64,000 bases of DNA from a virus, in the IMG/VR virus record IMGVR_UViG_3300025536_000011. One strand, 5' to 3'. Shown here one piece after another: positions 1 through 64,000 of this stretch. The position numbers were made by a program, and so were the translations under genes. Under the pieces are notes generated by a model, which saw nothing but the letters and a program-made list of their open reading frames with translations, did no database searches and was not told the DNA's origin. How positions within the stretch are numbered: position 1 is the stretch's first letter; each line of letters opens with the position of its first letter.

Positions 1-319
1 TTTGTTAAGCCTTTTCTTATTAACATAATACATTTCCGGGTTGAGCACGTTATCTAGCGTATCCTCTATAATTAGGAACTTATATTTAAATGCCTGTAAG
101 CGTTCTGCTTCTCGATACATACGCTCTTTTTCATCAGTCGTGGAGAAATTGTTATATATTTCGTCGATACTAGCTTTCCGCTCTATGATAATTAAATTAT
201 TAGGATCTTTTAAGGAATAATCACCAGCATCAAGTTTTTCGGTTATTACTGAATCAAAATCTTCGTCGCCATAAAAATCCCAGGCTTGTTTTTCTCTGGA
301 ATCAGTTATGAGAGAAGCT

Positions 320-559
320 TTAGTCTTTTTCTTCATTTTTATTAAACCTAAAAACGCTCTTGAGAGCTTTTGGCGTCTCAGGTTCTTCCTTAGTTAAAAG
401 GGTGAGCGTACCAGCTTTAACAGCCTCGACTGGATCAAAATTAACTTGAGTGCCATCGCTAAAAACATAAGTATGATATTTACCAGCACCCCATCTGTTA
501 ACAACCGATAATTCTTTTCCATGAAAAAGTACTTTGTCGCCTACATTTAAATTAGACAT
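320..559 (-). CDS. hypothetical protein
   Basis: ORF; start refined to ATG 559 with AAGGA upstream. Confidence 0.65.
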   Translation of the reverse strand: MSNLNVGDKVLFHGKELSVVNRWGAGKYHTYVFSDGTQVNFDPVEAVKAGTLTLLTKEEPETPKALKSVFRFNKNEEKD

Positions 560-560
560 T

Positions 561-1442
561 TTAATTCCTTTCGTAGAATAAGCGGAGTCCTCCGCCAATG
601 TGATGATAGACTGGAACTCCGATATAACCTGTTAATGCATCTGTTGCTCTGACACGCTCTTGAAAATCTTGCTCGCCATGTCGGGGGTCGCTACCAAAAA
701 TTGGCTCGCGAAACATACCGACTTCATTAAGTAAACTACGACGCACTAGGTTTGGGTTGTTATTAAAGCCGTTTGGACACTCATAGAAATAATAAAGGTG
801 TCCACCAAGAGTAGCTGCTCGCCATACTTTGGCGTCGGGACATGACATAGGCTCATACTCTTTTTTATTTTTGCCCCAATTCTCATATGGATCATAAGGA
901 TCTCTAAGTCTGACAAGTCCTATGTCTTGTTGCTCATTTAATATATCTTTGGCGTGTTGCAAGAAATTAAAATCGGGTATTTGATTTCTGAAATCGTTTT
1001 CGTGGAACATCACGAATTCCCCACGGCTCACAGCTAACATCTGATTGAATCCATGGCAAATCCCGAAGTTTCTACTTTTAATAAGTGTCTTACGCTCGCA
1101 CTTAAACTCATCGAATAATTGCCAATTCTCCTGGCAATCTCCATTTTCCATAAATACCCACTCTAGTTCACCGCCATATAAAGCGGCAGCCTTAGCGGTC
1201 GCTTCTAAACAAAGCTTTGTTATTTTGGACTTACCGCAGGCTAGGAATATGATAGATATTAATTGGGGCTCTTTGAATGGGTCAAATGGCTTAAATTCAT
1301 GCCGCTCATAATTCCATTTATCACCATATGGCGATCTAATGCTCGTGGTCATATAAATTTGTATACTCCATAACCTCATAATCTTTGTGTTCATAAAAGC
1401 CTGATTGACCATCCCAATAAAATGAAATTGATCCAGAGGCAC
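561..1442 (-). CDS. glycosyltransferase family 2-like protein
   Basis: NFGICHGFNQ...SRGEFVMFHENDF, GT-A fold pattern; start uncertain. Confidence 0.75.
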   Translation of the reverse strand: MPLDQFHFIGMVNQAFMNTKIMRLWSIQIYMTTSIRSPYGDKWNYERHEFKPFDPFKEPQLISIIFLACGKSKITKLCLEATAKAAALYGGELEWVFMENGDCQENWQLFDEFKCERKTLIKSRNFGICHGFNQMLAVSRGEFVMFHENDFRNQIPDFNFLQHAKDILNEQQDIGLVRLRDPYDPYENWGKNKKEYEPMSCPDAKVWRAATLGGHLYYFYECPNGFNNNPNLVRRSLLNEVGMFREPIFGSDPRHGEQDFQERVRATDALTGYIGVPVYHHIGGGLRLFYERN

Positions 1443-1555
1443 ATATAGTATATATTGCCGGTTCTTGTATTAAATGTCTGTCAGTGTGCCATACAGAAAG
1501 ATGTTTAACATGAACAATATCTCCTGTCGATAATAGCTTAATCTTACGAATTTTT

Positions 1556-2503
1556 CTAAACTCGCACATAAGCCTGGATTATCCTTTCCCATTCATCTAC
1601 TCTAGCTTTAATTGAATGATTGGCCATTACTTTATTGTACCCATTTAAAGCTATTTGCCTACGCTCATCGTCGTGTTCGATATAATATCTTGCCTTTTCT
1701 ATACACTCGTCTATTGACGAATAGTAAATAATATCTTTGCCATCTTCGAATAAATCTTCAATATGTGTATCTGGAGATAATTTATCTGTCAAAACCATTT
1801 TGCCACAGGCCATGCCTTCAAATATTCGTCTGGTCAACTCCCCGAATTGCGAACATTGTAGCACTATTTTGCCCCTAGACAAAAACTTAGGATGGTCATC
1901 GCCATAAAAAAATCTTTCGTTTTTATATTGGTTGCCTAACGCCTCTTGTAATCTTTCTGTCAATCCTTTTAAGTGACCATACCCTCTTGGTCCACATGTA
2001 GTTATTAGACCAAACTCTTCTTTGATATCTGGGTATGGCTTAAAGATATTCTCGTCGGCGTGATGTGTCCACCAGTACCCCTTAAGTCCCAATCTATTGT
2101 AGTGTTCTGCACAACTATAGTCTGGTGATAGAATAATGTCAAAATTATTTGCCTTTTGTAAATGTAAACGATGTGCTTGCGGTTCGTCGCCCGCCTCTAA
2201 TATCCATAAAGCCTTCCTATAATTATTTTTACTTAAGTATGGACATGCAAAAGGACCATAATCAAGTAAAAATACTATATCTGGTTCATATCCATTGCGT
2301 ATATCTTGAAAGAATAGATTCACTCCTTCGTTAGAATAATGGCGTGTTTTTTTACGTTCATCATATAAGCCATTATTATGGTACAAGTTATATTGGTTGA
2401 TAACATAGCCGCGTCTTTTTAGCTCATCCCTAATTGCGTGCGGAGTGCCCCATCTTTCGCCATATGCTTCCCAGGAAGCAAAAAACATGGTGATATTTTT
2501 CAT
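1556..2503 (-). CDS. glycosyltransferase, CgeB/Glyco_trans_1_2-like (GT-B)
   Basis: C-terminal RIFEGMACGKMVLTD...LFEDGKDIIYY...IALNGYNKVMANHS. Confidence 0.8.
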   Translation of the reverse strand: MKNITMFFASWEAYGERWGTPHAIRDELKRRGYVINQYNLYHNNGLYDERKKTRHYSNEGVNLFFQDIRNGYEPDIVFLLDYGPFACPYLSKNNYRKALWILEAGDEPQAHRLHLQKANNFDIILSPDYSCAEHYNRLGLKGYWWTHHADENIFKPYPDIKEEFGLITTCGPRGYGHLKGLTERLQEALGNQYKNERFFYGDDHPKFLSRGKIVLQCSQFGELTRRIFEGMACGKMVLTDKLSPDTHIEDLFEDGKDIIYYSSIDECIEKARYYIEHDDERRQIALNGYNKVMANHSIKARVDEWERIIQAYVRV

Positions 2504-3120
2504 TAAAGGGTTTCCTTGATATAAGTGGTTAATTTATTAAGCCATATAATTCTATTCTTAGTAGGTATAAACTTATTACATGACCAACATAATATGCCAA
2601 AATTTGACTGCAACCAAATACTTCTATTGATCGCGTCACATGGCTTTTTATGATAAAATAAAGATGGCGTCTGTTGTATTAATTCTTTACCGTCACATCT
2701 ATGATCAAATACCACAGTATCAAAAATATCCTTGCTACGAAACGTTAAACTTTTGTCGCAAATACTGCACCTTGGGCTATTGCCGTATACACTTTTAAAG
2801 AAAACTATCCATTCATTAAGAATATCATCAATATGATTTTTACGATATAATTTATGGCAATTTTTACACCAACTCATATATATTAGCAAATTGTGTCTTT
2901 TGTGGAATTCATTAATTGGTTTTATTAGATTGCACTTCTGACAAATTTTTTGTTTCCACGATAATTCATTTTTTGGTAAATTAATATTATTTTTATTTTT
3001 TAAACAACATTTACATCTTCCCATATATCCATCTTTACAGTTATTACTTTTATAGAAATGGTCTATATTTTTTATTTCTCCACATTTACTACATTGTTTA
3101 AGTCGCTGTAATATTTCCAT
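2503..3120 (-). CDS. HNH / endonuclease VII-like Zn-finger nuclease (probable homing endonuclease)
   Basis: repeated CxxC...CKxC units, CSIC..VFDHRC..GILCWSCN. Confidence 0.65.
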   Translation of the reverse strand: MEILQRLKQCSKCGEIKNIDHFYKSNNCKDGYMGRCKCCLKNKNNINLPKNELSWKQKICQKCNLIKPINEFHKRHNLLIYMSWCKNCHKLYRKNHIDDILNEWIVFFKSVYGNSPRCSICDKSLTFRSKDIFDTVVFDHRCDGKELIQQTPSLFYHKKPCDAINRSIWLQSNFGILCWSCNKFIPTKNRIIWLNKLTTYIKETL

Positions 3121-3917
3121 TACGTTCCTTTCTCCAGTCCAAACACCCCTAGCACATATCCATTGTCCATTAATTTTTGTAACTCTTCATCAGATAGGCG
3201 ACTCAGCCTAATAATCTCTTCTGTGGCAGTAGTCTGGGCACTCTTGCTTGATAATTCGACCGCTAAATCAACAAGCGTCCTCTTTTCGTTCTTAATCTTA
3301 TCAAGACGTTGAGAACGAGACATTTTTAAGTCCGTGACTAGTTTACGATAAGTTTCCAAATGCTGCTGATATTGTTTAGCAAATTTATCATCTGCGAACG
3401 CTCGAAATCTAACATCGCCCTGTTTCCATTTACCAGCCTGTGTTTCTGCATAACACTTCTCTTCGATGGCCTTTAGATCTAAAGCTCTAAAGGCCAGGAC
3501 GTATTCTACGCACGCACTAAACAAAGATTGTTCTTCGGGCTCTGAAATAGAGTCTGTAGCTTTTAGGATCTTCAAATATTCATCTAAGAAGAATTCTTTT
3601 TCAGCCTCAGTAAACGAGTTAAATACCAGAGTCGCTCTAGGAGTTTTCATTACGCTATTTTTTAAATGTTCAAACCTCTGATCACGGGTCATTTGATCAA
3701 GCGTTAAATTGAGATCTTTGGCCTCTGGTGAGGCTATAACAGCGTGCTTATTAGCCTCTTTTAAAATCTTGCCAATCTTCTTGCGAGAATATTCGTTTTT
3801 TGGCCAATTGATTTTTTCGGCTATTTGCATAGAAGATAGCCCCTGGTCATTATATGCAAGCACTTGTGCCTTTAGATCTTCCGAGATATTAGCCATCTTC
3901 CATAATCCTTTTAACAA
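3120..3917 (-). CDS. hypothetical protein with N-terminal HTH (possibly terminase small subunit-like)
   Basis: GLSSMQIAEKI HTH-like segment, helical body; function not established. Confidence 0.5.
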   Translation of the reverse strand: MLKGLWKMANISEDLKAQVLAYNDQGLSSMQIAEKINWPKNEYSRKKIGKILKEANKHAVIASPEAKDLNLTLDQMTRDQRFEHLKNSVMKTPRATLVFNSFTEAEKEFFLDEYLKILKATDSISEPEEQSLFSACVEYVLAFRALDLKAIEEKCYAETQAGKWKQGDVRFRAFADDKFAKQYQQHLETYRKLVTDLKMSRSQRLDKIKNEKRTLVDLAVELSSKSAQTTATEEIIRLSRLSDEELQKLMDNGYVLGVFGLEKGT

Positions 3918-4518
3918 CAGAACGAATGAGTCTTTTGTTCTTATCGCTTACTTCGTTTGCAAAGCCAGATATCATAAGTTGATAATCTGATAATAGATCG
4001 CCTGATAACTTCTGTTTAATGCTTTCGTTTAAAAGTATATAATCCACGTTGGCGTCCCCCTCACAATCAACCATGTCTGTCTCAATAAATGACGGGTGCT
4101 TAATTGCGGCCTTAGTCGCCATATTCTTACGATATTTTAATATAGCATCGCATCCGTCCTCGTTGATCTTACAAGATTTTTGTATCTTGTCCCAAAACTC
4201 GCATCTTACACAAGGGGGATTATTTGGTAGGAACGTGCCACGTTGCATATTATAGAGGCGATTTTTAATACAGGTTTGTAAGTATTTGTAAGGAGATGGA
4301 CCTATCCTATTTGGATCATACTTGTCAATCGCCTTTATACATTCCATTCGGATTTCTTGAGCAAGGTCTTCGGTGTCTATCCCTTGATGGGGATATCTAT
4401 TCACTTCAGTATAAACTAATGCCTCTATAAGACCACTTACCTGTGCGTAATTAAGATGCTGATTCATCGTCCTCGTCTTTATCTTCGGTCTTCTTCGGTA
4501 CAACAATATTTTTTGCAA
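3889..4518 (-). CDS. phage RNA polymerase sigma factor (sigma70 region 2-like)
   Basis: EDLAQEIRMECIKAIDKYDP..YKYLQTCIKNRLYN; true start probably later (MNQHL). Confidence 0.7.
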   Translation of the reverse strand: MQKILLYRRRPKIKTRTMNQHLNYAQVSGLIEALVYTEVNRYPHQGIDTEDLAQEIRMECIKAIDKYDPNRIGPSPYKYLQTCIKNRLYNMQRGTFLPNNPPCVRCEFWDKIQKSCKINEDGCDAILKYRKNMATKAAIKHPSFIETDMVDCEGDANVDYILLNESIKQKLSGDLLSDYQLMISGFANEVSDKNKRLIRSVVKRIMEDG

Positions 4519-4717
4519 TTGCAGCTTTTTGTGCCTTTGGGTCCGGCACTACTTCTTCCTTATACTTCGGGACATTGGGACTAGCCTTAGCAAAGGCTGG
4601 TGTTGCCGCTTCTACTTTTGGAGCAGCGTGTCTCTCGTCAGTACTGGACCTAGTGGAATTAACAACATTACCGCCAGTATTTACTGTGAAAAAATCAACT
4701 TTATTATTTTTAGACAT
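4451..4717 (-). CDS. hypothetical protein
   Basis: ATG 4717 with GGAGG upstream. Confidence 0.55.
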   Translation of the reverse strand: MSKNNKVDFFTVNTGGNVVNSTRSSTDERHAAPKVEAATPAFAKASPNVPKYKEEVVPDPKAQKAAIAKNIVVPKKTEDKDEDDESAS

Positions 4718-4718
4718 A

Positions 4719-4952
4719 TTATCCTCCGTTAAAATTTGTGACCGACATACCAACAATCTTATTAAGCTCGGATTGAATATCCTCGCCTTGTTTGAAAAAC
4801 AAATAAAAACCATTGACTCCAGCAATGATAGCCGGTAATTGTTCTTTACTATTACTTTTTAATGTGTTTGGTCCAATACCAACTAATTTAAGGTAATAGC
4901 CAACTTCGCCGTCTTCAATTACTAAGTCTTGGTCATCTCTAAGGATTCGCAT
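4719..4952 (-). CDS. hypothetical protein
   Basis: ATG 4952 with GGAGG upstream. Confidence 0.6.
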   Translation of the reverse strand: MRILRDDQDLVIEDGEVGYYLKLVGIGPNTLKSNSKEQLPAIIAGVNGFYLFFKQGEDIQSELNKIVGMSVTNFNGG

Positions 4953-5022
4953 GTTTGACCTCCATAATAAGTATAGGTTAAATACACTAATTAGAGTATT
5001 AAATATGTAGGAGGGCTCATTC

Positions 5023-5325
5023 ATGCTATATAACACCTTGGTGCTTATGCACTTATTATGTGCTCCGATGCAACTGACACAGGTGGAACAAATCAAAGAA
5101 GAAATTGTTCTTGAACTTGTTAAATCACATCTTGACACAGACCAAAACGGAATTGTTAGTCTAAACGAGGCTTTAAAACTCCTACAAGAGAAAAAAACCC
5201 TTATGGATTATTTTGATATAGACTTAATGCTCACTATCATAGCAATGTACCTTGGTATAGATATTACGAAGAAGGGGGCAATTAAAGGCTTAGCAAAGTT
5301 GACTAAGAAAGGTAAAGATGAATAA
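5023..5325 (+). CDS. EF-hand motif protein with hydrophobic N-terminus
   Basis: DTDQNGIVSLNE fits the 12-residue EF-hand loop; GGAGG upstream. Confidence 0.6.
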   Translation: MLYNTLVLMHLLCAPMQLTQVEQIKEEIVLELVKSHLDTDQNGIVSLNEALKLLQEKKTLMDYFDIDLMLTIIAMYLGIDITKKGAIKGLAKLTKKGKDE

Positions 5326-5878
5326 ATTATTACTGCTCATAGCGTTGTTCCTAGTAGGGTGCGGCACCACAACCCCAAGTGAACCAAAAATTTATATTCA
5401 ATTCTCTTTATCAGAATCTAATTTTCAAAATACCCCTAACATTAGGGATGCCGTGACTCACGCTATCAAAGCATGGGAAAATACCGGGCTAATAAAAGCA
5501 AATTTATATACTCAGGGATATTTAATTAACACGATTCCTATCTATGTTATAGATTTACAAAATTTTCCATTATTCGCCGAGGACGGTGTTATTGGTTTAT
5601 TCTATAATGGTATTATTTGGTTGGATGATTCAATCGAGACAAACTGGCCTACCCCTATCGGAGGTTATGCTCTAGCAGTGTCGATACATGAAATAGGACA
5701 TGCTCTCGGGCTCCCCCATATTATTGGAGAAGACACTTGTATTAAGATGCCAGGCGATATAATATTACCCACGGATCTAGAAGCACAGCATTCTGTTATG
5801 TATCCAAGATTGCCATTCTTGGCAGAAAAGATTGGTCCGCACGAGATAGAACTTCTCAGGAATAAGCTTGGTTTATAA
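5318..5878 (+). CDS. lipoprotein Zn metalloprotease, metzincin/matrixin (M10)-like
   Basis: lipobox FLVGC; HEIGHALGLPH; Met-turn SVMYP. Confidence 0.85.
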   Translation: MNKLLLLIALFLVGCGTTTPSEPKIYIQFSLSESNFQNTPNIRDAVTHAIKAWENTGLIKANLYTQGYLINTIPIYVIDLQNFPLFAEDGVIGLFYNGIIWLDDSIETNWPTPIGGYALAVSIHEIGHALGLPHIIGEDTCIKMPGDIILPTDLEAQHSVMYPRLPFLAEKIGPHEIELLRNKLGL

Positions 5879-6179
5879 TATACATAAGTATCCACTTTTT
5901 GATGTTGTCGCCGAATACTTCGGCTCCGATAGGACGGATTGTTGGAGCAGCGGGCCAATTAGCTGGCCGCTATTAAATGTTTTGCTTTGTAGAGCATTAA
6001 AAACTGAGAGTGTGTCCGTAATGCTTAATTGCTTGCCCCCGCTAGGCGGTAAAATTTTTCCCTTGACAGGATCGAGCTATGGTGATATAATCGTCTATGA
6101 CGAACAAACGCCATTGCCCACCGGGCACTATTTATCGGTCCTAATAAATGAAAACACATATAAAAGCAATAACGGGTAG
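5868..6179 (+). CDS. hypothetical protein
   Basis: ORF coupled to neighbours. Confidence 0.5.
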   Translation: MVYNIHKYPLFDVVAEYFGSDRTDCWSSGPISWPLLNVLLCRALKTESVSVMLNCLPPLGGKIFPLTGSSYGDIIVYDEQTPLPTGHYLSVLINENTYKSNNG

Positions 6180-6786
6180 TAGAGCTTACGGACTCGCAAC
6201 AGCCGAGTCCGATAATGATTGGGCGGAAGTATTTTCGCCATCGCCAGACCAGTTTTATGGATTCCCTTCTTATGAAGAACGTAGACAAGAAATTTCGCCT
6301 GACGGCACATCAGATGTAAATTATTGGTCAGCAAGATCTTTAGTTATAGCATTATACGCTGGCAACCACTTAGCTCATGAATTGTTATATACAGAAAAGT
6401 ATGAAGCTGACCTGATAGGTAGAAAGATTATAGATTTTGCTCGCAACCAATTATATTCAGCGGCTCTAGGCAAGAGATTACTTGCCTTTAGTAAGGCAAT
6501 GCTAAATAACTTTCAAAGAACAAAAGATTTTAAACAATTGTCTCACGCATATAGAGCCTCGTGTTATTTAGAGGAATTATTATTAGAAGGCCGCTTTCAT
6601 ACCTTTTTATCAACGGAGAATGAAAAAATATGTCGGTCTATTTTACATGAAAAAGATATTCATTATATTTTAGGTACTAGAAATAAACTTGATTTCCTTG
6701 CCCAAGGACTAGAAGGATTAAAGCTGCCAGATTTTAATCTGTATAATGATTTTTGCATTAAAATTCACAAAGAAATATATTCATGA
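6148..6786 (+). CDS. Pol-beta superfamily nucleotidyltransferase
   Basis: GSRAYGLATAESDND motif. Confidence 0.8.
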   Translation: MKTHIKAITGSRAYGLATAESDNDWAEVFSPSPDQFYGFPSYEERRQEISPDGTSDVNYWSARSLVIALYAGNHLAHELLYTEKYEADLIGRKIIDFARNQLYSAALGKRLLAFSKAMLNNFQRTKDFKQLSHAYRASCYLEELLLEGRFHTFLSTENEKICRSILHEKDIHYILGTRNKLDFLAQGLEGLKLPDFNLYNDFCIKIHKEIYS

Positions 6787-7229
6787 AAGAAATAACTGGA
6801 GATATCTGGAACCAGGCTGAGCCTGGTTGGAAAGTCATCACTACGAACCAGGAAGTTCGTAAGGATGGTAAGGCAGTTATGGGCAAAGGTATAGCTGCCG
6901 AGGCTGTGCGTAGGCATCCAGAAATCCAAGGGCTCTTGGGAGCCCTCTTAAAAAAGTATGGTTTTGATAACCCCCAGGTAATGGTATGGCCCGTACAGGG
7001 CCTAATTACTTTTCCAACTAAATATTTTTGGGCAGATGGTTCTGATATAAACCTAATAGTAGCTATGGCTACTCAGCTAAAGCTGAACAATCATTTGGGC
7101 GATAAGCCAGTCTATTTGCCGCGGCTTGGTTGCGGCAATGGTGGATTAGATTGGTTGCGGGATGTTTATCCTGCAATTAAAGACATCCTGGCAGATGACA
7201 GGTTTATTGTGGTGCATCCAAATGAATGA
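6783..7229 (+). CDS. macrodomain (ADP-ribose processing) protein
   Basis: ITGDIW..VMGKGIA..FPTK..PRLGCGNGGLDW. Confidence 0.85.
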   Translation: MKEITGDIWNQAEPGWKVITTNQEVRKDGKAVMGKGIAAEAVRRHPEIQGLLGALLKKYGFDNPQVMVWPVQGLITFPTKYFWADGSDINLIVAMATQLKLNNHLGDKPVYLPRLGCGNGGLDWLRDVYPAIKDILADDRFIVVHPNE

Positions 7230-7461
7230 TTCTCGTTTATGGGATATTCTTAGAAATATTCCAAGACCCGAAGCTGTAATAGCCGGAGAAGAGGGTGTTA
7301 TTTATATTCAGTATAAGAATATTGAAATCACTCTTATTAATGGAAGAGACATAATGACTATTTTTAGTTTTGCTCAAAAAATGCATTTAGAACTACAAAC
7401 CCAGTTTGTAGACGAACTGATCAAGAAAATTAACGATCTGGTAGTAGCTCAGCTTGGTTAG
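7222..7461 (+). CDS. hypothetical protein; 3' end overlaps tRNA-Pro
   Basis: ATG 7222 coupled to upstream stop. Confidence 0.5.
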   Translation: MNDSRLWDILRNIPRPEAVIAGEEGVIYIQYKNIEITLINGRDIMTIFSFAQKMHLELQTQFVDELIKKINDLVVAQLG

Positions 7462-7515
7462 AGTACCTGGCCTGGAACCAGGGGGCCGCACGTTCGAATC
7501 GTGCCTACCAGACCA
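7438..7515 (+). tRNA. tRNA-Pro(UGG) with atypical anticodon loop CCUGGAA
   Basis: acceptor CTGGTAG/CTACCAG, anticodon stem CCTGG/CCAGG, T arm GCACG-TTCGAAT-CGTGC, encoded CCA. Confidence 0.9.
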
Positions 7516-7538
7516 CTTTTTTGCGAACGGAGAGAGCT

Positions 7539-7790
7539 ATGCTTTATTTAGAAACAGATGACGGTGCGTATATGGTGAGAGCAGAACAGATCCAAAAGGC
7601 TCAAGTAAATAGACAGGAAAACAAAATTACTGTTAGTATAATGAGTGCTAATGGTCAACTTTTTGATCAGTTAGCAGTAAAGTTTACAGAAGCAAATGTT
7701 GCGGCTCTTAGAGCCGCAAATGAGCCACGGCCATTGTCAGTTGGCGGCATGACATGGAACAATCCAGTAGGACAAGAATTCATTGATTAA
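7539..7790 (+). CDS. hypothetical protein
   Basis: ATG 7539 with GGAG upstream. Confidence 0.6.
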   Translation: MLYLETDDGAYMVRAEQIQKAQVNRQENKITVSIMSANGQLFDQLAVKFTEANVAALRAANEPRPLSVGGMTWNNPVGQEFID

Positions 7791-8199
7791 AGGATTTTTT
7801 GGCGAATATCGTTGGCTCTCAAACTTCTGGTATTCGTCCGTCGAATACGACGGGCTCATATATCCAACGGTAGAACATGCTTATCAAGCAGCTAAAACTT
7901 ATTCTATTGCTGATCGAGAAATAATTAAACAAGCGAATGCTCCAAGCGATGCAAAGCGATTAGGCAAGAGAGTTAAAATTCGTGATGATTGGCATCTCGT
8001 TAAAATTGACGTGATGAAGGATTTACTTCGTAAAAAATTTACATTACCCGCTTTGCGGGAAAAATTGCTAGCTACGGGCGATAGCCCGTTAGAAGAGGCT
8101 AATACCTGGGGAGATACATTCTGGGGAACTTGTGAAGGTCTTGGCCAAAATAAACTTGGAGAACTTTTAATGGAAGTGCGGAATGAACTACATAATTGA
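7783..8199 (+). CDS. NADAR (YbiA-like) family protein
   Basis: WLSNFW..YPTVEHAYQAAK..AKRLGK..LLATGD..WGDTFWG..N.LG.LLMEVR. Confidence 0.92.
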   Translation: MIKGFFGEYRWLSNFWYSSVEYDGLIYPTVEHAYQAAKTYSIADREIIKQANAPSDAKRLGKRVKIRDDWHLVKIDVMKDLLRKKFTLPALREKLLATGDSPLEEANTWGDTFWGTCEGLGQNKLGELLMEVRNELHN

Positions 8200-8530
8200 A
8201 GATTTTCAAGATCTGGCGGAGCTAAAAGATGGTTGGTTTGATGGAGATGGAAAAGCCTATGATCACGCCCTCTTAGAGCGTGGGGGAAGGCTACTTGCAG
8301 CAGCAGCCGCAATATTTAATTGTCCAAAACTTTATATTTATCCTATGCCAGATAGAGTAAATTGCGTCAGCGTTGAATTTGATTATCCAGAGAATAATGG
8401 TGTTGTGCTTACGTTTAATTTACAAACTCTAATACTTGATGGTTTTATAGTAAATACGAAGCACCGTAATGTGCTGAGTATGAGATTCGACTTGACAGAT
8501 ATCGCCGAAGGCGATATAATAGTGTCATGA
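8183..8530 (+). CDS. hypothetical protein
   Basis: ORF in coupled run; L..LKDGWFDGDGKA pattern. Confidence 0.6.
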   Translation: MNYIIEDFQDLAELKDGWFDGDGKAYDHALLERGGRLLAAAAAIFNCPKLYIYPMPDRVNCVSVEFDYPENNGVVLTFNLQTLILDGFIVNTKHRNVLSMRFDLTDIAEGDIIVS

Positions 8531-8751
8531 CTCTAGATGACTGGTCCATGCGAGATAACTTCCCTCGTTTTTTGCGTCGATTCATTTATGCTTATAATCA
8601 GCATAACTGGAAGTTTATAACGAGAGTCAGCTTTGCCTGGTATTATGCAAAAATGAGCAGAGAAGAAGTTGCTGCCATTAAAGCAGCATATGCAGCTAAT
8701 GCTAAACTTTTTGAAAACTTGTGCCCGGAGAGCAACAATGCTAAAACTTGA
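8527..8751 (+). CDS. hypothetical protein
   Basis: ATGA overlap with upstream gene. Confidence 0.55.
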   Translation: MTLDDWSMRDNFPRFLRRFIYAYNQHNWKFITRVSFAWYYAKMSREEVAAIKAAYAANAKLFENLCPESNNAKT

Positions 8752-8920
8752 GACGCCTTACGGCGTCGATATTATAATTAACCCCAAAGATATAACAGAG
8801 GTTATAATAAATCATAATTTGAAATCAATCACCATTTTTAGTGAAAAATGGCCTCAGTGTGAAATCAAATATGATGCGGAGCATATTAAAAAATTGGAGG
8901 CGTTAGAAAAGAATGGCTGA
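8738..8920 (+). CDS. hypothetical protein
   Basis: ATG 8738 with GGAG upstream. Confidence 0.5.
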   Translation: MLKLETPYGVDIIINPKDITEVIINHNLKSITIFSEKWPQCEIKYDAEHIKKLEALEKNG

Positions 8921-9554
8921 TAAACCTGTAGTTTGGTACAATCAAGCGGGAGATATGCTAGAAGTGCTTTTTAAAAAGCATCCTAATGCATATTATGGTG
9001 ATTGGATAGATGGTGGCCTGACCCTTTTAAGGGATCAGGACACCAAAGAGATAGTTGGCTATAACATAACCGGCGTAATTAATAAGTGGCCAAAGGCCAT
9101 CTTAGCTACTGTCGAAGAAATGGAAAAAAGTCCGACGCCGGACTTAGAACATGTTAAGATGCTACGCATCCTAGCCGAGGCTGGCTTGAAAGATATCCTT
9201 CTGCCGGAAGAAAGGCCATGGGGCAATTATCGAGTAATTGAAAGTAGCGATAGCTACAAGATTAAACTCATTATTATGAAGCCTAATGCTCGTATGTCTT
9301 TACAACGACACGCGAAGCGTTCTGAGCTATGGAAAATTATCGAAGGAAGCGGCTATGTTTATCTCGGTGAATGCCTTGAAAATATACAGCAATATGACTT
9401 CGTTAAACAAGCGGAAATACCAGTTGGTTATTGGCACCGCGTTAAGTCAGGCCCGGAGGGACTGACTTTTATTGAAGTGCAAACGGGCACTTACTTTGGC
9501 GAAGACGATATCGAGCGAGCCGACGATGATTATGGAAGGATAAGCGAGAAATAA
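8913..9554 (+). CDS. two-domain protein with C-terminal cupin (mannose-6-phosphate isomerase type II-like)
   Basis: RPWGNY..KLIIMKPNARMSLQRH..RSELW..IEVQTGTYFGEDDIER.DDDYGR. Confidence 0.8.
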   Translation: MADKPVVWYNQAGDMLEVLFKKHPNAYYGDWIDGGLTLLRDQDTKEIVGYNITGVINKWPKAILATVEEMEKSPTPDLEHVKMLRILAEAGLKDILLPEERPWGNYRVIESSDSYKIKLIIMKPNARMSLQRHAKRSELWKIIEGSGYVYLGECLENIQQYDFVKQAEIPVGYWHRVKSGPEGLTFIEVQTGTYFGEDDIERADDDYGRISEK

Positions 9555-9555
9555 T

Positions 9556-10530
9556 ATGCTAGCAGCATTAGCCTTATGTCTAGCTATGCTAGGCAGCGAC
9601 ATATGGGTCTCTACTAATTGGAATTTTGATTTGCGACTACCACCACAAATAATAAGAGTGGATGCCGATTATAACCAGCACGTGATGCCAGATAATACTG
9701 ACGAATATCATAAGGAAAGCTTTGCAGCACAAAGTAATAGTATAATCACCTTTGGTGGGGTAGCCTCTACTAATCGCAGATTAGAAATATGGAGCGGCGA
9801 TAGCCGTACTGTGTCGTCACTAGTTAGTATCACCCCTTTTATTAGGGAGTCCCATAATATCTCTAATGGAAGAATAGCCGGGTATGCATCTATTACTCAA
9901 AGGGAATCAGCAACATACTTTATTGTTAATGCCGCGACGGGCGTATTGCTTCGCAGGGAAGAGATACCCCAATGCATTAAGATGTTAATTATTGGCGACG
10001 ATATTTACTTTTTTAGTTCCAATGGAACTATAACGTGGTTCGCCTTCGGCGATATACGTAATACTATTACTGTGTCGGCATTAAGTGGTATCAAAGATGC
10101 TGCTTATGACGGTAATCTTATTTGGATTATGAAAAGTCAAGTAGTCACTAGTTATAGAATTATTGATGCAAATCCAGATTCGTGGCAGCCTATAAATACA
10201 TATACAGATATATCAAGACCGCGTAATTTAGCAGCAGATCTTAATGGTAGGGTGCTTATTAATGGAGATCATATTTCACTCTGTTATCAGAATGGTGTTT
10301 TAGTTGGTAACATGTTATGGCCCGAGAGAGAAGATATCGCTGACGCCTGGACACTATCACTTATTCTTAATGATAATAGGGTAGCCATTCCAAGATTAAC
10401 TGTTACTTGGAATGAGGGTAACTTTTACTGGAAATCACGCTTAGATCTATTCGCTTGGCCACAAGGCGGTCAAGTGAATACGATACGCAGCATTAAATTT
10501 GATAGGCCCATTATGAGGATAGCACAATGA
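9556..10530 (+). CDS. predicted exported beta-rich protein, paralog of 44122-45174
   Basis: signal-peptide-like N-terminus; shared WVST..FD..PQ and YDG..IW motifs. Confidence 0.65.
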   Translation: MLAALALCLAMLGSDIWVSTNWNFDLRLPPQIIRVDADYNQHVMPDNTDEYHKESFAAQSNSIITFGGVASTNRRLEIWSGDSRTVSSLVSITPFIRESHNISNGRIAGYASITQRESATYFIVNAATGVLLRREEIPQCIKMLIIGDDIYFFSSNGTITWFAFGDIRNTITVSALSGIKDAAYDGNLIWIMKSQVVTSYRIIDANPDSWQPINTYTDISRPRNLAADLNGRVLINGDHISLCYQNGVLVGNMLWPEREDIADAWTLSLILNDNRVAIPRLTVTWNEGNFYWKSRLDLFAWPQGGQVNTIRSIKFDRPIMRIAQ

Positions 10531-10979
10531 AAATTATTGATCGTTCGCGTCTGTCTTTATCTTTTAGTCTTGATACTGTATCATATAACGGAACGTCTGC
10601 CATGGAATATATAGAAAAAACAATAGCTTACTTGCAGAAGATATACCACGATATAAGCGAAGATTATGAAATTGAACACATAGACGATTATGGTTATCGT
10701 GCTATTTTATTTTATCCTACTCGTGAACAAACACCAGAAGAGATTGCCGCTGATGCTGAGAAAAGTCGTATTAAGTTGAATGATCGTTCAACTGGAGAGA
10801 ACTTTGCAGCCGTAGACCGCAAAGAATTTGATGAATTTAGAGCTTGGCAGCAAGCCAAGTTTGATGCTGCTAATAGAGTTATGCTTACAGAGTTATCCGA
10901 CAATATGACTAAACCACATCCAGTAAGCGAGGCGTATATCGAATGGGAAAAAAATCATGCCGTCAAAAATAACAGTTAA
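10527..10979 (+). CDS. hypothetical protein
   Basis: ATGA coupling. Confidence 0.6.
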   Translation: MKIIDRSRLSLSFSLDTVSYNGTSAMEYIEKTIAYLQKIYHDISEDYEIEHIDDYGYRAILFYPTREQTPEEIAADAEKSRIKLNDRSTGENFAAVDRKEFDEFRAWQQAKFDAANRVMLTELSDNMTKPHPVSEAYIEWEKNHAVKNNS

Positions 10980-11208
10980 TATATCTAAAAGATATAGCAC
11001 AGAGATTACTTACGACCAATTCATCAGCGGCCTAATAGCTGCCGGTGTTAGGATTCCGGCCGATATTAAAAGATTTAACTTTTCCATTAAAAAAGAAATG
11101 TGGGATGGTATAAGAATCTCAAATGAGGCATTAGTTTGCAAAGACTATAGCCAGATTCCAGACAGAATTATGTTTAATTGGGAAGAAAGCGAGCGAAGCG
11201 AGCTATGA
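10957..11208 (+). CDS. hypothetical protein
   Basis: ORF in coupled run. Confidence 0.55.
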   Translation: MPSKITVNISKRYSTEITYDQFISGLIAAGVRIPADIKRFNFSIKKEMWDGIRISNEALVCKDYSQIPDRIMFNWEESERSEL

Positions 11209-11597
11209 AGGTAGCAATTGTCGGACGCCGACAATTTAAAGATAGTGTCCTACTTGAACGGACACTCAAGTGGCTAAGAATTCAGGAGCTTGCGACTGAA
11301 ATAATTAGTGGTGGAGCAGAAGGGGCAGACACTCTTGCTGCCGAATGGGCCCGGCAGCACGGAGTCTCGCTACGCGAGATTAAGCCGGATTATACGAAGT
11401 ATGCTGGTAATCCGAAATTTGCCCCAATAGCTAGAAATATGGATATTGTTCACGAGGCGGACCTCGTGATAGCATTTTGGGATGGGGTGCGAGAGAAGGG
11501 TACATGGAATGTTATACAGCTTGCTCTTGAGAAGAGTAAGCAGTTAGTTATAATACCCTTTTCACCAAAGGTGAAAAATGTATCATTTAGAGAGTAG
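11205..11597 (+). CDS. SLOG superfamily (YspA/DUF2493-like) protein
   Basis: KVAIVGRR..IISGGAEGADTLAAEWA..RN.DIV..ADLVIAFWDG...GT. Confidence 0.85.
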   Translation: MKVAIVGRRQFKDSVLLERTLKWLRIQELATEIISGGAEGADTLAAEWARQHGVSLREIKPDYTKYAGNPKFAPIARNMDIVHEADLVIAFWDGVREKGTWNVIQLALEKSKQLVIIPFSPKVKNVSFRE

Positions 11598-11677
11598 AGA
11601 AGTTTTTCAAGTAAAAAATTATTGCGGCAAATGTAATCGCAAAGAATATCAGTATTTATTTTTGTCGGAGGCTCAGG

Positions 11678-11944
11678 ATGCAGATTGAATCAGCTTGGAC
11701 TTACAAGTTAAATATGATTTTAAGCAAAGAACATTTAAAATACGACAAGCACACTAACTATGTAGAAGATTTAGATAAAAGGTCTATTTTTGGCAGCGTT
11801 TATATAGCTCAGGTACATCGTCGCTGGCGTAAAATAGTTATTACGATTTTGGAAGATCATAGTTATTATGGGTCAAAATTCCAAGCCTTGGACAATGAAA
11901 TAGAGCAGACTCTTAAGAGACCTGTAACTTTAAGGCTCGCTTGA
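11678..11944 (+). CDS. hypothetical protein
   Basis: GGAGG upstream. Confidence 0.55.
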   Translation: MQIESAWTYKLNMILSKEHLKYDKHTNYVEDLDKRSIFGSVYIAQVHRRWRKIVITILEDHSYYGSKFQALDNEIEQTLKRPVTLRLA

Positions 11945-11957
11945 GCCGGAGGATCAA

Positions 11958-13178
11958 ATGAATATCATAGACACTATCAAACAGCTTCTCGCCGAGAACC
12001 AATTTGCTAGTGGCGGCGTTTTCCTTGCAGCCCTTAGCGGCGTGCTGCTTTATTTGCGACGGGTGCCGCAATTTATTTGGCAGCAACTTCGAAGATTGTT
12101 CTTGCTTGAAATAGAAGTATATGATTCGGACCCGGCATTCCATGATATTTATCTTTGGCTGATTAAAAATAAGTATGGAGCTAAAACTAAAAAGATATGG
12201 TTGACTAGCTCTAATAGGATTACTGATAAAATTGATAAATCGGGTTGGGACGAGCTATGGTCTACACGGACGGTTCCCGGTATCGGGCGGCATTTTGTAT
12301 GGTTCAAGCATCGCCTGATGTATATTAATATTTTCAAGAGAGATCTTACCGCTGGCGAGGATACGATTGGCATTCGCCGACACTTTGTTATACAGATACC
12401 CTTTGGTTCCCGCAAAATACTTGATTGCTTCCTCCGAGAAATAGAAACTCTCAGAGCAAAAGATCAAAACCTATATATTAAGGTGCCCGACTCTTACTTT
12501 GGTGGCTGGAATGATATGGTGCATCGTAATATACGCAAGTTATCATATTTAGTCTATCAAGATAGCCTAATAGAGCAAATTATTGCAGATATAGATAAAT
12601 TTAAAAGTTCTGCCGAATGGTATGCTAATCGTGGCATTCCTTATAAAAGAGGATATTTATTGCATGGCCCACCGGGTAATGGTAAAACCAGTCTAGTCTC
12701 TGCTATCGCCGGGCACTATCGCTATAACATATATACTATTAACCTGGCGGCTAAAGACTTATCTGATGATAAGTTAATGGGTTTAATGGCATGTGTACCA
12801 AGCAACAGTATAGTCCTTTTCGAAGATATCGACTGTTTACTAGCAAACAGAGAAGTAAAAAATAAGAATGATGGATTAACCTTTAAAGGATTGCTTAATG
12901 CAATAGATGGCATAGTCTCATTATATGGAGTGTTACTTTTTGTAACAACTAATCATGCTGATACTTTAGATCCAGCATTAGTAAGAGCCGGAAGGCTCGA
13001 CAAGCACTATCTTGTCGGCAATGCCGACAAGGAGCAGATTATGCGGCTTTGTAAAGTCTGGAATCCTAATTGGGATGATTTAAAGGTAGCCGCATTTACA
13101 GAGGCACAACCGGAAGGTTGTAGTATGGCTTATATACAGGAACAACTTATTGTGGCAGAGCCACAGGAGAAAATATGA
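11958..13178 (+). CDS. BCS1-like AAA+ ATPase with N-terminal membrane anchor
   Basis: TM segment; WYANRGIPYKRGYLLHGPPGNGKTS; LFEDID; LLNAIDG; TTNH..LDPALVRAGRLD. Confidence 0.85.
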   Translation: MNIIDTIKQLLAENQFASGGVFLAALSGVLLYLRRVPQFIWQQLRRLFLLEIEVYDSDPAFHDIYLWLIKNKYGAKTKKIWLTSSNRITDKIDKSGWDELWSTRTVPGIGRHFVWFKHRLMYINIFKRDLTAGEDTIGIRRHFVIQIPFGSRKILDCFLREIETLRAKDQNLYIKVPDSYFGGWNDMVHRNIRKLSYLVYQDSLIEQIIADIDKFKSSAEWYANRGIPYKRGYLLHGPPGNGKTSLVSAIAGHYRYNIYTINLAAKDLSDDKLMGLMACVPSNSIVLFEDIDCLLANREVKNKNDGLTFKGLLNAIDGIVSLYGVLLFVTTNHADTLDPALVRAGRLDKHYLVGNADKEQIMRLCKVWNPNWDDLKVAAFTEAQPEGCSMAYIQEQLIVAEPQEKI

Positions 13179-13573
13179 GACTCTACGCAGTTAGTAGCGG
13201 TAGTTACGATGAATATGGCATAGACGCTATTTTTCTTACTAGGCAAGATGCAGAAGCTTATATTTTAAATCAGTTTAGAGATGATTTTCTGTGTTATGAA
13301 ACTCCACGCATAGAGGAATGGGAAACTGGAGTTGCTGTCTCTGATAGAAAGCCATACATCGTTTCGCTTAAGAGAAACGGTGATCTTATTAGTATAAAAG
13401 AAACTACTGTACTTGCAATAGAAGATATTAATCCTATAGAAAGAGAATATCCCGATAATGGAAGTGATCGTCCGACAAGCTTCTCTTTTATTGTGGCGGC
13501 TCGCGATGAGGCTCATGCGATTAAAATAGCGGGCGAATATAGAGCATTAGCTATTGCTATTGAATATCCATGA
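13175..13573 (+). CDS. hypothetical protein
   Basis: ATGA coupling, GGAG upstream. Confidence 0.6.
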   Translation: MRLYAVSSGSYDEYGIDAIFLTRQDAEAYILNQFRDDFLCYETPRIEEWETGVAVSDRKPYIVSLKRNGDLISIKETTVLAIEDINPIEREYPDNGSDRPTSFSFIVAARDEAHAIKIAGEYRALAIAIEYP

Positions 13574-13685
13574 TTCGCAGAATAATAGCACGACTTTTTA
13601 GATTTAATGCTAAGCATTGTTGGGCTCGGGGACTCGCCCATTCTTGGACAACTATTACATGGCAACATCCGTTTGTGACAAATAA

Positions 13686-13919
13686 GTGTATGCGTTGCAA
13701 GCAATTGCATACATGGTTTATACAGCCTTGAAATTATCCGAGTTTATTGATCAGCGATATAAAGATCTTGGCAATTCAATCAATATAGCTCGGATGGCAG
13801 AATGCATTGAACATAATCAGGTGCTCTTAGAGGACGCCGAGACAGGCAAAAGGATTTCTCAGGGAGACGAATTAAACATAATACTATGGGCAGCAGCATT
13901 CTGGTTATGTGTAGAATGA
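13686..13919 (+). CDS. hypothetical protein
   Basis: ORF; start uncertain. Confidence 0.4.
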   Translation: MYALQAIAYMVYTALKLSEFIDQRYKDLGNSINIARMAECIEHNQVLLEDAETGKRISQGDELNIILWAAAFWLCVE

Positions 13920-14016
13920 AATTCCTACCTCTTATCATGTTCCTGGCAAAAAATGTATTAAATGTGCTAAAGAAATACCAGGGTATTTTGAGGAGCCATA
14001 GACTCAAAAGAATGCT

Positions 14017-14219
14017 TACTGGCGGGAGCCGCCAGTAGGAGTCCCTTGCTGCTTTGCAGCAAAATAACCCCCTGGCCTGCCATTTTGGCAGTCTGGAAAC
14101 TGGTGAGCCTGACTTATAATCCCCGTCCCCGGCCCCGGACCAAAGGTCCGGAGCGAGTTATGAAAAAACCCCACGTGGGCTTGAGTTTACACTCAAGCCC
14201 GTGGGCCGCACGGGCTTGC
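14017..14219. terminator. hairpin cluster at the convergent junction of plus and minus gene blocks
   Basis: stems 14017-14037, 14046-14062, 14077-14091, 14135-14151 and two overlapping stems at about 14178-14219. Confidence 0.55.
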
Positions 14220-14229
14220 GTCTAACTCC

Positions 14230-14547
14230 TTACTTCGAAAGAGCGAACGTCGAATCGCATTCGTCGCACGAATCGCTGTCGTCGTCGGGCATCGTCGCCC
14301 CGCACGCATGGCACACAGTCTCGTTACTCTCAAGGGCCATTTCCGCCTCGACTAGTGAAGAGTAGGGGCCGTTCCATTCGGAACAATCGAGGTATCCATC
14401 GGCCGACAGTCGATAGAACGTGCCCGTAGCGTAGCCCGAGACGCCGTCACAGTCTCGGACATCACACGGGAACATGTAGACGCTGCCCTCGGGAGTCTCG
14501 ACTACAGCCATGCGGCCCGTGTAGTATTTCGGCGTCATGAATGTCAT
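14230..14547 (-). CDS. small protein with C-terminal zinc ribbon
   Basis: CHACG..CDEC; GGAGCGA upstream. Confidence 0.65.
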   Translation of the reverse strand: MTFMTPKYYTGRMAVVETPEGSVYMFPCDVRDCDGVSGYATGTFYRLSADGYLDCSEWNGPYSSLVEAEMALESNETVCHACGATMPDDDSDSCDECDSTFALSK

Positions 14548-14605
14548 TTCTCGCTCCGTTCGATTCGGGCCGGATCATTCCGGCCGTGCTATCTACTTCG
14601 GAATA

Positions 14606-14634
14606 ATGATATCACGGGCTTGAACGGGCGTCCA
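14606..14634 (-). promoter_or_regulatory. promoter of the repeated family (degenerate -35)
   Basis: TGGACG-17-TATCAT with TG extension. Confidence 0.55.
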
Positions 14635-14663
14635 CTAGGACGCCCGTTCTTCTCATTTTGAGA

Positions 14664-14861
14664 CTAGATGAGCCCGAGAATCAGAATCCACGAATCCCGG
14701 CCGTGAGTACAACGGCCGTCCGGTTCGACGGTACAGCCACAGGGCGTTTTCGCCTTGCCAGTGGACATCCAACGTTCCATCGTGGCGACGGAAGGGGCTT
14801 TCGTGGCCCGCTTGACGGGCCGTTTCGGAGTAGCGTCATTCCACGAATTCCAGTCGCTCAT
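14664..14861 (-). CDS. hypothetical protein
   Basis: ATG 14861, GGAGCGA upstream; CGCTVEPDGRCTHG. Confidence 0.7.
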   Translation of the reverse strand: MSDWNSWNDATPKRPVKRATKAPSVATMERWMSTGKAKTPCGCTVEPDGRCTHGRDSWILILGLI

Positions 14862-14933
14862 GATTTTCGCTCCGTTGCGGGCCGCACTATTGCGGCCCGA
14901 CAAAGAGTATATCGGCACGTTTCCCGAAAAGCT

Positions 14934-15200
14934 TTACTCCGTTTCCCAGAAAATCTCAATGTTTTGCTTATCGCATACCCAGTCAGGAATTACGTCGATA
15001 TCAGCATATTCCCATTCGGCCCTATCGGGCCGAATGATTAGGTGGGCTCTGCCCTGCCCAATGTCCCGATAGTGCGGGCTTGTGCTAGGCTCATGATCCC
15101 GGACCGGATTGATATAGATATGCGGCCCGTGCGGAATATCGCCGATACAGTCGGCGATATAGTAGGTAGCAATTGCCCGGCCGAAGTAGTGTCGCGTCAT
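14934..15200 (-). CDS. hypothetical protein
   Basis: ATG 15200 just after upstream stop. Confidence 0.5.
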   Translation of the reverse strand: MTRHYFGRAIATYYIADCIGDIPHGPHIYINPVRDHEPSTSPHYRDIGQGRAHLIIRPDRAEWEYADIDVIPDWVCDKQNIEIFWETE

Positions 15201-15201
15201 G

Positions 15202-15318
15202 TTATTGTCCGATTTTCTGGCAAGCCTCAAGCGTAGCATAGGCAGCTGCCATGATTTTCAGGCCCAGAAAGACAAGCCCGACGCATCCGAGAATCAGGAG
15301 GGCCGCTCGCGTTTTCAT
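15202..15318 (-). CDS. small membrane peptide
   Basis: GGAGCGAAGC upstream; hydrophobic core. Confidence 0.55.
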   Translation of the reverse strand: MKTRAALLILGCVGLVFLGLKIMAAAYATLEACQKIGQ

Positions 15319-15379
15319 CGTTGCTTCGCTCCGTTGCGTCGTCGGACGATTCCGAACGACGCAAAAGAATATCACGTTT

Positions 15380-15595
15380 TCAGGCCCCGTCAAATTTGCC
15401 GAAACGATTTTCGTTAATGGCGAAACTATCAGGGTTTATCGCAGCCCAACAAGCGGCCGCTTCCAATAGGGGCTTCGCCGGATTCGAGCCTAGCATCATC
15501 ATAGCCCGGACGGCCGTTTCGCATGTTACGGCATTGCACGCTACGGTTTGCGGGCCGCATTCTTCCGCTAGGGCAATCCATTCGGCGATTGTCAT
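15380..15595 (-). CDS. hypothetical protein
   Basis: ATGA coupling. Confidence 0.55.
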   Translation of the reverse strand: MTIAEWIALAEECGPQTVACNAVTCETAVRAMMMLGSNPAKPLLEAAACWAAINPDSFAINENRFGKFDGA

Positions 15596-15891
15596 GATGT
15601 CGAATCCTCTTGATCGGTTTTCAGGGAATATCCCTCAAGCCCCTTAACAGCTTGAGCGGCCGGATTAGAACGTAACCAAGTATCGGTGGATTCGCAAAGC
15701 CCGGAAGCGGGGCCATCGTCTCGAATGTCGGCCCGACCATACTGGCCACTGTCGAGATAGTGGCGACGGCCCGTCGGGCCGACTAGCACGACGGTTTCCT
15801 TATCCGGCCGACATTGGACGTATCGGCCGGATTCTAGCGTCCCAATGGGCCGCTCAAGAGCCGTCATGAGGGTAACGTTTCGGTATTCCAT
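15592..15891 (-). CDS. hypothetical protein
   Basis: GGAGCGAAGC upstream. Confidence 0.65.
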   Translation of the reverse strand: MEYRNVTLMTALERPIGTLESGRYVQCRPDKETVVLVGPTGRRHYLDSGQYGRADIRDDGPASGLCESTDTWLRSNPAAQAVKGLEGYSLKTDQEDSTS

Positions 15892-15939
15892 GTTAGCTTC
15901 GCTCCGTTTGCCGTCCCAACGGGAATTAACTTCGGCAAA

Positions 15940-15968
15940 AGAGTATCACGGGCTTTAGCCCGTGTCAA
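15940..15968 (-). promoter_or_regulatory. hairpin-spacer promoter
   Basis: TTGACACGGGCTAAAGCCCGTGATACTCT; stem CACGGGC/GCCCGTG. Confidence 0.8.
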
Positions 15969-15976
15969 ATAATTCT

Positions 15977-16237
15977 TTAAACCGTTTGGTAGCTTAGGAT
16001 TCGGCCCGAATACTTTGCAAATTTCGCCCGAAGCTTTCGGACGAGAATCACGTTTCCGTTTGGCATGAGCCTAACATGGGAACAGATACCATTTCCAAGG
16101 CCCATGAAATAGTCAATCCACGGCTGCCATACGTCGTCAGTAAAATCCCAAATACCGCGATTGCCGTCCGCACGGCACGCGAAAGCAATAGCTTTGTCGT
16201 GGTCGGCAAAACGACGACGATTGCGATTCGTCTTCAT
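15977..16237 (-). CDS. hypothetical protein
   Basis: ATG 16237, GGAG upstream. Confidence 0.6.
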   Translation of the reverse strand: MKTNRNRRRFADHDKAIAFACRADGNRGIWDFTDDVWQPWIDYFMGLGNGICSHVRLMPNGNVILVRKLRAKFAKYSGRILSYQTV

Positions 16238-16266
16238 GTTAGGGGCTCCGTTTACATTGACCGAAA

Positions 16267-16295
16267 AGAGTATCACGGCCCATGCGGGCCGTCAA
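16267..16295 (-). promoter_or_regulatory. hairpin-spacer promoter
   Basis: TTGACGGCCCGCATGGGCCGTGATACTCT; stem ACGGCCC/GGGCCGT. Confidence 0.8.
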
Positions 16296-16296
16296 A

Positions 16297-16527
16297 TCTC
16301 ATTTTGAGAGAAACGAATTCTCATTTTGAACGTGATATGGTTCATTCTGACGCAAATTCCTGAAAATCAATGATTTATAGGCAAATTGAACGTATTTCAG
16401 GAGTTATCGCATCGGCTGAAAGCCGAGCGATTCCGCACGGCAAGAATTGCCGATTGCACCAAAACGTGCATTCTCATTCTGAGAAACGTTACCGTTAGGT
16501 AACACTCAAATTGATTCTCAAAGTGAG
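16297..16527. repeat. cluster of TCTCA-N3-TGAGA palindromes in a non-coding gap
   Basis: perfect copies at about 16297, 16472, 16515, partial copies at about 16320 and 16503. Confidence 0.6.
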
Positions 16528-16578
16528 AGGGGCGGGATTCGGTCGTCCTCGCCCCTTATGTCGATTTTCTGGATACTT

Positions 16579-16746
16579 CTAGCAATTCTGCGAATTGGCA
16601 TAGCTTAAAGCTTGCGTTTTCAATTTCTGGGCTTTAACTCCGTCTAGAAAGCCCTGAATATACGCTTGAGAACCGCTTGCATAAAGCCCCCCATACTGTC
16701 TCAAGCCCGCTTGAAAGCCCCGATTGTATTCCGCTTCGCGTTTCAT
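16579..16746 (-). CDS. 55-aa protein absent from the ORF track (MKREAEYNRGFQAG...), probably leaderless
   Basis: translated by hand; ATG 7 nt after the -10 box. Confidence 0.6.
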   Translation of the reverse strand: MKREAEYNRGFQAGLRQYGGLYASGSQAYIQGFLDGVKAQKLKTQALSYANSQNC

Positions 16747-16752
16747 GCTAGT

Positions 16753-16780
16753 AGAATATCCCGTTTTCAGGCAATGTCAA
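16753..16780 (-). promoter_or_regulatory. sigma70-type promoter
   Basis: TTGACA-16-TATTCT. Confidence 0.65.
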
Positions 16781-16790
16781 GTGGGGAAAT

Positions 16791-17012
16791 TTACCCAATT
16801 CGCTCGAATGCGGCCGATACTGCCCCGCTCCATTCTTGATAGTCAAGCGATTGTTCATTAAAGCTAGCTCGCCTAGCCCCAGCTTGCCAAGCTTTGTCAA
16901 ATCGCATATTAGGGTTTTCCCTAAGCGTTTGGGCAGTCTCGACTACCATATCTGTAAACGTTTCAAAGCCAGTCTTTCGCTCGAATCGGCTAACTTTCTT
17001 AGAATAATCCAT
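16791..17012 (-). CDS. hypothetical protein
   Basis: ORF downstream of promoter and leader hairpin. Confidence 0.6.
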   Translation of the reverse strand: MDYSKKVSRFERKTGFETFTDMVVETAQTLRENPNMRFDKAWQAGARRASFNEQSLDYQEWSGAVSAAFERIG

Positions 17013-17066
17013 ATTCGCTAGCTCACTTAAAGGGCCGCACTATTGCGGGCCGCTTGAGACACTAGA

Positions 17067-17094
17067 ATAGTATCACGGCCGAGTCGGGAGTCAA
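17067..17094 (-). promoter_or_regulatory. promoter of the repeated family
   Basis: TTGACT-16-TACTAT; -35 contains the stop codon of 17091-17384. Confidence 0.7.
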
Positions 17095-17384
17095 GTGCGG
17101 GAAATATTATCGAACGGACTCGAATTCACTAGGGCCGTGCCGATATACTTTTCGACGAATTCCTTACTTTCCTTGAGCCCAAGCCCGGACACGGCCCGAA
17201 AAGCCTTAATCGCTCCGATAACGTTTCCGCCATTATTAACCTTGGGAATAAGAGGCAAAACTTCCATGAAACAAATTCGGACAATCTCAAGTCGCTTGCC
17301 TTCCTCATTCCCAATAACGTCAAGCAAAATCTTATTCTTATCACAATCGGACATATTATTGATAATCTGATTAAGATAGCTCAT
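17091..17384 (-). CDS. ribosomal protein L7/L12 C-terminal domain-like protein
   Basis: IGAIKAFRAVSGLGLKESKEFVE. Confidence 0.75.
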   Translation of the reverse strand: MSYLNQIINNMSDCDKNKILLDVIGNEEGKRLEIVRICFMEVLPLIPKVNNGGNVIGAIKAFRAVSGLGLKESKEFVEKYIGTALVNSSPFDNISRT

Positions 17385-17430
17385 TATTCGCTTCGCTCAT
17401 TTTAAGGGCCGCACTATCGCGGACACCTAG

Positions 17431-17458
17431 AGAGTATCACGGTTCAACGGGAAGTCAA
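17431..17458 (-). promoter_or_regulatory. promoter of the repeated family
   Basis: TTGACT-16-TACTCT. Confidence 0.7.
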
Positions 17459-17743
17459 GCTTACAGCATCGGAAAGTGACATAGAAGCATAGCGATACCC
17501 GCTAGTGCCGTCCCAAAGCCATATAATGCCAGTATGGGGCGGATTAGCCTCAAGCTTTTCCCATGCTTCGCTTGCCGCATTAGAGCCTGCCCGTATTCCC
17601 TGAAAATAAGCTTTAGAGCCTGTAGGGGCATTCGGGCCGCTTGACATATACCATTCCAGGGAATAGAGCGTAAAGCCCCTAAGAAAGCCCCTATCATAAT
17701 GGGTTAAGCCACGATATCGGCCACGTTTGGATTTATCAGGCAT
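17444..17743 (-). CDS. hypothetical protein (YxRGF..G / AYxQG motif)
   Basis: ORF coupled to upstream gene. Confidence 0.55.
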   Translation of the reverse strand: MPDKSKRGRYRGLTHYDRGFLRGFTLYSLEWYMSSGPNAPTGSKAYFQGIRAGSNAASEAWEKLEANPPHTGIIWLWDGTSGYRYASMSLSDAVSLTSR

Positions 17744-17952
17744 TACTTAGGCTCCTCAATAGCGGCAATCCGCCAAGTCTCGAATGGGGCGGTGGGCTTT
17801 CCCTGCCGGTCGATCCAAGCTTGACATTCTCCGACATTGGCGAACGGGCCAACAAGCTTTTGAAGCCCGTCCGGCGAGTCTAGGACCGCGACGATATTTC
17901 CAGGGAACATGAGGAAATCTCCCATAGAAGAGAATGAGCGGCCCATACCCAA
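17743..17952 (-). CDS. hypothetical protein
   Basis: VGPFA...CQAW motif; start uncertain. Confidence 0.5.
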   Translation of the reverse strand: MGMGRSFSSMGDFLMFPGNIVAVLDSPDGLQKLVGPFANVGECQAWIDRQGKPTAPFETWRIAAIEEPK

Positions 17953-18015
17953 CCGGAACCCGTGTCGGGCATAGCTGGCAGACTATTCTTAAGTGCCGCT
18001 CAATTGGACGCTAGA

Positions 18016-18044
18016 AAGGTATCACGGCAGGACGGGAAAGGCAA
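18016..18044 (-). promoter_or_regulatory. promoter of the repeated family (degenerate -35)
   Basis: TTGCCT-17-TACCTT with GCCGTGA. Confidence 0.55.
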
Positions 18045-18154
18045 GTTTCAAGGTGATAATTTGTCGCTTGAGCGACATTGTGTATTATAAACCCTTATTT
18101 GCCTTAAAGTTATCAAAGTGATATCATTTCGATATCGTTATGATATTAAAAGAG

Positions 18155-18370
18155 TTATACAAAGCGAGACCAACAGCCAGAATCATCATCGGAAGAAATA
18201 TGCCAACCCAAAGCCTCAAGCCTAGCGATATCCGACTTACTTATCGGTTTATCAGGCACAATCCCATAAAGTATATCATGATCCGCTCCGCCTAAACTTT
18301 CTTCTAAACCCTTATTACAATAGGAACTTAGAATAGAAAGCCCGGCAATAATCTGTTGAATTGATGCCAT
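18155..18370 (-). CDS. hypothetical protein
   Basis: ORF; GADHDILY..LEALGW pattern. Confidence 0.65.
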   Translation of the reverse strand: MASIQQIIAGLSILSSYCNKGLEESLGGADHDILYGIVPDKPISKSDIARLEALGWHISSDDDSGCWSRFV

Positions 18371-18391
18371 AACTTCAATTCCTTGAAATAG

Positions 18392-18589
18392 TTAAAAGTC
18401 ATACTCCTTAACGTCAATGCCCTTTGCGTTTAGGTCCAACATCTCACACTTAAACGGTTTACGGATTGATGCCTTTAAAATTTGAGGCGACCTAACATAT
18501 TGCCAGAAATGCTCTCTAATATGTTGCTCGAAAGGCACTTGCTCGAAACTATCAGGCACAATAAATTCCATTACTAGGATTTTCGCCAT
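18392..18589 (-). CDS. hypothetical protein
   Basis: ORF in run. Confidence 0.55.
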   Translation of the reverse strand: MAKILVMEFIVPDSFEQVPFEQHIREHFWQYVRSPQILKASIRKPFKCEMLDLNAKGIDVKEYDF

Positions 18590-18593
18590 AACT

Positions 18594-18884
18594 CTATTCC
18601 TCGGAAATACTTATCCTCCGCCACCCCGGAAATTGTATTTTAAGTTTTCCCATAGCACGTTGACTAGAACGAGCATAAATTGTGCCAACGTGGCTTTTCT
18701 CTTCTATCGTTACAGAATATCGAAAACTCTCCGCCGTGCAAGGAATAAGCGATAAGTTATTGCGGGCAAAATACTTAGCATGAAAATTGCAAATATATTC
18801 ACCCTGATAAAATCCGCCCTTAAATTGATAATTCGCCGGATATCGGCAGAGTCTATTCCTAGACGTTCGGCATTGGCATTGCAT
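18594..18884 (-). CDS. Cys-rich hypothetical protein
   Basis: ATG 18884 directly after a GGA-triloop RBS hairpin. Confidence 0.6.
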   Translation of the reverse strand: MQCQCRTSRNRLCRYPANYQFKGGFYQGEYICNFHAKYFARNNLSLIPCTAESFRYSVTIEEKSHVGTIYARSSQRAMGKLKIQFPGWRRISISEE

Positions 18885-18901
18885 TTGCTTCTCCGAAGCA
18901 A

Positions 18902-19117
18902 TCAATCAAGCTTTATATAACCCTTAGCCGTTCCGCCCGTTCTAGTGATAGGGATATTCATTTTACTAACTTGGATATCCCAATTAGCCCCAGCCCTTTG
19001 AATCAATAGATCGTCGGCATAAATCAATGCAGCGTCTATATTTACAAAGGGACCGAAATACGTTTTCTCGCCCGAAGCCAGAAAACCGTCCCGATATGTT
19101 TTAATAACTAGGAACAT
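18902..19117 (-). CDS. hypothetical protein
   Basis: GGAGCGA upstream. Confidence 0.6.
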   Translation of the reverse strand: MFLVIKTYRDGFLASGEKTYFGPFVNIDAALIYADDLLIQRAGANWDIQVSKMNIPITRTGGTAKGYIKLD

Positions 19118-19146
19118 TTTATTTCGCTCCGCTCAATTACGCTAAC

Positions 19147-19175
19147 AGTGTATCACGGCCCTTGTGCCGTGTCAA
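19147..19175 (-). promoter_or_regulatory. hairpin-spacer promoter
   Basis: TTGACACGGCACAAGGGCCGTGATACACT; stem CACGGC/GCCGTG. Confidence 0.8.
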
Positions 19176-19330
19176 GTGCCGGAAAAGATTTCCACTTCGA
19201 TTCTATGCCATAATGGCAGTCGCCGCTTGAGTTTAAATAAAGCCCATTTAATGCTACGGGCTTGCATAAATCCCGTTTTAACTTGTCCGGTTTCTAATTC
19301 CACCCAAAAAGTGTAAATTTTACTTACCAT
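19172..19330 (-). CDS. hypothetical protein
   Basis: ATG 19330; stop lies within the next -35. Confidence 0.5.
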   Translation of the reverse strand: MVSKIYTFWVELETGQVKTGFMQARSIKWALFKLKRRLPLWHRIEVEIFSGT

Positions 19331-19631
19331 CGCGGCTCCAATATTTTTCAGCGTTACGCATAGCGAAACGAATATTCTCTGCTCCAACCGGATTAGCCGA
19401 ATGGATTGCCCAAGCAAGCTTAGGCAACGTGCCGAAGTATGCCATAAGACTAATAGATTGAGCTACAGTGTAGCCGGTTTCCTCTTTAGGCGAGCTATCG
19501 CCTAAGTCGTGGTCGAAACTAATAAAGCTTACTTGGCCAGTCGCAAGAGCCGCCCTAGCCTCTTCCGCAGTTCGGCAGTGCCGGTCAAAATCCTCGGGCA
19601 TCGGCCGAACGTCGTCAAGCCAAAGTCTCAT
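19320..19631 (-). CDS. cyclic-phosphate processing receiver-domain-like protein
   Basis: MRLWLDDVRPMP..ISFDHDLG..HSANPVG. Confidence 0.75.
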   Translation of the reverse strand: MRLWLDDVRPMPEDFDRHCRTAEEARAALATGQVSFISFDHDLGDSSPKEETGYTVAQSISLMAYFGTLPKLAWAIHSANPVGAENIRFAMRNAEKYWSRDGK

Positions 19632-19663
19632 ATTTCGCTCCGCTTAATTTTAACTCCACTAAG

Positions 19664-19691
19664 AATATATCACTTCCTAGCAGATTGTCAA
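19664..19691 (-). promoter_or_regulatory. promoter of the repeated family
   Basis: TTGACA-16-TATATT. Confidence 0.65.
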
Positions 19692-19895
19692 GTTAATAAA
19701 ATAATCGGCCCGGATTGCTCCGGGCCGATGCCTTGTCCTAGCACGCTTTAGGCTATGCCAATATTTACTTTGCACTAAATACCGTCTAGGTCGATACTTA
19801 GCAGGGATTCATTCGCTCTTTACATATTTATATACATTGCCGGGAGAATCCTCATTTTAAGCTTCCGCTAAGCGGCTTATCCCTAAGACACTAAA

Positions 19896-19923
19896 AGCCT
19901 ATCACGCGGGCTTAGCTTGTCAA
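19896..19923 (-). promoter_or_regulatory. promoter whose -35 lies within an 11-bp hairpin
   Basis: CACGCGGGCTT-gacaagct-AAGCCCGCGTG-ATA on the minus strand. Confidence 0.65.
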
Positions 19924-20607
19924 GCCCGCGTGAACAAATCCCGTATTATCTTTCTTAGCACGGGCTTTCGGAGAAAGCCCGACGATACAAGGGCTTAAGT
20001 CCAAAAATCTTAGATCGTGGATATCGCCGTCTATAACGGCATAGCCGTTAAACCATTTAGGAATATCGTCTCGAAAGACGATAGCAACGTTAAACCCACG
20101 CTCAAGAGCCGCTTTGCATTCCAGCCAATTATTTTCGCTTGCCGAAAACGTCAAGTGATAATTAGTGGGCAAAGTATAGCCCGACTTGAGCCTATGCGAA
20201 AGCTTTGTATAGTCGTAGAATTGCAGTGTCGGGAATTCGGCAAAAATTTCCGGCATACGCTTTTCCCATACGATATCAGAAGTGCCGTTTAGCCTGATAG
20301 CGGGAATTAAACCTTGCCGCTTAGCGGCCCGCACAAGAGCCGCTAAATCGTTTCTAAGCAACGTTCGGAATTCTTCCGGCTTCTGGTACAAAAGCCGGGT
20401 TTTCCTCACGCGGGCCGCTTGCACGGGCCGATATTTCCCATATCCCGAGGTATTCAGGCAAGCGGCCCGACATCCGGCCGACGATTTTGGGCAGACGTTT
20501 CGCCCGCTCAAGCTTGCCGGTGCTAAGTGTAGGATAGCATTTAAATAGCCGAATGCCTTAGCCTTTTCTATCTTATGATTATCCAAAGTGATAAGGGCAA
20601 AGCCCAT
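19912..20607 (-). CDS. GP88-like phage protein (Cys-cluster, radical-SAM-like)
   Basis: VCPKSSAGCRAACLN..RLNGTSDI..FYDYTK..DGDIHDLRFLD. Confidence 0.7.
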   Translation of the reverse strand: MGFALITLDNHKIEKAKAFGYLNAILHLAPASLSGRNVCPKSSAGCRAACLNTSGYGKYRPVQAARVRKTRLLYQKPEEFRTLLRNDLAALVRAAKRQGLIPAIRLNGTSDIVWEKRMPEIFAEFPTLQFYDYTKLSHRLKSGYTLPTNYHLTFSASENNWLECKAALERGFNVAIVFRDDIPKWFNGYAVIDGDIHDLRFLDLSPCIVGLSPKARAKKDNTGFVHAGLTS

Positions 20608-20609
20608 AT

Positions 20610-20792
20610 TTATTCGCCCCCTTTGAATAACTTGATATAGAGCCCGACAATGCTAATAAGAATAACCCATAGCAGAGTCTCCCATATAACCCTAATGGGA
20701 TTTTCCAGCCCGTCCGAATCAAGCCCGGCCGCTTCATCGCGGCCGGGCTTAGTTCTACTCACGGAACGGGCGAACGCTCTGCCCCCGATCAC
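20610..20792 (-). CDS. small membrane protein
   Basis: C-terminal hydrophobic helix; ATGA overlap. Confidence 0.4.
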   Translation of the reverse strand: MIGGRAFARSVSRTKPGRDEAAGLDSDGLENPIRVIWETLLWVILISIVGLYIKLFKGGE

Positions 20793-21148
20793 GCGGGAAG
20801 AACCGCCCCGCTATTCTCGGGCACCGAATAATCGACTCCTCCAATGCGAAGTGTGAGGATACCTTCAACGGCGATAAAACGCCGATTCTTACTGGCATCA
20901 TCGGGATTATATCCCGAATCGCCGGGCATGAGATATACCATAATCAGCCCGTTAGCACCGGGCGAGAATCCCAACTTTCCGCCCTTGAGCCCCTTAGTGA
21001 CGTTTTCTGCCAGTCGGCAACGATATTCGCGTGCCGTATACTGGCCCGTTTCCTTATTCGGCGTTCGCGGCCGGACGATAGCAGAGAAAATCTTACCGTT
21101 AGTCGATCCAATAAGATTAACCGCCTGAACTTGCGAGATAACTTTCAT
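20789..21148 (-). CDS. hypothetical protein (possible SH3/Sm-like fold)
   Basis: ATG 21148 with GGAGCGAAGC; fold is a guess. Confidence 0.55.
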   Translation of the reverse strand: MKVISQVQAVNLIGSTNGKIFSAIVRPRTPNKETGQYTAREYRCRLAENVTKGLKGGKLGFSPGANGLIMVYLMPGDSGYNPDDASKNRRFIAVEGILTLRIGGVDYSVPENSGAVLPA

Positions 21149-21189
21149 TAGCTTCGCTCCAATTATGAGCCGCACAATCGCGGCCCATT

Positions 21190-21217
21190 AGGTTATCACG
21201 TTCTAGCCTACTGTCAA
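21190..21217 (-). promoter_or_regulatory. promoter of the repeated family fused to the arm of a 14-bp hairpin
   Basis: TTGACA-16-TAACCT; hairpin about 21215-21246. Confidence 0.65.
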
Positions 21218-21260
21218 GCCCGGCCGCACGATTGCGGCCGGGCTTGCGAGACTCCAAAGC

Positions 21261-22262
21261 TTAGCTGATTCCGGCCGCTTCGGCAAGGAAAGCCCAGGAC
21301 TGGGCCTCGAACTTTCCAGCCGTGCCCCCGAGAATACTTTCGAGCCGCTTTTCGGCCGTCCGATTGCCCTTATTACCAGCCCAGTTAGAGTTAAGATAGG
21401 TGATACCCTGGAAAATCGCCCCGAACGTCTCGGGCTTGCCAGCATAATTGATAGGATTGCGGGCCGCTCCGACGATACGTTCCGCGAGATTGATTTTCTG
21501 GGCCGAAACGTTATCCAAGTCGTTTCGGTCAATCCCGAGAAGCTTATCAACGGTAGACTCCACCGAAGCCGGGCAATCCATGAGAAGACCCAACTTTTCG
21601 GAATGAGCCGCAATTTCCTTCCGGGCCGCTTCCCAAGTCGCCCGAGCGAATTGGAGTTTATCCTTGATATCGCCCGTGTGACGGATCGAACCATCGGCAC
21701 CGCCACTAAAACCCGTCGTGATCGTATTATGGCAAACGACACGGTGCCGAACAAGCTTATAACGGATTGCGTTTCCGTCGTGAAAATTCTGGAAAACGAG
21801 ATAATTCTCATAGGGCGAAGTGTCGCCCGGCACGGAAAGAGCCGCATCGTTCCCATAATCGAGACGGAGGGCGATAACTTCGCTCTTTCCATCATAGAGA
21901 ACGAAAGCCGCATCGGTTGACCCAAAACCCTCGCGGGCGAAATAATCGAGAATCTCTGCCATATCGGCCGGATTGCACGGGCTATATCGCTCCGTAACCG
22001 TGGCGTCCGACAGAATGAATCCGTCGTCACTTCTTACGATATGGAATTGATTCGGAACTTCCGAGAACGTAGGACCATCCGGCCCAATAATACATTGATA
22101 GGCGGGCCGCTTCTCGACATTATAGCCGAGTCCAACAAGCTTAGCGAATTCACTAGGGACCGGGATTCGGCCGTTATCGTCCGGCTCGATAACCCGGCCC
22201 TTATTATGCCATGCGGCCCCTCGGGCATAGCCCGCTCGACTCTTGACTACCATATCGGCCAT
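21261..22262 (-). CDS. DUF932 family protein
   Basis: AAWHNKG..VRSDDG..Y.LVFQNFHDG..RVVCHNTI..IRHTG. Confidence 0.8.
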   Translation of the reverse strand: MADMVVKSRAGYARGAAWHNKGRVIEPDDNGRIPVPSEFAKLVGLGYNVEKRPAYQCIIGPDGPTFSEVPNQFHIVRSDDGFILSDATVTERYSPCNPADMAEILDYFAREGFGSTDAAFVLYDGKSEVIALRLDYGNDAALSVPGDTSPYENYLVFQNFHDGNAIRYKLVRHRVVCHNTITTGFSGGADGSIRHTGDIKDKLQFARATWEAARKEIAAHSEKLGLLMDCPASVESTVDKLLGIDRNDLDNVSAQKINLAERIVGAARNPINYAGKPETFGAIFQGITYLNSNWAGNKGNRTAEKRLESILGGTAGKFEAQSWAFLAEAAGIS

Positions 22263-22317
22263 TGTTATTTATCTCCGTTGGGCCGCACTATTGCAGCCCG
22301 CTTTTGAATTCGCTTGA

Positions 22318-22346
22318 ATCTTATCACGGCCCTTGCGGGCCGTCAA
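22318..22346 (-). promoter_or_regulatory. hairpin-spacer promoter
   Basis: TTGACGGCCCGCAAGGGCCGTGATAAGAT. Confidence 0.8.
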
Positions 22347-22348
22347 GT

Positions 22349-22555
22349 TTAATCGAGCGGAATCGCGTCGGGCAAATTATTGCCGGAAAGATTTTCCGGC
22401 CGATACCGAATAACATAACTGCCGTCGTTGCAGACATCATAACCCGAACACCGCTCGAAAATAACTCCGTTCCACGAAATACGCTTAGGATAAGCTTTAT
22501 CGACAATGTTTCGCGTCTCGAATCGCAATGCTCCAATAAAGGCGGCGGGCTTCAT
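22349..22555 (-). CDS. hypothetical protein
   Basis: ATG 22555, GGAGCTAAG upstream. Confidence 0.55.
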   Translation of the reverse strand: MKPAAFIGALRFETRNIVDKAYPKRISWNGVIFERCSGYDVCNDGSYVIRYRPENLSGNNLPDAIPLD

Positions 22556-22590
22556 ATTCTTAGCTCCGGCCGGATTATTCCGGCACCGAC

Positions 22591-22619
22591 AATCTATCAC
22601 TGCCCGACAGGGCAGTCAA
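22591..22619 (-). promoter_or_regulatory. hairpin-spacer promoter with covarying stem
   Basis: TTGACTGCCCTGTCGGGCAGTGATAGATT; stem ACTGCCC/GGGCAGT. Confidence 0.8.
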
Positions 22620-22849
22620 ATTTCTCTTGCAATATTATCACTTCGACGATAGGCGACACTACCAGTATCCGAATTGAACGCGGAGCGAACATAGGTCAAG
22701 CCCTGATATTCCAGGCACAACGGCAAGCTTGAAAAGCTTGCATAATCCCGACAGTCGATATCAGGATAGATGAAACTATCGCTCGAATCAAGATCGGCAA
22801 TGACAATCTTAATCGGCAGGGCTTCGATTCGCTTCGCAGTCGTTTCCAT
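22616..22849 (-). CDS. hypothetical protein, probably leaderless
   Basis: ATG 7 nt after -10; stop within the next -35. Confidence 0.65.
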   Translation of the reverse strand: METTAKRIEALPIKIVIADLDSSDSFIYPDIDCRDYASFSSLPLCLEYQGLTYVRSAFNSDTGSVAYRRSDNIAREI

Positions 22850-22855
22850 GCCACT

Positions 22856-22884
22856 AAGATATCACGGCCCGCAAGAGCCGTCAA
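22856..22884 (-). promoter_or_regulatory. hairpin-spacer promoter
   Basis: TTGACGGCTCTTGCGGGCCGTGATATCTT. Confidence 0.8.
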
Positions 22885-22938
22885 ATAAATCTAGCCTCTA
22901 CATATATAGACGGATCGAAAATATTTTCAGGCAGTCAC

Positions 22939-22966
22939 TTGACGGCATGAAATACCGTGATACTCT
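22939..22966 (+). promoter_or_regulatory. promoter of the repeated family
   Basis: TTGACG-16-TACTCT. Confidence 0.65.
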
Positions 22967-23029
22967 GCTAGTGTCAATCGGGCACCTTGACCAATCGGCC
23001 AATGGCTCGAAATGTCGCGTGCGGCTCGA

Positions 23030-23058
23030 TTGACGCGGCCCGGTTCGCCTGATACCGG
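23030..23058 (+). promoter_or_regulatory. possible degenerate promoter of the family
   Basis: TTGACG-17-TACCGG (weak -10). Confidence 0.35.
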
Positions 23059-23116
23059 AACGGTGCCGATTATTGGCGTGGCCGGGCGGATTATCAGGAA
23101 TTCGCCCGGATTTTCC

Positions 23117-23145
23117 TTGACGGCCCGCACGGGCCGTGATACTCT
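23117..23145 (+). promoter_or_regulatory. hairpin-spacer promoter
   Basis: TTGACGGCCCGCACGGGCCGTGATACTCT. Confidence 0.8.
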
Positions 23146-23157
23146 TCTCGTGAATTA

Positions 23158-23237
23158 GTCGCCCGCCTAACCTAGTATCGCTCAATTGGTAAAGCCAGCG
23201 AGAAAGGGAAGTCGCCCAGAGCGGCCAGGCGGGCGAC
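23158..23237 (+). ncRNA. candidate 80-nt structured RNA
   Basis: 11-bp closing stem 23158-68/23227-37; internal GCTCAATTGGTAAAGC resembles a tRNA D arm; upstream promoter. Confidence 0.45.
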
Positions 23238-23409
23238 ATTTTCTCATATTGACAACCTGTGCGATTTCGCACGGGTGCGTGCGTTTCCGCTCGGTCCCGC
23301 CGCCGCGTGCGTTCCCCCGGCCGGGCCGCCCGACGAGCCCCGAAACTAATAGTAAGGCATTTCGGGAGGCTCCTGAAAATTTCCCCCCGTAAGGGCGAAT
23401 CTCTCACTT

Positions 23410-23727
23410 CTAGTATTTTTGCGGCATCGCTGCAAAGTAAGGGAAAATCTCTTGCTTACGCGATTTTTGCGTAAAATATAGCCCCATGCTATTTTTCTGC
23501 ATCGGCCCGTCGTTCGAGTCGAAAACAATATGACGATTACAGCTACAGCGAGACGGCATAAGCTGCCGCTCAATCACACGCACCGTGCCGCAAGGGCATT
23601 GTGCCCGTACAACAGTCGCACGCCATACGTCGGCCCGCTTAGTGGCTTCCTCCACCATAACGTTAGGACGGCCGCTATTGATGTCCATAGCGGCCGTAAA
23701 GAGCCGGTCAAGATCACTCATATTCAT
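23410..23727 (-). CDS. Cys-containing hypothetical protein, probably leaderless
   Basis: CPCG..CSC; ATG 7 nt after -10. Confidence 0.6.
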   Translation of the reverse strand: MNMSDLDRLFTAAMDINSGRPNVMVEEATKRADVWRATVVRAQCPCGTVRVIERQLMPSRCSCNRHIVFDSNDGPMQKNSMGLYFTQKSRKQEIFPYFAAMPQKY

Positions 23728-23733
23728 GCTAGC

Positions 23734-23761
23734 AGTATATCACTCCCTAGTCGTGAGTCAA
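23734..23761 (-). promoter_or_regulatory. promoter of the repeated family
   Basis: TTGACT-16-TATACT. Confidence 0.7.
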
Positions 23762-23777
23762 GTGCGGCATAGCCGCA

Positions 23778-24134
23778 CTAAGGAATTAATTCATGTGCCT
23801 TAGCAAATTCAGTCAACATAAGTGGCCATTCTGAAACTTTAACATAAGTGTTATCATGAATTGCTTGTATATTTTGTAAGAAAGGTATTGATACATCAGG
23901 AGCTAATTCTTCTCCAAAAATATCAATAGGAGTATAGATACCAAGTAATACGTGGATTCCTTTACTGCCAAAATCAAATTCCGGCCGATAACACGAGTCA
24001 GGAATAAGAGCCCCGATAGCACATTTGGTTCCATTGCGACCGCGATAAAGACACTTTGCACCATCTATAGCTCTACAATTTTGCTTTAAAAGGTGATCGC
24101 GGACACGATCATAAATAATTTGGCGAGTTAGCAT
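23778..24134 (-). CDS. hypothetical phage protein
   Basis: HLLKQ..CLYRG..G.KCAIG.LIPD. Confidence 0.7.
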   Translation of the reverse strand: MLTRQIIYDRVRDHLLKQNCRAIDGAKCLYRGRNGTKCAIGALIPDSCYRPEFDFGSKGIHVLLGIYTPIDIFGEELAPDVSIPFLQNIQAIHDNTYVKVSEWPLMLTEFAKAHELIP

Positions 24135-24592
24135 AGATGAACCTCGATATTTTCCTTAGTAAAGTAAAACTGATCTAGACTAACCCACGAGAAAATGTAA
24201 TTACCATCACAATAACCAAGATATTTATATTGCTCACGCGAGGAAATGTTTGTCATTGGCCAAATTTTGTTCTTATCAAGAGCCATTACTTTGATACTTT
24301 GAGTAAGTTTAAATTGCTGACCTGGCTTTATGGTGCTAATTAACACACTACTCATAACAATATCTACTGTTTGATCCTTAATAATCCATTTACGATCTTG
24401 ATACACAACATCTTGCACAACAACTAGATCGCCATAAGAATGAGCAACTTGGCATAGTTCTTCACTATCAAGCGTATCTTCTGCGTCATCATAATGGCCT
24501 TTGGCTATATAACTAACATAAATACGCATCTTTGGACTCACATTAAACTTGAACTTCTGACCTACGCTAAGTTTAGAAAGTTGAATTAGCAT
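24128..24592 (-). CDS. hypothetical protein with two LxxG(Q)xF repeats
   Basis: SKLSVGQKFK / STIKPGQQFK. Confidence 0.55.
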   Translation of the reverse strand: MLIQLSKLSVGQKFKFNVSPKMRIYVSYIAKGHYDDAEDTLDSEELCQVAHSYGDLVVVQDVVYQDRKWIIKDQTVDIVMSSVLISTIKPGQQFKLTQSIKVMALDKNKIWPMTNISSREQYKYLGYCDGNYIFSWVSLDQFYFTKENIEVHLC

Positions 24593-24620
24593 GATAGTTT
24601 CCTTTGTCGCTACGCGACAA

Positions 24621-24863
24621 TTACTCTAGTTCAAAGTTAGTACCAATATAATAATAGGCTTCGCCAGTCACTATATTGACAAAGTCAATAAGAATATTGT
24701 GTTGCAAAAAATGTTTTACGAGTTTAGCTTTAAATACCCAAATTGTTTCTACATGGATAGGGTCGCCACAAGCATATCCAGATATGTTTAATGGATGAGC
24801 CTTAAGAGGCTCTTTAATTACAAAAGCATCGCCTACTTCAAGATCGGCAGATGTTCTTTGCAT
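24621..24863 (-). CDS. hypothetical protein
   Basis: ORF in run. Confidence 0.5.
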   Translation of the reverse strand: MQRTSADLEVGDAFVIKEPLKAHPLNISGYACGDPIHVETIWVFKAKLVKHFLQHNILIDFVNIVTGEAYYYIGTNFELE

Positions 24864-24883
24864 AGCAATTATCCCTAACGGGT

Positions 24884-25243
24884 TTACCCGTTAATAAACA
24901 CTCCCTCATTCGTCGAGTAAGAGGTACGCAAGCCAGCCTCCGCCACAGTCTTTGCACAATCTCGGCAAGGCCGCGACATCTTAATTTCTCCTTGCCGGTT
25001 AATACGGCAACAAATAATACGATAACCGGCAAGACTTTGCCGGTTCAGCATGGCACGGGCCTTAGCAATGGCTCGTACTTCGGCATGAGCGGCCGAGAAG
25101 CAGCCGGAGCCTCTAGGATGCGTCTTATGGACAAGGTTACAGGCAGCGGCAATGACTCTTCCGCCCTTCCCTACGATAAGGGCGGAATGACGGAATTGGT
25201 CTCCGTTGCTTTGCAAGGCAGTACGAAGGGCGATCCGCACCAT
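24884..25243 (-). CDS. cytidine/dCMP deaminase-fold protein
   Basis: HAEVRAI and SRPCRDC Zn-binding motifs. Confidence 0.85.
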   Translation of the reverse strand: MVRIALRTALQSNGDQFRHSALIVGKGGRVIAAACNLVHKTHPRGSGCFSAAHAEVRAIAKARAMLNRQSLAGYRIICCRINRQGEIKMSRPCRDCAKTVAEAGLRTSYSTNEGVFING

Positions 25244-25269
25244 TGAGCTACGCTCACTTTCTTAACATA

Positions 25270-25298
25270 AGTGTATCACGGCTCGCAAGAGACGTCAA
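25270..25298 (-). promoter_or_regulatory. hairpin-spacer promoter (one mismatch)
   Basis: TTGACGTCTCTTGCGAGCCGTGATACACT. Confidence 0.75.
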
Positions 25299-25343
25299 GT
25301 ATTTTATAGTCGCCATCCAAAACATTCAATATGATGTTTTAAA

Positions 25344-25419
25344 TGGTGAGCCGCCCCGGCTTTGCTCCGGGCACCTAAAAGTTAAGAGCTTTTTGCTCTA
25401 CTGAATGAGCTAGCGGCCC
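25344..25419 (-). tRNA. tRNA-Lys(CUU) with atypical D and T loops
   Basis: GGGCCGC/GCGGCTC acceptor; AAAAG-CTCTTAA-CTTTT; T loop AGCAAAG; encoded CCA. Confidence 0.85.
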
Positions 25420-25439
25420 ACGCTTATGTTACAAGTTGC

Positions 25440-25883
25440 TTAGGACGGAAGAACGTCCTTTTCGACCCGCATAAGGCGAAGCCTCAAATATTCGAATACA
25501 TTAGGCTTCGGGTCGCCAAGGTGGTGAGTAAAGGTGTATGTTACTAGAGTAATAAAATTGCTTCTAGTGCCTAGAAGCTGCTCATCCACAATGTTATTAA
25601 GTAGGTCGCGTAGCTCCCTAGCGAATTGAAGAAACTGAAAATCGTCAGTTGTAGGAGCTAGAAATACAGTCTCGCCAGTAATTTGACCACGACGGAATGC
25701 TTTGGCTAGTCGGCCAAGCGAAACGTCTCTACCAATTCGGCGATTAAAGCCATCTCGCGGAAAATCCCGCGACACAAAATTCTTTGCGAATGCAAAAGAA
25801 ATACCAATCGCGTTAATTGGCTCGATATAACCAAGACACACCGTTGCACCGGCACGGGGCAAGTGAATAAATTCGGTTCGCAT
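25440..25883 (-). CDS. hypothetical protein, paralog of 61327-61686
   Basis: shared EFIHL.R.G.T..L..GISF/VS..F.R.IGR....GR. Confidence 0.65.
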   Translation of the reverse strand: MRTEFIHLPRAGATVCLGYIEPINAIGISFAFAKNFVSRDFPRDGFNRRIGRDVSLGRLAKAFRRGQITGETVFLAPTTDDFQFLQFARELRDLLNNIVDEQLLGTRSNFITLVTYTFTHHLGDPKPNVFEYLRLRLMRVEKDVLPS

Positions 25884-25936
25884 TACATGCTCACTTTCTT
25901 TTGCCGTCTCTCGGCAAATTTGAGGCTTAAGCCTCG

Positions 25937-26158
25937 TTATTGTTCGTACTGAAAATCTCCAAAATTCTGAAGAGCCTGAATTGCTTGCTGGATAATTGGA
26001 CTAGTGTAAGAGAACGCAAAAGCACAAGCCGCCGCTTGAAAAACAAGGATATGGTTGCTATTAAAATTAGCCATCATATACTCTACGGTTAATCCAACGT
26101 TATCTACCAGGATACGTCGGCACTCCTCGCGTAATGACTTCTTCGTGTAGGTAATCAT
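25937..26158 (-). CDS. hypothetical protein, probably leaderless
   Basis: ATG 7 nt after -10. Confidence 0.6.
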   Translation of the reverse strand: MITYTKKSLREECRRILVDNVGLTVEYMMANFNSNHILVFQAAACAFAFSYTSPIIQQAIQALQNFGDFQYEQ

Positions 26159-26164
26159 GCTAGT

Positions 26165-26193
26165 AGCTTATCACGGCTGCAAGCAGCCGTCAA
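26165..26193 (-). promoter_or_regulatory. hairpin-spacer promoter
   Basis: TTGACGGCTGCTTGCAGCCGTGATAAGCT; stem ACGGCTG/CAGCCGT. Confidence 0.8.
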
Positions 26194-26649
26194 GTGATAA
26201 TTTCGATCTCATGCTCAATATTCGCTACAATATATTTTGATAATGAATTTTCGCGTTGAATAGTAATTGAATCTTTTCCCTTAAATACTACTTCAAATGT
26301 CTCAATTTTATGTGATTGTTGATAACTGCCAATAATAACACATAACATGTTAGTAGGATGACAAAACCTAAATTTTATTTCATAATTTAACGTGTCAAGT
26401 TTTCTTTTAACGGAGCATGTACTAATTTTAATGTCCGCGTTGCCAATGCCTAGAACGTAAGAATGTTTAGTATCGCAATGCGAAAAGAATACTAAATTGT
26501 CGCTACAGGCTGTGAGACTAAATTTGGCTCCAATAATCGGGCGTCCTACTCCCCGTCTTTACAATCATATATTTGACAGGTATCATCTCTAAAGTGAAAA
26601 ATAGTGCCCGGCTTTATATTCTGAAAAGGGTTCATATCGCTATGCTCCA

Positions 26650-27048
26650 TTACTTACAAGAGTCAGGGATTGGCCAGGTAATTTCAGGCTCGATCCAATG
26701 GGATTCTTGGCCATCAAAATATACGCGAACAACGTCGCAACCCTCATATGCTAATTCAATCCAGCTACCCTTTTCTACAAATGGTGCAATCTCTTCAAAC
26801 ATTGTTTCTTCATCATAGGAAGAATATTCAGTATTTAGCTCCAACGTAAACGTTGGCCCAAGTTTAGGGTTAGCTAGGTAATCATCAATATCAATGTCTG
26901 ACGACAGGCACCAATCAGGATTTTCTACTTCTTCTGGCTTGCAACGAAACGATCTAGCCGAGTATTCAAGGAATATATTATTGATTTTAGCAACATTTTC
27001 AGGCTTTACGCTGAATTCTGCTTCTCGCAGACAAATAGAAACGCTCAT
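26650..27048 (-). CDS. hypothetical protein, related to 33532-33825
   Basis: FEEIAPFVEKGSWIEL..YFDG. Confidence 0.65.
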   Translation of the reverse strand: MSVSICLREAEFSVKPENVAKINNIFLEYSARSFRCKPEEVENPDWCLSSDIDIDDYLANPKLGPTFTLELNTEYSSYDEETMFEEIAPFVEKGSWIELAYEGCDVVRVYFDGQESHWIEPEITWPIPDSCK

Positions 27049-27057
27049 GAGCGTAGC

Positions 27058-27276
27058 TCAACCTTTCTGCTTTGGCGTAGCCAAAGCAAGCGAATTATAG
27101 CCATTTAAAACATATTCTTCTGTCCATGTTGCTCCGCAACATGTGCAACTACAGTCACGACAAATTACTTCATCGAAAGTTTCTGCTGCATCGGCGTCGA
27201 TGCAGTCTTTCTTTTTACAGGAAGGACAAGTAAAGCCGCGTAAAGCGGCATATTCGCTGTCACTTAAAGGACGCAT
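27058..27276 (-). CDS. zinc-ribbon protein
   Basis: CPSC..CSCTCCG.TW.E.Y. Confidence 0.65.
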   Translation of the reverse strand: MRPLSDSEYAALRGFTCPSCKKKDCIDADAAETFDEVICRDCSCTCCGATWTEEYVLNGYNSLALATPKQKG

Positions 27277-27281
27277 TATTT

Positions 27282-27476
27282 TTAATGTCCCTGCTGTTCA
27301 TGATTAAAGTCTGACAGCATACAAATAAAATCTGTCATATCTTTCTCTGGAATAACCATAGCTAGGCTATTTTCATCCTCGTCTAAAATATGGAACTCGC
27401 GTTCATTTTCGTGAAATTCAATGCAGTAAGTACAATCATTACTAAACGTAAATACGACTCTATTTTGGATTTTCAT
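27282..27476 (-). CDS. hypothetical protein
   Basis: GGA-triloop RBS hairpin upstream. Confidence 0.6.
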   Translation of the reverse strand: MKIQNRVVFTFSNDCTYCIEFHENEREFHILDEDENSLAMVIPEKDMTDFICMLSDFNHEQQGH

Positions 27477-27490
27477 GTTGCCTCCGGCAA

Positions 27491-27766
27491 CTAAAATGGC
27501 TCATCATCCCAATCTTCTGGATAATAAGAAGGATCATAAATTAAATCTTCGCTATCAAAATATGGATCTTCATAATCATAATCATCATAATCATCATAGC
27601 TATCTTCATTAGAGATAGCCTCTTCCTCCCACTCACAAATACTGTCCAGAATTTGCGTTAGAGGTAATGACGGGTTTCCGTCAGTATAATCAGCAATCAA
27701 ATATAACATACTGGCATCAGTGATGCCATAGTCAGTTTGGATTTGTCGAATTCTATGAATTAGCAT
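27491..27766 (-). CDS. small protein with highly acidic C-terminal tail
   Basis: D/E/Y-rich tail; N-terminus similar to 27753-27923. Confidence 0.6.
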   Translation of the reverse strand: MLIHRIRQIQTDYGITDASMLYLIADYTDGNPSLPLTQILDSICEWEEEAISNEDSYDDYDDYDYEDPYFDSEDLIYDPSYYPEDWDDEPF

Positions 27767-27923
27767 CTTCGGAATCCTCCTCAGATTTTACAGCAACATC
27801 CAGCACTTGATTAAACTCTTGGACCAATCCCTTGAATTCTAAGAATTCACAGAAAGTAGCAATAATAGTGGCATCGTCAATATCGAAACTCTCTTGAATT
27901 TCACGAATGCGTGCCCAAAGCAT
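27753..27923 (-). CDS. small acidic protein
   Basis: ATG 27923 after GGA-triloop RBS hairpin. Confidence 0.6.
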   Translation of the reverse strand: MLWARIREIQESFDIDDATIIATFCEFLEFKGLVQEFNQVLDVAVKSEEDSEDANS

Positions 27924-28093
27924 TATTTGCCCTCCGGGCAATCCATCCTATCATTATAACCTTGCTGATAAGGGGCTAACATTTTTCGGTCATTATATTC
28001 TTCATACTTAACTCTATCGCCATACTTTTTAATGTATTGCTCAGCGTCACGACGACCGGCCGCATATTGTTCGGCCCATTCTTTGGGTGTCAT
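27923..28093 (-). CDS. hypothetical protein (QYAAG..PYQQGY motif)
   Basis: ATG 28093 after GGA-triloop RBS hairpin. Confidence 0.6.
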   Translation of the reverse strand: MTPKEWAEQYAAGRRDAEQYIKKYGDRVKYEEYNDRKMLAPYQQGYNDRMDCPEGK

Positions 28094-28221
28094 TTGCTTC
28101 TCCGAAGCAATTAATTTTAATGGTCGGGTGACAGGGAATCGGACCCTGATGAATTTCACGGGATTTTATAAGAATCCTGGGCGTCCACCGCCCACTCACC
28201 CGTAGCGATCAAGACACATAT

Positions 28222-28249
28222 AGCTTATCACGGCGTTGCCATGAGTCAA
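28222..28249 (-). promoter_or_regulatory. promoter of the repeated family
   Basis: TTGACT-16-TAAGCT; -35 holds the stop of 28246-28503. Confidence 0.7.
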
Positions 28250-28503
28250 GTAATATTATTTCTAGCCAGCCAGCAATCCAGCATTTGTTCCTCGGCAATT
28301 ATTTCGTTGATAATGTACTGGGAAATAAGAATTTGAATCGCGTGGTCTCGCGGCATATCACAATGGCCACTATCAGACGAATAGCAGAATCGTTCGTTAT
28401 GCCAAAGTTCACACTTTTCAAGATTTGCAAGTTCTTGAATAGAAGTGGCATAGCCAAGACTACGCCCGCCATATTCATTAATGAGACTTAGATGAATTCT
28501 CAT
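28246..28503 (-). CDS. hypothetical protein
   Basis: ORF in run. Confidence 0.55.
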   Translation of the reverse strand: MRIHLSLINEYGGRSLGYATSIQELANLEKCELWHNERFCYSSDSGHCDMPRDHAIQILISQYIINEIIAEEQMLDCWLARNNIT

Positions 28504-28514
28504 TTTATCTAGCT

Positions 28515-28724
28515 CTAGCAGAAAATATCATAATCAATATTCGGCAGCGAATAAAAGTCGCTATTCATTAAATTCTGGATAATGACATAATCTGCACTAG
28601 CACCGATAAGCCGCATACCGTCGCCGGGCTTAATAGTAACCTTTGCTCCCGTTTGGCAGCATAAGCCTTTAACGCGAGCATTAAAATCGAATTCGCAATC
28701 AGGTTCCAGGTCGGAGATTATCAT
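28515..28724 (-). CDS. hypothetical protein
   Basis: ORF in run. Confidence 0.55.
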   Translation of the reverse strand: MIISDLEPDCEFDFNARVKGLCCQTGAKVTIKPGDGMRLIGASADYVIIQNLMNSDFYSLPNIDYDIFC

Positions 28725-28870
28725 ATAATGTTATTCCTAATTTGCTGCTTAAACCGACGACGCAACGCTCTGTTGTGCTTAGCACGATCATATTCAGATT
28801 TACAGCAATTACACTTAATCCCGCCTTTACCGGGGGACCAGTGCGTTTTTTCTTTGCTCATGATGCTTAT

Positions 28871-28899
28871 AACATATCACGGCCTATATGCCGTGTCAA
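28871..28899 (-). promoter_or_regulatory. hairpin-spacer promoter
   Basis: TTGACACGGCATATAGGCCGTGATATGTT. Confidence 0.8.
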
Positions 28900-28962
28900 G
28901 CTAATTAATTGTTCTGCTCCCTTAAACTATCTAATATTGCTCGTCTCTCCTCTTCAACTTTA

Positions 28963-29310
28963 TTATTTGCCCTTCGTATTAAAGTTTACCTTAAATAACA
29001 CGTTTGCTAGTACGCTGATACCAAACATTTGCCAGAAAGTAACCTCGTTGCACCCTACGGCTGGCACTAGGCAAGAATTCCATAGAAAGACTGCTAGAAA
29101 ATTAAACAAGAAGAAGAATAATACAAAAAGCCCCATCCCGACAATAAAAAGAATAAACTTATCCATTTCGCTTTTTAGCCTTTCGTTTAACTGGCGTATG
29201 TGTCGTTTCTTCCGTCCAATTCCACATTGGATAATTTTGCGAGTGCTTGCACTCGTAATAATAGTTTTTAGTAATTGGCGGGCTATTTCGCCGAGTATAA
29301 AAATATTCAT
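28963..29310 (-). CDS. membrane protein (true start probably later)
   Basis: two hydrophobic segments; EVTFWQMFGI. Confidence 0.5.
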   Translation of the reverse strand: MNIFILGEIARQLLKTIITSASTRKIIQCGIGRKKRHIRQLNERLKSEMDKFILFIVGMGLFVLFFFLFNFLAVFLWNSCLVPAVGCNEVTFWQMFGISVLANVLFKVNFNTKGK

Positions 29311-29383
29311 CTATAATATGATAGCCGAAGAAACCAATTGCTACTATAATGACTGTTAAACAATACCACGCATTATCACTCAT
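29159..29383 (-). CDS. small membrane-anchored protein
   Basis: N-terminal hydrophobic helix; ATGA coupling. Confidence 0.45.
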   Translation of the reverse strand: MSDNAWYCLTVIIVAIGFFGYHIIDEYFYTRRNSPPITKNYYYECKHSQNYPMWNWTEETTHTPVKRKAKKRNG

Positions 29384-29586
29384 ACAATCTTATCTCCTAG
29401 CCATAAATGACTGCTGCCACACTTAGTATATGTGAGTTTAACAATATCGCCAACTTTTGCACCGCGAACGCGGTCGAGCCCTGAACAAAGATGGACAATT
29501 TCGCCAGTGCTAGTAACAACGATTTTTTGGTTATTCCACTTATCAATGGCTTCTACGCGACCATATTTAGTATGAGCCTTGCTCAT
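29380..29586 (-). CDS. hypothetical protein
   Basis: coupled ORF. Confidence 0.55.
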   Translation of the reverse strand: MSKAHTKYGRVEAIDKWNNQKIVVTSTGEIVHLCSGLDRVRGAKVGDIVKLTYTKCGSSHLWLGDKIV

Positions 29587-30206
29587 TAGTATGCCTCTCC
29601 ATAAATATACATGTCGCTAAAATCACCTTCGGAAGTCCAATCGACACGGCGATTCCCACATTCGCAGCGACGACTTAACCCGTCCCATCCTTTACAGGGA
29701 CCATCACAATTTTGACCATTAAAACTATGCCACTTTTCATCTTTAGTGGCTGCTGCTTTTAATTCTTCAAATTTGACTTCGCGGGCATCATAGAAGGCTG
29801 ACTCGCTAGTAAAATCTTGTCCAAATTTCTTACCGCGTTCCAGTAGGAACGCGATAGCCTCGTCACGCACTTTAATAGCCGCACTATTAGCATTCTTTGT
29901 TTGTTCTGCGAGTAAGACCTTTTTACGAGCATCTTCAATTCGCCTAGTAAGTTCTTCAAATTCGATACGGTATGGACACCACGGAGCCCCGGCCTTACTT
30001 AAATATCTATATTCTTTGGAAGTATTGCCCCAAATTTCGTTGGCCAGCAATACTAGGCTCTTATACTTGTTCGCCAATTCGTGGCGAACTTGCTTATTAT
30101 GGGCGTTTACGCTCTCGTAAAGCGTCTTTAGATCATTTAATTGCTCAGGAGTGATTTTAAGCAATTCTCCGTCAGAAATATATGGGACACCTTTGTAATT
30201 ACTCAT
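29586..30206 (-). CDS. hypothetical protein with C-terminal Cys cluster
   Basis: CDGPCKGWDGLSRRCECGNRRV; ATG 30206 in a GGA-triloop hairpin. Confidence 0.7.
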   Translation of the reverse strand: MSNYKGVPYISDGELLKITPEQLNDLKTLYESVNAHNKQVRHELANKYKSLVLLANEIWGNTSKEYRYLSKAGAPWCPYRIEFEELTRRIEDARKKVLLAEQTKNANSAAIKVRDEAIAFLLERGKKFGQDFTSESAFYDAREVKFEELKAAATKDEKWHSFNGQNCDGPCKGWDGLSRRCECGNRRVDWTSEGDFSDMYIYGEAY

Positions 30207-30207
30207 T

Positions 30208-30432
30208 TTACTCCGTAAAATTAAAACATCCGTCCACTTCAAGGTCAATTAATGCCTGACGCAGCATATCAGAATCCAAATTCTGTACAAAAGCAACAGA
30301 CGCAGCGATTTGACATGCTTTAGGCAGATGAATTTGATTGCCAATAATTCCAGTGGCTAATTCTAGACCAGGAGCTATTCGCTTAATTTCAGCAAGTAAG
30401 TTTTCACGGGAGTAACGATATTTTTCGCTCAT
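30208..30432 (-). CDS. hypothetical protein, probably leaderless
   Basis: ATG 7 nt after -10. Confidence 0.6.
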   Translation of the reverse strand: MSEKYRYSRENLLAEIKRIAPGLELATGIIGNQIHLPKACQIAASVAFVQNLDSDMLRQALIDLEVDGCFNFTE

Positions 30433-30438
30433 GACCTA

Positions 30439-30467
30439 ACTATATCACGGCGGCGAGCCGCCGTCAA
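30439..30467 (-). promoter_or_regulatory. hairpin-spacer promoter (left member of a divergent pair)
   Basis: TTGACGGCGGCTCGCCGCCGTGATATAGT; stem ACGGCGG/CCGCCGT. Confidence 0.8.
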
Positions 30468-30554
30468 CCTCCTTAAATCCCACAACACGAAACACAAAAT
30501 GTTCATTATGATATTTTCAGAAAATGGCGATTTTCACGCCATGTGGAAATTGGC

Positions 30555-30582
30555 TTGACACGCGGCAAAACCGCGTTATAAT
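30555..30582 (+). promoter_or_regulatory. consensus sigma70 promoter with hairpin spacer (right member of the divergent pair)
   Basis: TTGACACGCGGCAAAACCGCGTTATAAT. Confidence 0.85.
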
Positions 30583-30648
30583 AGCTCATGTTCCTGTAGT
30601 TTAATACATCGGCTCTTAACTGAGTCGCTGAAAACAGCACGTTTTAAA

Positions 30649-31050
30649 GTGAAGATGCAGACGGAGATTCTGCCGGGAACATTTTTGATCGGAGATCAAA
30701 TGAAAATCTTAGATAAGATGGAAACCCTACAATTGCTTTGCAAGAGCAATAAAAAGTGGGGCATGTTTATTTCGTGGGTTGATTCAGGGGGAAATAGGCC
30801 AGTCTTTAGATATGACTTAAAAGACACGCTAGAGACTCCTGTTCCATATCTTTGTTATAAAAATGACGCACAAGCTATTATGGACGGCGAGGCTTATCTA
30901 TTGTTTAATGATGAGTCCGAAATGTGTAATCATTATGATCTAACAGTTGGTGACGATGGACCGACGCAGCTAAACCCATATAATGGACCCTTTAGAGTCT
31001 ATGCTATTACTTGCTCGCCTAAAGGGCAATTGATGAATGAAAACACTTGA
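30649..31050 (+). CDS. hypothetical protein
   Basis: ORF; stop within the next -35. Confidence 0.65.
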   Translation: MKMQTEILPGTFLIGDQMKILDKMETLQLLCKSNKKWGMFISWVDSGGNRPVFRYDLKDTLETPVPYLCYKNDAQAIMDGEAYLLFNDESEMCNHYDLTVGDDGPTQLNPYNGPFRVYAITCSPKGQLMNENT

Positions 31051-31075
31051 CTCACGCCTGACGGCGTGATACAAT
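31047..31075 (+). promoter_or_regulatory. hairpin-spacer promoter
   Basis: TTGACTCACGCCTGACGGCGTGATACAAT; stem TCACGCC/GGCGTGA. Confidence 0.8.
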
Positions 31076-31211
31076 AATAATCCTTCGTAAGAGGTTGAGC
31101 TACGCTGTAAATGCGGGCGATTGCTGCGAAAGCGGCAAACGTAAGACCCGCTGGCGGAGGCCGTTCCATTGGGCCGGGATTCCCCCGGCCCATCTATTAA
31201 CTAAATTATAT

Positions 31212-31339
31212 GCCCGTCAACCTAGTATTAGAATTCTAGGAAGAGACGCGAAAACGGACTTAAGTAGCGTCTTTGTAGCCATCTAGGCCCGGTTCGGGGT
31301 ACAATGGTTTACCCGGTGCAATTCCGGGGGCGGGCTCCA
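31212..31339 (+). ncRNA. 128-nt tRNA-like RNA (acceptor stem, T arm, CCA; expanded central arms)
   Basis: GCCCGTC/GGCGGGC, CCCGG-TGCAATT-CCGGG, TCCA end. Confidence 0.55.
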
Positions 31340-31348
31340 AAATATGAC

Positions 31349-31376
31349 TTGACAGCCTTAAAATAAGTGATATAAA
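31349..31376 (+). promoter_or_regulatory. promoter upstream of tRNA-Leu
   Basis: TTGACA-16-TATAAA with GTGA. Confidence 0.6.
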
Positions 31377-31382
31377 TACAAT

Positions 31383-31469
31383 GGCGGTATGGAGGAATGC
31401 AGACTCGATGCCCTCAAAAGGCATTGCCCTTAATCGGGCGTTCCCGTGCAAGTCGGGATACCGCTACCA
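31383..31469 (+). tRNA. tRNA-Leu(CAA)
   Basis: ATGCC-CTCAAAA-GGCAT, long variable arm, T loop TGCAAGT, encoded CCA. Confidence 0.9.
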
Positions 31470-31493
31470 TTTACCTAAAAATGGCGAAGCCAT

Positions 31494-31721
31494 ATGACTA
31501 TTAAAGAATTCATCGAATATTCCAAGAAATATGGACATTTAGCTCCTGATAAAGAAGCATTATGTTGGGAGCGTGACGTTAAAATATTATGCGGTAATAA
31601 AACTAAACTGCATCATTTTACTGCAACCGAACGTAGCACTATGTTATGGTTCTTAGAATGGGCAGCAGCTTATTGGAGTCTAATAAATCATGACGACGAA
31701 CCATCGGATTGGATACCATGA
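31494..31721 (+). CDS. hypothetical protein
   Basis: ORF in run. Confidence 0.5.
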   Translation: MTIKEFIEYSKKYGHLAPDKEALCWERDVKILCGNKTKLHHFTATERSTMLWFLEWAAAYWSLINHDDEPSDWIP

Positions 31722-32020
31722 AAGAAAGCGAAGCTGAGAAACTTTCCGAACAAATTGCAAAACTTGGTAAATTTGGCGATACCTGTAAATTAGATAAAAG
31801 TCTTTGGATCGACTGGCCCGACGAACATGGATATTATTGGCTGGCTGAAATCAATAATGATGATATTCCGTCACTTGTACTAGTGCATTACTTTTCACAT
31901 GGCGGTGACTTTGAAGTATATGAATTTGAAGCCGAACAGGCAACGCCATCAGAAGCTTATAATCATCCACATTATAGATGGATGGGACCGATCCGCATAC
32001 CAGAAAGGCCGAAGGCATGA
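31718..32020 (+). CDS. hypothetical protein
   Basis: PDEHGYYW..WMGPI..P. Confidence 0.6.
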   Translation: MKESEAEKLSEQIAKLGKFGDTCKLDKSLWIDWPDEHGYYWLAEINNDDIPSLVLVHYFSHGGDFEVYEFEAEQATPSEAYNHPHYRWMGPIRIPERPKA

Positions 32021-32208
32021 ATTATCCATACGGATACGATGCGACCGAACATGACAGATTTACTAAGGATCTTTACGCCAAGTATGGCGTAAGTGATAAT
32101 CCTAAGCGTGATAAAGCATATAGTATTGCCTGGGAAATGGGTCATGCTTACGGCTATTCCGAAGTAGAAAGTCACTTTTCAGATATTGTAGCACTAATAA
32201 AGGATTAA
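32017..32208 (+). CDS. hypothetical protein
   Basis: KRDKAYSIAWEMGHAYGYSEV. Confidence 0.65.
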   Translation: MNYPYGYDATEHDRFTKDLYAKYGVSDNPKRDKAYSIAWEMGHAYGYSEVESHFSDIVALIKD

Positions 32209-32212
32209 TTAA

Positions 32213-32383
32213 ATGCTTCCTTTTAAGGACCGTTGTAGCTTCGCTACAGATACGGAACGAAATGATTGGGATGAGGGTTATGACCATGCTGTTAATGGTG
32301 TAGACTTTGATGACGAATATGCAACTGACGCATATGCGGCAGGATACGATGCCGGTCTATATGATCTACGGGGCGACAAGTAG
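32213..32383 (+). CDS. 56-aa acidic protein absent from the ORF track (WDEGY..AYAAGYDAG)
   Basis: translated by hand; followed by a GC-rich hairpin. Confidence 0.55.
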   Translation: MLPFKDRCSFATDTERNDWDEGYDHAVNGVDFDDEYATDAYAAGYDAGLYDLRGDK

Positions 32384-32433
32384 TCGCCCCGTAAGGATTT
32401 ATCTGTCACTTCACGAAATTTTACGGGTTAGGC

Positions 32434-32461
32434 TTGACAGAAGCCGAACCCGTGTTATAAT
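32434..32461 (+). promoter_or_regulatory. extended -10 sigma70 promoter with -35 enclosed by a hairpin
   Basis: TTGACA-16-TATAAT with TG extension; ACGGGTT-A-GGCTT/AAGCC-G-AACCCGT. Confidence 0.8.
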
Positions 32462-32537
32462 GTTAATTAACTAAGGTCGCTCATCGTGAGCGTCCATGAC
32501 TAAAAGTAGGAAGTAAAAATACCCCATAGGAGATTTT

Positions 32538-32753
32538 ATGAGCAATTCTCGCCTTGTAGGCCATAAGTTCCGCGATCTTCATTCGCTGCGACGAAGCCGA
32601 ATTGTTACTGTTCAGGAAGTTTCAGACACTTTTTACGATCATTATACTTTTGTAAAAGTAACTTCAAATCGTGGACGCACCACACAAATTTCTTACCCTC
32701 GCTTCACAAATAATTCACGTTTCCAGCCTATTAAAACACGAAAGGGCAACTGA
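32538..32753 (+). CDS. small basic protein
   Basis: AGGAG upstream. Confidence 0.6.
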   Translation: MSNSRLVGHKFRDLHSLRRSRIVTVQEVSDTFYDHYTFVKVTSNRGRTTQISYPRFTNNSRFQPIKTRKGN

Positions 32754-32758
32754 TTACC

Positions 32759-32929
32759 ATGTCAGAAATTAATTTCGATGGACTCACACTTGAAAACTTT
32801 AGCGAACGTACAGGGCACCGTTATCGAATGACGAAGGCTCAGAAGAATCGTGGGCTTACACGCGAGGCTGCATTTCAGGAATGGTTGTCTGCCGCAACAG
32901 CGACAGCTAAGACAACACAAGGAGCTTAA
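32759..32929 (+). CDS. 56-aa protein homologous to the C-terminus of 40693-41097
   Basis: LTLENFSERTGHRYRMTKAQKNRGLTREAAF; absent from the ORF track. Confidence 0.6.
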   Translation: MSEINFDGLTLENFSERTGHRYRMTKAQKNRGLTREAAFQEWLSAATATAKTTQGA

Positions 32930-33206
32930 TCATTTGGGGGGCTACGCTCCCCAGAGCTTATTATGCAGCATTTAAAGCCTATCGGCTTGCCTATACGATG
33001 GACTATCAGCATTTTATTTGCTGCATTAGTTATGTTCGGGATAGGCGGAGATATAGTGGCGGTGTTCATTGCTTTCGCCCTCATTAATTGTACTCTTAAA
33101 CATAATTAAAATAGCTATTGCTATAATGGTGATTATATGTATCATAAGATACAAAAATACCGAATGTTAATTAAGAACTCCGTCCTTAGCCGAGAATTAG
33201 TGTCAC

Positions 33207-33545
33207 TTGCAAAATTTTTTCTACTTTTCGGCCTCCCACTCATTATCATCTTTTATTACTGTATACTATAAAACTATGTTTAATCAAGATTTCGTAGAAA
33301 AGGCGTGTTCTGAGCCAGAAGGATGCATTTCTGCTGGTGGACCATATATGAAGCCAGGACGTATTATCCTGGCCGAAGGCTATATACACCCGGTAGGGGC
33401 TGTGCCATTTAAAGAAGTGGCCTGTTCGCATGAGTTGCCACATAGCGGTAATAAGACAGAATTTGTGGCACTTGACGTGCCGCAAGGCATGTCTCTTAAA
33501 CGGTGGCGTTTAGTTATTGAGGAGATTACGGATGAGAATTCTTGA
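33207..33545 (+). CDS. hypothetical protein (start uncertain)
   Basis: ORF. Confidence 0.5.
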   Translation: MQNFFYFSASHSLSSFITVYYKTMFNQDFVEKACSEPEGCISAGGPYMKPGRIILAEGYIHPVGAVPFKEVACSHELPHSGNKTEFVALDVPQGMSLKRWRLVIEEITDENS

Positions 33546-33825
33546 TCAGAATTTTAAAGTTAGCTCATCTAATATGGCTAAATTTTGGGATATTTTAGAC
33601 AAGTACGATGAAGTAGGTGAGTGGGACGCTATTATTGATTTAAATAATGGTAACATTGAAAGCTTAGTGCTTGTTTATGATAGCACAGATCCATACCAAG
33701 CTTTTGCTATGTTTCAAGAGGCTGCTCCGCTCGTATCCAGCGGTAGCCAGATAGAGCTTGATATTAATGGACATATCGAAAAATGGATCTTTGATGGTAC
33801 GACGATTCATAGGATCGGAGTATAA
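33532..33825 (+). CDS. hypothetical protein related to 26650-27048
   Basis: FQEAAPLVSSGSQIEL..WIFDG. Confidence 0.55.
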   Translation: MRILDQNFKVSSSNMAKFWDILDKYDEVGEWDAIIDLNNGNIESLVLVYDSTDPYQAFAMFQEAAPLVSSGSQIELDINGHIEKWIFDGTTIHRIGV

Positions 33826-33884
33826 GGTATATTGATGGTATGGAATGGTTTATAGGGCCATTAGAAGAACCAGAGGAAAAGTAA

Positions 33885-35162
33885 TTGGCACAGAGACATT
33901 TTTTAATTAGATTCTTTCAAAAGGTTAATTTTAACACCAATAAATTCTGGGATGGAACAGAATGTTGGGAATGGAAGGGATCTAATGACTATTATTATGG
34001 ACATTTTTCTTTTAATGGTCGCCAAATCAAGACTCACAGATTCTCATATCAATATTTTGTAGATGAAGATTTAAAACCATATTTAGAGGTAGGACATTTA
34101 TGTAATAATACTTTGTGTCTAAGGCCATCACATTTAAAAGCAATGACTCCTAAAGAAAACGTACATTATAGCAATACTACTGCACATTTAAATTCCTTAA
34201 AAACCCACTGTAAGCACGGTCATGAATTTACTCCAGAAAATACATATATACGTAAGGATCGCAATGGCAATAGAGAGTGTATTACGTGTCATAGAATAGC
34301 AACAGGATATTGTGGCGGTATGCTAAATAGCGAAAAAACCCACTGTATTAATGGACACGAATTTACAGAAGAGAACACATACATATATAGCAAAAGTAAT
34401 TATCGAGCATGTAAGGCGTGTTCTAAAAATCGTTATCTACAAAAGAAGAGAAAAATGCAAATTTTAATTTTGGGAGACACGCACGGAAAGTATGATTTGG
34501 AGCATTTAATTATACAAAAAGTTATTAATAAAAATTCCAATATAAAAGCTATATTTCATTGCGGTGACTGGGGATATGCGTGGCCAACAAAATATGGTCC
34601 TGCTATTTGGGAGTATCCATTTAAAATACCATTCCATGTTACTTTAGGCAATCATGATCCATACTCATTCTATCAAACAGCAAAATTACCAGATTGGCTT
34701 CATATACAGGAACGTGGCAGTACATTAAATATTCATGGTAAAAAGATACTTTGGTGCGGTGGGGCATTTTCAATTGACCGTGCCTATCGTATCTTAAATC
34801 AAAGCTATTGGCTCGAAGAAACCATTAAACAGTCTGATCTTGATAAGTGCTTGGCTCAAGAAGGGCCAATTGATTTATTAGTAACTCACGAAACAGCAGA
34901 GTATTACCCTTTAAAAGCCAAGAGGCCGGAATTTACAGAAGGTAGATCGGATCGAATTGCTGTGCAAACAATAATAGATAAATTTAAACCTAAGTATCAT
35001 ACGTTTGGCCACTGGCATTCTCCTGATAATGGAGATTATATCCATCAAGATGGTAGTATAACTAAATGGGCCTGTATCCCCGAAGTAGATTCTGGGCACT
35101 TTGCCGTGTGGGATGGAGAGAATTTAGAGCTAAGCTGGCTTGACACGACCGGAAGGCCGTGA
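33885..35162 (+). CDS. HNH endonuclease fused in frame to a calcineurin-like metallophosphoesterase
   Basis: ECWEW..HRFSY..GHLCNN..C.RP.HL, two KTHC..GHEFT.ENTY repeats; from M at 34455 GDTHG, GDWG, GNHD, THE, GHWH. Confidence 0.85.
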   Translation: MAQRHFLIRFFQKVNFNTNKFWDGTECWEWKGSNDYYYGHFSFNGRQIKTHRFSYQYFVDEDLKPYLEVGHLCNNTLCLRPSHLKAMTPKENVHYSNTTAHLNSLKTHCKHGHEFTPENTYIRKDRNGNRECITCHRIATGYCGGMLNSEKTHCINGHEFTEENTYIYSKSNYRACKACSKNRYLQKKRKMQILILGDTHGKYDLEHLIIQKVINKNSNIKAIFHCGDWGYAWPTKYGPAIWEYPFKIPFHVTLGNHDPYSFYQTAKLPDWLHIQERGSTLNIHGKKILWCGGAFSIDRAYRILNQSYWLEETIKQSDLDKCLAQEGPIDLLVTHETAEYYPLKAKRPEFTEGRSDRIAVQTIIDKFKPKYHTFGHWHSPDNGDYIHQDGSITKWACIPEVDSGHFAVWDGENLELSWLDTTGRP

Positions 35163-35168
35163 TACGAT
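35140..35168 (+). promoter_or_regulatory. hairpin-spacer promoter (one mismatch)
   Basis: TTGACACGACCGGAAGGCCGTGATACGAT. Confidence 0.75.
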
Positions 35169-35184
35169 AATACTGTCAAAGAGC

Positions 35185-35320
35185 GGCTGCGGACCCTGGA
35201 GCGTTCCAGGGAACCGAAACGAAACTAACCCCCGACTGAATGCGGGAGACGACGAACGACTGGCGTGCCGGTTAGTGCTGTTCGCCAGTACCGGGAATTG
35301 ACCCGGCAGCCACTTTTTTT
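35185..35320 (+). ncRNA. candidate multibranch RNA with possible pseudoknot, ending in a T7 run
   Basis: closing GGCTG/CAGCC, four internal stems, ACTAACC/GGTTAGT long-range pair. Confidence 0.55.
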
Positions 35321-35341
35321 AAATTGAGCGAAGAGAAAACA

Positions 35342-35539
35342 ATGCTTGAAACGATTCGCGGTGCCAGAATTAAAGTTGTGCCAGAGCAAGTTCGATATAT
35401 CCGTGCGAGCACGGAAACTCTCGAAATTTACCTTCTAGACACGAGCGAACCTGATTTCCATATCTATGAATGGGTGGCTCTTAAGAGTCACCAAAAAAAC
35501 TTTACCGCCCTAGTGGAGCTATTTAATGCGAGGCGATAA
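35342..35539 (+). CDS. hypothetical protein
   Basis: ATG 35342 after GAGCGAAG motif. Confidence 0.55.
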   Translation: MLETIRGARIKVVPEQVRYIRASTETLEIYLLDTSEPDFHIYEWVALKSHQKNFTALVELFNARR

Positions 35540-35684
35540 ATGGACTACATAGCAGCCTATGTTACTTTAGTAATATACTTAATGTTGCGTATTATATGTC
35601 GAGCCATTAGCAAAGAAAAGATAAGTTATGGAGATATAATCTTTGGTATAATTTTTTCAACTCTATGGGGAATGTTTAAACATT

Positions 35685-36137
35685 ATGTCCTTTAAGCGAA
35701 GCTTAATTATTATTCGTGGTCCATCAGGGTCCGGTAAAAGCACTATTGCACGCCACTTAGGCGGAATTGCGAAGCAAAATTGGTTCGAAGCAGATCAATT
35801 CTTTGAAAAGAACGGTCATTATGATTTCGACACTAAACGCCTTGGATTAGCTCATAAGTTTTGCCAGGAACAAACAAAAGCGGCAATGGAACACTGCGAA
35901 CCTATGATTATAGTGTCAAATACGTCTATGACTATAGCCGAGCTAACTCCGTATTTACAGGCTGCCGAGCAGTATGGCTACGCCGTTACTATCTATCGCA
36001 CGCCGAAACCGTGGCCGGTTGAGGCGTTGAAAGAGCGTAATAAGCATGGGGTGCCTTATCAAGTAATTGCGAAGCAAATAAACAAATACCAGGCTTCGCC
36101 TGGTGAGGTGGAATGGACCAACCTTTCTATATTCTAA
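35685..36137 (+). CDS. P-loop polynucleotide kinase-like protein (AAA_33)
   Basis: IIRGPSGSGKST..EADQFF..IVSNTS..RNKHGVP. Confidence 0.85.
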   Translation: MSFKRSLIIIRGPSGSGKSTIARHLGGIAKQNWFEADQFFEKNGHYDFDTKRLGLAHKFCQEQTKAAMEHCEPMIIVSNTSMTIAELTPYLQAAEQYGYAVTIYRTPKPWPVEALKERNKHGVPYQVIAKQINKYQASPGEVEWTNLSIF

Positions 36138-36158
36138 TTAAATTGGAGCTAAGCGACA

Positions 36159-36575
36159 ATGCAAGAATTAACACCCGATCTCAAAGCAGAAATTTTCCAG
36201 CGTATTGATGCACTTGCAAGCAAGTTAGGCGTAGCGAGTGGTGAGTTATGGCGTATTCTTTGCCAGCAAGGGTTTGTGGCAAGCCTTATATGGATTACTG
36301 CATCAGTAATTCTTTTCATAGCATTGCTCGCAAGTGTTAAATTCCTGCATAGCACACTAATCGGCCTAAGCAAACCTGAGAACAGACATAATGAATATAA
36401 TAATAATATAATAAATGAATCTTATGTTGTAAGAACAGTTATAAGCGTAATAGTCACCGCTGGATTAACTGTCGCATTCGCGTGTGTGTTTTTTAGTCAC
36501 TTAGAAGTTATTTACACGGGATTCTTCAATCCCGAATACTATGCGTTTACACAGATTAAGGATTTACTAAAGTAA
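36159..36575 (+). CDS. membrane protein
   Basis: two TM segments; ASKLGVA..LW..L.QQ; FFNPEYYA. Confidence 0.7.
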   Translation: MQELTPDLKAEIFQRIDALASKLGVASGELWRILCQQGFVASLIWITASVILFIALLASVKFLHSTLIGLSKPENRHNEYNNNIINESYVVRTVISVIVTAGLTVAFACVFFSHLEVIYTGFFNPEYYAFTQIKDLLK

Positions 36576-36590
36576 TTGCCCGGAGGGCAA

Positions 36591-37775
36591 ATGATAACTA
36601 ACCAAAAGCTAGAATTCTGGATCAAAAACAATTTAAACGTCCTATTTATAGGCAAACACGGGGTAGGCAAATCTGCTCGCGTTATTGATGCCTTTAATAA
36701 GGCAGGATTAAATTGGCTTTATTTTTCAGCGGCTACACTTGATCCTTGGGTAGATTTTATTGGTATCCCAAAAGAATGCACTGACGCCGAAGGCGTCAGG
36801 CATATTGATCTTATTAGGCCCAAGCAATTTGCCGAAGATAAAGTTGAAGCGATCTTTCTAGACGAGTTTAATCGGGCTCCTAAGAAAGTCCGAAACGCAG
36901 TTATGGAACTTATCCAGTTTAAATCTATTAACGGCAAGAAGTTCAATAACTTAAAGTTTATATGGGCGGCTATTAATCCAGAGGACGAGGACAATAAGTC
37001 CGAGTACGATGTTGAAAAACTCGACCCTGCTCAAAAGGACCGATTCCAAATTATCGTAGAAGTGCCATGGAAAGTCGATAGTGCATATTTTACCAGTAAA
37101 TTTGGCGATGAACTAGCTGGTAATGCTATAAATTGGTGGACTAATCTATCAAAGGAAGAACAAAATGGCGTGAGTCCACGTCGCTTAGAATACATAGTAG
37201 ACATTTACCAGCGAGGCGGTGACGTAAGAGACGTGGTGCCTAATAATATTAATATCAAAAAGCTGACTAAAGAACTTAGCGGCGAGTCGCCGCTAAGAGA
37301 ACTTGTTAAACTTTTTAAGACTAAAAATATTGCAACGGCAACCGCGTTTATCCGTGACTCGAACAATCTATCTGATTGTGAGAGTAAAATCCTCGAACAA
37401 TCGGCATATCTGGAATTCTTTTTTCCCCTTATGCAAGAAGAACAACAGGTCAGGCTGATATCTAATAATAAAAAAGTATATCAACACGTTGCTAATCATA
37501 TTGCTGATTATAGACCTCTCATCGAATCAATTACTAAAACTGATCCTTATTCGAAGCTTGGTCGCAAGATGCGGAGACTAATACAAGATCCTACGCCAGC
37601 TAATACTGGTAAATCAAGATACATTCTCGCAAATGAGTACCGTGCTTTAAGCGGCAAACACTTCAAGAGAACAAATGAAGAAATAATAAAAGGACTGTCT
37701 TATGGACAGGCTATTGAGGCTCGTATTGCCGCACTAAAGGCAGCAACTCAACCAGTGGCATTATATCGTGACTAA
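36591..37775 (+). CDS. MoxR-like AAA+ ATPase (module 1)
   Basis: GKHGVGKS, IFLDEFNR, WAAINP, LDPAQKDRF. Confidence 0.85.
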   Translation: MITNQKLEFWIKNNLNVLFIGKHGVGKSARVIDAFNKAGLNWLYFSAATLDPWVDFIGIPKECTDAEGVRHIDLIRPKQFAEDKVEAIFLDEFNRAPKKVRNAVMELIQFKSINGKKFNNLKFIWAAINPEDEDNKSEYDVEKLDPAQKDRFQIIVEVPWKVDSAYFTSKFGDELAGNAINWWTNLSKEEQNGVSPRRLEYIVDIYQRGGDVRDVVPNNINIKKLTKELSGESPLRELVKLFKTKNIATATAFIRDSNNLSDCESKILEQSAYLEFFFPLMQEEQQVRLISNNKKVYQHVANHIADYRPLIESITKTDPYSKLGRKMRRLIQDPTPANTGKSRYILANEYRALSGKHFKRTNEEIIKGLSYGQAIEARIAALKAATQPVALYRD

Positions 37776-39006
37776 CGAAGATTTCATTTTAATAGCTAGA
37801 GACTTAGAACAATATCACGGTATCTTTTCTAAGATTTGGCAGATTGGAAAGCCACATTTTACAGAAGATATTCCTACTGCGGCAGTAAGTTTTAATAAGG
37901 ATGGTCAGTATATAGATTTCCAGTTTAATCCCAAGTTTTGGGCAAAATCTTCTCATTATGAGAGGCTTTTTATCATCTGTCACGAGTGCCTACACGTTAT
38001 ACTTAATCACGGGTTGAGGCTCGCGGGGCTTAATCCAGAGCTAGGCAACATAGCTGCTGACGTGGTTATTAATGAGGGTTTAGTGAGTAACTTAGGTTTT
38101 GATAGGAGCCGACTAGGCTCTTTAAACAAAAAAGGATGCTGGCTAAACACAGTTTTTACGGGCGAAGATGTCGAGCCCGCAAAATCAATGGAGTATTATT
38201 ATAATTTGCTAAAAGAAGATATATTACAAAAGTTGGCTACCGGCCAATTAGTATTGATAGATCAACATGCCGGTTTATCCGGCATAGATGTTTCAGGCTT
38301 AGTTGATTCATTAAATCCAAGCGATAAAGAAAGTTTAGGTCGCTTGTTCCAGGCAATAAAAGACGAAACAGAAGCGTGCGAAAGTGTCTCTGCCGGAAGC
38401 GTAGCGGGCTCACTCGCCATAACAATTCGCCTGGACAAAGTCCAGGTGAAACGTAAATGGGAGACTGTTATTAAGAAATGGGCTCTTAAAAGTATGAAAG
38501 AATCTGATCGTGAAGTGTCTCAATGGACCCGTGTGAATAGAAGATTCGCAGCGATTACAAGCGATTTAATACTTCCAACGGAAGTAGTCATCGAAGATAC
38601 TAACGACGAGCAGGATAAGATTAAAGTTGTATTTTTTCAGGATACATCAGGAAGCTGTCACGGTTTCGCCAAGCGTTTCTTTGCGGCGGCAAAATCACTA
38701 CCGCAAGATAGATTTGATATAGAATTATACTGTTTTGATACGAGAGTATATAAAACTTCGCTTGAGTCTGGTAAGCTATATGGCTTTGGCGGGACATCAT
38801 TTGATATCTTAGAACGATACGTTATGACTCAAATTGCTAAAAACGATTCGCGTCAGTATCCAAAGGCAATTTTCGTCATTACGGACGGCTACGGCAATAA
38901 AATTAATCCAATTAAACCTAAAAATTGGTACTGGTTTTTGTCGAGCAGTTATAAAAGTTGTATTCCAGATGCGTGTAATATTTTTCAATTAAGGGATTTT
39001 GAATAA
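37768..39006 (+). CDS. HExxH metallopeptidase-like plus vWA domain protein (DUF2201-like, module 1)
   Basis: HECLHVILNH..NIAAD..IN; DTSGS, GFGGTSF, VITDGY. Confidence 0.85.
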   Translation: MTNEDFILIARDLEQYHGIFSKIWQIGKPHFTEDIPTAAVSFNKDGQYIDFQFNPKFWAKSSHYERLFIICHECLHVILNHGLRLAGLNPELGNIAADVVINEGLVSNLGFDRSRLGSLNKKGCWLNTVFTGEDVEPAKSMEYYYNLLKEDILQKLATGQLVLIDQHAGLSGIDVSGLVDSLNPSDKESLGRLFQAIKDETEACESVSAGSVAGSLAITIRLDKVQVKRKWETVIKKWALKSMKESDREVSQWTRVNRRFAAITSDLILPTEVVIEDTNDEQDKIKVVFFQDTSGSCHGFAKRFFAAAKSLPQDRFDIELYCFDTRVYKTSLESGKLYGFGGTSFDILERYVMTQIAKNDSRQYPKAIFVITDGYGNKINPIKPKNWYWFLSSSYKSCIPDACNIFQLRDFE

Positions 39007-39297
39007 ATGGTCATTATATTCCCATCCGGCTATGGGCTTTATAGGATATGCACTAAATCTCAAGGCTGGCTTGGCCCGATACGGGCCAATAATATGCGGT
39101 GGCTTTACGCTACAGAAATTAATGGCACTAGAGATGTTGTGATTTTAAGGCAGACGAACCCCTGGACCAAACATGCCAAAGCATGTGGGGATTTCAGTAA
39201 GACTTACTTTGATCTAATGTTAGATGAACGAGTAATTTGGACGTGTGACTACTCTGACATGTTATGTTATATTTCGAGGGACGAAAATGCAGGATAA
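39007..39297 (+). CDS. hypothetical protein
   Basis: ORF in run. Confidence 0.45.
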   Translation: MVIIFPSGYGLYRICTKSQGWLGPIRANNMRWLYATEINGTRDVVILRQTNPWTKHAKACGDFSKTYFDLMLDERVIWTCDYSDMLCYISRDENAG

Positions 39298-39790
39298 AGA
39301 CATATTTCTTCTAGCTATAGAGCATCATGCAATTATGCAACTAGCTGGTAGATTTATGTCTAAGATCAATACTAAATCAGGTATATTCGGAGAAAATGGA
39401 GATTACCCAACAGAATGCTGGATTTGGACTGATACGCCTAATACAGATGGTTATGGAGTTTTTAGTATTGATAATAAAAATACTGGAGCCCATAGGATTG
39501 CATATAAGGTATTTAATGGTCCATTGATAGACGGTTATGAAATAGATCATTTATGTCGTAGACGAGATTGTGTATGTCCAGATCATTTAGAACAAATCAC
39601 AGGTCCAGAAAACGTAAGGCGTGGCAAATCTGGAGAATATAATAGAATAAAAACGCATTGTCACAAAGGACATGAGTTTACAACAGAAAATACTTACGTC
39701 TATATTAGAGACGGACTAATAGAAAGGCAATGTAGAACATGCAAAAGAGAGACGCAAATTGCATATAGGAAAAGAAAACATGAATTATAG
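39245..39790 (+). CDS. HNH homing endonuclease, paralog of the 33885 N-terminus
   Basis: ECWIW..GYG..AHRIAY..IDHLCRRRDCV.PDHLE..EN; KTHCHKGHEFT.ENTY. Confidence 0.85.
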   Translation: MTTLTCYVIFRGTKMQDKDIFLLAIEHHAIMQLAGRFMSKINTKSGIFGENGDYPTECWIWTDTPNTDGYGVFSIDNKNTGAHRIAYKVFNGPLIDGYEIDHLCRRRDCVCPDHLEQITGPENVRRGKSGEYNRIKTHCHKGHEFTTENTYVYIRDGLIERQCRTCKRETQIAYRKRKHEL

Positions 39791-40415
39791 TATAATAATG
39801 GCTCTGATACAAAAAGCGGATAAGCCGTCCGATGTTTTTCTGCACAATTCTTTTGTAATAGAAATTCCAGAATTATATACGTTGCAAGGAATCCCTCAAC
39901 CAGCAAAATATCACCCCGAGGGGGACGCATTCGTTCATACTTTACAAGTAATAGATAGAGCCAAAGAATTAGGAGGCAATGATATAACTATATTCTCATG
40001 TTTACTACACGATCTTGGCAAAGCTTTGACTCCAAAAGAAGAATGGCCGCACGCCTATAATCACGAGTCCTTGGGCTTGCCAATAGCTGCAAAGATTTGC
40101 GAGCGTCTGAATGTTCCAATAGAACATCGTGACTTTGTACTTAATGTTGTTGCTGAACATGGAAATGCTCATCGGTTCCTTGAAATGAGACCCACCACAC
40201 GAGTTAAGTTCTTGAAAAGAATATGGCTATGCAATCTATACGATTTTACTCTGGCTTGCAAGGCTGATTCGCAGGGCAGAGGCGAAGAAAACTGGTTGCG
40301 GGAATACCCGCAAAGTGAAGCCATTATGGATGCGGCTCGCCGCATCGGTAAAATAGAAATAGCTGGCAAAAGCCACGAAAAGTGGCTACAGGAGGCAGCA
40401 AAAGCAATATCGTGA
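39780..40415 (+). CDS. stand-alone HD phosphohydrolase resembling the HD domain of multifunctional CCA enzyme
   Basis: PQPAKYHPEGDAFVHTLQV..LLHDLGKA.TP..HE..CKADSQGR. Confidence 0.8.
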   Translation: MNYSIIMALIQKADKPSDVFLHNSFVIEIPELYTLQGIPQPAKYHPEGDAFVHTLQVIDRAKELGGNDITIFSCLLHDLGKALTPKEEWPHAYNHESLGLPIAAKICERLNVPIEHRDFVLNVVAEHGNAHRFLEMRPTTRVKFLKRIWLCNLYDFTLACKADSQGRGEENWLREYPQSEAIMDAARRIGKIEIAGKSHEKWLQEAAKAIS

Positions 40416-40572
40416 TTACAAGCATTTTAGTTATTATTTTTGGCATATTATTCGCACTATCTTTAATAGTATCTTGTTTAGTTTTATGGGACATAAAGTG
40501 GAGCAAATTATATGAAATTAAAATTGTTGCGAAGCAACAAAAAATCGAACAGCCGTGCGAAAAATAACGCAC

Positions 40573-40601
40573 TTGACACGGCCTAATGGCCGTGATATCG
40601 T
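40573..40601 (+). promoter_or_regulatory. hairpin-spacer promoter
   Basis: TTGACACGGCCTAATGGCCGTGATATCGT. Confidence 0.8.
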
Positions 40602-40692
40602 GTAAGTGCCAGATGCGTGGACGGTCGGTCGTGAAGGTGGACCATGCCGGGCGGTAAATCGAGCCGCCCGGCAATTTAATTGGAGCTAACAA

Positions 40693-41097
40693 ATGCCTGA
40701 AATAGTAATTATAAATGATGCTGGGCAATTCTGGAATGGCGAGTCTTATTCGCCGGAAATTAATGATGCACGCACCTATACCGATAGGTCACTAGCTATT
40801 GGGCTTGCATCGGCTCGTAAGGGCCGAGCCATCATTGGCCACGGCACTAGCGAGCAACGCGAGCTAGGCAACGTACCGGCTCCTGAGCCTAATCCTGCGG
40901 CAGTGGCCGCAGTGGAAGCCACGGCGGCAGCCGTAGAGCGTGTCCAAGCAGCCTTCGATGTTGGCCAGCTTACATTGGACAATTACGAGGATTTAATGGA
41001 CGAACGATTCCGCTTAACTAAAGCGGAAAAATTGAGTGGCATTAGCCGCGAAGAGGCTTTACGTGCCCGTATTAAAAAGGGACTTATTAAACTATGA
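40693..41097 (+). CDS. hypothetical protein with Ala-rich linker; C-terminal domain shared with 32759-32929
   Basis: LTLDNYEDLMDERFRLTKAEKLSGISREEAL. Confidence 0.65.
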   Translation: MPEIVIINDAGQFWNGESYSPEINDARTYTDRSLAIGLASARKGRAIIGHGTSEQRELGNVPAPEPNPAAVAAVEATAAAVERVQAAFDVGQLTLDNYEDLMDERFRLTKAEKLSGISREEALRARIKKGLIKL

Positions 41098-42323
41098 AAA
41101 CAACACTCTATCAGCTTAAAAAGACTGGCAAAATCTGGCAATGGTCCTGTTGGGCACAAGGCCCAAAAGTTTATACTAGTTATGGCTATGTAGATGGTGC
41201 CCAACAAGAAACGCACGAAACTGCTACCGCCGTAAACGTCGGAAAATCTAACGAAGTTTCTCCTGTCGAACAAGCTCGACTCATCGCGGAGCGAAAGATT
41301 AAAGAGAAACTGGAAAATGGATATGCTCGCTCCCCGAGCGAAGCCAAACTAGAGCCCGAAGGGCTCGACTATGATAACTTGCCGAAGGCGTTTACGCCAG
41401 CGAAACCGATTTCGTCGATTGACGAAGCAAAGCTTCGGAAATTATTTGACGCTGGAAATTTGAGCGTGCAGAGAAAATATGATGGCTGCTGCCTTCTTGC
41501 CGTGCGGGGATCAAGCGGTATTAAATTACTGACCAGAGGGAAGTTAGAGGATAAAACAGGACACTTCCCACAAATTGTGAATGAGCTAAAAGATATTCCC
41601 GTTGGTACAATTCTGGTTGGCGAATTAATCGGGCAGAATTTTAAGACTGTCACAAGCATCTTACGCTCCAAAGATCCCCATGACGCTCTAGAGAAGCAAA
41701 GAGAAGCCGGTAGGCTGAGCTACATGATTTTTGATGTTCTGCATTGGGACGGAGAAGATATTACTTCGTGGCCATATAATAATCGTATAAATAAAATATT
41801 GGCTCACCTTGATGATAAAGATAATCCTTGTGTCCAAGTGACACATAATTTACTCGACTATAATAGTTACGACGAGCTATTCGGTAAAATCAATATCGCC
41901 ATAGTGAGAGGCTACGAGGGATACGTTTGTTGGCAGCTAGACGCACCGACTAAGGTGCGACTAGACGGCAAAGAGGAGCGTACCGGAGCCTGGAAATGGA
42001 AAATAACGCATAGCGAAGATGTTTGGGCCGAATGCCCGACCGAAGGGAAGGGCAAGAACGAAGGCAAGTTAGGACAAGTTAAGGGCTATCAATTTTCGCC
42101 TACTGGCGAAAAAGTGTATGTCGGTGATATCGGGGGCGGCTACTCAAACGAAGAAAGGCTTGCCTTTTGGCAGCAACGTGATACACTATTCCCATGCGTC
42201 ATTGAGATCGAAACTTCTTCCCGCCTAATAAGCGGAAAATTACAATTTCCCGTCTTTGTCAGGCTGCGTCCCGATAAGACGGAAGCAGAATGCCTTATGC
42301 AACTTGAATATAAGGGAGATTAA
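41094..42323 (+). CDS. ATP-dependent DNA ligase
   Basis: VQRKYDG, ILVGEL, IFDVL, GYEG, WKWK, OB-fold VG..GGGYS..FPVF..LRPDK. Confidence 0.9.
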   Translation: MKTTLYQLKKTGKIWQWSCWAQGPKVYTSYGYVDGAQQETHETATAVNVGKSNEVSPVEQARLIAERKIKEKLENGYARSPSEAKLEPEGLDYDNLPKAFTPAKPISSIDEAKLRKLFDAGNLSVQRKYDGCCLLAVRGSSGIKLLTRGKLEDKTGHFPQIVNELKDIPVGTILVGELIGQNFKTVTSILRSKDPHDALEKQREAGRLSYMIFDVLHWDGEDITSWPYNNRINKILAHLDDKDNPCVQVTHNLLDYNSYDELFGKINIAIVRGYEGYVCWQLDAPTKVRLDGKEERTGAWKWKITHSEDVWAECPTEGKGKNEGKLGQVKGYQFSPTGEKVYVGDIGGGYSNEERLAFWQQRDTLFPCVIEIETSSRLISGKLQFPVFVRLRPDKTEAECLMQLEYKGD

Positions 42324-42341
42324 TATGAACCGGAGGTTCAA

Positions 42342-42569
42342 ATGAAAGTCGAAGTCTACGACGCTAAAGTTGTTAGAACACACGCAGGGCTCAAGGTAAT
42401 TTACAAGGGCACGGACGGGTTTACTTATATTTCAAATGTCAGTAATTATTCATATGACAAAGAAGGTCCGTTCTTTACACAACCAGATGCTATTGATTTT
42501 CTTGAAAACGCAAATTCTTTTGAAAAGCAAAGTGTCTATTTGAAGAAAGCCTCGCCAGAGGCAACGTGA
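42342..42569 (+). CDS. hypothetical protein
   Basis: GGA-triloop RBS hairpin upstream. Confidence 0.6.
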   Translation: MKVEVYDAKVVRTHAGLKVIYKGTDGFTYISNVSNYSYDKEGPFFTQPDAIDFLENANSFEKQSVYLKKASPEAT

Positions 42570-42570
42570 T

Positions 42571-43050
42571 ATGGACCTCAAAAGTATTCAACGTACTATT
42601 TTGGACCAAATTAAACCAGTAGAATGTAAGGTTTTCTGGTACGATAATGCGATTAATTTTATAGATAATCCAGACTGGAAACACCTATCATATTATTGTA
42701 GTGCATATCATCCAGCATCAAGATCAGCTTATATCCGTAGACTAAAATCCAAATTACATGAGAATTACTTTCTATTGCATGAAATATGCCATGATTTAAC
42801 CTGGGACGGGCCTCAAGAAGAAGTAGAATATAGAGCCGAGAAAAAACTCAGAGAAATCTCTAAAGAACACGGATGGCACGAGTTTATAGATATATCAAGA
42901 ATGAATTTCTTTTACTTTATTCCTAAATTCTTGTGGGTCGATGGAGTAGAACCAAAGATGACTCATAGAACATTAAATAGCTTAGACGAGCGAGTAGACA
43001 TAGCAATAGAAAAGTTAGGAGAAGAAGATAATGAGTACGCATCTTATTGA
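42571..43050 (+). CDS. HExxH-containing protein (zincin-like)
   Basis: LLHEICH..EVEYRAE. Confidence 0.5.
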   Translation: MDLKSIQRTILDQIKPVECKVFWYDNAINFIDNPDWKHLSYYCSAYHPASRSAYIRRLKSKLHENYFLLHEICHDLTWDGPQEEVEYRAEKKLREISKEHGWHEFIDISRMNFFYFIPKFLWVDGVEPKMTHRTLNSLDERVDIAIEKLGEEDNEYASY

Positions 43051-44014
43051 GATAGTGCCCGTGGCACTTGAGCCGCATCCAAATGCCGATTCTCTTTCTA
43101 TTGTGAGAATTTACGGTTATATTATTGTCGCACGCACCGAGGATTGGCTTGGGATTACAAAAGGAATATACATACCGCCAGATTTCCTGGTTAAGACCAG
43201 TCGTCCAGAATTCACATTTTTAGATGATGGAAAAGGCACTGGCACTGTCCGTATTAAAACGAAAAAGCTTCGTGGCATTATAAGCCAAGGATTGCTGATC
43301 CCTGTACCAGAATCATTAAAAGAACTGCCGTTAGGCAGCAATGTCATCACAGAACTTGAAATAGAAAGATATGAGCCTCCTATACCATTAAGCACGGGCG
43401 GCGAGACCATGCCAGCACCGTCAGGCTCGCCACCATGCTATGACATAGAGTCCTATGAGCGATACTGTGGAGGGCTTATTCACGGTGAAGAAATTGTTGC
43501 CACGGAAAAAATTCATGGAGCCAATGCTCGCTTTGTATTTGATGGCGAATTAATGTTCTGTGGTAGCAGAGTAGAATGGAAACGCGAAAGTGACGGAAAT
43601 CTATGGTGGCAATGCTTGCGGCAGAATGCCGCAATAGAAGAATTTTGTCGAGCAAACCCTAACTGCGTAGTTTATGGTGAAGTATTCGGTAAAGTCCAAT
43701 CGTTTACTTACGGAGCTAAGCCAGGAGAAGTTAGATTTGCAGCATTTGATATTTTGGACCTTAAAAATAATAAATGGCTAGATTACGATGCGGCTAAAGC
43801 CGCAGCGAATAAACTTCCTTGGGTTCCAGAGCTATATAGAGGCCCATTAATTGATGCAGAAATCCGCAAATATGCATCTGGCCGCTCCATAGTGGAGCGT
43901 GCCGATAATATCCGTGAAGGATGCGTGATTCGTCCAATTAAAGAACGCTACGACGAGTCCTGTGGACGAGTTGTACTTAAGATAGTTTCTCCAGAATACT
44001 TAGAAAAGAGTTAA
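43031..44014 (+). CDS. RNA ligase, DRB0094-like family
   Basis: HPNADSL..IPPD..LRGIISQGL..TEKIHGAN..YGEVFG..REG.V..LKIVSPEYL. Confidence 0.88.
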   Translation: MSTHLIEIVPVALEPHPNADSLSIVRIYGYIIVARTEDWLGITKGIYIPPDFLVKTSRPEFTFLDDGKGTGTVRIKTKKLRGIISQGLLIPVPESLKELPLGSNVITELEIERYEPPIPLSTGGETMPAPSGSPPCYDIESYERYCGGLIHGEEIVATEKIHGANARFVFDGELMFCGSRVEWKRESDGNLWWQCLRQNAAIEEFCRANPNCVVYGEVFGKVQSFTYGAKPGEVRFAAFDILDLKNNKWLDYDAAKAAANKLPWVPELYRGPLIDAEIRKYASGRSIVERADNIREGCVIRPIKERYDESCGRVVLKIVSPEYLEKS

Positions 44015-44030
44015 CGGCTGCCATTCGTGC

Positions 44031-44065
44031 CAATGCCGGACAAATTCCATACTTGTCCGGCATTT
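44031..44065 (+). terminator. probable terminator hairpin
   Basis: AATGCCGGACAA/TTGTCCGGCATT inverted repeat; boundaries approximate. Confidence 0.5.
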
Positions 44066-44121
44066 AGTGTATGTTCCTAATAGTGTTGTTTACATTTTAA
44101 CCTATTAAAAGGAGAATTGGC

Positions 44122-45174
44122 ATGAAATTATTACGAAATATCTTACTCGGAATATCGTTAATATTAGCTTCGCCAGCAAATGCTGGCGAAAGTGTCTGGG
44201 TCACGACCGACTTTGACTTCTTGGGTCATGAGCCACAGGTACTTACATTTGATGCCTCTTGGCATAGAAGCCTTCTTGCAGATTTTACAGGCGGTTATCG
44301 TCGAGACCAAGTTATATATAATCATATAAATGATACCGTTATTACTCTCGGCGGAAGTTACGCCGTTAGGCGTGACATGAATTATTTTAGCCGAACAGGC
44401 GAACGACTATCCTATACTTTTGATTTAACTGGCGTTCCAGCATGGATTCACGATGCCATGATAGTTAAAAATAAGTTCGTAGTAGGATGGGCCGGATCAG
44501 GCTCCGAAAATGAAGTTGTTTTTAGCTCAGCTTTAAACAATCCAGAAGATAGATTAAAAACGCTAGACTTAAATTCCATTTTGCCAGATGGGGGTTTTAT
44601 CGTTTCTATGTTTTGTGTCCGTAACTGCGTTTTCCTATTCGATTATGCCGGAGGCGTAATCATGATTAATTTCGACGCTGACTCCCCATCAGAGCGTGGA
44701 CCATTTTATTTTAATAAGCCAGAATTCGCTGGCATACAATGGGCATCGTGCGATGGACAAATTCTATGGATCGTTAAGGATTTAACGCTAGAAACATGGA
44801 ATATGTCAACAATGTTTCCAGACACATGGACCTTGAGCAAAGACCTATCAGATCAAGTGCCGTCCGCCGCATTTTATGTATATTCTACTTTAGATGGCCA
44901 CACTATCGTATATTCCTTTGATAGAATAGATGGGTTTGTGGATGAAAACCACACAGGATTTATTAATTTAAATGGTGCAGATGTACATAGAAGTAAACCT
45001 ATCGTCATTAATCATCATAATATCTTAATTGCCAGAAAATATGGTGAAAACAATAGATTAGAAGTTTATGAATGGCCCTCCTCAATTGGTGGAGATATTC
45101 CTGTTGATGTGATTAATATTGAAAATCCTATCGTCGGCTTATTTACAGACTTTAATCCACGGAGACCACACTAA
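44122..45174 (+). CDS. predicted exported beta-rich protein
   Basis: signal peptide ending PANA-G; similarity to 9556-10530. Confidence 0.7.
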   Translation: MKLLRNILLGISLILASPANAGESVWVTTDFDFLGHEPQVLTFDASWHRSLLADFTGGYRRDQVIYNHINDTVITLGGSYAVRRDMNYFSRTGERLSYTFDLTGVPAWIHDAMIVKNKFVVGWAGSGSENEVVFSSALNNPEDRLKTLDLNSILPDGGFIVSMFCVRNCVFLFDYAGGVIMINFDADSPSERGPFYFNKPEFAGIQWASCDGQILWIVKDLTLETWNMSTMFPDTWTLSKDLSDQVPSAAFYVYSTLDGHTIVYSFDRIDGFVDENHTGFINLNGADVHRSKPIVINHHNILIARKYGENNRLEVYEWPSSIGGDIPVDVINIENPIVGLFTDFNPRRPH

Positions 45175-46124
45175 TGTTTAAAATACTATTACTGGCGTTA
45201 ATCTTAACAGATCCTTTTCAGGGCATAGTTGGTACAGAAACAGAACTTAGTCAGGTTCATCAAGAATCTTTATGTATATTAGATGATGCAGACAACTGGA
45301 CTGTTGGTGCGTTTGAGCCAACTAGTGCAGGGTTTACCGTTCTTCAACAAATTATAGGATTCCAAACAACATATCTGAAATTAGATCGTAACGGGGTGCC
45401 TATTAAAACAGCACAATTTGAAATTCATGGACAGATAAAAGATTTAAAAAGGGTAAGTACAGAACATGTAGCTGGATATTCTACCTCTTTTCAATTAATA
45501 GATGGACAAACCGTAAGAAAATCTTGGATATGGGGATTTAATTTAAATAGAGCCCGCAATTTAAGAGAAGATTATTTAGAGGGAGTAACCATTCATGCTA
45601 TGGCGACTGTCGGTGATAGAGCCTACTTTTTTGCCCATAATGGCAATGTATACGAGGCTAATGTCGAGACCCGTGAGGTATTTCTATTTCTTAGAGTGGT
45701 ACCACCAGGGGTAGTAGATGTATCTTACGATAGCCAGCGTTTATGGATTGTTGGTAACGGAGTATCTTTTAGTTTGTTAACAATGGAATATGACAGTATG
45801 TATGATTCTATAGATCATTGGCATATAGATAATAAATCTGAATTATTTGAGCCTGGCACCGGGTTCGTAGCCTGTGACTCCTATTTTAATAGAACCGTTT
45901 TGTTAGGTCATAATAAAATATTATCTTTATTAGACGGTAACATTATTGCAGAACGACCTATCAGACCAGTAGGTTATGGCGGGATTTCACTTGACAGGCT
46001 AGGCAGCGTATGGTACCATATAGGTAATGAACGAGCGTTGCATCGAGACAGTTATGATCTAACCTCTCGGTGGAGTATAGAAACGACACATAAAATTAAC
46101 TTTGTAGAAATGGTAAAATTTTAA
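45174..46124 (+). CDS. predicted exported beta-rich protein
   Basis: hydrophobic N-terminus; DVSYDSQRLWIV motif shared with paralogs. Confidence 0.65.
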   Translation: MFKILLLALILTDPFQGIVGTETELSQVHQESLCILDDADNWTVGAFEPTSAGFTVLQQIIGFQTTYLKLDRNGVPIKTAQFEIHGQIKDLKRVSTEHVAGYSTSFQLIDGQTVRKSWIWGFNLNRARNLREDYLEGVTIHAMATVGDRAYFFAHNGNVYEANVETREVFLFLRVVPPGVVDVSYDSQRLWIVGNGVSFSLLTMEYDSMYDSIDHWHIDNKSELFEPGTGFVACDSYFNRTVLLGHNKILSLLDGNIIAERPIRPVGYGGISLDRLGSVWYHIGNERALHRDSYDLTSRWSIETTHKINFVEMVKF

Positions 46125-46687
46125 TGAACTCGTCACAACTTAGTCAATTTATTGCATTCGCAGCAACGAAGCATCGTCACCAGAAGCGTAAGGGTAATGG
46201 CCTTCCGTTTATCGTGCATCCGCTATCTGTGATGAAACGTATTGTTGATGCTGGTATAACCGAGGTATCCATACTGGCTACAGCAGTAGGCCACGATCTT
46301 ATAGAGGATACTGGTACGACAGTATCACAAATTAAAGGCTTTCTTGAGGAAGCACATATTCATCCTAAAGAGGCAGACTGGATCGCAAGTCGCATTTATG
46401 AACTAAGTAATATTAAAGAGCGTAAGCTGAAAGATACGGCCGACTACTTCGGCCGTATGAGTCAAGAATCTCTACTTGTAAAAGTATTTGATGCAATCGA
46501 CAATCTAACAGATACTTTAGGTGCTAATGCGGCAAACCAGATACACTATAATAAATATGGTGAATACTACGATTTAATTATATTCAACCTTAAAGACTCT
46601 AAATATCAGTCAACTATAGAAGAAAACACAAGAATACTATCTAATTTAATTGGCAATATTTATGCGAGCGGAGCAAGCAATGGTTAG
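46124..46687 (+). CDS. RelA/SpoT-type HD hydrolase (Mesh1/SAH-like)
   Basis: AATKHRHQKRK..PFIVHPLSV..GHDLIEDT..VKVFDAIDNL. Confidence 0.85.
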   Translation: MNSSQLSQFIAFAATKHRHQKRKGNGLPFIVHPLSVMKRIVDAGITEVSILATAVGHDLIEDTGTTVSQIKGFLEEAHIHPKEADWIASRIYELSNIKERKLKDTADYFGRMSQESLLVKVFDAIDNLTDTLGANAANQIHYNKYGEYYDLIIFNLKDSKYQSTIEENTRILSNLIGNIYASGASNG

Positions 46688-46786
46688 CTATCGTTTCTCA
46701 AAATTCGGCACAATGACTGTACGTAAAACAGGCACCTGGATCAATAAACTTTTAAAACTTGGCTCTGTCGGTGAGCGTCAGCGAAC

Positions 46787-47140
46787 ATGAAGCCCTATAT
46801 CCACGCCAAATCATCAGCACGCCGTTATGGTGGTAAGCCCGAGGATTATCTTGCAATACATGATTTTATGGACTCGACTAAGGCAAGTATGCCTGATGTT
46901 AGACATAGAGCTATCCTACATACAGCCTTCGGCTGCTTTTTAGTCGAGAAAGTGTTTGGCACAGTCGCTATTAATAGCGACAACAAGGAATATAGCCCGC
47001 GAGATATCGCGGAGGATCACTGTATTGAAGATATGGGCACTATTCCCACTATGGAACGCTTTTTAAGCCTCATGCCTATTGAGGCATGGATGGGGCGACC
47101 CAATACAAAAAAGACATTTATACCACTCGAACAAGACTAA
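46787..47140 (+). CDS. DUF6915-like phage protein
   Basis: HAKSSARRYGG.PEDYLAIHDFMDSTK..HRAILH..IAEDH..ED.G. Confidence 0.7.
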   Translation: MKPYIHAKSSARRYGGKPEDYLAIHDFMDSTKASMPDVRHRAILHTAFGCFLVEKVFGTVAINSDNKEYSPRDIAEDHCIEDMGTIPTMERFLSLMPIEAWMGRPNTKKTFIPLEQD

Positions 47141-47156
47141 ACGAAAGGACTGAGTA

Positions 47157-47618
47157 ATGAGCGATAACGCACTAGACCGTCTAACAAGTCTTACTGATGA
47201 ATTGTCAAGTTTACGAGCTAAGGCTGCGACAGAAGGCAAGACTCTACTTAAAGACGCTGCCAAAACAATATTTAGTAATCACCCAAGTCTCCAATATATT
47301 ACTTGGAATCAGGGTGTTCCATCGTGGCGAGACGGCGACCCATGCACCTTTGAAATTCATGATATTTGGGGGCGTGTTGGTGATTGGCCAAAAAATAAAG
47401 ACGGTGACGAAATCTGGCCGAGCGAGCTAGGCGGATATAATGGCGAAGAATTTCATAATGTTGACGGATGTAAGGATCTCGCTCTGATAGATGCATTTGA
47501 AGCTTTCTGTAAGGCTGTCGTGAATCTCGGCGATCTATTAGCTGAGATTCTTGAACAGGATTGCACGGTCTTTATTACTAAAGGTGGTATCGAAACTGAA
47601 TATTACGAGATGAATTGA
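47157..47618 (+). CDS. hypothetical phage protein
   Basis: ITW.QG.PSW.DGDPC.F. Confidence 0.7.
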   Translation: MSDNALDRLTSLTDELSSLRAKAATEGKTLLKDAAKTIFSNHPSLQYITWNQGVPSWRDGDPCTFEIHDIWGRVGDWPKNKDGDEIWPSELGGYNGEEFHNVDGCKDLALIDAFEAFCKAVVNLGDLLAEILEQDCTVFITKGGIETEYYEMN

Positions 47619-47643
47619 TCGCTGGATTGGCCAGCGATAATTA

Positions 47644-48054
47644 ATGATTGATGTTTTACGGAGAAAACAAACAATGCGTAATTGGCTTACAACCGGGATT
47701 GTACTAGCTTCGCTGGCAATTGGTGGCGTTTTTGCGGTCGGTCGTCTTTCGCCGGCTTTTGCGGGCGAAAACGATCACAGTCGAGACGGCGAGATTATGT
47801 TCGTAGATGTTGATACAAATGAGCGAATTCCAAGCTGCCGTCTGCACGGGGCCCAAATTTATCGGCTTGTAAAATCAGATCATATTCAGGTCTTTACGCC
47901 CGATGGCGAGAAACTTTGTAAGTACCGTGTTGAGGATGTAACTTTTACTGCCACGCAGTATTCGAGGCCGGTCGGCGGCTCTTTATTCTGTTGGGGGCCT
48001 CCTGTTAGAGCTACACATGTTCGGATGGTTGTGAGCGTTAAGACAGTCGATTGA
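47644..48054 (+). CDS. exported or membrane-anchored protein
   Basis: N-terminal hydrophobic segment; start probably 47674. Confidence 0.6.
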   Translation: MIDVLRRKQTMRNWLTTGIVLASLAIGGVFAVGRLSPAFAGENDHSRDGEIMFVDVDTNERIPSCRLHGAQIYRLVKSDHIQVFTPDGEKLCKYRVEDVTFTATQYSRPVGGSLFCWGPPVRATHVRMVVSVKTVD

Positions 48055-48118
48055 GCGGCATAGCCGTTCATGTTGGTTAAGCGGTCAGGGTGGCCACCCG
48101 GCCGCTTTAATTTTTAGC

Positions 48119-48147
48119 TTGACACGACCGCTAGGCTGTGGTAAAGT
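48119..48147 (+). promoter_or_regulatory. promoter of the RNA/tRNA cluster
   Basis: TTGACA-17-TAAAGT with TG extension. Confidence 0.7.
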
Positions 48148-48151
48148 ATAG

Positions 48152-48350
48152 GTGAAGTGACTGGCGTGGCCGGACAGCGGCCAATAGTATCTTGCCGAGA
48201 GCCGCTTGGGGTTCGTGGGCATTAAAAGTAAAGCTACCAAGATATGTCGGTGACATCTGGATTTAGTTTAACGGAAGAACGCCGCCCATGAGGTTGGAAA
48301 TGTGGGTTCGAATCCCGCAACGCCAGATTAGACCGATACAGTCACTTCAC
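48152..48350 (+). ncRNA. candidate 199-nt structured RNA with an embedded tRNA-like domain
   Basis: 12-bp closing helix; D arm and canonical T arm at 48257-48326; degenerate anticodon arm, no CCA. Confidence 0.6.
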
Positions 48351-48360
48351 AATTTTAAAT

Positions 48361-48436
48361 GGCCCATTCGTCTAGTGATCTAGGATTCCGCCCTTTCAAG
48401 GCGGCGACCGGGATTTGAATTCCCGATGGGCTACCA
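48361..48436 (+). tRNA. tRNA-Glu(UUC)
   Basis: CCGCC-CTTTCAA-GGCGG; encoded CCA. Confidence 0.9.
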
Positions 48437-48469
48437 TTTTGCAAACTGAATATAGGAATTAGAACATGA

Positions 48470-48545
48470 GCGGGTTTAATGTTTAATGGTAGCATTTCTG
48501 GCTTCCAACCAGACCGTAGGAGTTCGAATCTCCTAACCCGTTCCA
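48470..48545 (+). tRNA. tRNA-Gly(UCC)
   Basis: TCTGG-CTTCCAA-CCAGA; U73; encoded CCA. Confidence 0.92.
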
Positions 48546-48642
48546 TTTTTTACTATCGTAACCTTCGCAACAATGGCCAATCAAGGCTCTCGTCATTTAA
48601 ATGGGCAATTAAAGCCTGTATACATATAGGAGCAAAGCGACT

Positions 48643-49227
48643 ATGAAATTTAAGCTTCGCTGGCTTTGGGCCGCTCATTATCAACAAGAAGTCCCCCAAT
48701 GGACTCGTGATTTTTGTAATTGGGGACCGCGTAAGTGGCTTCGATTTCGGCGTTGGGATATCCAGCGATTCTTTTGGGATTATTTTTATTTGCTGCTCTT
48801 TAAGGGCTACAAAAGCAAAGACATGTGGGGCGTGGATCATGCCATGTTTGCCTGGGTTTTACCTCGATTAAAGGCATTTAAAGCCTTGAATCGAGAGAAA
48901 TATCCCGGCTGGTGTGAGAATGAAGATAACTATGCTCATAGATGGGAACGCAAAGGCGAGTGTACTCTTGAAGCCACGGGTAAATGCACCATTTGTAAAT
49001 TTGATGAACAGCGTGCTGTTCAGAAATGGGAGGGTATTCTTGACGATATGATATTCGCCATTCAAAGTTATGTTGATGGTCATTGGGATGGCCCCGCATT
49101 TGGTGGATATTCTATCGGATTCTGGTATCCTGAAAAGAGTAAATGGATTAGTGGTACTCCCGAACATAAGAGAGCCGAACGCGGCTACGAGTTATTTTGT
49201 AGACATATTTTTTCACTGTGGGATTAG
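48643..49227 (+). CDS. hypothetical phage protein
   Basis: D.W..DH.....LPRLKAFK..W..ILD.MIFA. Confidence 0.7.
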   Translation: MKFKLRWLWAAHYQQEVPQWTRDFCNWGPRKWLRFRRWDIQRFFWDYFYLLLFKGYKSKDMWGVDHAMFAWVLPRLKAFKALNREKYPGWCENEDNYAHRWERKGECTLEATGKCTICKFDEQRAVQKWEGILDDMIFAIQSYVDGHWDGPAFGGYSIGFWYPEKSKWISGTPEHKRAERGYELFCRHIFSLWD

Positions 49228-49243
49228 CCCGGAGGGCTAAAAA

Positions 49244-49486
49244 ATGCTAATTGAAAATGAGCAACAAAAAAAAGCGATAGGTGATGCGGCTATTGCCCTT
49301 TTAAATTCTATGACAATAACAGGCGTTCCTTCGGCTCACTTAACATTTAAATGCAACGACGGAACCAAGTTAATGATTTTAATTGCACACGACGAAGAGG
49401 CTGATTATATTAAGGATCTTTTGGCAGACGCAGACGATATCAAACTGAGTTATAAAGTTGGAGAAGATAATAATGGGTCTAACTAA
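49244..49486 (+). CDS. hypothetical protein
   Basis: GGA-triloop RBS hairpin upstream. Confidence 0.6.
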   Translation: MLIENEQQKKAIGDAAIALLNSMTITGVPSAHLTFKCNDGTKLMILIAHDEEADYIKDLLADADDIKLSYKVGEDNNGSN

Positions 49487-49643
49487 CGAAGAAGTAAAAG
49501 ACGAAATCGAGAATGACGAAATCGGTTATGTCGTACTTAACCTATTAAATCCAAGGGACATTAACGATCCGAGGCTAGCCGAATTAGTGGCTAAGGCTGC
49601 TAAAGCCTTAAATGATATCGAATCTTATTTAGGTATCGAATAA
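49473..49643 (+). CDS. hypothetical protein
   Basis: ATG 49473, GGAG upstream. Confidence 0.55.
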   Translation: MGLTNEEVKDEIENDEIGYVVLNLLNPRDINDPRLAELVAKAAKALNDIESYLGIE

Positions 49644-49659
49644 TCGGAGGTTATGGGAA

Positions 49660-50007
49660 ATGAGAATACTAGACAGAAATAGAAACATCAGATTCCGTCT
49701 AAGCAAATTTGATAACGCATATCCAGACAATCCATTAGCTATTGCCACTATAGATGAAATGATTCATGGATTAACAGAAATTAAAGCTAAGCTTGATTCA
49801 GATTCTATAGCAACATTTGTCTCATCAGAGGATGAGCTAGATCCAGTTTGCTATGAAATACAATTCCGCTCTTATAGAGAAGAAACGCCAGACGAAGAGT
49901 CTCATAGAATTAAAGGAGAAGCATTGTGCAAAGAGCGTGAGCTAGAACGACTAAAGAGACAGGCAGAACAGCTTGGCTATCAATTGAATCCGAAGGAGCA
50001 ATCTTGA
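49660..50007 (+). CDS. hypothetical protein
   Basis: ORF in run. Confidence 0.6.
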   Translation: MRILDRNRNIRFRLSKFDNAYPDNPLAIATIDEMIHGLTEIKAKLDSDSIATFVSSEDELDPVCYEIQFRSYREETPDEESHRIKGEALCKERELERLKRQAEQLGYQLNPKEQS

Positions 50008-50372
50008 ACATCCCAAAGGGATTCATTAAAATAGGCTCTTTCGGAGTAGACGCCGGGCTTTGCTGGATTGGAGATCCGTGCTACATTCTGCATAAAGATC
50101 AGCCCCCAAAAGACATTGGAAAAGATTGGAGCGATTTTTGTGATATTCTAGGCGATAAACATGAAGTATCTGGAGATTATCAAACTGCTGAATTTAACTA
50201 CGATAAGGGACATTCTGGTTTGGGACTTTGTATTCAAAGCGGATCTGGTGATGGCTGTTATGATGTTTATATTAAAAAGGGATCGGACGGATATATCCAA
50301 CAGGCCCTAATAGATTTCGTCGGGTATCCCGACGAAAATGAAGAATGCGACGACTCGATAGAGGAGGAGTAA
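50004..50372 (+). CDS. hypothetical phage protein
   Basis: IGSFGVDAGLCWIGDPCY..SG.GDGCY.V. Confidence 0.7.
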   Translation: MNIPKGFIKIGSFGVDAGLCWIGDPCYILHKDQPPKDIGKDWSDFCDILGDKHEVSGDYQTAEFNYDKGHSGLGLCIQSGSGDGCYDVYIKKGSDGYIQQALIDFVGYPDENEECDDSIEEE

Positions 50373-50710
50373 TGCTAATTAAATTTAAACTAGCTCTTAA
50401 TAACATGAATGATACCTGGATCGTAAAATTATGTAAATTTATGATAGATGGAGAACACATTACAATAGATGCCAAGTATATTGTTGCAATAGGTTTACCT
50501 GATACTCCCCGGCACCTTGAGGGTCTCTTATGTATTTGGACAAAGTTACGAGATGAGAAAGGAATCGGAATTCCACTATGTTTAATCAGTAAGGCTGAAA
50601 ATATTGAGGCTCTAGAACAATGGCAAGCGTTTTTAGATACTAACAAAACCAGCAAAGTATTCCCTGAAATCAAGAAGCCTAATCGTCCGCGAGGATTATA
50701 TGGAAATTAA
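50372..50710 (+). CDS. hypothetical protein
   Basis: GGAGG upstream of ATG 50372. Confidence 0.55.
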   Translation: MLIKFKLALNNMNDTWIVKLCKFMIDGEHITIDAKYIVAIGLPDTPRHLEGLLCIWTKLRDEKGIGIPLCLISKAENIEALEQWQAFLDTNKTSKVFPEIKKPNRPRGLYGN

Positions 50711-50945
50711 AGCAGAGTGCTCAGCTTGTGGGGCTACAGGACTTTATAAAGGATTTGCAGAACCGGAAGGAACGGCGGTAGTTTGTCATAATTGTAATGG
50801 CACCGGATGTCAGACTATGAAATATACGCCATTTACAGGCCGTAAACGAAAACGCGGAATTAAGCGTGTCATAGGTGATGGCGGGCTTTGGTTTGCCCGC
50901 AAGGGCAACGAGCAAACTATCTCGATAGAAGATTTTTACGCTTGA
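50700..50945 (+). CDS. DnaJ-type zinc-finger small protein
   Basis: CSACGATG and CHNCNGTG. Confidence 0.75.
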   Translation: MEIKAECSACGATGLYKGFAEPEGTAVVCHNCNGTGCQTMKYTPFTGRKRKRGIKRVIGDGGLWFARKGNEQTISIEDFYA

Positions 50946-50969
50946 CACTGCCGCTGGACGTGATATCAT
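50942..50969 (+). promoter_or_regulatory. promoter upstream of tRNA-Arg
   Basis: TTGACA-16-TATCAT; -35 contains the upstream stop. Confidence 0.7.
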
Positions 50970-50986
50970 ACTAGCGTAATCAACGT

Positions 50987-51061
50987 GCGGGCATGGTATA
51001 ATGGATAGCACGCGGAGCTTCTAACTCCGAGATTCCCGTCCGATTCGGGGTGCCCGTACCA
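50987..51061 (+). tRNA. tRNA-Arg(UCU)
   Basis: CGGAG-CTTCTAA-CTCCG; T loop TCCGATT; encoded CCA. Confidence 0.9.
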
Positions 51062-51083
51062 TCTTATATATTGAAAGGTTCTT

Positions 51084-51281
51084 ATGGATATTCATATTGA
51101 TAAAGCGTTTGTTAAAATTATAGAGCCGGTCGCCAGCCCACGAGGGCTTGATCCAGTCGCCTTTATTAAAAAGGCATGTTCTTTGACAATCTTTATCTAT
51201 AAAGAACTAGACAAAGGTAATGAAATCCTAATTAAAAATAAAGATGGTAAATTAGAAAAAGTGAACTTCTCTCAATCATGA
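51084..51281 (+). CDS. hypothetical protein
   Basis: ORF in run. Confidence 0.55.
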   Translation: MDIHIDKAFVKIIEPVASPRGLDPVAFIKKACSLTIFIYKELDKGNEILIKNKDGKLEKVNFSQS

Positions 51282-51463
51282 GCCGCCAAACTAAAGTACG
51301 CTGTAGTAATGTAACTTGCCTTGCGATCATCCATAAGGATGACGCAAAGTTCGTCGCCGAAGTTATTGATGGCCACGAAGTGGCCAACATCTATTGCCCA
51401 ATATGTTATAATAGCGAAGCTGTGAAACAGCGAGATATTAACAGAAACGAGCGAAGCGAGTAA
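51278..51463 (+). CDS. small Zn-finger protein
   Basis: CSNVTC..CPIC. Confidence 0.55.
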   Translation: MSRQTKVRCSNVTCLAIIHKDDAKFVAEVIDGHEVANIYCPICYNSEAVKQRDINRNERSE

Positions 51464-51822
51464 TGCATATTAATCGGATACAGCACCTATTAAATGACGC
51501 CTTGACAAAGCCCGAGAAACATGATAAGCTATCTGCGGTCTTAAGCAACTGGAAGAACCTTAAGCCCGAAATTAGAGGCCCTTTTACAAATTTGTATGCC
51601 CTCCCTATAGAGGAATACGCTTTTAAGGTTCGTGAGATAGACCCTGAAAATCTAATCGTGAATCTTAATAAAGAAATTGGAGCAATGCAAAAGGCACTTA
51701 TTGCGAAGCAATATAACGAAGATTCAGAAGATACTATCCTAGATATCTTAAAACAACTCTGTGAGTACAGGGAACAACTACGGACAAAACTCTTGAAAGG
51801 TGAGAAAGTCGAGCTAATATGA
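51463..51822 (+). CDS. hypothetical protein
   Basis: GAGCGAAGCGAG upstream. Confidence 0.6.
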   Translation: MHINRIQHLLNDALTKPEKHDKLSAVLSNWKNLKPEIRGPFTNLYALPIEEYAFKVREIDPENLIVNLNKEIGAMQKALIAKQYNEDSEDTILDILKQLCEYREQLRTKLLKGEKVELI

Positions 51823-52421
51823 GCGAACCGAATATTCTAAAGCCACAAGTACGCACTCGTTATAACGAGAAACTCGGGAAAACTATGAAGCACTCGGCAA
51901 CGTTTCGATTCAATATTAGCAATCTTAATGACATTGCCCGAGAATTCGGAGTAACAAAAACTAACGAGAAGGCCACCACCATTGTTAAAGGATGCCAGGC
52001 TGTCGGTAACGCCGATATTGCGGCTAAACTGATTGGTCGTCGATTCTTAGTTGATACTTCTGGCCGGGAACTCCCCGCGTGCGTTGGACACTTCGATGAT
52101 TTAACGGTCAGCATAGCCGATAGTTTTAGCCCGACTTATGATAACGAGCTATTCGAGACCGATCTTACCGGATCAGTTTTTGAAGCTATTAAATATAAAC
52201 TATTGCTGAAAGCAATCGCTCTTTATGGCAAGCTTCTGCACGCTAATGCTAAAGATGATAAACTTATGACATTCGAAGTTATGTCAGAGCCAGTCGGCGG
52301 CGGATTAATCGAAGCACTATTCCAGAGTGGCACTTCTGAAACTCCAATTGATATCTCACTTACAGAAATCACAAACTTTAAACTAATGGAGCAGGAAACA
52401 AATGAAGTTTCACCTTCGTAA
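51819..52421 (+). CDS. hypothetical protein upstream of AAA module 2
   Basis: coupled ORF. Confidence 0.65.
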   Translation: MSEPNILKPQVRTRYNEKLGKTMKHSATFRFNISNLNDIAREFGVTKTNEKATTIVKGCQAVGNADIAAKLIGRRFLVDTSGRELPACVGHFDDLTVSIADSFSPTYDNELFETDLTGSVFEAIKYKLLLKAIALYGKLLHANAKDDKLMTFEVMSEPVGGGLIEALFQSGTSETPIDISLTEITNFKLMEQETNEVSPS

Positions 52422-53742
52422 TTTTGTCCACGGGTATGACGAAATCGAGCCATGTATTTTTGCGGCTATTGCATTACGCCGTAATGTTTTCATGAGCGGG
52501 GCTCACGGTATTGGTAAGTCGAGCCTGGGTAAGCTTCTTGCCAAAGCAATCGACGAAACAGGTAATGGCTTCCGTTATTTCTCTGCCGATAAAGCAAATA
52601 TTATCACACTTGGAGGCTTGCCTGATATCGAAGCCACTAAAAAGTCTGGCACAATGGCTTTCGCCAAGACAGATAAATGTCTTTGGGGAGCCAAAATCAT
52701 CCTTGCGGACGAACTTCCGCGAGCAGACAAAGAGCGTCAGAATTATTGGCTTGAGATTTGCGAGGAAAAATCTTTTCAGGGTATCCCAATTGGCTATGAA
52801 ACTTTAATTGCCACTGGCAACGACGTTACTTATAAAGGCAATTTCGATATTGATGCGGCTCTTGCGAGTCGCTTCTTGTTCTGGCTGCCTACTCCTAAGT
52901 TTGATGATATTCAGTCCGAAGATGTCCGAGCAATGATTGCACTTAATATTGGTGATCGTAGAGATATGGCAAAGACGGCTCATGAGATTCGTGACCTTAT
53001 CCAATTAATGCGTGATAAGATTGCAGAATATTTCAAGAATGAAAAGTTAGTTGAGCAGACATCTACATTCATTGGCGTTTTCACTCAATGGATTAAAGAG
53101 AAGATTTCCTATAATAAGGAACTTGCTGAGAATCCTGAATCATATGTCTCTCCGCGAGAGTTCGCTAATCAGCTAATCCATGCTATCTTTGGGCTTAATG
53201 CTTATTATGATCTACATGGTTATGAGAATTCCCTGCAAGAAGCAGGAGCTAAAGCTATTAAGTACGTTATCGAAACTCGTCACGCTGCCGCTGGCGTAGA
53301 GTTTACTAATATTTGCAATATGGCCTGGAAGCAACTACAGGGAATGCTTTGTACGAAACTGGACACGCCCGAGGGCAATCTCAAGTGGCTCTTTGCCGCA
53401 AGTATTACTCCTAGCCAGAAGGTTAGTTTCTGGCGAGAGTATATTGGCGAAGCTGTAAAAGTCCTTGGTGCTGGAGACTTAACCTATATGACGGGCGAAA
53501 CTTTAAACCAGATCCGGGGCGACGATATCCAGCAAATTGGCCCGTTCTGGCACATTATGATGAAGGACGATAAGACAAAGCACATAGGTCGAGAGATCGA
53601 GGGCTTCCTGGTGAGCGAAATCGCACGCAAACTTCTCACCGGCAAAGCTGCTGGTCCTGGTAACGAAGAATTCACTCTTTATAACAAGTATGGTAATGTT
53701 GAAACGCTATCACCTAGCGAGGTAGCAGAAATCCTAAAATGA
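52402..53742 (+). CDS. MoxR/RavA-like AAA+ ATPase (module 2)
   Basis: GAHGIGKS, ILADELPR, IATGN, DAALASRF. Confidence 0.85.
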   Translation: MKFHLRNFVHGYDEIEPCIFAAIALRRNVFMSGAHGIGKSSLGKLLAKAIDETGNGFRYFSADKANIITLGGLPDIEATKKSGTMAFAKTDKCLWGAKIILADELPRADKERQNYWLEICEEKSFQGIPIGYETLIATGNDVTYKGNFDIDAALASRFLFWLPTPKFDDIQSEDVRAMIALNIGDRRDMAKTAHEIRDLIQLMRDKIAEYFKNEKLVEQTSTFIGVFTQWIKEKISYNKELAENPESYVSPREFANQLIHAIFGLNAYYDLHGYENSLQEAGAKAIKYVIETRHAAAGVEFTNICNMAWKQLQGMLCTKLDTPEGNLKWLFAASITPSQKVSFWREYIGEAVKVLGAGDLTYMTGETLNQIRGDDIQQIGPFWHIMMKDDKTKHIGREIEGFLVSEIARKLLTGKAAGPGNEEFTLYNKYGNVETLSPSEVAEILK

Positions 53743-55595
53743 GCGATCTTAGACAAAATATAAATTCTCCCTTCCCTGTATCATATGATGGCACCGCTGC
53801 CGTCAAGTGCGACAAGTGGGGCGTGCCCAACCCAAAGGGCCGTTGGATAACCTGGCAAGTTTTACTACCAGGAGACCCGTTCCCGGCAGTCAAGATTGCG
53901 AAGCTATTCGATCCGCACTCAAAGATTAAGCCGCTAGATTATGATGAAATGCGTAAGCTGGTTGACAATGAGCCGCGTTTTAATCCGAAGCTTTCTAAAT
54001 ATCGGGCTAAGATGCAAGCTAAAATTACTGCCATTTACGGTCGGTTAGGCATAGCTTATACCGATGCACTTAACTCTACTAATGTTTCCAAGGAAATTGA
54101 TACGGCGTGTTGGGGCGTTACTCACGATGGCAAAGAGTTTATCCTGATTAATCCTTACATGCTTATGTTCAAGCGGCAATGGGCGTCATTCTTGCTTCAA
54201 CATGAGTGTATGCATAAGGCGTTTTATCGTGGCCGCGAGAACATGTCGGACCAATTCCTTAAAAATATTGTGCTAGATATCTGCATTAATCGCATCCTGG
54301 CGGCAACACCATCAGGTAAACAGAGTACGTCTTGGCTTAAGTTTTGCGAATGGGTTTATCCTGCCGAGTCTAAGAAAACCGTGCTTGCACTTTGTAACGC
54401 TTCGCTCACGCGAAAAGAACTTAATACTCTTGAGCGTGTGAATCCCGCCTATGTAGTTATTTGGAAAGAAATCTATGAAAAAGAACAGGGGTTTATAAAC
54501 GTAGGCGTCGGCAAGAAAGGTAAGCCGAAGCGTCGTAAGATTGAGGGAATGCTTTCATTCAAAATCAAGGACTTGTCGCCGGACGATCTCTATTTCCGGC
54601 TCAAGCGTCAGCTTACCAAGGAAGATTTAGCGGCTATTAAGAGCCCACTCGAAGGCGGACTAAATCCTTTTGGTCAGCGTGTCAAGGGAATTAATATTGG
54701 CGGCGGTCACGAGATTAAACTTCGTGATGAGATTAACCATACTCCGCCAGAGCAGAGTAATCGTATGGAGAATGCCTTACGTAAAATACTTGTACCTAAA
54801 AGATTCCGTGGTATTGCGTGGCGTCAGTTTTCTGATTGTCGCACGGAATGGTGGGATAAACACCTTGTAGACCCAAAAGATATCCATGACGAGGATCTAG
54901 ATAAGTACGTGCGAAAGATCCGCACAAATAAGATCATGGATAATGTTGTTGGGCGTGTAACGGAGGCATTTAGAGCACAAATTGTTAATCAGATTTATCC
55001 GTATAACCTAAGCGAAGATGGGATTTTACTAGCGGCTCTCGGCTTCCATCCTCCGGTGTTTCCATTTTATCAGAATCTTAATGGCCCGGAAGGCAAACGT
55101 CGAGTCATCGTTATGTTTGATCTTTCGCCAAGCACTTATTATTTCTGGCCTTATATGGCTTACATGACAGATGCCTTTGAAAATTGTATGGATATCACTT
55201 TCGCCAGAAACGCAAAGGGCGATCCCGGCGTCATGACTTTTGCTGGCAGTATTAAGATACTATCACGCGAGGAGTTAAATGCGATGAAGCGTGGTGAATT
55301 ACAAGTCGGCTATTCAACGTGCTTTGATTCAGTAATCGAATACTGCAACGCAGAAGTCAAAACAAGAGACGTGGATACACTTATTATATTTACCGACGGT
55401 GAATCAGATTTATCAGATGCTAACGCGGACGAATTTAATCGTTCGGGCAAGAAGGCGTTTCGAATTTATCTTAATTTGGATGATAAATGCAATCCTAATC
55501 GTAACAAGCCGATTACATCGGCTTTGGACAAGTTAAACGGTACGAGCTACACACTCCTATTAAGACGGTCGGACGCCTTGACAGCACCGACATGA
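53739..55595 (+). CDS. HExxH metallopeptidase-like plus vWA domain protein (module 2)
   Basis: HECMH..NIVLDICIN; FDLSPS, YSTCF, IFTDGE. Confidence 0.75.
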   Translation: MSDLRQNINSPFPVSYDGTAAVKCDKWGVPNPKGRWITWQVLLPGDPFPAVKIAKLFDPHSKIKPLDYDEMRKLVDNEPRFNPKLSKYRAKMQAKITAIYGRLGIAYTDALNSTNVSKEIDTACWGVTHDGKEFILINPYMLMFKRQWASFLLQHECMHKAFYRGRENMSDQFLKNIVLDICINRILAATPSGKQSTSWLKFCEWVYPAESKKTVLALCNASLTRKELNTLERVNPAYVVIWKEIYEKEQGFINVGVGKKGKPKRRKIEGMLSFKIKDLSPDDLYFRLKRQLTKEDLAAIKSPLEGGLNPFGQRVKGINIGGGHEIKLRDEINHTPPEQSNRMENALRKILVPKRFRGIAWRQFSDCRTEWWDKHLVDPKDIHDEDLDKYVRKIRTNKIMDNVVGRVTEAFRAQIVNQIYPYNLSEDGILLAALGFHPPVFPFYQNLNGPEGKRRVIVMFDLSPSTYYFWPYMAYMTDAFENCMDITFARNAKGDPGVMTFAGSIKILSREELNAMKRGELQVGYSTCFDSVIEYCNAEVKTRDVDTLIIFTDGESDLSDANADEFNRSGKKAFRIYLNLDDKCNPNRNKPITSALDKLNGTSYTLLLRRSDALTAPT

Positions 55596-55631
55596 CATGA
55601 TATACTGCCTATCGGCAGTAAGAAAGAGAAC

Positions 55632-55916
55632 ATGACTAAGAAAATAAAAGGATTTGATAGACTTGAAGTTGGAAAATATTTTCCTTGGTATGACGACGAT
55701 TCTGGACAATGGGTTGTAAGCTTAAGCATTGATGATAAAATATATGCAGAGGTTGCTCGTACAGATGATGAAGCTGTAGCAAGTGCGATAGCCATTGGAC
55801 TTATTTTATTCAGAAAATACCGCGATCTTGTTCAATTAACTGCCGACCTAAATATAGATGATTCTTTTAATGTTGAAGATGGACATAGACTTTTCGCAGA
55901 AGAAGATGTAGAATAA
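55632..55916 (+). CDS. hypothetical protein
   Basis: ORF in run. Confidence 0.55.
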   Translation: MTKKIKGFDRLEVGKYFPWYDDDSGQWVVSLSIDDKIYAEVARTDDEAVASAIAIGLILFRKYRDLVQLTADLNIDDSFNVEDGHRLFAEEDVE

Positions 55917-56161
55917 TGTGCCAAGGATTCAGCATAAAAATTAATGATGAGCCAGCACAAGAGATTGCTACGATTGGTCAATTAAGAGCATTAATTGTTA
56001 ATCATTACGACAATTTGGGCCTAGAAGATACACTAGAAGATCAGCATTATCGACCAGAAGATCATCATTGTCTTTGTTGTATTGACCTCCTAACGATTTG
56101 TGGAGCAATAGTTAATTATCATATTGGCTGTATGGATAAAATCGTCATTTCGGGTATGTGA
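55916..56161 (+). CDS. hypothetical protein
   Basis: coupled ORF; HCLCCID. Confidence 0.5.
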   Translation: MCQGFSIKINDEPAQEIATIGQLRALIVNHYDNLGLEDTLEDQHYRPEDHHCLCCIDLLTICGAIVNYHIGCMDKIVISGM

Positions 56162-56172
56162 GCGAAGCGAAC

Positions 56173-57198
56173 ATGAAAGATTACACGCTTTTTAATGCAG
56201 TTAAAAAAGAAGTAGCAGAAGGCCGAGTACGCGAGAGCATACTGGGAGACCTAAGACTATTTAAGTATACCGAGACTTGTGCTAATGATAGAGTCTGGAA
56301 TGACTGTAATAAAAAGTGTCGCGGGCTGATTATGAAGGAAGATGGCACGATAATTGCACGTCCGTTTTCCAAGTTCTTTAATTTGCAAGAAATGCCAGAA
56401 ACCCAGGTGGATAATCTGCCGACAGGCAGTTATGAGATAGCTGAGAAGCTAGACGGCTCGTGCCTAACCCTATTTTATTACGATGGTAAGTGGCAAGGTG
56501 CGACCCCAGGCTCATTTGTTTCGGAGCAAGCTATTGTCGGCACTAAGATGCTTGAAAATTATAATTTGGAGCATATGCCAAAAAACGTAACCCCGGTTCT
56601 GGAATGCATATATCCGGCCAACAGGATAGTTGTCTCGTATGCAAATGAGCATAAATTAGTATTGCTTGCAATCAATGAGCTAAATGGCGAGGAATGGCAT
56701 TCTGATAGAGTGGACCAAATAGCTGAAAAATGTGGCTTTCCAAGGCCCATTCGTTATAACTATAGTTCTCTCTTGGACTTACCATTTCCAGACAATTTCG
56801 AGGGTTATGTAGTTAAATTTGAGAATGGACTAAGGGTTAAAATTAAGAGCCCGCTTTATGTTAAAATTCACAGGCTCTTAAATTATATGACCCCTAAGAA
56901 TGTTATTGAATTAATGCGTGGTCGGGAATACCGTGCCACGCTAGAGCAATTGCCGACTGATTTACAGGCGGCAATGGACGACATCAGGGCAGCCGTACAG
57001 ACGGCCCATTATAATCATATGGCGGCTATCACTGCCATTTTTAATGCGGCTCCTGTAGGCGAACGTAAGGCTTTTGCGTTATGGGCTAAAGCCCATGCAC
57101 CAGTTAAGTATCTCGGAGCCCTATTTTCGTTACTCGATGGCAAAGACATCGAGGATTTTGTTTGGAAAATTGTTTTAGAGGAGATTAAAAATGAATAA
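56173..57198 (+). CDS. RNA ligase 1 (T4 Rnl1-like)
   Basis: CRGLI..IARPFSKFFN..EKLDGS..ATPGSF..ECIYP.NRIVV.Y..EGYVV..VKIKS..Y. Confidence 0.9.
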   Translation: MKDYTLFNAVKKEVAEGRVRESILGDLRLFKYTETCANDRVWNDCNKKCRGLIMKEDGTIIARPFSKFFNLQEMPETQVDNLPTGSYEIAEKLDGSCLTLFYYDGKWQGATPGSFVSEQAIVGTKMLENYNLEHMPKNVTPVLECIYPANRIVVSYANEHKLVLLAINELNGEEWHSDRVDQIAEKCGFPRPIRYNYSSLLDLPFPDNFEGYVVKFENGLRVKIKSPLYVKIHRLLNYMTPKNVIELMRGREYRATLEQLPTDLQAAMDDIRAAVQTAHYNHMAAITAIFNAAPVGERKAFALWAKAHAPVKYLGALFSLLDGKDIEDFVWKIVLEEIKNE

Positions 57199-57529
57199 AA
57201 AAAGAGTATTCGCTAAAAGTATTAATATAAGTTTTGATTCGCAATATCAAGAACCATTTAAAAATTATGTATCTAGAATTAAAGCTATGTTAGATGAGAC
57301 GCTTACTAAGGTAAGCGAAGATGCGACCATCTGTTCAGAAACGCCAGGATATGATTGTCCCACAGAATATATTATTACTTTATGTAGAGATGAAACTCTA
57401 AAAGAACAAAAAACCCGAGAAAAGGAAGAAGCGGAGCATATTGCACGTCAGCTTGCTGACAAGAAGTTAGACGAAAAGGCAGAGCGAGCACTTTATAATA
57501 AGCTAAAGAAGAAGTATGAAAATGATTAA
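57191..57529 (+). CDS. hypothetical protein
   Basis: coupled ORF. Confidence 0.6.
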   Translation: MNKKRVFAKSINISFDSQYQEPFKNYVSRIKAMLDETLTKVSEDATICSETPGYDCPTEYIITLCRDETLKEQKTREKEEAEHIARQLADKKLDEKAERALYNKLKKKYEND

Positions 57530-57794
57530 TTGCAAAGTAATCGAAGATATTTTAATCGACGAAGATCCAGAACGCCTCATTGCAATGGGGTGCCCAAAAA
57601 ACGAATATTCACTTGAAGCTCAGATAATTTACGATATGTTAAATGGTGACGATGCAGATTGGCACATTGATGCTATACGTTTTGTTGTTGCTGCCGTATT
57701 CCAGCAGACGTTCGGTAGTAGTGTTAAATTACGTTGGAACCACGATAACAAAGCTATCATAAACATAGCGGAGCGAATATATGCAATTATATGA
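57516..57794 (+). CDS. hypothetical protein (DUF1871-like)
   Basis: DP..L...G.P..EYSLEA..I. Confidence 0.55.
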   Translation: MKMINCKVIEDILIDEDPERLIAMGCPKNEYSLEAQIIYDMLNGDDADWHIDAIRFVVAAVFQQTFGSSVKLRWNHDNKAIINIAERIYAII

Positions 57795-58137
57795 ACTAGA
57801 ACCCGGATCACTTTTTAGGTTTACCAGAGAAATAGAAACCTTTACTCCTGACGAAATATTATATAAATCTTCTAAAGAATCTTTCCAAGACCTGTATCTG
57901 GAGCATGATTGGTGGATAGATTGCAAATGGCACCTGGGCCAAGAAGAGGTTATTTTAGTAGGTGAGCAAGTCATGATAGAACACGCTCCGCAGGGTACCC
58001 TGCGGAGCTACTTAAAAGATATGACCTCTGAAATGAAGAATTTAATAGAAGAATTCGGGTTAGATGCAGAAATTATAGAACTCGGCGGCGATTACGATTC
58101 GCCGCCGAGTTATTGTGTGAGGAAATATTATGAATAG
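57781..58137 (+). CDS. hypothetical protein
   Basis: coupled ORF. Confidence 0.55.
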   Translation: MQLYELEPGSLFRFTREIETFTPDEILYKSSKESFQDLYLEHDWWIDCKWHLGQEEVILVGEQVMIEHAPQGTLRSYLKDMTSEMKNLIEEFGLDAEIIELGGDYDSPPSYCVRKYYE

Positions 58138-58327
58138 CATTCTTACCTCATTTGTTTGTGCTGCGATTATTATGTATTCATTTGCCATGCTATTTAACTA
58201 CAAGACAAAACTTTGGTGGGCTCGTCTTATTATAATTATAGGTATGGGACTTTTAAATTATATTGTTTGGAGTGCATTTTATTTATGGATAGAAAATCAC
58301 CAGTCTTGGAACGGGCTAGGTTTTTAA
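58130..58327 (+). CDS. small membrane protein
   Basis: two hydrophobic helices. Confidence 0.5.
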   Translation: MNSILTSFVCAAIIMYSFAMLFNYKTKLWWARLIIIIGMGLLNYIVWSAFYLWIENHQSWNGLGF

Positions 58328-58474
58328 TTTTAAATGGCTCCCTTATGGCCGAATTATGGATACTTCTGGAAAATGAATTTGGCCACTTGACATCACCCGA
58401 AAGAGAAGCTATAATGGATATGTATTGCCAGGAGCAAATGCTACAGACTTATTTAAGTGCGAGGACACCGAGCA

Positions 58475-58804
58475 ATGAAACTTTGTGATGTAAAAGTCGG
58501 ACAAGTATTTAGAGAAATATTCTCTGGTAAGGCTCAAAATAATCGTATGTGGTTCCGTACTAACGATTTTTATGGATTGCCAGTTTATGCACAAGTAGAT
58601 GGTACAGATTGTGTATTAGAAATTAATAATGATCCCACATTATATAAAGAACAGGAAGTAGAAATTGTGGTTTTCCCATGTTCAATATGCAAGGGCAAGG
58701 GCCGATATGCCTTATTTAGTGGCAATCATTACTGTAGTTGTTTGATAGGTCAAGCGTTAAATGGTACTTATAAAATGGATAGATTACATGTGCCGACTGG
58801 TTAA
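58475..58804 (+). CDS. hypothetical protein with C-terminal Zn finger
   Basis: CSICKGKG..CSC. Confidence 0.6.
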   Translation: MKLCDVKVGQVFREIFSGKAQNNRMWFRTNDFYGLPVYAQVDGTDCVLEINNDPTLYKEQEVEIVVFPCSICKGKGRYALFSGNHYCSCLIGQALNGTYKMDRLHVPTG

Positions 58805-58994
58805 TAAAGCATGGTCCGGTTATGTTGCTCGCATAGAAACTATTGCTGGCAAGCAATATGTGATTTTGGAGCTATATGCCGTCGCAGACAGCGAAGGCTA
58901 TCAGGAACTTCCGGTCCCATTAAATTGGTTTGAGCAGGAGCCGACTATTGGCGAAGCTGTAACTTATACGCACTCCATAGAAAGTGAAGGATAA

Positions 58995-60044
58995 ATGAAC
59001 CTTACTAATCGCCAAAAGGCGATCATAGTCGGCCTCCTGGTCGGAGGCCGTGGAAAAATACAATGTGCTTTCGCTGATAAAGCTTATTATTTTGCCAACG
59101 GGATTGGCGAATACTTGCCAGACCTATATTTCGATGCTTGGCTTGGCCAAGAATTAGCTGGCGTCCAATGGGACGCCAAGGAAGTACAGGGCTGGCTCGC
59201 AGAAGCTTGGTATCAATTCTATGCACAAATAGATAGTAATGACGCAAAGTCTCTTAGAGCCGATGACGAGCCGATGCCGCCGACCGAATGGATTAATAAG
59301 ATGTCGCCACTAGCCTTAGCGGTGGCATATAAATGTTCGGCTATTAAGCCAAACCAGATGGTTGTTGAGCAATTCGGTGACGAATATTATGCCACTATTC
59401 TAGTGGATAGCATAAAAACTAAGTGGGGTATTACCCTGCAAAATAATGACGGAGTGATAACTCCGGCATCCGAAGATGATATGATTAACTGGTGGTTGCT
59501 TTTACGCAAGCACCTATTCGTCTTTGCTCCAAACTTAATTCCTCCTCTTGAGGCAAAGTATCGCAGGAATGGCAAGCAAATCTATCTCTCAGGGCCGCAA
59601 CAGTTTGCAAAAGATGGTGGCCTTGGATGGCGAGTAAAAGTCAGTCCAGAGCTATTTAAAGCTGGTTTTCATCCTTATTCCCCGCCCTATGAAGAGGGTA
59701 AAGCTAGTGATCTTTTTGGAGTAAACTTTAAACAGTTAAAAGAAGAAGAATTTGAAAGATTCTGTGAATTAGGAAGTCACTTTGTTACTAAAGATAGATC
59801 GGCAGTGCTTGAAAGTGATATAATTTTAGCATACTATGATCCAAGAATACTTTCTGCTGGCACGATTAGTGAGATTACTTGGACTCACGACTTTAATAAA
59901 GAAGTATTTCTAGTAATACCAGACGATGTTAAAATGCAAGATATTCCTCTGTGGATTTTAGGTTCGGTGCGTAATCCTCACAGAATATACAATTGCTTTG
60001 AAAAAGCAACAAAAGATATTATTGGAATTTTTGGAGAAAGATAA
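58995..60044 (+). CDS. degenerate LAGLIDADG-like domain fused to a nucleoside 2-deoxyribosyltransferase-like domain
   Basis: LTNRQKAIIVGLLVGG and MSPLALAVAY; IYLSGP..GWR..SDIILAY..SAGTISEI. Confidence 0.6.
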   Translation: MNLTNRQKAIIVGLLVGGRGKIQCAFADKAYYFANGIGEYLPDLYFDAWLGQELAGVQWDAKEVQGWLAEAWYQFYAQIDSNDAKSLRADDEPMPPTEWINKMSPLALAVAYKCSAIKPNQMVVEQFGDEYYATILVDSIKTKWGITLQNNDGVITPASEDDMINWWLLLRKHLFVFAPNLIPPLEAKYRRNGKQIYLSGPQQFAKDGGLGWRVKVSPELFKAGFHPYSPPYEEGKASDLFGVNFKQLKEEEFERFCELGSHFVTKDRSAVLESDIILAYYDPRILSAGTISEITWTHDFNKEVFLVIPDDVKMQDIPLWILGSVRNPHRIYNCFEKATKDIIGIFGER

Positions 60045-60310
60045 TGAAAAAACTAATTGCTTTCGCAATGCTCTTGCTGGCTTTAGCCAGTTGTAACTAT
60101 CCAGCCCTTGAAGGCACTGTAAAAGTTTATAAAAACGAAACCCTGGTAGACGAGTCTACAATAAAAACTGACCAAGTGATTATACAGCCGGACAATAATA
60201 GTGTTAGTTGGTGGGACGCAAATGGCGAACTTCATATAGTAAAACCGGCCAATAATTACAGATTTATTATAGAACTTAAGGGGGAAAAGTATGAGCCAGA
60301 AAAAGACTAA
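60044..60310 (+). CDS. lipoprotein
   Basis: lipobox LASC. Confidence 0.7.
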   Translation: MKKLIAFAMLLLALASCNYPALEGTVKVYKNETLVDESTIKTDQVIIQPDNNSVSWWDANGELHIVKPANNYRFIIELKGEKYEPEKD

Positions 60311-60929
60311 GTTTATTGCCCTTGCAGGGCATAAGCAAACGGGCAAGGACGAATCTGCCAAAATACTTACTCGGCTACTCGCTGAGCGTGGCTTAACAAG
60401 CCGAGTTACTTATTTCGCTACCCCGTTAAAAGAATTCTGTATCGCGGTACTAGGATTGCCCCGCGACAAAGTATATGGGAGTGATGCTGATAAGAGTGAA
60501 CTTTCCTTTATTCAATGGGATAAGTTACCTCATATGCTTAAACTTAAATATCATCCAAGTAATATGGCGTCCGAGACCAAAAGCCACTATCGGGAAGGAT
60601 ATATGAGTATTAGGGAAGTTCTCCAAATAGTCGGTACAGATATAGTTCGAGAAATGTTATGGAGTGATGCCTGGTCCAGCTACCCGTTTCGTCAGAAATG
60701 GGCAGAGGACGTTATTTTAATTCCCGATTGCAGATTCGAGAACGAAGTTGATGAAGTTTTAAAGGCTGGTGGTACAATTCTAAGATTAGAGCGTAATACA
60801 GGACTCACAGACAATCACGCTAGCGAGCTAGCGTTGGACAATTATAACTTCGATTTTAAATACGAGAATAATGGCTCGATAGCAGAGCTAGAGAGCTATT
60901 TGAAAGGCTTTTTAAATGCAATTCTGTAA
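60291..60929 (+). CDS. deoxynucleoside monophosphate kinase
   Basis: IALAGHKQTGKD..FA.PLK..RE.LQ..GT..R..IPDCRF.NE..NHASE. Confidence 0.88.
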   Translation: MSQKKTKFIALAGHKQTGKDESAKILTRLLAERGLTSRVTYFATPLKEFCIAVLGLPRDKVYGSDADKSELSFIQWDKLPHMLKLKYHPSNMASETKSHYREGYMSIREVLQIVGTDIVREMLWSDAWSSYPFRQKWAEDVILIPDCRFENEVDEVLKAGGTILRLERNTGLTDNHASELALDNYNFDFKYENNGSIAELESYLKGFLNAIL

Positions 60930-60955
60930 TCTAAAAATGGAGCGGAGCAATTATA

Positions 60956-61324
60956 ATGCTTAAAGATAAAACGATATATTCTGATGGTCAATATGACTAT
61001 GTAATTATTGTGGACCCTGAAAACTCATATATGTGTCGTTTAGTCAGCCTAGCTAATGGTAAAGCTACTAAATGGGTATATGAAAATGAGATAGAAGAAA
61101 TAATAAAGAAGAAACGACTTACGCCAACCAATAATATATTTTATGAACCGGCTCCCATGCCGGTAAATAATAACAATTTTAATCTCTCGGGCGACGAAGC
61201 ACGTTTAATTTTAACTGCTCTACTGGCAGAGAGCATAAAGTTTTCTGGTAACATGATCCCAATGATTTTAAGTTTAGTCCAGAGGCTCAACGAAATTAAT
61301 TTAAATCAGCCACCGAAGGGATAA
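60956..61324 (+). CDS. hypothetical protein
   Basis: GGAGCGGAGC upstream. Confidence 0.55.
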   Translation: MLKDKTIYSDGQYDYVIIVDPENSYMCRLVSLANGKATKWVYENEIEEIIKKKRLTPTNNIFYEPAPMPVNNNNFNLSGDEARLILTALLAESIKFSGNMIPMILSLVQRLNEINLNQPPKG

Positions 61325-61326
61325 TA

Positions 61327-61686
61327 ATGGAATTTATTCATTTATCACGCTTAGGCGTAACAATAGGGCTCGCGTTTGGTAACACTCCTAATGAGCTAGG
61401 CGTCTCTATTGCTTGCACACGAAAGCCAGACCAGTTTGCCAAGTTTATTGGCCGGCGTATTACAAGCGGACGTATCAATGCGGCCTTTACTGAAAATAAA
61501 AATATTCCTAATACTAAAAAGTATGCACTTGCGAAGCCATTCGATCAACGCGACCTAGCTAATAAAATCCGCAAACTAATTAGAGAGCAAAGTAACGTAT
61601 TAGAGGCCCAAGTATTGCGAGATCAGTTGGTCGGGCAATTATTTTATCTAATTGATAAGGCTGTCACCGAAGGTGACTCAAAGTGA
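61327..61686 (+). CDS. hypothetical protein, paralog of 25440-25883
   Basis: EFIHLSRLGVT..GVSIAC..DQF....GR.I..GR. Confidence 0.65.
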   Translation: MEFIHLSRLGVTIGLAFGNTPNELGVSIACTRKPDQFAKFIGRRITSGRINAAFTENKNIPNTKKYALAKPFDQRDLANKIRKLIREQSNVLEAQVLRDQLVGQLFYLIDKAVTEGDSK

Positions 61687-61917
61687 TAAATTTAACTCCT
61701 TATGCCGCATGGTCATGCGGCATTATCATTGTGAGAGCAAGCTCTCAATTTGAGAAACTAGGTTAAAAATTATGGGTTTTTTTCATTATTTCGCCGCCCG
61801 CAGCAAGCGAAAAAATCGCCCCTTATAGCCAATAATCCGCCACTTCTAGAAAAATCAGAAGTCAAAATAGGCACAATAGCACTTATTCGAGACATTATTT
61901 ATCAGCATGGATTTTAT

Positions 61918-62127
61918 ATGGAACATGCTACAGAAAATAATGGATATCTTACATACCCCATATATGATCACAAAGACTGTTATCCATGGCATTTGAGCGG
62001 ACATTTATTTACTAAAAAAGATGAAGAAATAGTAGGACTGAGACCTAATGCTGGTTACTTAGGATCTTTTGTGCAAATATGCAGTGCAATTAAAACACAG
62101 TTAGGAATAACGGTAGACATTTTATGA
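61918..62127 (+). CDS. hypothetical protein (start uncertain)
   Basis: ORF. Confidence 0.35.
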   Translation: MEHATENNGYLTYPIYDHKDCYPWHLSGHLFTKKDEEIVGLRPNAGYLGSFVQICSAIKTQLGITVDIL

Positions 62128-62140
62128 TTGGCAAAGCCAA

Positions 62141-63142
62141 ATGAAAATAAAACGCGACATCAAATTAGATTTCGACGACGTATTACTAGAGCCGCAATGG
62201 TCAGACATTAGGAGTAGAAGCGAAGTCGATCTAACTAGAAAATTCAAATTTAGATTTAGCAAGGCAGAATTAACTTGTACTCCATTAATCTGTGCAAATA
62301 TGGATGTACTAGCTACAATAGATATGGCAAGAGCGATGTCCAAATACGGATGTCTAACAGCATTACACAAATTCCATAAAATAGAAGATATTAAACAAAT
62401 ATATGATGAGGGGATTATCGCATTCTATACTATGGGATCATCCGACGAAGATTTTAATAGGCTGAAAAATTCTGGACTATATCCTGCATTCATTTGTCTT
62501 GATATAGCTAACGGTTATAGCGACCATTTCCTCGATGCCGTAAAGCGTGTCAGGGATAATTTTCCAGCATCTACTATAGCGGCGGGCAACGTGGCAACCC
62601 CCGCAATGGTACAAGCGTTAATCTTACATGGTAAGGCGGATATTGTAAAAGTGGGCATTGGTCCGGGATCAGTATGTGAAACCCGACAAGTCACTGGTGT
62701 TGGAGTACCACAATTAAGCTGTTGCGAAGAAGCGGCTAATGTCGCACATGGATTGTCTGCCCATATTATAGCTGACGGAGGCTGCAAGAGCGGGGCCGAC
62801 ATTAGTAAGGCTCTGGGCTGTGGTTCCGACTTCGTAATGTTGGGCAATTTATTAAGTGGTCATACAGAATGTGCTGGAGAACTTATTGAACGTAATGGCA
62901 AACAATATAAGCAATTCTATGGCATGTCTAGCAAAATAGCGAACGATAAATATAATGGTGGCCTTAAAGGTTATAAAGCCGCCGAAGGCAAAGAAATACT
63001 CGTAGAGTATAAGGGGCCTGTCAGCGGAACGCTGGAACATATTTTAGGCGGACTACGTAGCACATGTGCGTATATTGGGGCCCGCTCAATTAAGGACTTG
63101 CCAAAGTGTGCAACATTTTTAATGGTTAATCGGCAAAAATAA
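62141..63142 (+). CDS. guaC: GMP reductase
   Basis: KLDFDDVLL.P..S..RSRSEVDL.R.F; CANMD; DIANGYS; KVGIGPGSVC.TR; AAEGK; GGLRSTC.Y.GA; no CBS domains. Confidence 0.88.
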   Translation: MKIKRDIKLDFDDVLLEPQWSDIRSRSEVDLTRKFKFRFSKAELTCTPLICANMDVLATIDMARAMSKYGCLTALHKFHKIEDIKQIYDEGIIAFYTMGSSDEDFNRLKNSGLYPAFICLDIANGYSDHFLDAVKRVRDNFPASTIAAGNVATPAMVQALILHGKADIVKVGIGPGSVCETRQVTGVGVPQLSCCEEAANVAHGLSAHIIADGGCKSGADISKALGCGSDFVMLGNLLSGHTECAGELIERNGKQYKQFYGMSSKIANDKYNGGLKGYKAAEGKEILVEYKGPVSGTLEHILGGLRSTCAYIGARSIKDLPKCATFLMVNRQK

Positions 63143-63429
63143 TGAAAATTAATAAATTCTGCTTAGGCGATCACGTCAAACACATTGGCAAGCTTAAAAC
63201 TGGTCTTTATGGCGAGGTTATAGCTCTATTCGATCCGCGAGCATTATCGGTTATAGGTATGTCGAGCTATTTCGATGGCAAAGAACATGTTTATCTGGTT
63301 AAATCTAAAATGCCAAGTAAAACTACTATTAAAGGTAAGAAAGTTCTAATGGAGCATACCTATCTAAAAGAGAGTGATCTGACGCTTTGTGACTGGATAG
63401 ACGAGATGAACAAGGAGATTAATAAATAG
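63142..63429 (+). CDS. hypothetical protein (SH3-like)
   Basis: KF.LGD.V.H. Confidence 0.5.
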   Translation: MKINKFCLGDHVKHIGKLKTGLYGEVIALFDPRALSVIGMSSYFDGKEHVYLVKSKMPSKTTIKGKKVLMEHTYLKESDLTLCDWIDEMNKEINK

Positions 63430-63431
63430 CT

Positions 63432-63938
63432 ATGCTGTTTCTAACAGCCGATCAGCATTTTAACCACACCAATATTCTTAAGTACGAAGCTAAGAACCGG
63501 CCCTTCGAATCGGTCGAAGCCATGAATGCCGAACTTATTCGGCGTTGGAATGATGTCATTAGCAAGGACGATCAAGTTTTTCACCTTGGTGATTTTTGCT
63601 TCGGAAACAATAGAGGCCGGGAAATTCTAAAAGAATTACACGGCCACAAAATTATCATTAAAGGTAATCACGATCCATCAATTAAGAAGCTGCTTGAAAT
63701 GGGATGGGACGAAGCATATAAAGAATATATATTGTATGACGATCATGTAGCGAAACTATATTTAAAACATAATCCTGATAAAGTGGTGAATCCACCATGC
63801 AAAAATATCATCCATGGACATGTCCATGGCTTGTGGGCGTCTCTGGAAAGAGACGGACACAAGTTTATTAATGTTGGGGTAGATGTTAGAGACTTATCGC
63901 CAGTCAGTTTGCTGACGATAGAAAAGGAACTAATCTAA
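63432..63938 (+). CDS. calcineurin-like metallophosphoesterase
   Basis: TADQHFNH..LGDF..KGNHD..HGHVH..INVGVD. Confidence 0.88.
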   Translation: MLFLTADQHFNHTNILKYEAKNRPFESVEAMNAELIRRWNDVISKDDQVFHLGDFCFGNNRGREILKELHGHKIIIKGNHDPSIKKLLEMGWDEAYKEYILYDDHVAKLYLKHNPDKVVNPPCKNIIHGHVHGLWASLERDGHKFINVGVDVRDLSPVSLLTIEKELI

Positions 63939-64000
63939 TGCCATATATTACGGAAGAAAAAAGAGCAGTCTTTGATAAGTGGCTCGCACAGTGCCCAGAT

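What the first reader, a model, noticed from the sequence alone, without database searches (positions are those of the whole stretch)
11941..49655. RBS hairpins with an invariant GGA triloop at gene junctions
Seen: the GGAG of the Shine-Dalgarno is placed as a GGA loop closed by a 6-7 bp stem whose 3' arm abuts or nearly abuts the ATG: TTGCTTC-GGA-GAAGCAA (18885 and 28094), GTTGCC-GGA-GGCAAC (27477), TTGCCC-GGA-GGGCAA (27927 and 36576), TTTTAC-GGA-GTAAAA (30206), TGAACC-GGA-GGTTCA (42326), TTAGCCC-GGA-GGGCTAA (49224), plus imperfect copies at 11941 and 49641. Six different perfect stems share the same loop. In 9 of 10 cases the upstream stop codon lies in or immediately beside the hairpin. Known: RBS-sequestering hairpins mediate translational coupling, and T4 RegB cleaves GGAG in ribosome-binding sites. 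Inference: a genome-wide coupling device, or the target of a phage RNA-binding protein or nuclease that reads GGA triloops.
Basis: partly seen in the sequence, partly recalled or inferred. Interest (0 to 1): 0.75.

Follow-up and report, generated by a model that had tools for sequence, protein, structure and literature searches.

The report
Ribosome-site hairpins in phage early genes
An uncultured 177-kb phage puts the ribosome-binding GGAG of about ten unrelated early genes at the tip of a small RNA hairpin that ends exactly at the start codon. This is a real, non-random design that most likely gates translation, but its mode of action is untested.

Summary
Nine perfect hairpins have a 6-7 bp stem and a GGA triloop closed by C-G. 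Their 3' arm fills the spacer between the Shine-Dalgarno sequence and the ATG.

Of 187 GGA sites in front of genes, 9 have perfect stems of 6 bp or more. Permutation gives 0.14, with a maximum of 2 in 2000. Six of seven stem positions covary.

The device is not genome-wide. All copies lie in the third of the genome that is rich in sigma70-type promoters (9/91 genes against 0/177, p=5e-5). They sit inside operons, in front of unrelated genes. The upstream stop codon sits at the foot of the hairpin far more often than at other junctions (6/10 against 5%).

Best reading (about 0.5): a compact cis-acting gate on translation, opened by the ribosome that terminates upstream. Two copies have no certain upstream ORF, and the stems are only moderately stable.

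Main rival (about 0.25): a tag on early genes read by an unidentified nuclease or repressor. The geometry equals the published optimum for T4 RegB. However, no RegB, RelE/ParE, YoeB, RegA or CsrA homologue is found in the phage.

No close relatives and no RNA data exist. This scan has noted similar hairpins at ribosome-binding sites on other DNA.

The parts
49224..49240 (+). h1: TTAGCCC-GGA-GGGCTAA, then AAA and ATG 49244 (80-aa ORFan). The upstream stop TAG 49225-49227 lies inside the 5' arm.
   Evidence: -8.5 kcal/mol; kept in the MFE fold in context
42326..42340 (+). h2: TGAACC-GGA-GGTTCA, then A and ATG 42342 (75 aa). The DNA ligase stop TAA 42321-42323 lies 2 nt before the stem.
36576..36590 (+). 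h3: TTGCCC-GGA-GGGCAA, abutting ATG 36591 (394-aa MoxR-like ATPase). The upstream stop TAA 36573-36575 abuts the 5' arm.
30684..30700 (+). h4 (new): TTTGATC-GGA-GATCAAA. Its last A is the A of ATG 30700 (116 aa). It lies about 100 nt after promoter 30555. The only possible upstream translation is from an in-frame ATG at 30655.
   Evidence: a competing fold is predicted in context
30205..30221 (-). h5: ATTTTAC-GGA-GTAAAAT, overlapping ATG 30206 (206 aa). The upstream 74-aa ORF reads through the hairpin and stops at TAA 30210-30208.
   Evidence: (weak, -1.4 to -2.5 kcal/mol)
28094..28110 (-). h6: TTGCTTC-GGA-GAAGCAA, abutting ATG 28093 (56 aa). It lies 10 nt after the CCA end of an ARAGORN-called tRNA-Ile(UAU) at 28121-28202. 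There is no upstream ORF.
   Evidence: z = -2.3
27927..27941 (-). h7: TTGCCC-GGA-GGGCAA, then ATA and ATG 27923 (56 aa). The upstream 56-aa ORF reads through and its stop overlaps the start (TAATG).
   Evidence: a competing fold with codons 2-4 is predicted
27477..27491 (-). h8: GTTGCC-GGA-GGCAAC, abutting ATG 27476 (64 aa). The last base of the upstream stop TAG is the first base of the stem.
18885..18901 (-). h9: TTGCTTC-GGA-GAAGCAA, abutting ATG 18884 (96 aa). The upstream stop TGA 18904-18902 abuts the 5' arm. The 17-mer is identical to h6, but the flanks and the genes are unrelated.
11941..11957 (+). h10, imperfect: TTGAGCC-GGA-GGATCAA, abutting ATG 11958 (BCS1-like AAA ATPase, 406 aa). 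The upstream stop TGA 11942-11944 lies in the 5' arm.
   Evidence: -1.7 kcal/mol
49640..49654 (+). h11, weak: ATAATC-GGA-GGTTAT (with G-U pairs), then GGGAA and ATG 49660 (115 aa). The upstream stop TAA 49641-49643 lies in the 5' arm.
   Evidence: -0.3 kcal/mol
27125..27143 (-). Copy inside an ORF: CATGTTGC-GGA-GCAACATG (8 bp), within the Cys-rich 72-aa ORF 27276..27058. The ATG in the stem opens only a 10-codon frame, so this is not a ribosome-binding site for a real gene.
47652..47669 (+). Variant: TGTTTT(ACGGAG)AAAACA, with the SD in a six-base loop, 4 nt before ATG 47674.

Best explanation
The hairpins are compact cis-acting gates on translation in the phage's early polycistronic mRNAs.

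The 3' arm is the SD-to-AUG spacer plus the last G (or GG) of the GGAG(G) Shine-Dalgarno sequence. The 5' arm is its complement, and GGA is left as a triloop. A folded hairpin cannot pair GGAG(G) with 16S rRNA or lie in the 30S mRNA channel, so it must melt before initiation.

At most sites the upstream cistron ends at the foot of the hairpin or runs through it. A terminating ribosome therefore holds the 5' arm unwound and hands the freed SD and AUG, 13-18 nt downstream, to the same or a new 30S subunit. This is coupling by RNA unfolding or by reinitiation.

Where no upstream ORF exists (h6, perhaps h4), the same hairpin simply lowers or buffers initiation.

Shown here: the structure, its non-randomness, its placement relative to stop and start codons, and its restriction to the early region. 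Inferred: that it forms in vivo, that it lowers independent initiation, and that upstream translation relieves it.

The uniform C(GGA)G tip follows from the SD sequence together with the smallest possible loop.
For: - Enrichment: 9 observed against 0.14 expected, with a bimodal stem-length distribution.
- Six of seven stem pairs covary among copies in front of unrelated genes.
- Every copy ends -2..+3 nt from an ATG, with the SD at normal spacing.
- Only 13 of 243 same-strand junctions have 13-18-nt spacers, and 7 of those are these hairpins.
- The stop codon lies within -4..+3 nt of the hairpin foot at 6/10 hairpin junctions, against 5% of 135 other junctions (p=3e-6). Two more upstream ORFs read through the hairpin.
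- The hairpin is part of the MFE fold in 7 of 9 local contexts.
- The hairpins lie inside operons, 102-3421 nt after the nearest sigma70-type -10 box. A transcript starting inside the hairpin is therefore not the release mechanism.
- The RNA-unfolding and reinitiation models of coupling, with structure around the downstream ribosome-binding site, are established (review PMC12548453).
Against: - h6 follows a tRNA-like gene and h4 lies in a leader. Coupling cannot be the whole story.
- Stabilities are modest and uneven: -1.4 to -8.5 kcal/mol.
- Opening-energy ranks run from 8 to 215 of 268 genes, and context z-scores run from -2.3 to +0.4.
- Nothing in a pure coupling model explains why late operons have none (0/177 genes).
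- Nothing in that model explains why only this one geometry is used. No anti-SD CTCC pairing occurs anywhere.
- The review notes that structure just after the upstream stop lowered coupling in one library screen.
- The stop-at-foot pattern could also arise from avoiding a palindrome inside coding sequence in a compact genome.
- There is no comparative or expression evidence.
Confidence: 0.5

Rival explanations
1. The C(GGA)G hairpin is a tag on early genes that is read in trans. The reader could be a phage or host endoribonuclease that cuts within the exposed GGA, as a functional analogue of T4 RegB. It could instead be an RNA-binding repressor that clamps the hairpin. Either would switch these early messages off later in infection.
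For: - The geometry equals the published optimum for factor-independent RegB cleavage: GGA unpaired and the fourth G constrained (PMC3014915, section 10, citing Lebars 2001).
- The copies are restricted to the region driven by host-type promoters (9/91 against 0/177 genes, p=5e-5). RegB likewise targets early messages.
- One fixed geometry is used despite very different stabilities.
- Copies exist where no upstream ORF is present (h6, h4).
- Early ribosome-binding sites in general prefer C before GGAG: 23/41 against 10/55, p=2e-4. Without the hairpin genes the figure is 13/31, p=0.02.
Against: - No RegB (PF10715), ParE/RelE (PF05016), YoeB (PF06769), RegA (PF01818) or CsrA (PF02599) is found in the phage, even at E up to 1 for three of them.
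- The genome is probably complete, because a second assembly is a circular permutation of it.
- Precomputed Pfam hits list no RNase or RNA-binding domain in the early region.
- The review also says that secondary structure generally protects against RegB.
- Matches to the RegB 3' consensus RAYARAA are only 3-5 of 7.
- For CsrA, the ACA / A-N-GGA context is absent in 8 of 9 copies. The loops are 3 nt rather than 6, and the stems are 6-7 bp rather than 4 or fewer.
- The invariant loop is already explained by the SD sequence.
Confidence: 0.25
2. The palindromes have no dedicated function in translation. The phage generally accumulates C(GNA)G-tipped palindromes, and cassette shuffling in the plastic early region has spread a few 15-17-nt modules that happen to contain a good SD sequence. 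Any role would be at the DNA level, such as cruciform extrusion or recombination joints.
For: - Triloop hairpins with stems of 6 bp or more number 149, against 44-69 in Markov-1 simulations.
- On the sense strand the two commonest loops are GAA (19, of which 12 are closed C-G) and GGA (11, of which 10 are closed C-G).
- d(GNA) loops closed by C-G are exceptionally stable in DNA (PMC3201870, PMC13037366).
- Two pairs of identical hairpins (h6=h9, h3=h7) sit in unrelated flanks.
- The early region is built from repeated promoter and hairpin cassettes.
Against: - Every one of the nine perfect copies ends at a real start codon with correct SD spacing and reads GGA on the sense strand. GGA outnumbers TCC by far once loops are oriented to the sense strand.
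- The stop-codon position is also non-random.
- Seven different stems keep the same register.
- A neutral palindrome family would not be tied to ATG in this way.
Confidence: 0.12
3. The hairpins are mRNA processing or stability elements. They would mark cistron boundaries, protecting the 3' end of the upstream segment or the 5' end of the downstream segment after endonucleolytic cleavage or tRNA excision.
For: - They lie exactly between cistrons.
- h6 would sit about 10 nt from the 5' end left by tRNA 3' processing.
- A second class of hairpins lies just 5' of the SD at other early genes.
Against: - Stems of 6-7 bp at -1.4 to -8.5 kcal/mol are weak barriers.
- Enclosing the SD is not needed for protection and would cost translation.
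- No transcript data are available.
Confidence: 0.08
4. The hairpins are DNA hairpin promoters of the phage N4 virion RNA polymerase type. Those promoters have a 5-7 bp stem and a G-R-A triloop closed by C:G.
For: The stem length, the three-base GGA loop and the C:G closing pair match the N4 vRNAP promoter hairpin. GGA loops bind that enzyme best (PMC4496689, PMC13037366).
Against: - In N4 the G-R-A loop lies on the template strand. Here GGA lies on the sense strand of the gene that follows, so such a promoter would fire antisense.
- No single-subunit RNA polymerase was found. The PF00940 search found nothing, but it rang in no control genome either, so it shows little.
- The 2772-aa ORFan has no PHROG or PDB match.
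- The region already carries about 31 host-type promoters.
Confidence: 0.03

Closest known systems
Translational coupling by RNA unfolding or reinitiation (phage f1 genes VII-IX, MS2 coat-lysis, E. coli rpmI-rplT and atpH-atpA; review PMC12548453)
   Same: [quoted passage not shown] The upstream ORF ends at the structure or runs through it. Intergenic distances are short.
   Different: - Here one stereotyped 15-17-nt module (GGA triloop, C-G closure, 3' arm equal to the SD-AUG spacer) recurs at about ten unrelated genes of one phage.
- It is confined to early operons.
- Two copies lack an upstream ORF.
- Dependence on upstream translation has not been tested.
T4 RegB endoribonuclease target sites (GG*AG in early translation initiation regions; PMC3014915; Lebars et al. 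2001)
   Same: GGAG Shine-Dalgarno sequences of early genes. The published best substrate without S1 has GGA unpaired and the fourth G constrained, which is this geometry.
   Different: - No RegB or RelE-like homologue is detectable in the phage.
- The phage is unrelated to T4.
- The RegB 3' consensus is only partly matched.
- Natural T4 sites are mostly unstructured and A-rich, and structure usually protects against RegB.
- No cleavage has been shown here.
RBS-sequestering hairpins of T4 genes e, soc, 49, I-TevI and Aeh1 mobE (PMC3014915)
   Same: Phage mRNA hairpins that hide the SD or AUG and delay or limit translation.
   Different: The T4 hairpins are relieved by late transcripts that start inside the 5' arm. 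Here the nearest recognised promoter ends 102 nt or more upstream. The T4 structures also differ from gene to gene, whereas these share one design.
CsrA/RsmA binding hairpins (SELEX consensus RUACARGGAUGU; RsmE-hcnA; PMC7652899)
   Same: GGA is presented in the loop of a short hairpin that overlaps a Shine-Dalgarno sequence.
   Different: - The conserved ACA / A-N-GGA context is missing in 8 of 9 copies.
- The loop is 3 nt rather than about 6.
- The stems are 6-7 contiguous pairs rather than 4 or fewer.
- The host and its CsrA status are unknown, and the phage has no csrA.
N4 virion RNA polymerase promoter hairpins and d(C-GNA-G) mini-hairpins (PMC4496689, PMC13037366, PMC3201870)
   Same: A 5-7 bp stem, a three-base G-R-A loop and a C:G closing pair. 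At the DNA level such palindromes extrude unusually stable hairpins.
   Different: The strand is wrong for driving the adjacent gene. No vRNAP was found. The link to the SD, the ATG and the stop codon points to an RNA-level role.

Membership tests
Translational coupling by RNA unfolding or reinitiation | Secondary structure encloses the SD and/or start codon of the downstream cistron | tested here: met
   The last 1-2 bases of the SD and the whole spacer are paired, and GGA sits in a 3-nt loop, in 9 perfect copies. The hairpin is in the MFE fold in 7/9 contexts.
Translational coupling by RNA unfolding or reinitiation | A ribosome translating or terminating the upstream ORF reaches the structure | tested here: met
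   The stop lies within -5..+1 nt of the foot at 7 junctions, and the ORF reads through at 2. Not met for h6 (tRNA-like gene upstream). Ambiguous for h4.
Translational coupling by RNA unfolding or reinitiation | Downstream translation depends on upstream translation and on the stem | not testable with these tools
   This needs reporters or ribosome profiling. No RNA run holds this phage.
Translational coupling by RNA unfolding or reinitiation | The structure is stable enough to silence independent initiation | tested here: inconclusive
   Stabilities are -1.4 to -8.5 kcal/mol, and opening-energy ranks run from 8 to 215 of 268.
T4 RegB target sites | GGAG in translation initiation regions of early genes | tested here: met
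   All copies carry GGAG and lie in the region rich in sigma70-type promoters. That these genes are early is inferred from the promoters.
T4 RegB target sites | GGA unpaired with the fourth G constrained (best substrate for RegB alone) | tested here: met
   The predicted triloop is GGA with the fourth G in the closing C-G pair. The criterion comes from PMC3014915.
T4 RegB target sites | A RegB-family nuclease encoded by the phage | tested here: not met
   PF10715, PF05016 and PF06769 find nothing in the 177-kb genome. The PF10715 search rang in no control genome, so its negative result is weak.
T4 RegB target sites | Cleavage between G and A in vivo | not testable with these tools
   No RNA data exist.
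CsrA/RsmA binding sites | GGA in a hairpin loop | tested here: met
CsrA/RsmA binding sites | Conserved ACA / A-N-GGA context, a loop of about six bases, and a short stem of 4 bp or fewer | tested here: not met
   Only h5 has A at position -2. The loops are 3 nt and the stems are 6-7 bp. The criteria come from PMC7652899.
CsrA/RsmA binding sites | CsrA present in the phage or its host | tested here: inconclusive
   The phage has no PF02599 match. The host is unknown.
N4 vRNAP hairpin promoters | A 5-7 bp stem with a 3-nt G-R-A loop closed by C:G | tested here: met
N4 vRNAP hairpin promoters | The G-R-A loop lies on the template strand of the transcribed gene | tested here: not met
   GGA lies on the sense strand at all nine perfect copies.
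N4 vRNAP hairpin promoters | A virion single-subunit RNA polymerase gene | tested here: not met
   PF00940 finds nothing, and the 2772-aa ORFan has no PHROG or PDB match. The control for PF00940 was silent, so this negative result is weak.
T4 gene e / soc / 49 / I-TevI type temporal hairpins | A promoter whose transcripts start inside the 5' arm | tested here: not met
   The nearest sigma70-type -10 box ends 102-3421 nt upstream. No shared motif is seen just upstream. Late promoters of unknown sequence cannot be excluded.

The most novel reading that the evidence does not exclude
The C(GGA)G hairpin is a private mark on early genes. An as yet unrecognised phage protein, among the many early ORFans, or a host factor would read it. 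It would be a functional analogue of T4 RegB that arose independently in an unrelated large phage, with a structured recognition element rather than a sequence-only one.
Probability: 0.2. Interest if true: 0.75.

Novelty: new variant of a known kind. Interest (0 to 1): 0.45.

Why it matters
Hairpins that hide ribosome-binding sites, and translational coupling itself, are textbook. They are usually one-off structures that differ from gene to gene.

Here one phage reuses a single minimal 15-17-nt design at about ten unrelated genes, with covarying stems. All copies lie in its early operons, and the upstream stop codon is parked at the foot of the hairpin.

This gives a natural allelic series: the same geometry with stabilities from about -1 to -8.5 kcal/mol, with and without an upstream ORF. 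Such a series could be used to separate the unfolding and reinitiation models of coupling.

The tip has the same shape as the best substrate of T4 RegB. The finding is therefore also a concrete lead to a possible new early-gene shut-off factor in a phage lineage with no cultured relatives.

If it is only a cis-acting gate, it is a tidy but modest addition to known biology.

Tried and rejected
- **Comparative analysis was not possible.**
  - The ENA and Logan contigs that carry the region are 100% identical to the window.
  - The best homologues of the h3 gene are 58% identical or less. Their loci L001 and L004 have no such hairpin.
  - The terminase finds no relative in viral contigs.
  - The ligase is 29% identical or less to any cultured phage.
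  - Megablast of 8 kb against the phage collection found nothing.
  - The 20-mer of hairpin plus ATG is absent from viral contigs.
- **Wider survey.** The pattern TTGCNNCGGAGNNGCAAATG gave 30 virome hits. Only 2 have complementary NN pairs, against 1.9 expected. The 186-kb contig G001, which holds one of them, has just that one RBS copy and is unrelated. In this frame the device is therefore not virome-wide.
- **Expression data.** No RNA holder is listed for this DNA. Laying the two DNA runs showed no variants.
- **Trans-factor search.** RegB, CsrA, ParE/RelE, YoeB, RegA and T7-like RNA polymerase families were all negative in the phage. Pfam on ten hairpin genes found only a BCS1-like AAA ATPase.
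- **Rfam** gave nothing but three tRNAs.
- **Release by an internal promoter** (as for T4 gene e) was rejected on distances.
- **Paralogy of the hairpin genes** was rejected.
- **Not attempted.** A Pfam scan of all 268 genes through one large alignment, and structure prediction of the early ORFans.

Full report
**Source.** The window is the reverse complement of bases 127-64126 of a 177,274-bp IMG/VR virus record with 41.8% G+C. Window position equals 64127 minus genome position. The record comes from a subsurface metagenome. A second assembly of 177,403 bp begins at window position 8277. It is therefore a circular permutation, and the genome is probably complete despite a CheckV estimate of 75%. 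The phage encodes a terminase, a portal protein, a tape measure protein, a family-B-type DNA polymerase, ribonucleotide reductase, DNA and RNA ligases and seven tRNA-like genes. It has no close relative in any collection I could search.

**Observation.** All ten cited sites read as described. I called 268 genes with a simple codon-usage and SD scorer and scanned the whole genome.

- Nine perfect hairpins place GGA as a triloop closed by C-G. Their stems are 6-7 bp and they end -2 to +3 nt from a called ATG.
- There are two imperfect copies (11941 and 49640).
- One 8-bp copy lies inside an ORF and precedes only a 10-codon frame.
- Two variants carry the SD in a GGAG tetraloop or an ACGGAG hexaloop.
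- One apparent copy is the anticodon stem of tRNA-Gly(UCC) read on the other strand.

**Is it more than chance?** Among 187 GGA triplets that lie 6-16 nt before starts, stem lengths are bimodal: 0-4 bp at 178 sites and 6-7 bp at 9 sites. Permuting the 5' arms among sites gives 0.14 sites of 6 bp or more, with a maximum of 2 in 2000 permutations. Only 4 of 4059 other GGA triplets reach 6 bp. On an alignment of the eleven copies, 92% of cells pair against 58% in shuffles, and six of seven pairs change on both sides. These sequences were chosen as hairpins, so the permutation test is the real control. The genes behind the hairpins are unrelated to each other, so the copies are independent placements.

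**Where the hairpins are.**

- All copies lie in genome 14.8-52 kb.
- The same third of the genome holds 31 of 35 extended -10 promoters of the form TTGAC-N-TGnTAnnnT. I take this region as early, host-polymerase-driven transcription, which is an inference.
- Nine of 91 genes there have a perfect hairpin, against 0 of 177 elsewhere (p=5e-5).
- The hairpins sit inside operons, 102-3421 nt after the nearest -10 box.
- h6, h7 and h8 lie in one operon of small ORFans.

**Junction anatomy.**

- Of 243 same-strand junctions, 129 overlap and 32 have spacers of 0-5 nt. Only 13 have spacers of 13-18 nt, and seven of those are these hairpins.
- The upstream stop ends within -4..+3 nt of the hairpin foot at 6 of 10 hairpin junctions. 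This holds at 5% of 135 other junctions and 9% of those in the early region (p=3e-6).
- At h5 and h7 the upstream ORF reads through the hairpin.
- h6 lies 10 nt after the CCA end of a tRNA-Ile(UAU)-like gene. ARAGORN calls this gene but Rfam does not.
- h4 lies about 100 nt into a leader. The only possible upstream translation there is from an in-frame ATG at 30655.

**Energetics.**

- Isolated hairpins fold at -1.4 to -8.5 kcal/mol.
- The cost of opening positions -15..+4 ranks these genes from 8th to 215th of 268.
- In 55-57-nt contexts the hairpin is in the MFE fold in 7 of 9 cases. Overall z-scores run from only -2.3 to +0.4.
- The significance therefore lies in the repeated exact geometry and not in unusual stability at any one site.

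**Why the loop is invariant.**

- GGAG is the phage's Shine-Dalgarno sequence (96 of 268 genes).
- With the SD-to-ATG spacer as the 3' arm, the fourth G must pair with a C, and GGA is the smallest loop. Most of the invariance is therefore forced.
- It is not entirely forced. No gene uses the other obvious design, an upstream CTCC paired to the SD.
- Early ribosome-binding sites in general prefer C before GGAG: 23/41 against 10/55, p=2e-4.
- The phage as a whole is rich in sense-strand C(GAA)G and C(GGA)G triloop hairpins: 149 triloop hairpins against 44-69 simulated.
- d(C-GNA-G) loops are known to be exceptionally stable (PMC3201870, PMC13037366).

**Mechanism.** The best-supported reading is a cis-acting gate on translation. 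The folded hairpin must melt before the SD can pair with 16S rRNA.

At most sites, a ribosome terminating at the foot would hold the 5' arm open. It is established knowledge that the ribosome unwinds mRNA roughly a dozen nucleotides ahead of the P site. This would favour initiation 13-18 nt downstream by unfolding or by reinitiation. Both models are reviewed in PMC12548453.

This fits 9 of 11 sites. It does not explain h6, perhaps h4, the restriction to the early region, or the single geometry.

**The rival readings.**

[quoted passage not shown] That is this shape, and RegB inactivates early messages. However, RegB, RelE/ParE, YoeB, RegA and CsrA families are all absent from the phage. Precomputed Pfam hits show no RNase in the early region. 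The same review says that structure usually protects against RegB.
- **CsrA-type binding.** The sites fail the ACA context, loop-size and stem-length criteria.
- **N4-type DNA hairpin promoters.** These share the tip but require it on the template strand. Here it lies on the sense strand, and no virion polymerase is found.
- **Release by an internal promoter, as for T4 gene e.** The promoter distances do not support this.

**Limits.** No relatives, no strain variants and no RNA data exist for this phage. A restricted virome scan for TTGC..C-GGA-G..GCAA-ATG found complementary inner pairs at the chance rate, 2 of 30. The one large contig that carries a copy has only that one copy. Earlier notes of this scan describe similar hairpins masking ribosome-binding sites on other DNA. 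I used those notes as leads only.

**Verdict.** This is a real, lineage-specific family of stereotyped SD-in-triloop hairpins. It is a new variant of a known kind of translational control. The chance that it marks an undiscovered early-gene shut-off system is not negligible.

Noticed in passing
window 5299-58387, both strands (for example 30467-, 26193-, 22346-, 16295-, 40573+): There are about 35 copies of an extended -10 promoter, TTGAC-N-TGATAnnnT. The spacer is often a small GC-rich hairpin. Of the 35 copies in the genome, 31 lie in genome 0-60 kb. Several are followed by an ATG about 7 nt after the -10 box, which suggests leaderless starts.
   Followed up: partly
whole genome; in the window for example 36791, 41360, 43626, 35700, 40533, 8509: Sense-strand C(GAA)G triloop hairpins are the commonest triloop hairpin in the genome (19 with stems of 6 bp or more, 12 closed by C-G). 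Many lie inside ORFs. In total there are 149 triloop hairpins, against 44-69 in Markov-1 simulations. This excess of GNA-tipped palindromes is unexplained.
   Followed up: partly
window RBS regions 4717-60956: Early-region ribosome-binding sites prefer C before GGAG (often AACGGAG or GCGGAGC): 23/41 against 10/55 elsewhere. AGGAG dominates in the rest of the genome.
   Followed up: partly
window 24620, 24893, 25010, 22584, 25918, 27088, 14899 (- strand): A second class of perfect 6-9 bp hairpins ends 11-19 nt before the ATG, directly 5' of the SD. They have varied loops and leave the SD free.
   Followed up: no
window 8277 (= position 1 of ENA contig k141_298297): A second assembly of 177,403 bp starts inside the IMG record. 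The two are circular permutations, so the genome is probably complete and the 75% CheckV estimate is probably too low.
   Followed up: partly
window 28121-28202(-), 25344-25419(-), 7438-7515(+), 31383-31469(+): ARAGORN calls four of the seven tRNAs, including tRNA-Ile(UAU), but Rfam does not confirm them at the gathering score. tRNA-Ile(UAU) is promoter-driven and ends in an encoded CCA, 10 nt before hairpin h6.
   Followed up: partly
window 27907-27961(-): At h7 the predicted MFE fold is a competing helix (-13.5 kcal/mol). It pairs the 5' arm and the SD with codons 2-4 (CUUUGGGC) in place of the triloop hairpin, so this one site might switch between folds.
   Followed up: no
window 19961-19981(+): A 9-bp palindrome, CGGGCTTTC-GGA-GAAAGCCCG, reads GGA on the strand antisense to the local genes (TCC on the sense strand). 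It lies just upstream of promoter 19923(-) and is not at a ribosome-binding site.
   Followed up: no
genome 94032-102350 (L016:1032-9347, outside the window): A 2772-aa ORF lies downstream of the tape measure gene and has no PHROG or PDB sequence match.
   Followed up: partly
window 33885-35162, 39245-40415, 43031-44014, 56158-57198: A set of RNA-repair-type genes lies in the early region: an HNH-metallophosphatase fusion, HNH and HD proteins, an Rnl2-like RNA ligase (PF09414) and a T4 Rnl1-like RNA ligase (PF09511). They sit alongside many phage tRNAs.
   Followed up: no
L033:8680 (- strand) and L034:8287 (+ strand; G001:18202): Two unrelated viral contigs each carry a single perfect TTGCxxC-GGA-GxxGCAA-ATG hairpin at a gene start (one directly after TAA). 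These are isolated cases and not families.
   Followed up: yes

Follow-up and report, generated by a model that had tools for sequence, protein, structure and literature searches.

The leftward gene array at positions 14230–30467 (−) of a 64,000-nucleotide stretch of phage DNA (here called the window) is probably the hyperplastic early-gene region of a phage of the long-tailed type, organized in function and evolution as a PeSL (promoter-early stem-loop) system and not as an integron. The window is part of a genome of about 177 kb from an uncultured phage of a subsurface metagenome (IMG/VR record IMGVR_UViG_3300025536_000011), the completeness of which is suggested by three assemblies. The array consists of about 46 small genes, most of which are ORFans, arranged in about 22 units with a promoter at the head and one to eight small genes per promoter, and also encodes tRNA-Ile(TAT) and tRNA-Lys(CTT). 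Its genes are heterogeneous in composition (per-gene GC 0.28–0.60, GC3 0.19–0.71). Elsewhere the genome encodes a tape measure protein of 1724 amino acids and a DnaB-type helicase; terminase and portal gave distant matches only. A search for Gp23 (T4 capsid family) gave zero matches in the genome, but the controls of this search also gave none anywhere. No close relatives were found in INPHARED, IMG/VR and the JGI metagenome collections, and the sole relatives are two contigs from SRA assemblies of public sequencing runs, R1 (181 kb) and L400 (3.7 kb), both rather distant.

The promoters share the motif TTGAC-N13–15-TGATA, which consists of a −35 box, a spacer of 16–17 bp and a TGn extended −10, followed by TAnnnT. 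The window contains 29 exact copies versus 0.47 ± 0.67 in shuffled sequences (about 0.5 expected). All lie between 6 and 56 kb of the window; there are zero copies in the remaining 113 kb of the genome, and the structural and replication part is free of them. On the minus strand 18 exact copies are found between 15393 and 30467, and with four near-copies (−) at 16780, 18044, 14634 and about 14925 the array has a total of approximately 22, which occupy about 4% of its length. When the junctions are read directly, nearly every unit is headed by its own promoter. Different cassettes are identical over 16–17 nt at most, and promoter copies share only about 10–17 nt; 16–17 nt is short for recombination of the RecA type. 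The same promoter family is carried by R1 and L400. Three antisense copies within the array (22939, 23030 and 23117, in 22939–23143, +), which are not followed by an ORF, have counterparts in both. Judged from their sequence, the promoters would be read by the sigma70-type RNA polymerase of the host; their activity, their early timing and the function of their hairpins are likewise predicted. A phage-encoded sigma factor with a Sigma70_r2 domain (3892–4518, −) fits a switch from host-type promoters later in infection.

Many of the promoters are combined with a GC hairpin, which lies within the spacer in about 40% of them and in the spacer or over the −35 box in roughly half. Spacer stems of at least 6 bp are present in 13 of 34 promoters here and in 14 of 28 in R1, versus 6–8% of shuffled spacers. 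The cells of the spacer-hairpin alignment are paired in 92% of cases versus 28–50% in slid controls, and four pairs show compensatory changes; the covariation score is reached by none of 500 shuffles. For example, the first array promoter (30439–30467, −) has the spacer hairpin ACGGCGGC/GCCGCCGT, and the promoter divergent from it (30555–30582, +), which with TTGACA-16-TATAAT matches the consensus at 12 of 12 positions, has ACGCGG/CCGCGT. Spacer hairpins are also found in the minus-strand promoters at 28871–28899, 26165–26193 (ACGGCTGC/GCAGCCGT), 22856–22884, 16267–16295 (ACGGCCC/GGGCCGT) and 15940–15968 (CACGGGCT/AGCCCGTG, followed by a leader hairpin and the ribosome site ACGGAGCGAA).

In other cases the hairpin is found over the −35 box or upstream of it. 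The sequence-only reading had drawn attention to three related structures, all of which were confirmed: a 14-bp hairpin (21190–21250, −) with a 3′ arm that overlaps the −35 box of promoter 21217 (−36.9 kcal/mol, z = −4.4), the hairpin GCGGGCTT/AAGCCCGC that encloses promoter 19923 (19896–19932, −; −21.9 kcal/mol, z = −3.8) and, near 14196–14219, the CAAGCCCG hairpin and terminator, part of a group of hairpins with a T run at which the array ends (14165–14219, −). At the 21217 locus R1 retains the 14-bp hairpin without promoter and leader. Only once is a hairpin placed upstream of its promoter, namely at 19664–19729 (−), where an intrinsic-terminator-like structure (19729–19704 plus a T run) precedes promoter 19691, which drives the cREC_REC gene 19631–19320.

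With respect to intrinsic-terminator criteria, the spacer hairpins have stable stems with a T-rich stretch 5–8 nt after the stem, but only some pass a loose consensus scan. For the transcript arriving from upstream they may be attenuators, insulators or 3′-end stabilizers. Against such a role, the hairpins at both divergent first promoters (30467 and 30555) have no same-strand upstream gene to terminate. Alternatively, the palindrome may act as DNA and not as an RNA hairpin, either as an operator through which a dimeric phage regulator shuts the promoter off or as a supercoiling-dependent cruciform. The two divergent promoters would be explained by this, the outer stem bases CACGG/CCGTG are conserved, and the phage sigma factor implies a temporal switch. 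Nevertheless, we consider a DNA element unlikely. The inner stem positions vary by compensation, one of them with three pair types, some hairpins are outside the spacer, over the −35 box or further upstream, and the stem occurs in at least three registers relative to the promoter, so that pairing fits better than a fixed protein site.

Downstream of the promoter, the gene either starts with a leaderless ATG or is preceded by a 5′ leader hairpin with a GGAGCGAA ribosome site. The layout promoter, leader hairpin, ribosome site and ORF, which had been proposed for many of the small genes, therefore applies to about half of the cassettes and not to the rest, which include six leaderless ones. The ribosome-site motif GGAGCGAR occurs 12 times versus 3.3 expected, 8 of the 12 just 5′ of array start codons. 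Leader hairpins are found, for example, behind the minus-strand promoters at 22318–22346 (GCAATAGTGCGG and a ribosome site, before the DUF932 gene 22262–21261), 17431–17458 (GCGATAGTGCGG) and 17067–17094 (again GCAATAGTGCGG), and the last two promoters (about 14925 and 14634, in 14606–14925, −) have a degenerate −35 box, leader hairpins and GGAGCGA ribosome sites. In the leaderless cassettes, which make up about a third, the ATG follows only 6–9 nt past the −10 box: these are the genes 30432–30208, 28861–28721, 26158–25937 and 22849–22616 behind the spacer-hairpin promoters 30467, 28899, 26193 and 22884, gene 23727–23410 behind promoter 23734–23761 (−), and gene 16746–16579 behind the near-consensus promoter 16753–16780 (−). 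The class can differ between relatives: the dCMP-deaminase-like gene 25243–24884, driven by a promoter with a leader (25270–25298, −), has an ortholog in R1 (82% amino acid identity) that is leaderless and located at another position.

Stop codons are frequently nested in the promoters. That the TGA stop is the TGA of the next TTGAC was correctly read at all six sites cited earlier (17091, 19172, 22616 and 28246 on the minus strand, 31048 and 50943 on the plus strand), and a seventh case is at 26190. For example, the −35 box of promoter 28222–28249 (−) gives the stop of 28503–28246, and this promoter then drives tRNA-Ile, followed by a UUCG hairpin and an ATG. In the same way the promoters at 19147–19175 (−) and 17067–17094 (−) give the stops of 19330–19172 and 17384–17091, and gene 30700–31050 (+), driven by promoter 30555, ends with a TGA that is part of the −35 box of promoter 31047. 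The stops reported in other parts of the promoter were likewise found, in the spacer at 17444 (gene 17743–17444, promoter 17431–17458) and 19912 (TAA of the GP88 gene, promoter 19923) and in the TGA of the −10 TGATA at 35160; there is an additional one at 15380 (gene 15595–15380, spacer of promoter 15366–15393, −). R1 has conserved or re-created these arrangements, with at least seven stops in a −35 TGA and two in a −10 TGA; the spacer stop at 15380 is also found in R1, and the overlap between gene 22849–22616 and the TTGAC of promoter 22619 is kept in both R1 and L400. Tight packing had been suspected to explain part of the overlap. Indeed, it accounts for most of it, together with stop codons inherent in the motif, and the overlap is therefore mostly a by-product of compaction: the consensus has a TGA in two of the three reading frames (T-TGA-C and G-TGA-TA), so that any ORF entering the motif is safely closed, and the promoterless junctions of the array overlap too, via ATGA and TAAATG.

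An indication that promoters serve as joints comes from a single-gene cassette of 273 nt (22322–22594, −), which is present here and in R1 and missing in L400. It comprises the discriminator and leader of promoter P22619 (22591–22619, −; compensated hairpin ACTGCCC/GGGCAGT), the gene 22556–22349, and the −35 box and spacer of promoter P22346 (22318–22346, −). The L400 junction is a hybrid of these two successive promoters, with P22619 as the upstream and P22346 as the downstream partner and with the crossover within GTGATA (GTG|ATA) and an ambiguity of about 6 nt. It should be noted that this is the one breakpoint pair that was mapped at nucleotide level. A second junction of this kind was found in a contig from the source run, which joins promoter 19175 (−) to the right-arm promoter 40573–40598 (+) at 19151, inside a common GGCCGTGATA. 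The two promoters are an inverted pair, 82% alike over 38 nt. No other loose end of the source run maps to another part of the genome, and this one does so again at the same core. The contig could, however, be a library chimera that arose at a hairpin.

The comparison with R1 is less clear-cut. The flanks of the array are collinear at 50–85% amino acid identity, whereas R1 has only 29 of the 46 genes in the array. Several promoter-plus-gene units are displaced as units; for example, the unit of promoter 26193 and gene 26158–25937 is the first array cassette in R1, and the unit of promoter 23761 and its leaderless gene is displaced as well. The stretch between promoter 16780 and P16295 has been replaced in content, and the segment 14562–15200 is absent. 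A non-coding island that includes promoter 18044 (18015–18152, −) is conserved (78% identity), although the genes on either side of it differ. Yet synteny breaks are found at 13 of 17 promoter junctions and at 18 of 22 promoterless ones (Fisher p = 0.71), which is no enrichment, and the GC jump is only weakly larger across promoter junctions than across those without promoter (0.058 vs. 0.043, p = 0.07). Many homology blocks begin at an ATG or ribosome site and end at a stop codon, and many indels terminate at start or stop codons; the promoter is therefore one junction among several. The proposal that the promoter is the shared junction through which cassettes are gained, lost or shuffled is thus supported in part, by the L400 indel, the displaced units and the hybrid contig. 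Breakpoints coincide with the motif in the L400 deletion and in the hybrid contig, while at gene level the breaks relative to R1 are not enriched at it.

From these data it is possible, if somewhat unlikely, that the promoters are regulatory punctuation only and that genes turn over by generic illegitimate recombination between ORFs, the L400 deletion and the hybrid contig being incidental. The equal frequency of breaks at promoterless junctions, the blocks that run from ATG or ribosome site to stop codon, the identity of promoter copies over at most 17 nt and the non-significant GC-jump test would all be expected. What is difficult to reconcile with it is that the sole resolvable indel has both ends in register inside a motif that covers about 4% of the array, that the sole loose end mapping elsewhere is also promoter-to-promoter at the same core, and that promoter and gene move together; there is also the PeSL precedent (PMC2839356).

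The outcome had also been called integron-like, with no integrase visible in the window. The absence extends to the whole 177-kb genome, in which no integrase or resolvase and neither tyrosine (PF00589) nor serine (PF00239) recombinases were found in searches that included positive controls. The genome does encode a RecA-family protein (PF00154, 3e-47) of the bacterial type, the gene of which is clustered with those for DnaB, primase and a PD-(D/E)XK nuclease. With respect to mechanism the comparison with integrons was therefore wrong, also since the cassettes carry their own promoters. There are similarities to the IntI/attI/attC system, namely that single small genes are arrayed in one direction, that the junctions can form hairpins, and that single cassettes are gained and lost. 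In integrons, however, one common Pc serves cassettes without promoters, and here IntI is lacking, the junction is a promoter and not attC, and many indels bypass it. That the hairpin-bearing promoter is nevertheless an attC-like site cut by a dedicated, unrecognized recombinase is extremely improbable: the L400 junction is precise and in register and the hairpins covary like attC sites, but the genome, which three assemblies suggest to be complete, has no tyrosine or serine recombinase, half of the promoters have no hairpin, and most breakpoints are elsewhere.

The PeSL cassettes known from T4-type phages (RB49/phi1, T4/PST and KVP40/nt-1; Arbiol et al., 2010, PMC2839356; Comeau et al., 2014, PMC4122927) are much more similar. 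In both cases a hyperplastic region of small ORFans is interspersed with a repeated near-consensus sigma70 promoter, accompanied by a stem-loop and a ribosome site; between relatives, genes of this region have been inserted, deleted, replaced or displaced, and the crossover of at least one single-gene indel falls inside two adjacent elements. A general phage recombination system is implicated rather than a dedicated recombinase. On the 3′ side, PeSL elements end with a Shine-Dalgarno sequence and a start codon, the equivalents of which here are eight GGAGCGAR-led starts and six leaderless ones. PeSLs also give rise to excised mini-circles between adjacent elements; for the assembled contigs of the runs, no joints were listed. 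There are also differences. In PeSLs the stem-loop is just upstream of the promoter, an order matched here at 19664–19729, and acts as terminator or attenuator, whereas here its usual place is within the spacer or over the −35 box; the promoter has an extended −10 box (TGATAy), genes end with stop codons inside its −35 box, spacer or −10 box, a third of the cassettes are leaderless, and copies share only about 10–17 nt. Unlike the T4-type carriers of PeSLs, the phage has a tape measure of 1724 amino acids and a bacterial-type RecA. The covarying hairpin within the promoter spacer and the leaderless cassette class are new relative to known PeSLs.

In the PeSL-type interpretation, the gene content of the array would turn over quickly, by one route (seen once) in which two promoter copies recombine over short homology, or replication slips between them, at the GTGATA core. 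Such an event would remove or add exactly one cassette and leave a working hybrid promoter. The machinery is likely the RecA-family recombinase together with the PD-(D/E)XK nuclease, both encoded by the phage itself, or else copy-choice at hairpins. Other indels would end at start and stop codons with no promoter involved, and stops would land in promoters in a genome packed to the limit. A more far-reaching idea, which we consider quite unlikely, is that the promoter is a self-healing recombination joint, with a hairpin in its spacer that is under selection not only for expression but also for evolvability. The covarying spacer hairpin would stall or expose DNA beside the invariant GTGATA core, and copy-choice or short-homology exchange between direct or inverted copies would excise, insert or invert whole cassettes. 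If this were true, both products of an exchange would keep a working −35 and −10 box, and the built-in TGA codons would always close the upstream ORF.

The genes between positions 14230 and 30467 of the window, about 46 in number, small and all on the minus strand, are headed by copies of a repeat, TTGAC-N13-15-TGATA, which reads as a promoter with the −35 box TTGACn, a 16–17 bp spacer, an extended −10 TGn and the −10 hexamer TAyxxT. The window, which is the reverse complement of bases 127–64126 of the 177,274-base IMG/VR virus record, holds 29 exact copies where shuffles predict 0.47, and there are 0 copies in the other 113 kb of the genome, where the terminase, portal, tape measure, replication and nucleotide-metabolism genes lie. 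Within the array, 18 exact and 4 near copies, named here by their window positions, each head a unit of 1–8 small genes. Promoter 30555, a perfect TTGACA-16-TATAAT, fires the other way, so that 30467–30555 is a divergent control region. The motif counts and the layout of the junctions thus confirm the array of promoter-headed cassettes described in the sequence-only reading.

Two designs follow the −10 box. In the first there is a leader with a 5′ hairpin, in several cases ..CCGCAATAGTGCGG.., and then the ribosome site ACGGAGCGAA; GGAGCGAR occurs 12 times (3.3 expected), eight times ahead of an array start codon. In the second, found at promoters 16780, 22884, 23761, 26193, 28899 and 30467, the cassette is leaderless with the ATG 6–9 nt past the −10. 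Two tRNA genes are embedded as cassettes, and an Rfam search returned tRNAs only. The products are nearly all ORFans, the exceptions being DUF932, GP88, cREC_REC, a dCMP-deaminase-like protein and a weak match to the C-terminal domain of ribosomal protein L7/L12 (PF00542, borderline at 26.4 bits against a cut-off of 25.9) in a 97-aa protein encoded at 17094–17384 (−), which could be a translation-factor mimic. No paralogous cassettes were found within the array.

Close relatives were found neither in public phage records nor in IMG/VR or JGI metagenomes. Among 50,697 phage records, megablast found no match to the array. In IMG/VR the best match to GP88 was 50% with no neighbours in common, the AAA-BCS1 gene of the array flank had no match and that of the HNH-phosphatase gene was confined to the HNH domain. 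The 117 single matches to a leader-hairpin 15-mer are at chance level, scans of JGI metagenomes with the AAA protein and a DUF932 alignment yielded no relatives, and look-ups by exact protein and by cluster led only to re-assemblies of this genome. With the DUF932 protein as query, however, two relatives were found in SRA assemblies: R1, a 181,102-base contig of which 37.5 kb were rebuilt from the loci L403, L399 and L401 (L402 and L404 are identical to it), and L400, a 3.7-kb contig whose GP88 protein is on no other contig. The promoter family, its spacer hairpins and the GCAATAGTGCGG leader recur in both. A scan with the promoter pattern also found phages (G001–G004) with TTGAC-N15-TGATA families of their own, which are unrelated to the window phage since the terminase does not match; in unrelated phages with the same promoter frame the spacers are conserved and, judged by eye only, no palindrome was read in them. 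Dense TTGAC-N15-TGATA families with lineage-specific conserved spacers are likewise present in the unrelated uncultured phages L322/L373 (IMG/VR 3300021958_000089), L368 and L303, one of which repeats an 84-nt cassette at 93% identity; such families are parallel promoter-cassette systems.

That genes end inside the next promoter was borne out throughout. The six stops at 17091, 19172, 22616, 28246, 31048 and 50943 are each the TGA of the next TTGAC, and this TGA supplies a seventh at 26190. Those at 17444 and 19912 lie in the spacer, as does one at 15380, and that at 35160 is the TGA of the −10 TGATA. At the 19 array junctions with both an upstream ORF and a promoter, the ORF stops in the −35 in 5 cases, in the spacer in 3 and at most 16 nt upstream in 6. 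The two TGAs of the motif, at a distance of 19 nt, fall in different frames, so that the consensus itself closes two of the three reading frames. Overlaps of the type ATGA, GTGA and TAAATG are found at junctions without promoter, too, so that packing is extreme throughout the array. In R1 the −35 TGA serves as stop at least seven times and the −10 TGA twice, and at one orthologous junction the stop uses the other motif TGA than in the window phage. To us the overlap is a matter of compaction, which the built-in stops make safe, and not a signal in its own right.

Many of the promoter spacers are GC palindromes. For one register, taken over eight promoters, 92% of the cells are paired, as compared with 28–50% when the partner is slid, and a second register is 90% paired. 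Changes are compensatory at four spacer pairs, one position showing C-G, U-A, G-C and U-G, and the covariation score of the stems was reached by 0 of 500 shuffles. Stems of at least 6 bp are present in 13 of 34 promoters here and in 14 of 28 in R1, versus 6–8% of shuffled spacers, with folding energies of −11 to −37 kcal/mol. The overlap of a hairpin with the −35, pointed out earlier for 21215–21246, was found at promoter 21217 and also at 19923; at 19729–19704, ahead of promoter 19691, the position is that of a normal terminator. From the sequence, the likeliest role of the spacer hairpin would be attenuation, insulation or 3′-end protection of the upstream transcript. The palindrome may instead be an operator or a DNA-structure element, a role kept in play by the U tract, which is displaced 5–8 nt from the stem, and by the hairpin borne also by both divergent first promoters. 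Hairpin promoters for a virion RNA polymerase as in N4 were considered and rejected: both promoter boxes are canonical, the 1724-aa protein is a tape measure protein and the 2772-aa protein is without match. Another hairpin, with a UUCG loop (TTGCTTCGGAGAAGCAA), is part of a 25-nt repeat (96% identical) directly before the ATG of two different cassettes (18885–18906 and 28094–28115, minus strand), and may be a translation-control or processing element.

Conserved gene order among relatives, which according to the sequence-only reading would refute cassette shuffling, holds outside the array and not within it. The R1 flanks are strictly collinear with the window at 50–85% amino acid identity. 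One exception is the gene of a BCS1-like AAA ATPase adjoining the array (11958–13178, plus strand), which is missing in R1 between otherwise collinear genes; in a search of 5.8 billion proteins the best homologs of its product, at 38%, were bacterial, from Deinococcus and Planctomycetota, and the gene is a flank-side indel, apparently of cellular origin. In the array, by contrast, only 29 of the 46 genes have orthologs among 52 R1 genes and there are insertions, replacements and displacements, which makes it hyperplastic. The units of promoter 26193 with gene 26158, promoter 23761 with 23727 and promoter 25298 with 25243 are at different places in the two phages; from 16780 to 16295 the contents between conserved promoters are replaced; a 138-nt non-coding island with promoter 18044 is 78% identical to R1 with differing genes on either side; and cREC and the deaminase, leadered here, are leaderless in R1.

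One breakpoint maps to the promoter to the nucleotide. The gene 22556–22349, shared by this phage and R1, is missing from L400. In the alignment L400 follows promoter 22619 and the gene ahead of it as far as ...GGGCAGTG, and from ATAAGATTC... on it follows the leader of promoter 22346 and DUF932. The missing 273 nt (22322–22594) span the distance between the −10 of one promoter and the matching point of the next, leaving what reads as a functional hybrid promoter; the crossover is within GTGATA, inside a roughly 16-nt tract of 88% identity. Misassembly is unlikely, because the sequence common to the two promoters in the window is far shorter than a 31-mer. The displaced units, the replaced contents, the non-coding island and the change of leader type between the two phages, and a promoter-to-promoter junction in a source-run contig (below), likewise speak for breakpoints at the promoter. 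An exclusive role of the promoter is, however, not borne out. Gene neighbours here are no longer neighbours in R1 at 13 of the 17 junctions with a promoter and at 18 of the 22 without one (Fisher p = 0.71, the test being near saturation at this divergence), and several indels end at a stop or start codon without promoter, among them 19117–18594, 15200–14562 and that 3′ of the deaminase gene. From one gene to the next, GC shifts by 0.058 across promoters and by 0.043 otherwise (p = 0.07, not significant); per-gene GC3 ranges from 0.19 to 0.71, indicating a mosaic composition. Different cassettes share at most 16–17 nt of exact identity, a length better suited to microhomology or slippage than to efficient RecA-type exchange. 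In this lineage the promoter is but one of several recombination junctions.

The absence of an integrase, noted for the window, extends to the entire genome: searches for tyrosine and for serine recombinases, both with positive controls, found none. A bacterial-type RecA (PF00154, 3e-47) is present, adjoining DnaB, primase and a PD-(D/E)XK nuclease, and the genome also encodes HNH and LAGLIDADG endonucleases. The proposed likeness to an integron fails on the recombinase and on the cassette design. Three independent assemblies (177,274, 177,389 and 177,403 bases) differ in their ends, one ENA contig ending at window position 8277, which suggests that the genome is complete and circularly permuted; CheckV rates completeness at 75%. 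At 3892–4518 (−) a phage Sigma70_r2 protein (PF04542, 1e-9; 69% identical to its R1 counterpart) is encoded, which probably directs middle or late transcription.

The source run covers the phage about 1,150–1,450×. In one of its contigs, sequence downstream of promoter 40573(+) is joined to promoter 19175(−) inside the common GGCCGTGATA, either as an inversion-type junction or through a library chimera arising at a hairpin. Joints, circles or deletions are not listed among the assembled contigs of the runs. Three further runs (X2–X4) contain only pieces at about 3×, identical to the window, and hence carry no haplotype information. Loose ends at 30483 and 30519 lead into sequence absent from the genome; the match of one source-run contig to the divergent control region is confined to these 37 nt, with non-genome sequence on both sides, and the contig may be from another phage of the sample with a related control region.

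Two other elements lie in the array. The non-coding stretch 16252–16542, upstream of promoter 16295, has 4–5 copies of TCAnAATGAGAA, a further copy being at 14650–14665 before promoter 14634. In the source run, the Logan contig over it has about 1.9× the word depth of its neighbours (2754 vs. 1444; contig depth is a weak measure) at an ordinary GC of 0.44, and the stretch may serve as an origin or operator array, or be shared with another entity. At 22939–23160 (+), inside the doubtful ORF 23407–22898, three promoter copies oppose the array with no ORF behind them and no tandem duplication found there. R1 (L399, 9204 and 9376, minus strand) and L400 (740, minus strand) have antisense promoters with similar downstream ...GTGAATTAG... 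in the corresponding position. The arrangement resembles a conserved unit for an antisense or small RNA.

The closest known system is that of the promoter-early stem-loop (PeSL) cassettes of T4-type phages, in which a sigma70 promoter, a stem-loop and a Shine-Dalgarno site are combined in hyperplastic regions and inter-element recombination gives rise to ORFan indels and mini-circles (PMC2839356, PMC4122927). The array matches these cassettes in anatomy and behaviour. It differs in the hairpin nested in the spacer, the extended −10 promoter type, the stop codons inside the promoter, the leaderless cassette class and the short homology between copies, and the phage itself shows no T4-type features in the tests run. 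The kind is therefore already known, and the array appears to be a variant of it, for which the comparative support is limited; the proposal of the promoter as a shared junction for cassette exchange is partly supported, by the L400 crossover and the displaced promoter-plus-gene units. The superposition of stop codon, hairpin and promoter is an unusually compact design that can be tested as a bifunctional terminator/promoter part. The idea of regulatory repeats doubling as linkers for modular gene shuffling is extended from T4-type coliphages to a long-tailed subsurface phage, which the tests run do not place among the T4-type phages; it gains one nucleotide-resolved breakpoint and is tempered in that the promoter is not the sole recombination junction in this lineage.

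Follow-up and report, generated by a model that had tools for sequence, protein, structure and literature searches.

Promoter/stem-loop cassettes (PeSLs) are known from T4-like phages; their stem-loops, located most often between the -35 and -10 elements, serve as attenuators and as linkers for recombination, and an AT-rich upstream region has been described for them (Arbiol 2010, PMC2839356). Promoter hairpins are also known from phage N4, where hairpins of 5-7 bp can extrude in vivo (PMC4496689), and cruciform extrusion has been reported to need repeat units of at least 6-7 bp (PMC6060812). Here we analysed a window of 64,000 nucleotides from the 177-kb contig of a phage recovered from a subsurface metagenome. 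Its hairpin promoters closely parallel the PeSLs and are a new example of that arrangement, the principle of which is already known.

A recurrent promoter in the early region

The motif TTGAC-N13/14-GTGATA has 26 exact matches in the window, whereas shuffled sequence would give 0.08; 18 are on the minus strand and 8 on the plus strand (Table 1). Twenty-five lie within 14606-50969 and one at 6063; every copy falls in the early region, exact copies being restricted to the early 45 kb of the contig, and a search of the remaining 113 kb for the exact motif returned none. Allowing one mismatch added some 8-10 plausible degenerate copies (14606, 16753, 18016, 18099, 30555, 32434, 48119 and others), so that the 31 positions given in a preliminary description of this DNA were about right.

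Judged from its sequence, the motif is a group-1-sigma promoter, with the consensus rcTTGACa, a spacer of 16 or 17 bp, an extended -10 of GTGnTAnnnT and a predicted purine start 7 nt past the -10. The T at -7 is conserved in nearly all copies, and a purine occupies the predicted +1 in 44 of 54. tRNAs lie immediately downstream of five promoters. [quoted passage not shown] Consensus and positions bear out the earlier proposal of sigma70-type extended -10 promoters aimed at genes or tRNAs. The same consensus recurs in relatives whose protein identities are 57%, 64% and about 40%; a 181-kb relative carries the same hairpin promoters, and more distant relatives keep the promoter without the hairpin. 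All carriers found were DNA runs from subsurface metagenomes.

On sequence grounds, this anatomy already contradicts an N4-like scheme in which an RNA polymerase encoded by the phage and delivered with the virion would read hairpin promoters, a scheme to which we attach next to no probability. The likeness, a GC-rich hairpin of 7 bp within an early promoter, is superficial: the hairpin is flanked here by a full primary-sigma -35 and extended -10, its centre lies near -24 rather than -11, and the predicted start is about 21 nt past the stem rather than 8 nt. The giant virion proteins were identified as a tape-measure protein and a lectin/PKD fibre. Nothing similar to the N4-type mechanism raised in the preliminary description was found; the contig encodes three sigma70-family proteins and yielded no T7-like or multisubunit RNA polymerase, at about 75% completeness and with a PF00940 control that matched no genome.

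Table 1. Promoter copies and associated hairpins in the window
Position	Strand	Spacer (bp)	Description	DNA fold
6063..6091	+	17	Exact copy beyond the range described earlier; no palindrome	
15366..15393	-	16	No spacer hairpin	
15940..15968	-	17	CACGGGC/TAAA/GCCCGTG (register B; pair 6 G-C swapped)	-8.5 kcal/mol, z -4.8
16267..16295	-	17	ACGGCCC/GCAT/GGGCCGT (register A)	
17067..17094	-	16	No hairpin; -35 contains upstream ORF TGA	
17431..17458	-	16	No hairpin	
19147..19175	-	17	CACGGC/ACAAGG/GCCGTG; -35 contains upstream ORF TGA	
19664..19691	-	16	No spacer hairpin; preceded by canonical terminator-like hairpin (19704-19729)	
19704..19729	-		GC-rich 11-bp hairpin, then TATTTTATTA; 12 nt upstream of the -35 of promoter 19664	
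19896..19933	-	16	12-bp hairpin TCACGCGGGCTT/GACAAGCT/AAGCCCGCGTGA, from upstream of -35 to GTGA of extended -10	
21190..21246	-	16	14-bp hairpin (21215-21246), 3' arm ending in TTG of -35	
22318..22346	-	17	DUF932 gene promoter; ACGGCCC/GCAA/GGGCCGT; relative's ortholog has identical arms, loop GCTA	-9.2 kcal/mol
22591..22619	-	17	ACTGCCC/TGTC/GGGCAGT (pair 3, G-C to T-A); TGA of TTGAC is upstream ORF stop	
22856..22884	-	17	ACGGCTC/TTGC/GGGCCGT, one T.G pair; ATG close to +1	
22939..22966	+	16	Quasi-hairpin ACGGCAT/GAA/ATACCGT (one C.A)	
23117..23145	+	17	Within minus-strand block; ACGGCCC/GCAC/GGGCCGT	
23734..23779	-	16	Leaderless ATG at +1; 8-bp hairpin AGTGCGGC/TAT/GCCGCACT abuts -35	
25270..25298	-	17	Before tRNA-Lys; ACGTCTC/TTGC/GAGCCGT, one T.C mismatch	
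26165..26193	-	17	ACGGCTG/CTTG/CAGCCGT (two inner pairs swapped); leaderless ATG at +1; -35 holds upstream ORF TGA	
28222..28249	-	16	Before tRNA-Ile; quasi-hairpin TCATGGC/AAC/GCCGTGA (one T.G)	
28871..28899	-	17	CACGGC/ATATAG/GCCGTG	
30439..30467	-	17	Divergent junction, first minus-strand promoter; ACGGCGG/CTCG/CCGCCGT; leaderless ATG at +1	
30555..30582	+		Degenerate copy CGCGTTATAAT at divergent junction; ACGCGG/CAAAA/CCGCGT	
31047..31075	+	17	TCACGCC/TGAC/GGCGTGA (third register); -35 contains upstream ORF TGA	
31349..31376	+	16	Before tRNA-Leu; no hairpin	
32434..32461	+	16	GTGTTATAAT; long hairpin (~12 bp, one mismatch) enclosing -35; 14-bp perfect stem in relative's ortholog	
35140..35168	+	17	CACGACC/GGAA/GGCCGTG, one A.C; in final codons of HNH/metallophosphoesterase gene, whose stop is the TGA of GTGATA	
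40573..40601	+	17	CACGGCC/TAAT/GGCCGTG (dominant type in relative)	-9.4 kcal/mol
48119..48147	+	17	GTGGTA variant, weak palindrome only; before RNA region and tRNA-Glu/Gly	
50942..50969	+	16	Before tRNA-Arg; no hairpin; -35 contains upstream ORF TGA	

Base pairing in the promoter spacers

Of the exact copies, 15 have a 17-bp spacer; 14 of these contain a spacer palindrome, nine of them perfect with a 7-bp stem and a 4-nt loop. Perfect stems of at least 6 bp occur in 11 of the 26 exact copies, all in the 17-bp class, and three other 17-bp copies (22856, 25270 and 35140) have the same 7-bp stem with a single non-Watson-Crick pair. The earlier observation of palindromic copies is confirmed, each of the arm sequences given for them being found in its place. 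The observations that 16-bp copies mostly lack a spacer palindrome, and that the -35 lies inside a longer hairpin at 19896 and 32434, hold as well. Folded as DNA, these GC-rich spacer stems are stable, with energies of -7.4 to -9.4 kcal/mol (z -2.9 to -5.1).

The promoter consensus alone supplies 2-4 of the 7 pairs (AC/GT, CAC/GTG, CG/CG). We compared the 11 copies with stems of at least 6 bp with three null models of 2000 runs each. Shuffling the inner spacer gave a mean of 0.46 such copies and independent permutation of columns a mean of 0.76, both with a maximum of 5; swapping right halves between copies gave a mean of 4.5 and a maximum of 10, indicating that the palindromy stems in part from a shared ACGGC/GCCGT core. 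Full stems go beyond the level that the conserved flanks force, which was the comparison proposed in the preliminary description. Of the register A cells, 93.9% are paired, and in 10 of them both sides have changed, compared with 3.2 in shuffles (0 of 500). The paired inner changes in the window include CC/GG, TG/CA, GG/CC and CG/CG, with T-A for G-C at pair 3; left arms in two registers pair with one conserved right arm, GGCCGTG. The double changes and the two registers argue that base pairing itself is maintained, and together with the null models they uphold the claim that pairing is kept beyond the flanks. As a control, 119 chance matches of TTGACGGC-N8-GCCGTGATA in unrelated genomes and metagenomes had the inner two positions paired in 13 cases against 7.4 expected, some of them duplicates, which is roughly the level of chance.

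The palindrome CACGGCC-N4-GGCCGTG might instead be an operator at which a dimeric phage or host protein occludes RNA polymerase for coordinated shut-off or tuning, a possibility that we regard as unlikely. Repressor sites classically sit between -35 and -10, as the palindrome does, and 12 copies in the relative, with identical CACGGCC/GGCCGTG arms around freely varying 4-nt centres, have the pattern of a two-half-site operator. In the window, however, the inner 2-3 pairs change on both sides and stay complementary, a pairing that insensitive operator positions do not need, and the ACGGCC half-sites lie 4 or 6 bp apart depending on the register, a 2-bp shift poorly tolerated by a rigid dimeric operator. 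The same hairpin also occurs outside the spacer, and the phage owns sigma factors for class switching. A scan of 10 conserved early proteins detected no helix-turn-helix family, which, for a scan of this size, is weak evidence.

Hairpin position and cassette turnover

Placement of the hairpin varies from within the spacer to enclosing or abutting the -35, and promoters whose spacer has none often show a hairpin around or next to the -35 instead. The relative has a hairpin with the same arms, CACGGCC..GGCCGTG, upstream of a -35 and immediately downstream of the GP88 gene. An upstream ORF ends at the promoter in 23 of 30 copies with a hairpin versus 13 of 24 without, a weak association (Fisher p = 0.09). 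The spacer hairpins have no adjacent U-tract and are thus not canonical intrinsic terminators, although canonical ones occur nearby (e.g. 19704-19729). Non-WC pairs in the promoter hairpins comprise 4 G.T and 3 A.C; the absence of a sense-strand G.U bias leaves a role at the RNA level putative.

The preliminary description had pointed to a cruciform or ssDNA switch. The spacer palindrome would extrude, or fold in transient ssDNA, under negative supercoiling that could come from polymerases transcribing the upstream cassette, and would either abolish the -35/-10 geometry or offer a structure-specific phage factor its target. Conservation of pairing and not of sequence is consistent with such a switch, as are the missing G.U bias, the stability of the stems as DNA and the CTTG/CTCG loops of all hairpins with a G-C closing pair. 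The 6-7-bp repeat units reach the reported extrusion limit (PMC6060812), with N4 as precedent (PMC4496689), and the perfect hairpin of promoter 30439 has no co-directional ORF upstream, hence no upstream transcript to act on. Against this, 18-bp palindromes are marginal for extrusion, the 16-bp class includes hairpin-free promoters, and no structure-specific factor has been identified. We consider the switch quite improbable; it is not needed, in view of the variable hairpin position, the hairpin-free promoters of distant relatives and the PeSL precedent, which covers the same architecture without a cruciform.

Comparison with the relative bears on whether the hairpin has a function at all. 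Promoter-palindrome modules might spread inside each genome by copy-and-paste or gene conversion, with palindrome-templated (template-switch) repair keeping the arms complementary, so that covariation would be mutational and not selective. Dominant arms are genome-specific (ACGGCCC three times in the window, CACGGCC 12 times in the relative), as expected under concerted evolution; the consensus yields some pairs for free; and distant relatives manage without hairpins. Promoters do recombine: in relative L133, promoter 1236 joins the upstream flank and arms of 22591 to the -10 and 5'UTR of 22318, exactly where the gene between those two promoters is missing; this mark of a cassette deletion is the one clean chimeric junction found. 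Yet between the two genomes, with an identity of about 65-78% in alignable DNA, changes have saturated loops and flanks and the arms remain paired, and differently placed hairpins recur in both, which is hard to explain without selection for a nearby stem-loop. A functionless hairpin therefore seems to us rather unlikely.

Discussion

We judge the chances to be about even that a large uncultured phage uses these as its early promoters and that they are organised as PeSL-type composite cassettes, with attenuating stem-loops that double as recombination patches. The stem-loop in the spacer, or enclosing or abutting the -35, resembles the positional subclasses described for PeSLs (PMC2839356). 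Further likenesses are upstream ORFs that stop inside the promoter, the L133 chimera and promoter-bounded gene turnover, gene order and presence or absence differing between window and relative by such units. Unlike PeSLs, these promoters have no AT-rich upstream region (AT 0.49-0.56, background 0.57). Also against this reading stand the perfect hairpin of promoter 30439, which has no co-directional gene before it, the missing U-tracts and G.U bias, the weak association with upstream ORF ends and the single clean junction.

We postulate that the host primary-sigma RNA polymerase would read these promoters, each cassette consisting of its own promoter with 1-4 small genes or a tRNA. A short GC-rich stem-loop in the spacer, or abutting or enclosing the -35, would lie at the end of the upstream ORF. 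Following the PeSL precedent, read-through RNA from the upstream cassette may fold this stem-loop, which would attenuate or insulate transcription or protect the 3' end, and so allow cassettes to be expressed independently. The 25-29-bp promoter/hairpin repeats may likewise serve as homology patches for recombination by which cassettes are inserted, deleted and shuffled. At a later stage, the three phage sigma-family proteins probably take over from early transcription, rather than the hairpin shutting it off.

A repeated promoter with an extended -10 element

The preliminary description claimed a promoter, TTGAC-N13/14-GTGATA, present in many copies and often carrying a hairpin between its -35 and -10 boxes, and both the repetition and the hairpin are borne out here. 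The exact motif occurs 26 times in the window, where 0.08 occurrences are expected, and not once in the rest of the contig; the family reaches ~35 copies once those with one mismatch are included. These copies form two blocks, on the minus strand at 14.6-30.5 kb and on the plus strand at 30.5-51 kb, which diverge at ~30.5 kb, and their density is ~1 per 600 bp over 14.6-31 kb. Nearly all are directed into small ORFs or tRNAs, with tRNA genes directly 3' of five of them, and most of the early ORFs encode proteins of 45-150 aa that lack a Pfam match.

The aligned copies give the consensus r-C-TTGACa, a spacer of 16 or 17 bp and GTGnTAnnnT, which in sequence terms reads as a -35 hexamer and an extended -10 (TGn) whose own hexamer is the minimal TAnnnT. 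Among 54 strict promoters, pooled from the window and its relative (a 181-kb Logan contig), the -10 is followed by a conserved t-A/G-G-y and then by a purine at the seventh position (G in 30, A in 14). With ORFs called by a simple longest-ORF rule, an ATG opening an ORF of at least 40 codons falls exactly at the predicted +1 in 7 of the 54, by far the modal offset. The purine and the ATG at the seventh position are evidence, from the sequence itself, for the -10 and the start site as assigned here. An ORF-opening ATG at the predicted +1 is seen for minus-strand promoters 23734, 26165, 30439 and 16753 of the window and for 11566, 13652, 15664 and 27269 of the relative, implying leaderless mRNAs from these promoters; at 28871 (minus) it lies 3 nt past the predicted +1. 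The predicted leaderless starts, together with the TAnnnT -10, hint at a host outside Proteobacteria.

Base pairing in the spacer

A perfect stem of at least 6 bp is present in 11 of the 26 exact copies, nine of them with 7 bp and a 4-nt loop. All 11 belong to the 17-bp-spacer class, in which 14 of 15 copies are palindromic when one non-Watson-Crick pair is allowed. Folding energies of the perfect hairpins, computed as DNA, range from -7.4 to -9.4 kcal/mol (z -2.9 to -5.1), and no fold was obtained for copies with a 16-bp spacer.

Several comparisons address whether the conserved flanks could produce such stems. First, in the test of self-complementarity proposed in the preliminary description, shuffling the inner part of the spacer returned a mean of 0.46 copies with a stem of at least 6 bp (maximum 5). 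Second, independent permutation of the alignment columns gave a mean of 0.76 (maximum 5). Third, swapping right halves among copies gave a mean of 4.5 (maximum 10), a value indicating that the shared ACGGC/GCCGT core accounts for only some of the signal. Lastly, among 119 chance TTGACGGC-N8-GCCGTGATA matches drawn from unrelated genomes and metagenomes, both inner positions were paired in 13 (several of them duplicates) versus 7.4 expected, whereas in the phage copies these two positions are paired in essentially all.

The stems occur in two registers, in which a right arm GGCCGTG fixed beside the -10 pairs with a left arm that is either TTG-ACGGCCS (register A) or TTGA-CACGGCC (register B), the ACGGCC half-sites being spaced by 4 bp in one register and 6 bp in the other. 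In a register-A alignment of 14 sequences, taken from the window, the relative and L133 (a 3.7-kb contig with a DUF932 homologue), 93.9% of cells are paired, and pairing falls to 29-49% when the alignment is slid to other registers. Changes on both sides of the stem were found in 10 cells versus 3.2 +/- 1.3 in shuffles (0/500); one of these double changes is in the row of L133 1236, which is a recombinant of window 22591 and so not independent of the 22591 row. Register B is near-invariant CACGGCC/GGCCGTG with a single G-C swap. From these comparisons we conclude that what is maintained in the spacer is base pairing itself, in agreement with the selection on pairing that had been proposed.

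Two other explanations of the palindrome were weighed against these data. An operator, in which a protein binds the palindrome, would suit the invariant arms of the relative, but it is disfavoured by the double changes in the stem and by the existence of two registers. A neutral process of concerted evolution with palindrome-templated repair would account for dominant arm types that are genome-specific; against it, the loops are saturated with changes while pairing is conserved.

Hairpins outside the spacer

Copies that lack a spacer hairpin often have a stem just 5' of, or around, the -35 (Table). The relative likewise has non-spacer hairpins near the -35 of promoters 8661, 14612, 22130 and 24152, and the one 5' of 8661 has CACGGCC/GGCCGTG arms and lies just past the end of the GP88 gene. 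Judged by these positions, the hairpin is not tied to the spacer. Over the whole window, perfect hairpins of at least 7 bp number 181 (nesting counted) versus 22.6 in shuffles, an excess of about eight-fold, and there are 103 in the other 113 kb of the contig. Readings of the promoter hairpins as attC-like or REP-like elements were dropped: each element measures just 18 nt and is embedded in a promoter, and neither an integrase nor a RAYT gene was seen.

Many window hairpins stand at gene junctions, and some show GGA in a triloop (e.g. 18885-18901 and 28094-28110). A second repeated hairpin, GCCGCRATHGTGCGGC, has a 6-bp stem and an ATAG-type loop and occurs in six sense-strand copies versus 0.1 expected (Table). 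Most copies lie in 5'UTRs, 15-30 nt past the predicted start, and both relatives keep the hairpin in the 5'UTR of their DUF932 gene; it may act at the RNA level, as a site of regulation or processing.

The G+C content is 50-55% at window 14000-16000 and 20000-24000, compared with ~40% for the genome. The relative lacks homologues of the ORFs at 14664-15364, and hairpins of 9-12 bp are found at 14177-14218, 14622-14649, 15013-15036 and 15136-15160. The products of the high-G+C region may be RNAs rather than proteins. An Rfam scan matched tRNAs alone; three of the seven tRNAs called by ARAGORN pass Rfam, and an 82-nt tRNA-Ile (anticodon TAT) falls below the gathering score of the Rfam tRNA model (Table).

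Coordinates of promoters with non-spacer hairpins, of the second repeated hairpin and of genes (positions in the window unless prefixed)
Feature	Position	Strand	Description
Promoter	19664		11-bp stem + T-run, 12 nt upstream
Promoter	19896		12-bp stem, from 5' of -35 to GTGA
Promoter	21190		14-bp stem, end in TTG of -35
Promoter	23734	minus	8-bp stem adjoining -35
Promoter	32434		long stem around -35
GCCGCRATHGTGCGGC copies	14881-14896, 17034-17049, 17408-17423, 21169-21184, 21223-21238, 22282-22297	minus	second repeated hairpin
Early cassette product	24884-25243	minus	dCMP/cytidine deaminase-like protein
Early cassette product	19320-19631	minus	cREC_REC (cyclic-phosphate processing receiver) domain protein
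Early cassette product	19912-20607	minus	GP88-family protein
Early cassette product	33885-35162	plus	HNH-metallophosphoesterase fusion
DUF932 gene	21261-22262	minus	homologues in relatives
tRNA-Ile	28121-28202	minus	ARAGORN call
Sigma70-family gene	3889-4518	minus	Sigma70_r2
Sigma70-family gene	C1:123032-123223	plus	Sigma70_r2
Sigma70-family gene	C1:173680-173871	minus	Sigma70_r2

Relatives and cassette turnover

The DUF932 protein has homologues that are 57% identical on the 181-kb Logan contig and 64% identical on the 3.7-kb contig. The 40.6 kb examined of the former holds 28 strict promoter copies, 16 with a spacer hairpin, mostly CACGGCC-N4-GGCCGTG with a loop that differs in nearly every copy. 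More distant relatives (L138-L140, DUF932 ~40% identical) have the same promoter type in arrays, mostly with 16-bp spacers, and spacer hairpins are essentially absent from them. Nested hairpins are present in two to three genomes only. From the presence of the promoter without the hairpin in distant relatives it follows that the promoter is older and host-imposed, and the nested hairpin a lineage-specific addition.

[quoted passage not shown] Compared with the relative, gene content and order differ in promoter-bounded units through gains, losses and reordering. One junction could be followed closely. The upstream flank and arms of L133 promoter 1236 (1236-1264) are those of window 22591-22619, while its -10 hexamer and 5'UTR are those of 22318-22346, and the 83-codon gene between these two promoters (window 22349-22600), present in the window and the relative, is absent in L133. 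A chimera of this sequence is what recombination between two promoter copies leaves behind on deleting or inserting a gene, and it is direct evidence for such recombination; it is the one junction resolved at the nucleotide level, flank-by-flank blastn of window against relative being insensitive at 65-78% identity. The ACTGCCC/GGGCAGT arms upstream of the L133 DUF932 gene had been considered as an orthologous compensatory change, but the flanks show a recombinant of two neighbouring promoters; as the arms come from recombination, they were dropped as covariation evidence.

Pfam searches with 10 conserved early proteins returned no DNA-binding fold and found GP88, deaminase and cREC_REC domains. 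For these products and the HNH-metallophosphoesterase fusion (Table), host-takeover or anti-defence functions are plausible.

The phage and its predicted dependence on the host

The window corresponds to bases 127-64126, reverse strand, of a 177,274-bp IMG/VR virus contig with an estimated completeness of 75%. Sequencing runs containing the phage DNA are subsurface metagenomes only, with no RNA run among them. The phage has genes for a large terminase, portal, DnaB-like helicase, ribonucleotide reductase and a DnaE-type DNA polymerase (phrog_405), and its giant proteins are a 1724-aa tape-measure protein and a 2772-aa lectin/PKD fibre. The phage has no close relative among GenBank phages: megablast gave no match, and tblastn, run with the DNA polymerase and the DUF932 protein as queries, gave distant matches only (at most 34% identity); an IMG/VR search with the polymerase found no relative.

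Scans of viral, genome and metagenome collections for TTGACGGC-N8-GCCGTGATA yielded single matches in unrelated taxa, about as many as chance predicts, and gave no clue to the host. A single perfect 7-bp spacer palindrome, TTGACGGCAT-CAGT-ATGCCGTGATA, at a promoter-like site of an unrelated element (L009 / L060 / L070: IMGVR_UViG_3300033434_000396, a Bacillota MAG and Ga0316602_10000004), is read as chance-level.

No RNA polymerase gene was detected on the ~75% complete contig, and the phage would therefore depend on the host core polymerase. That three sigma70-family genes (Table) are present without an RNA polymerase suggests that a sigma cascade drives transcription at the middle and late stages. 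In SPO1, phage sigma factors give temporal control. Here too, early promoters fit a host primary-sigma consensus and several phage sigma-family genes could take over later; this likeness is a parallel in promoter type and gene content.

Comparison with PeSL cassettes

PeSLs, the promoter-early stem-loops described in the T4-like phages RB49/phi1, PST and nt-1, are repeated strong sigma70-like early promoters, each with a stem-loop, in hyperplastic ORFan regions (Arbiol et al. 2010, PMC2839356; Comeau et al. 2014, PMC4122927). One such stem-loop caused an rrnB T1-like drop in reporter expression, and inter-PeSL recombination accounted for indels among close relatives and yielded mini-circles (PMC2839356; PMC4122927). 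Our system shares with them many strong sigma70-type early promoters amid small ORFan genes; a stem-loop per promoter, commonest between the -35 and -10 and otherwise overlapping or 5' of the boxes; the stop codon of the preceding gene at the element; and element-bounded indels between relatives with chimeric elements at the junctions, of which one is resolved here.

There are also differences. The phage is unrelated to the T4-like PeSL phages, with its DnaE-type polymerase, long tape-measure protein and own sigma factors. Its promoter, which depends on a TAnnnT hexamer within an extended -10, lacks an AT-rich upstream region (AT 0.49-0.56 in the 30 nt upstream versus a background of 0.57), in place of which a conserved R-C precedes TTGAC. 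Its stems are ACGGCC-type rather than Gn/Cn, with a regular 7 bp + 4 nt filling the 17-bp spacer, the TGA inside TTGAC is often the stop codon, and some mRNAs are predicted to be leaderless. At the level of sequence, then, all PeSL features were found except the AT-rich upstream region and T4-like membership, and we regard the system as a PeSL analogue in an unrelated phage, not a homologue. Because the architecture matches PeSL-type cassettes, the new class of hairpin-gated promoter envisaged earlier is not needed.

Possible roles of the stem-loop

By analogy, the stem-loop is a candidate RNA-level attenuator or insulator: it sits at the end of the upstream ORF, PeSLs offer a precedent, and spacer hairpins are interchangeable with upstream terminator-like hairpins. 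Like intrinsic terminators and REP-type 3' stem-loops, it is a GC-rich stem-loop that directly follows a stop codon where a transcription unit ends; unlike terminators, it has no adjoining U-tract, and its stem is shorter than those of the canonical terminators of the region (11-14 bp). In an intrinsic-terminator scan the stem is followed by GATAnnnT, and only 3 spacer hairpins pass even leniently, via a T-rich -10/discriminator. Further points that are neutral to an RNA role or speak against it are the weak association of hairpins with upstream ORF ends (23/30 vs 13/24, p = 0.09), promoter 30439, a perfect hairpin with nothing upstream, and the lack of a sense-strand G.U bias in promoter hairpins (G.U 4 vs A.C 3). 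Across all one-mismatch hairpins, G.U versus A.C counts are 12 vs 3 in the window and 6 vs 5 in the relative.

The preliminary description had suggested a DNA-level device. In one reading of this kind, the 18-bp palindrome would be extruded, by transcription-driven supercoiling from a neighbouring cassette or by a structure-specific phage protein, and the promoter thereby switched off (or on). As the 7-bp repeat units reach the reported lower limit for cruciform extrusion, such a role is conceivable, but we consider it improbable. Horwitz and Loeb (1988) reportedly engineered a cruciform-regulated E. coli promoter with an inverted repeat between the -35 and -10; as there, extrusion of the spacer repeat here would destroy promoter geometry, although their construct was artificial and its arms were longer. 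To our knowledge, no natural family of cruciform-regulated promoters is established.

N4 virion RNA polymerase (vRNAP) promoters, which require the 3500-aa vRNAP, gyrase and SSB, have a hairpin centred at -11 with a 3-nt loop and a start 8 nt past it, and no -35/-10 (PMC4496689). They resemble ours in that the early promoters carry a GC-rich DNA hairpin with a short stem (5-7 bp), some positions of which vary while pairing is kept. Here, in contrast, the hairpin lies at about -32 to -15, with a 4-nt loop, between a full -35 and an extended -10, and an N4-type reading does not fit the boxes, the hairpin position and the loop length. A search for an N4-like polymerase gave no PF00940 match on the ~75% complete contig, in a test whose control also matched no genome.

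Implications

If the DNA switch were true, the phage would hold a natural family of ~30 cruciform-gated sigma70 promoters coupling the activity of adjacent cassettes, and the PeSL stem-loops of T4-like phages would have an overlooked DNA-level role. With its regular 7-bp/4-nt geometry, its two registers, relatives that lack the hairpin and a +1 fixed by leaderless starts, this system is a clean test bed for why a stem-loop sits in a promoter, be it as RNA attenuator, recombination site or DNA switch. Our analysis indicates that the PeSL architecture is not peculiar to T4-like coliphages and vibriophages, and that an unrelated large phage of the subsurface has independently evolved a host-type early promoter with a nested stem-loop as the boundary between small mobile cassettes. 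This supports composite modules of this kind as a general solution to the independent expression and shuffling of many accessory early genes.
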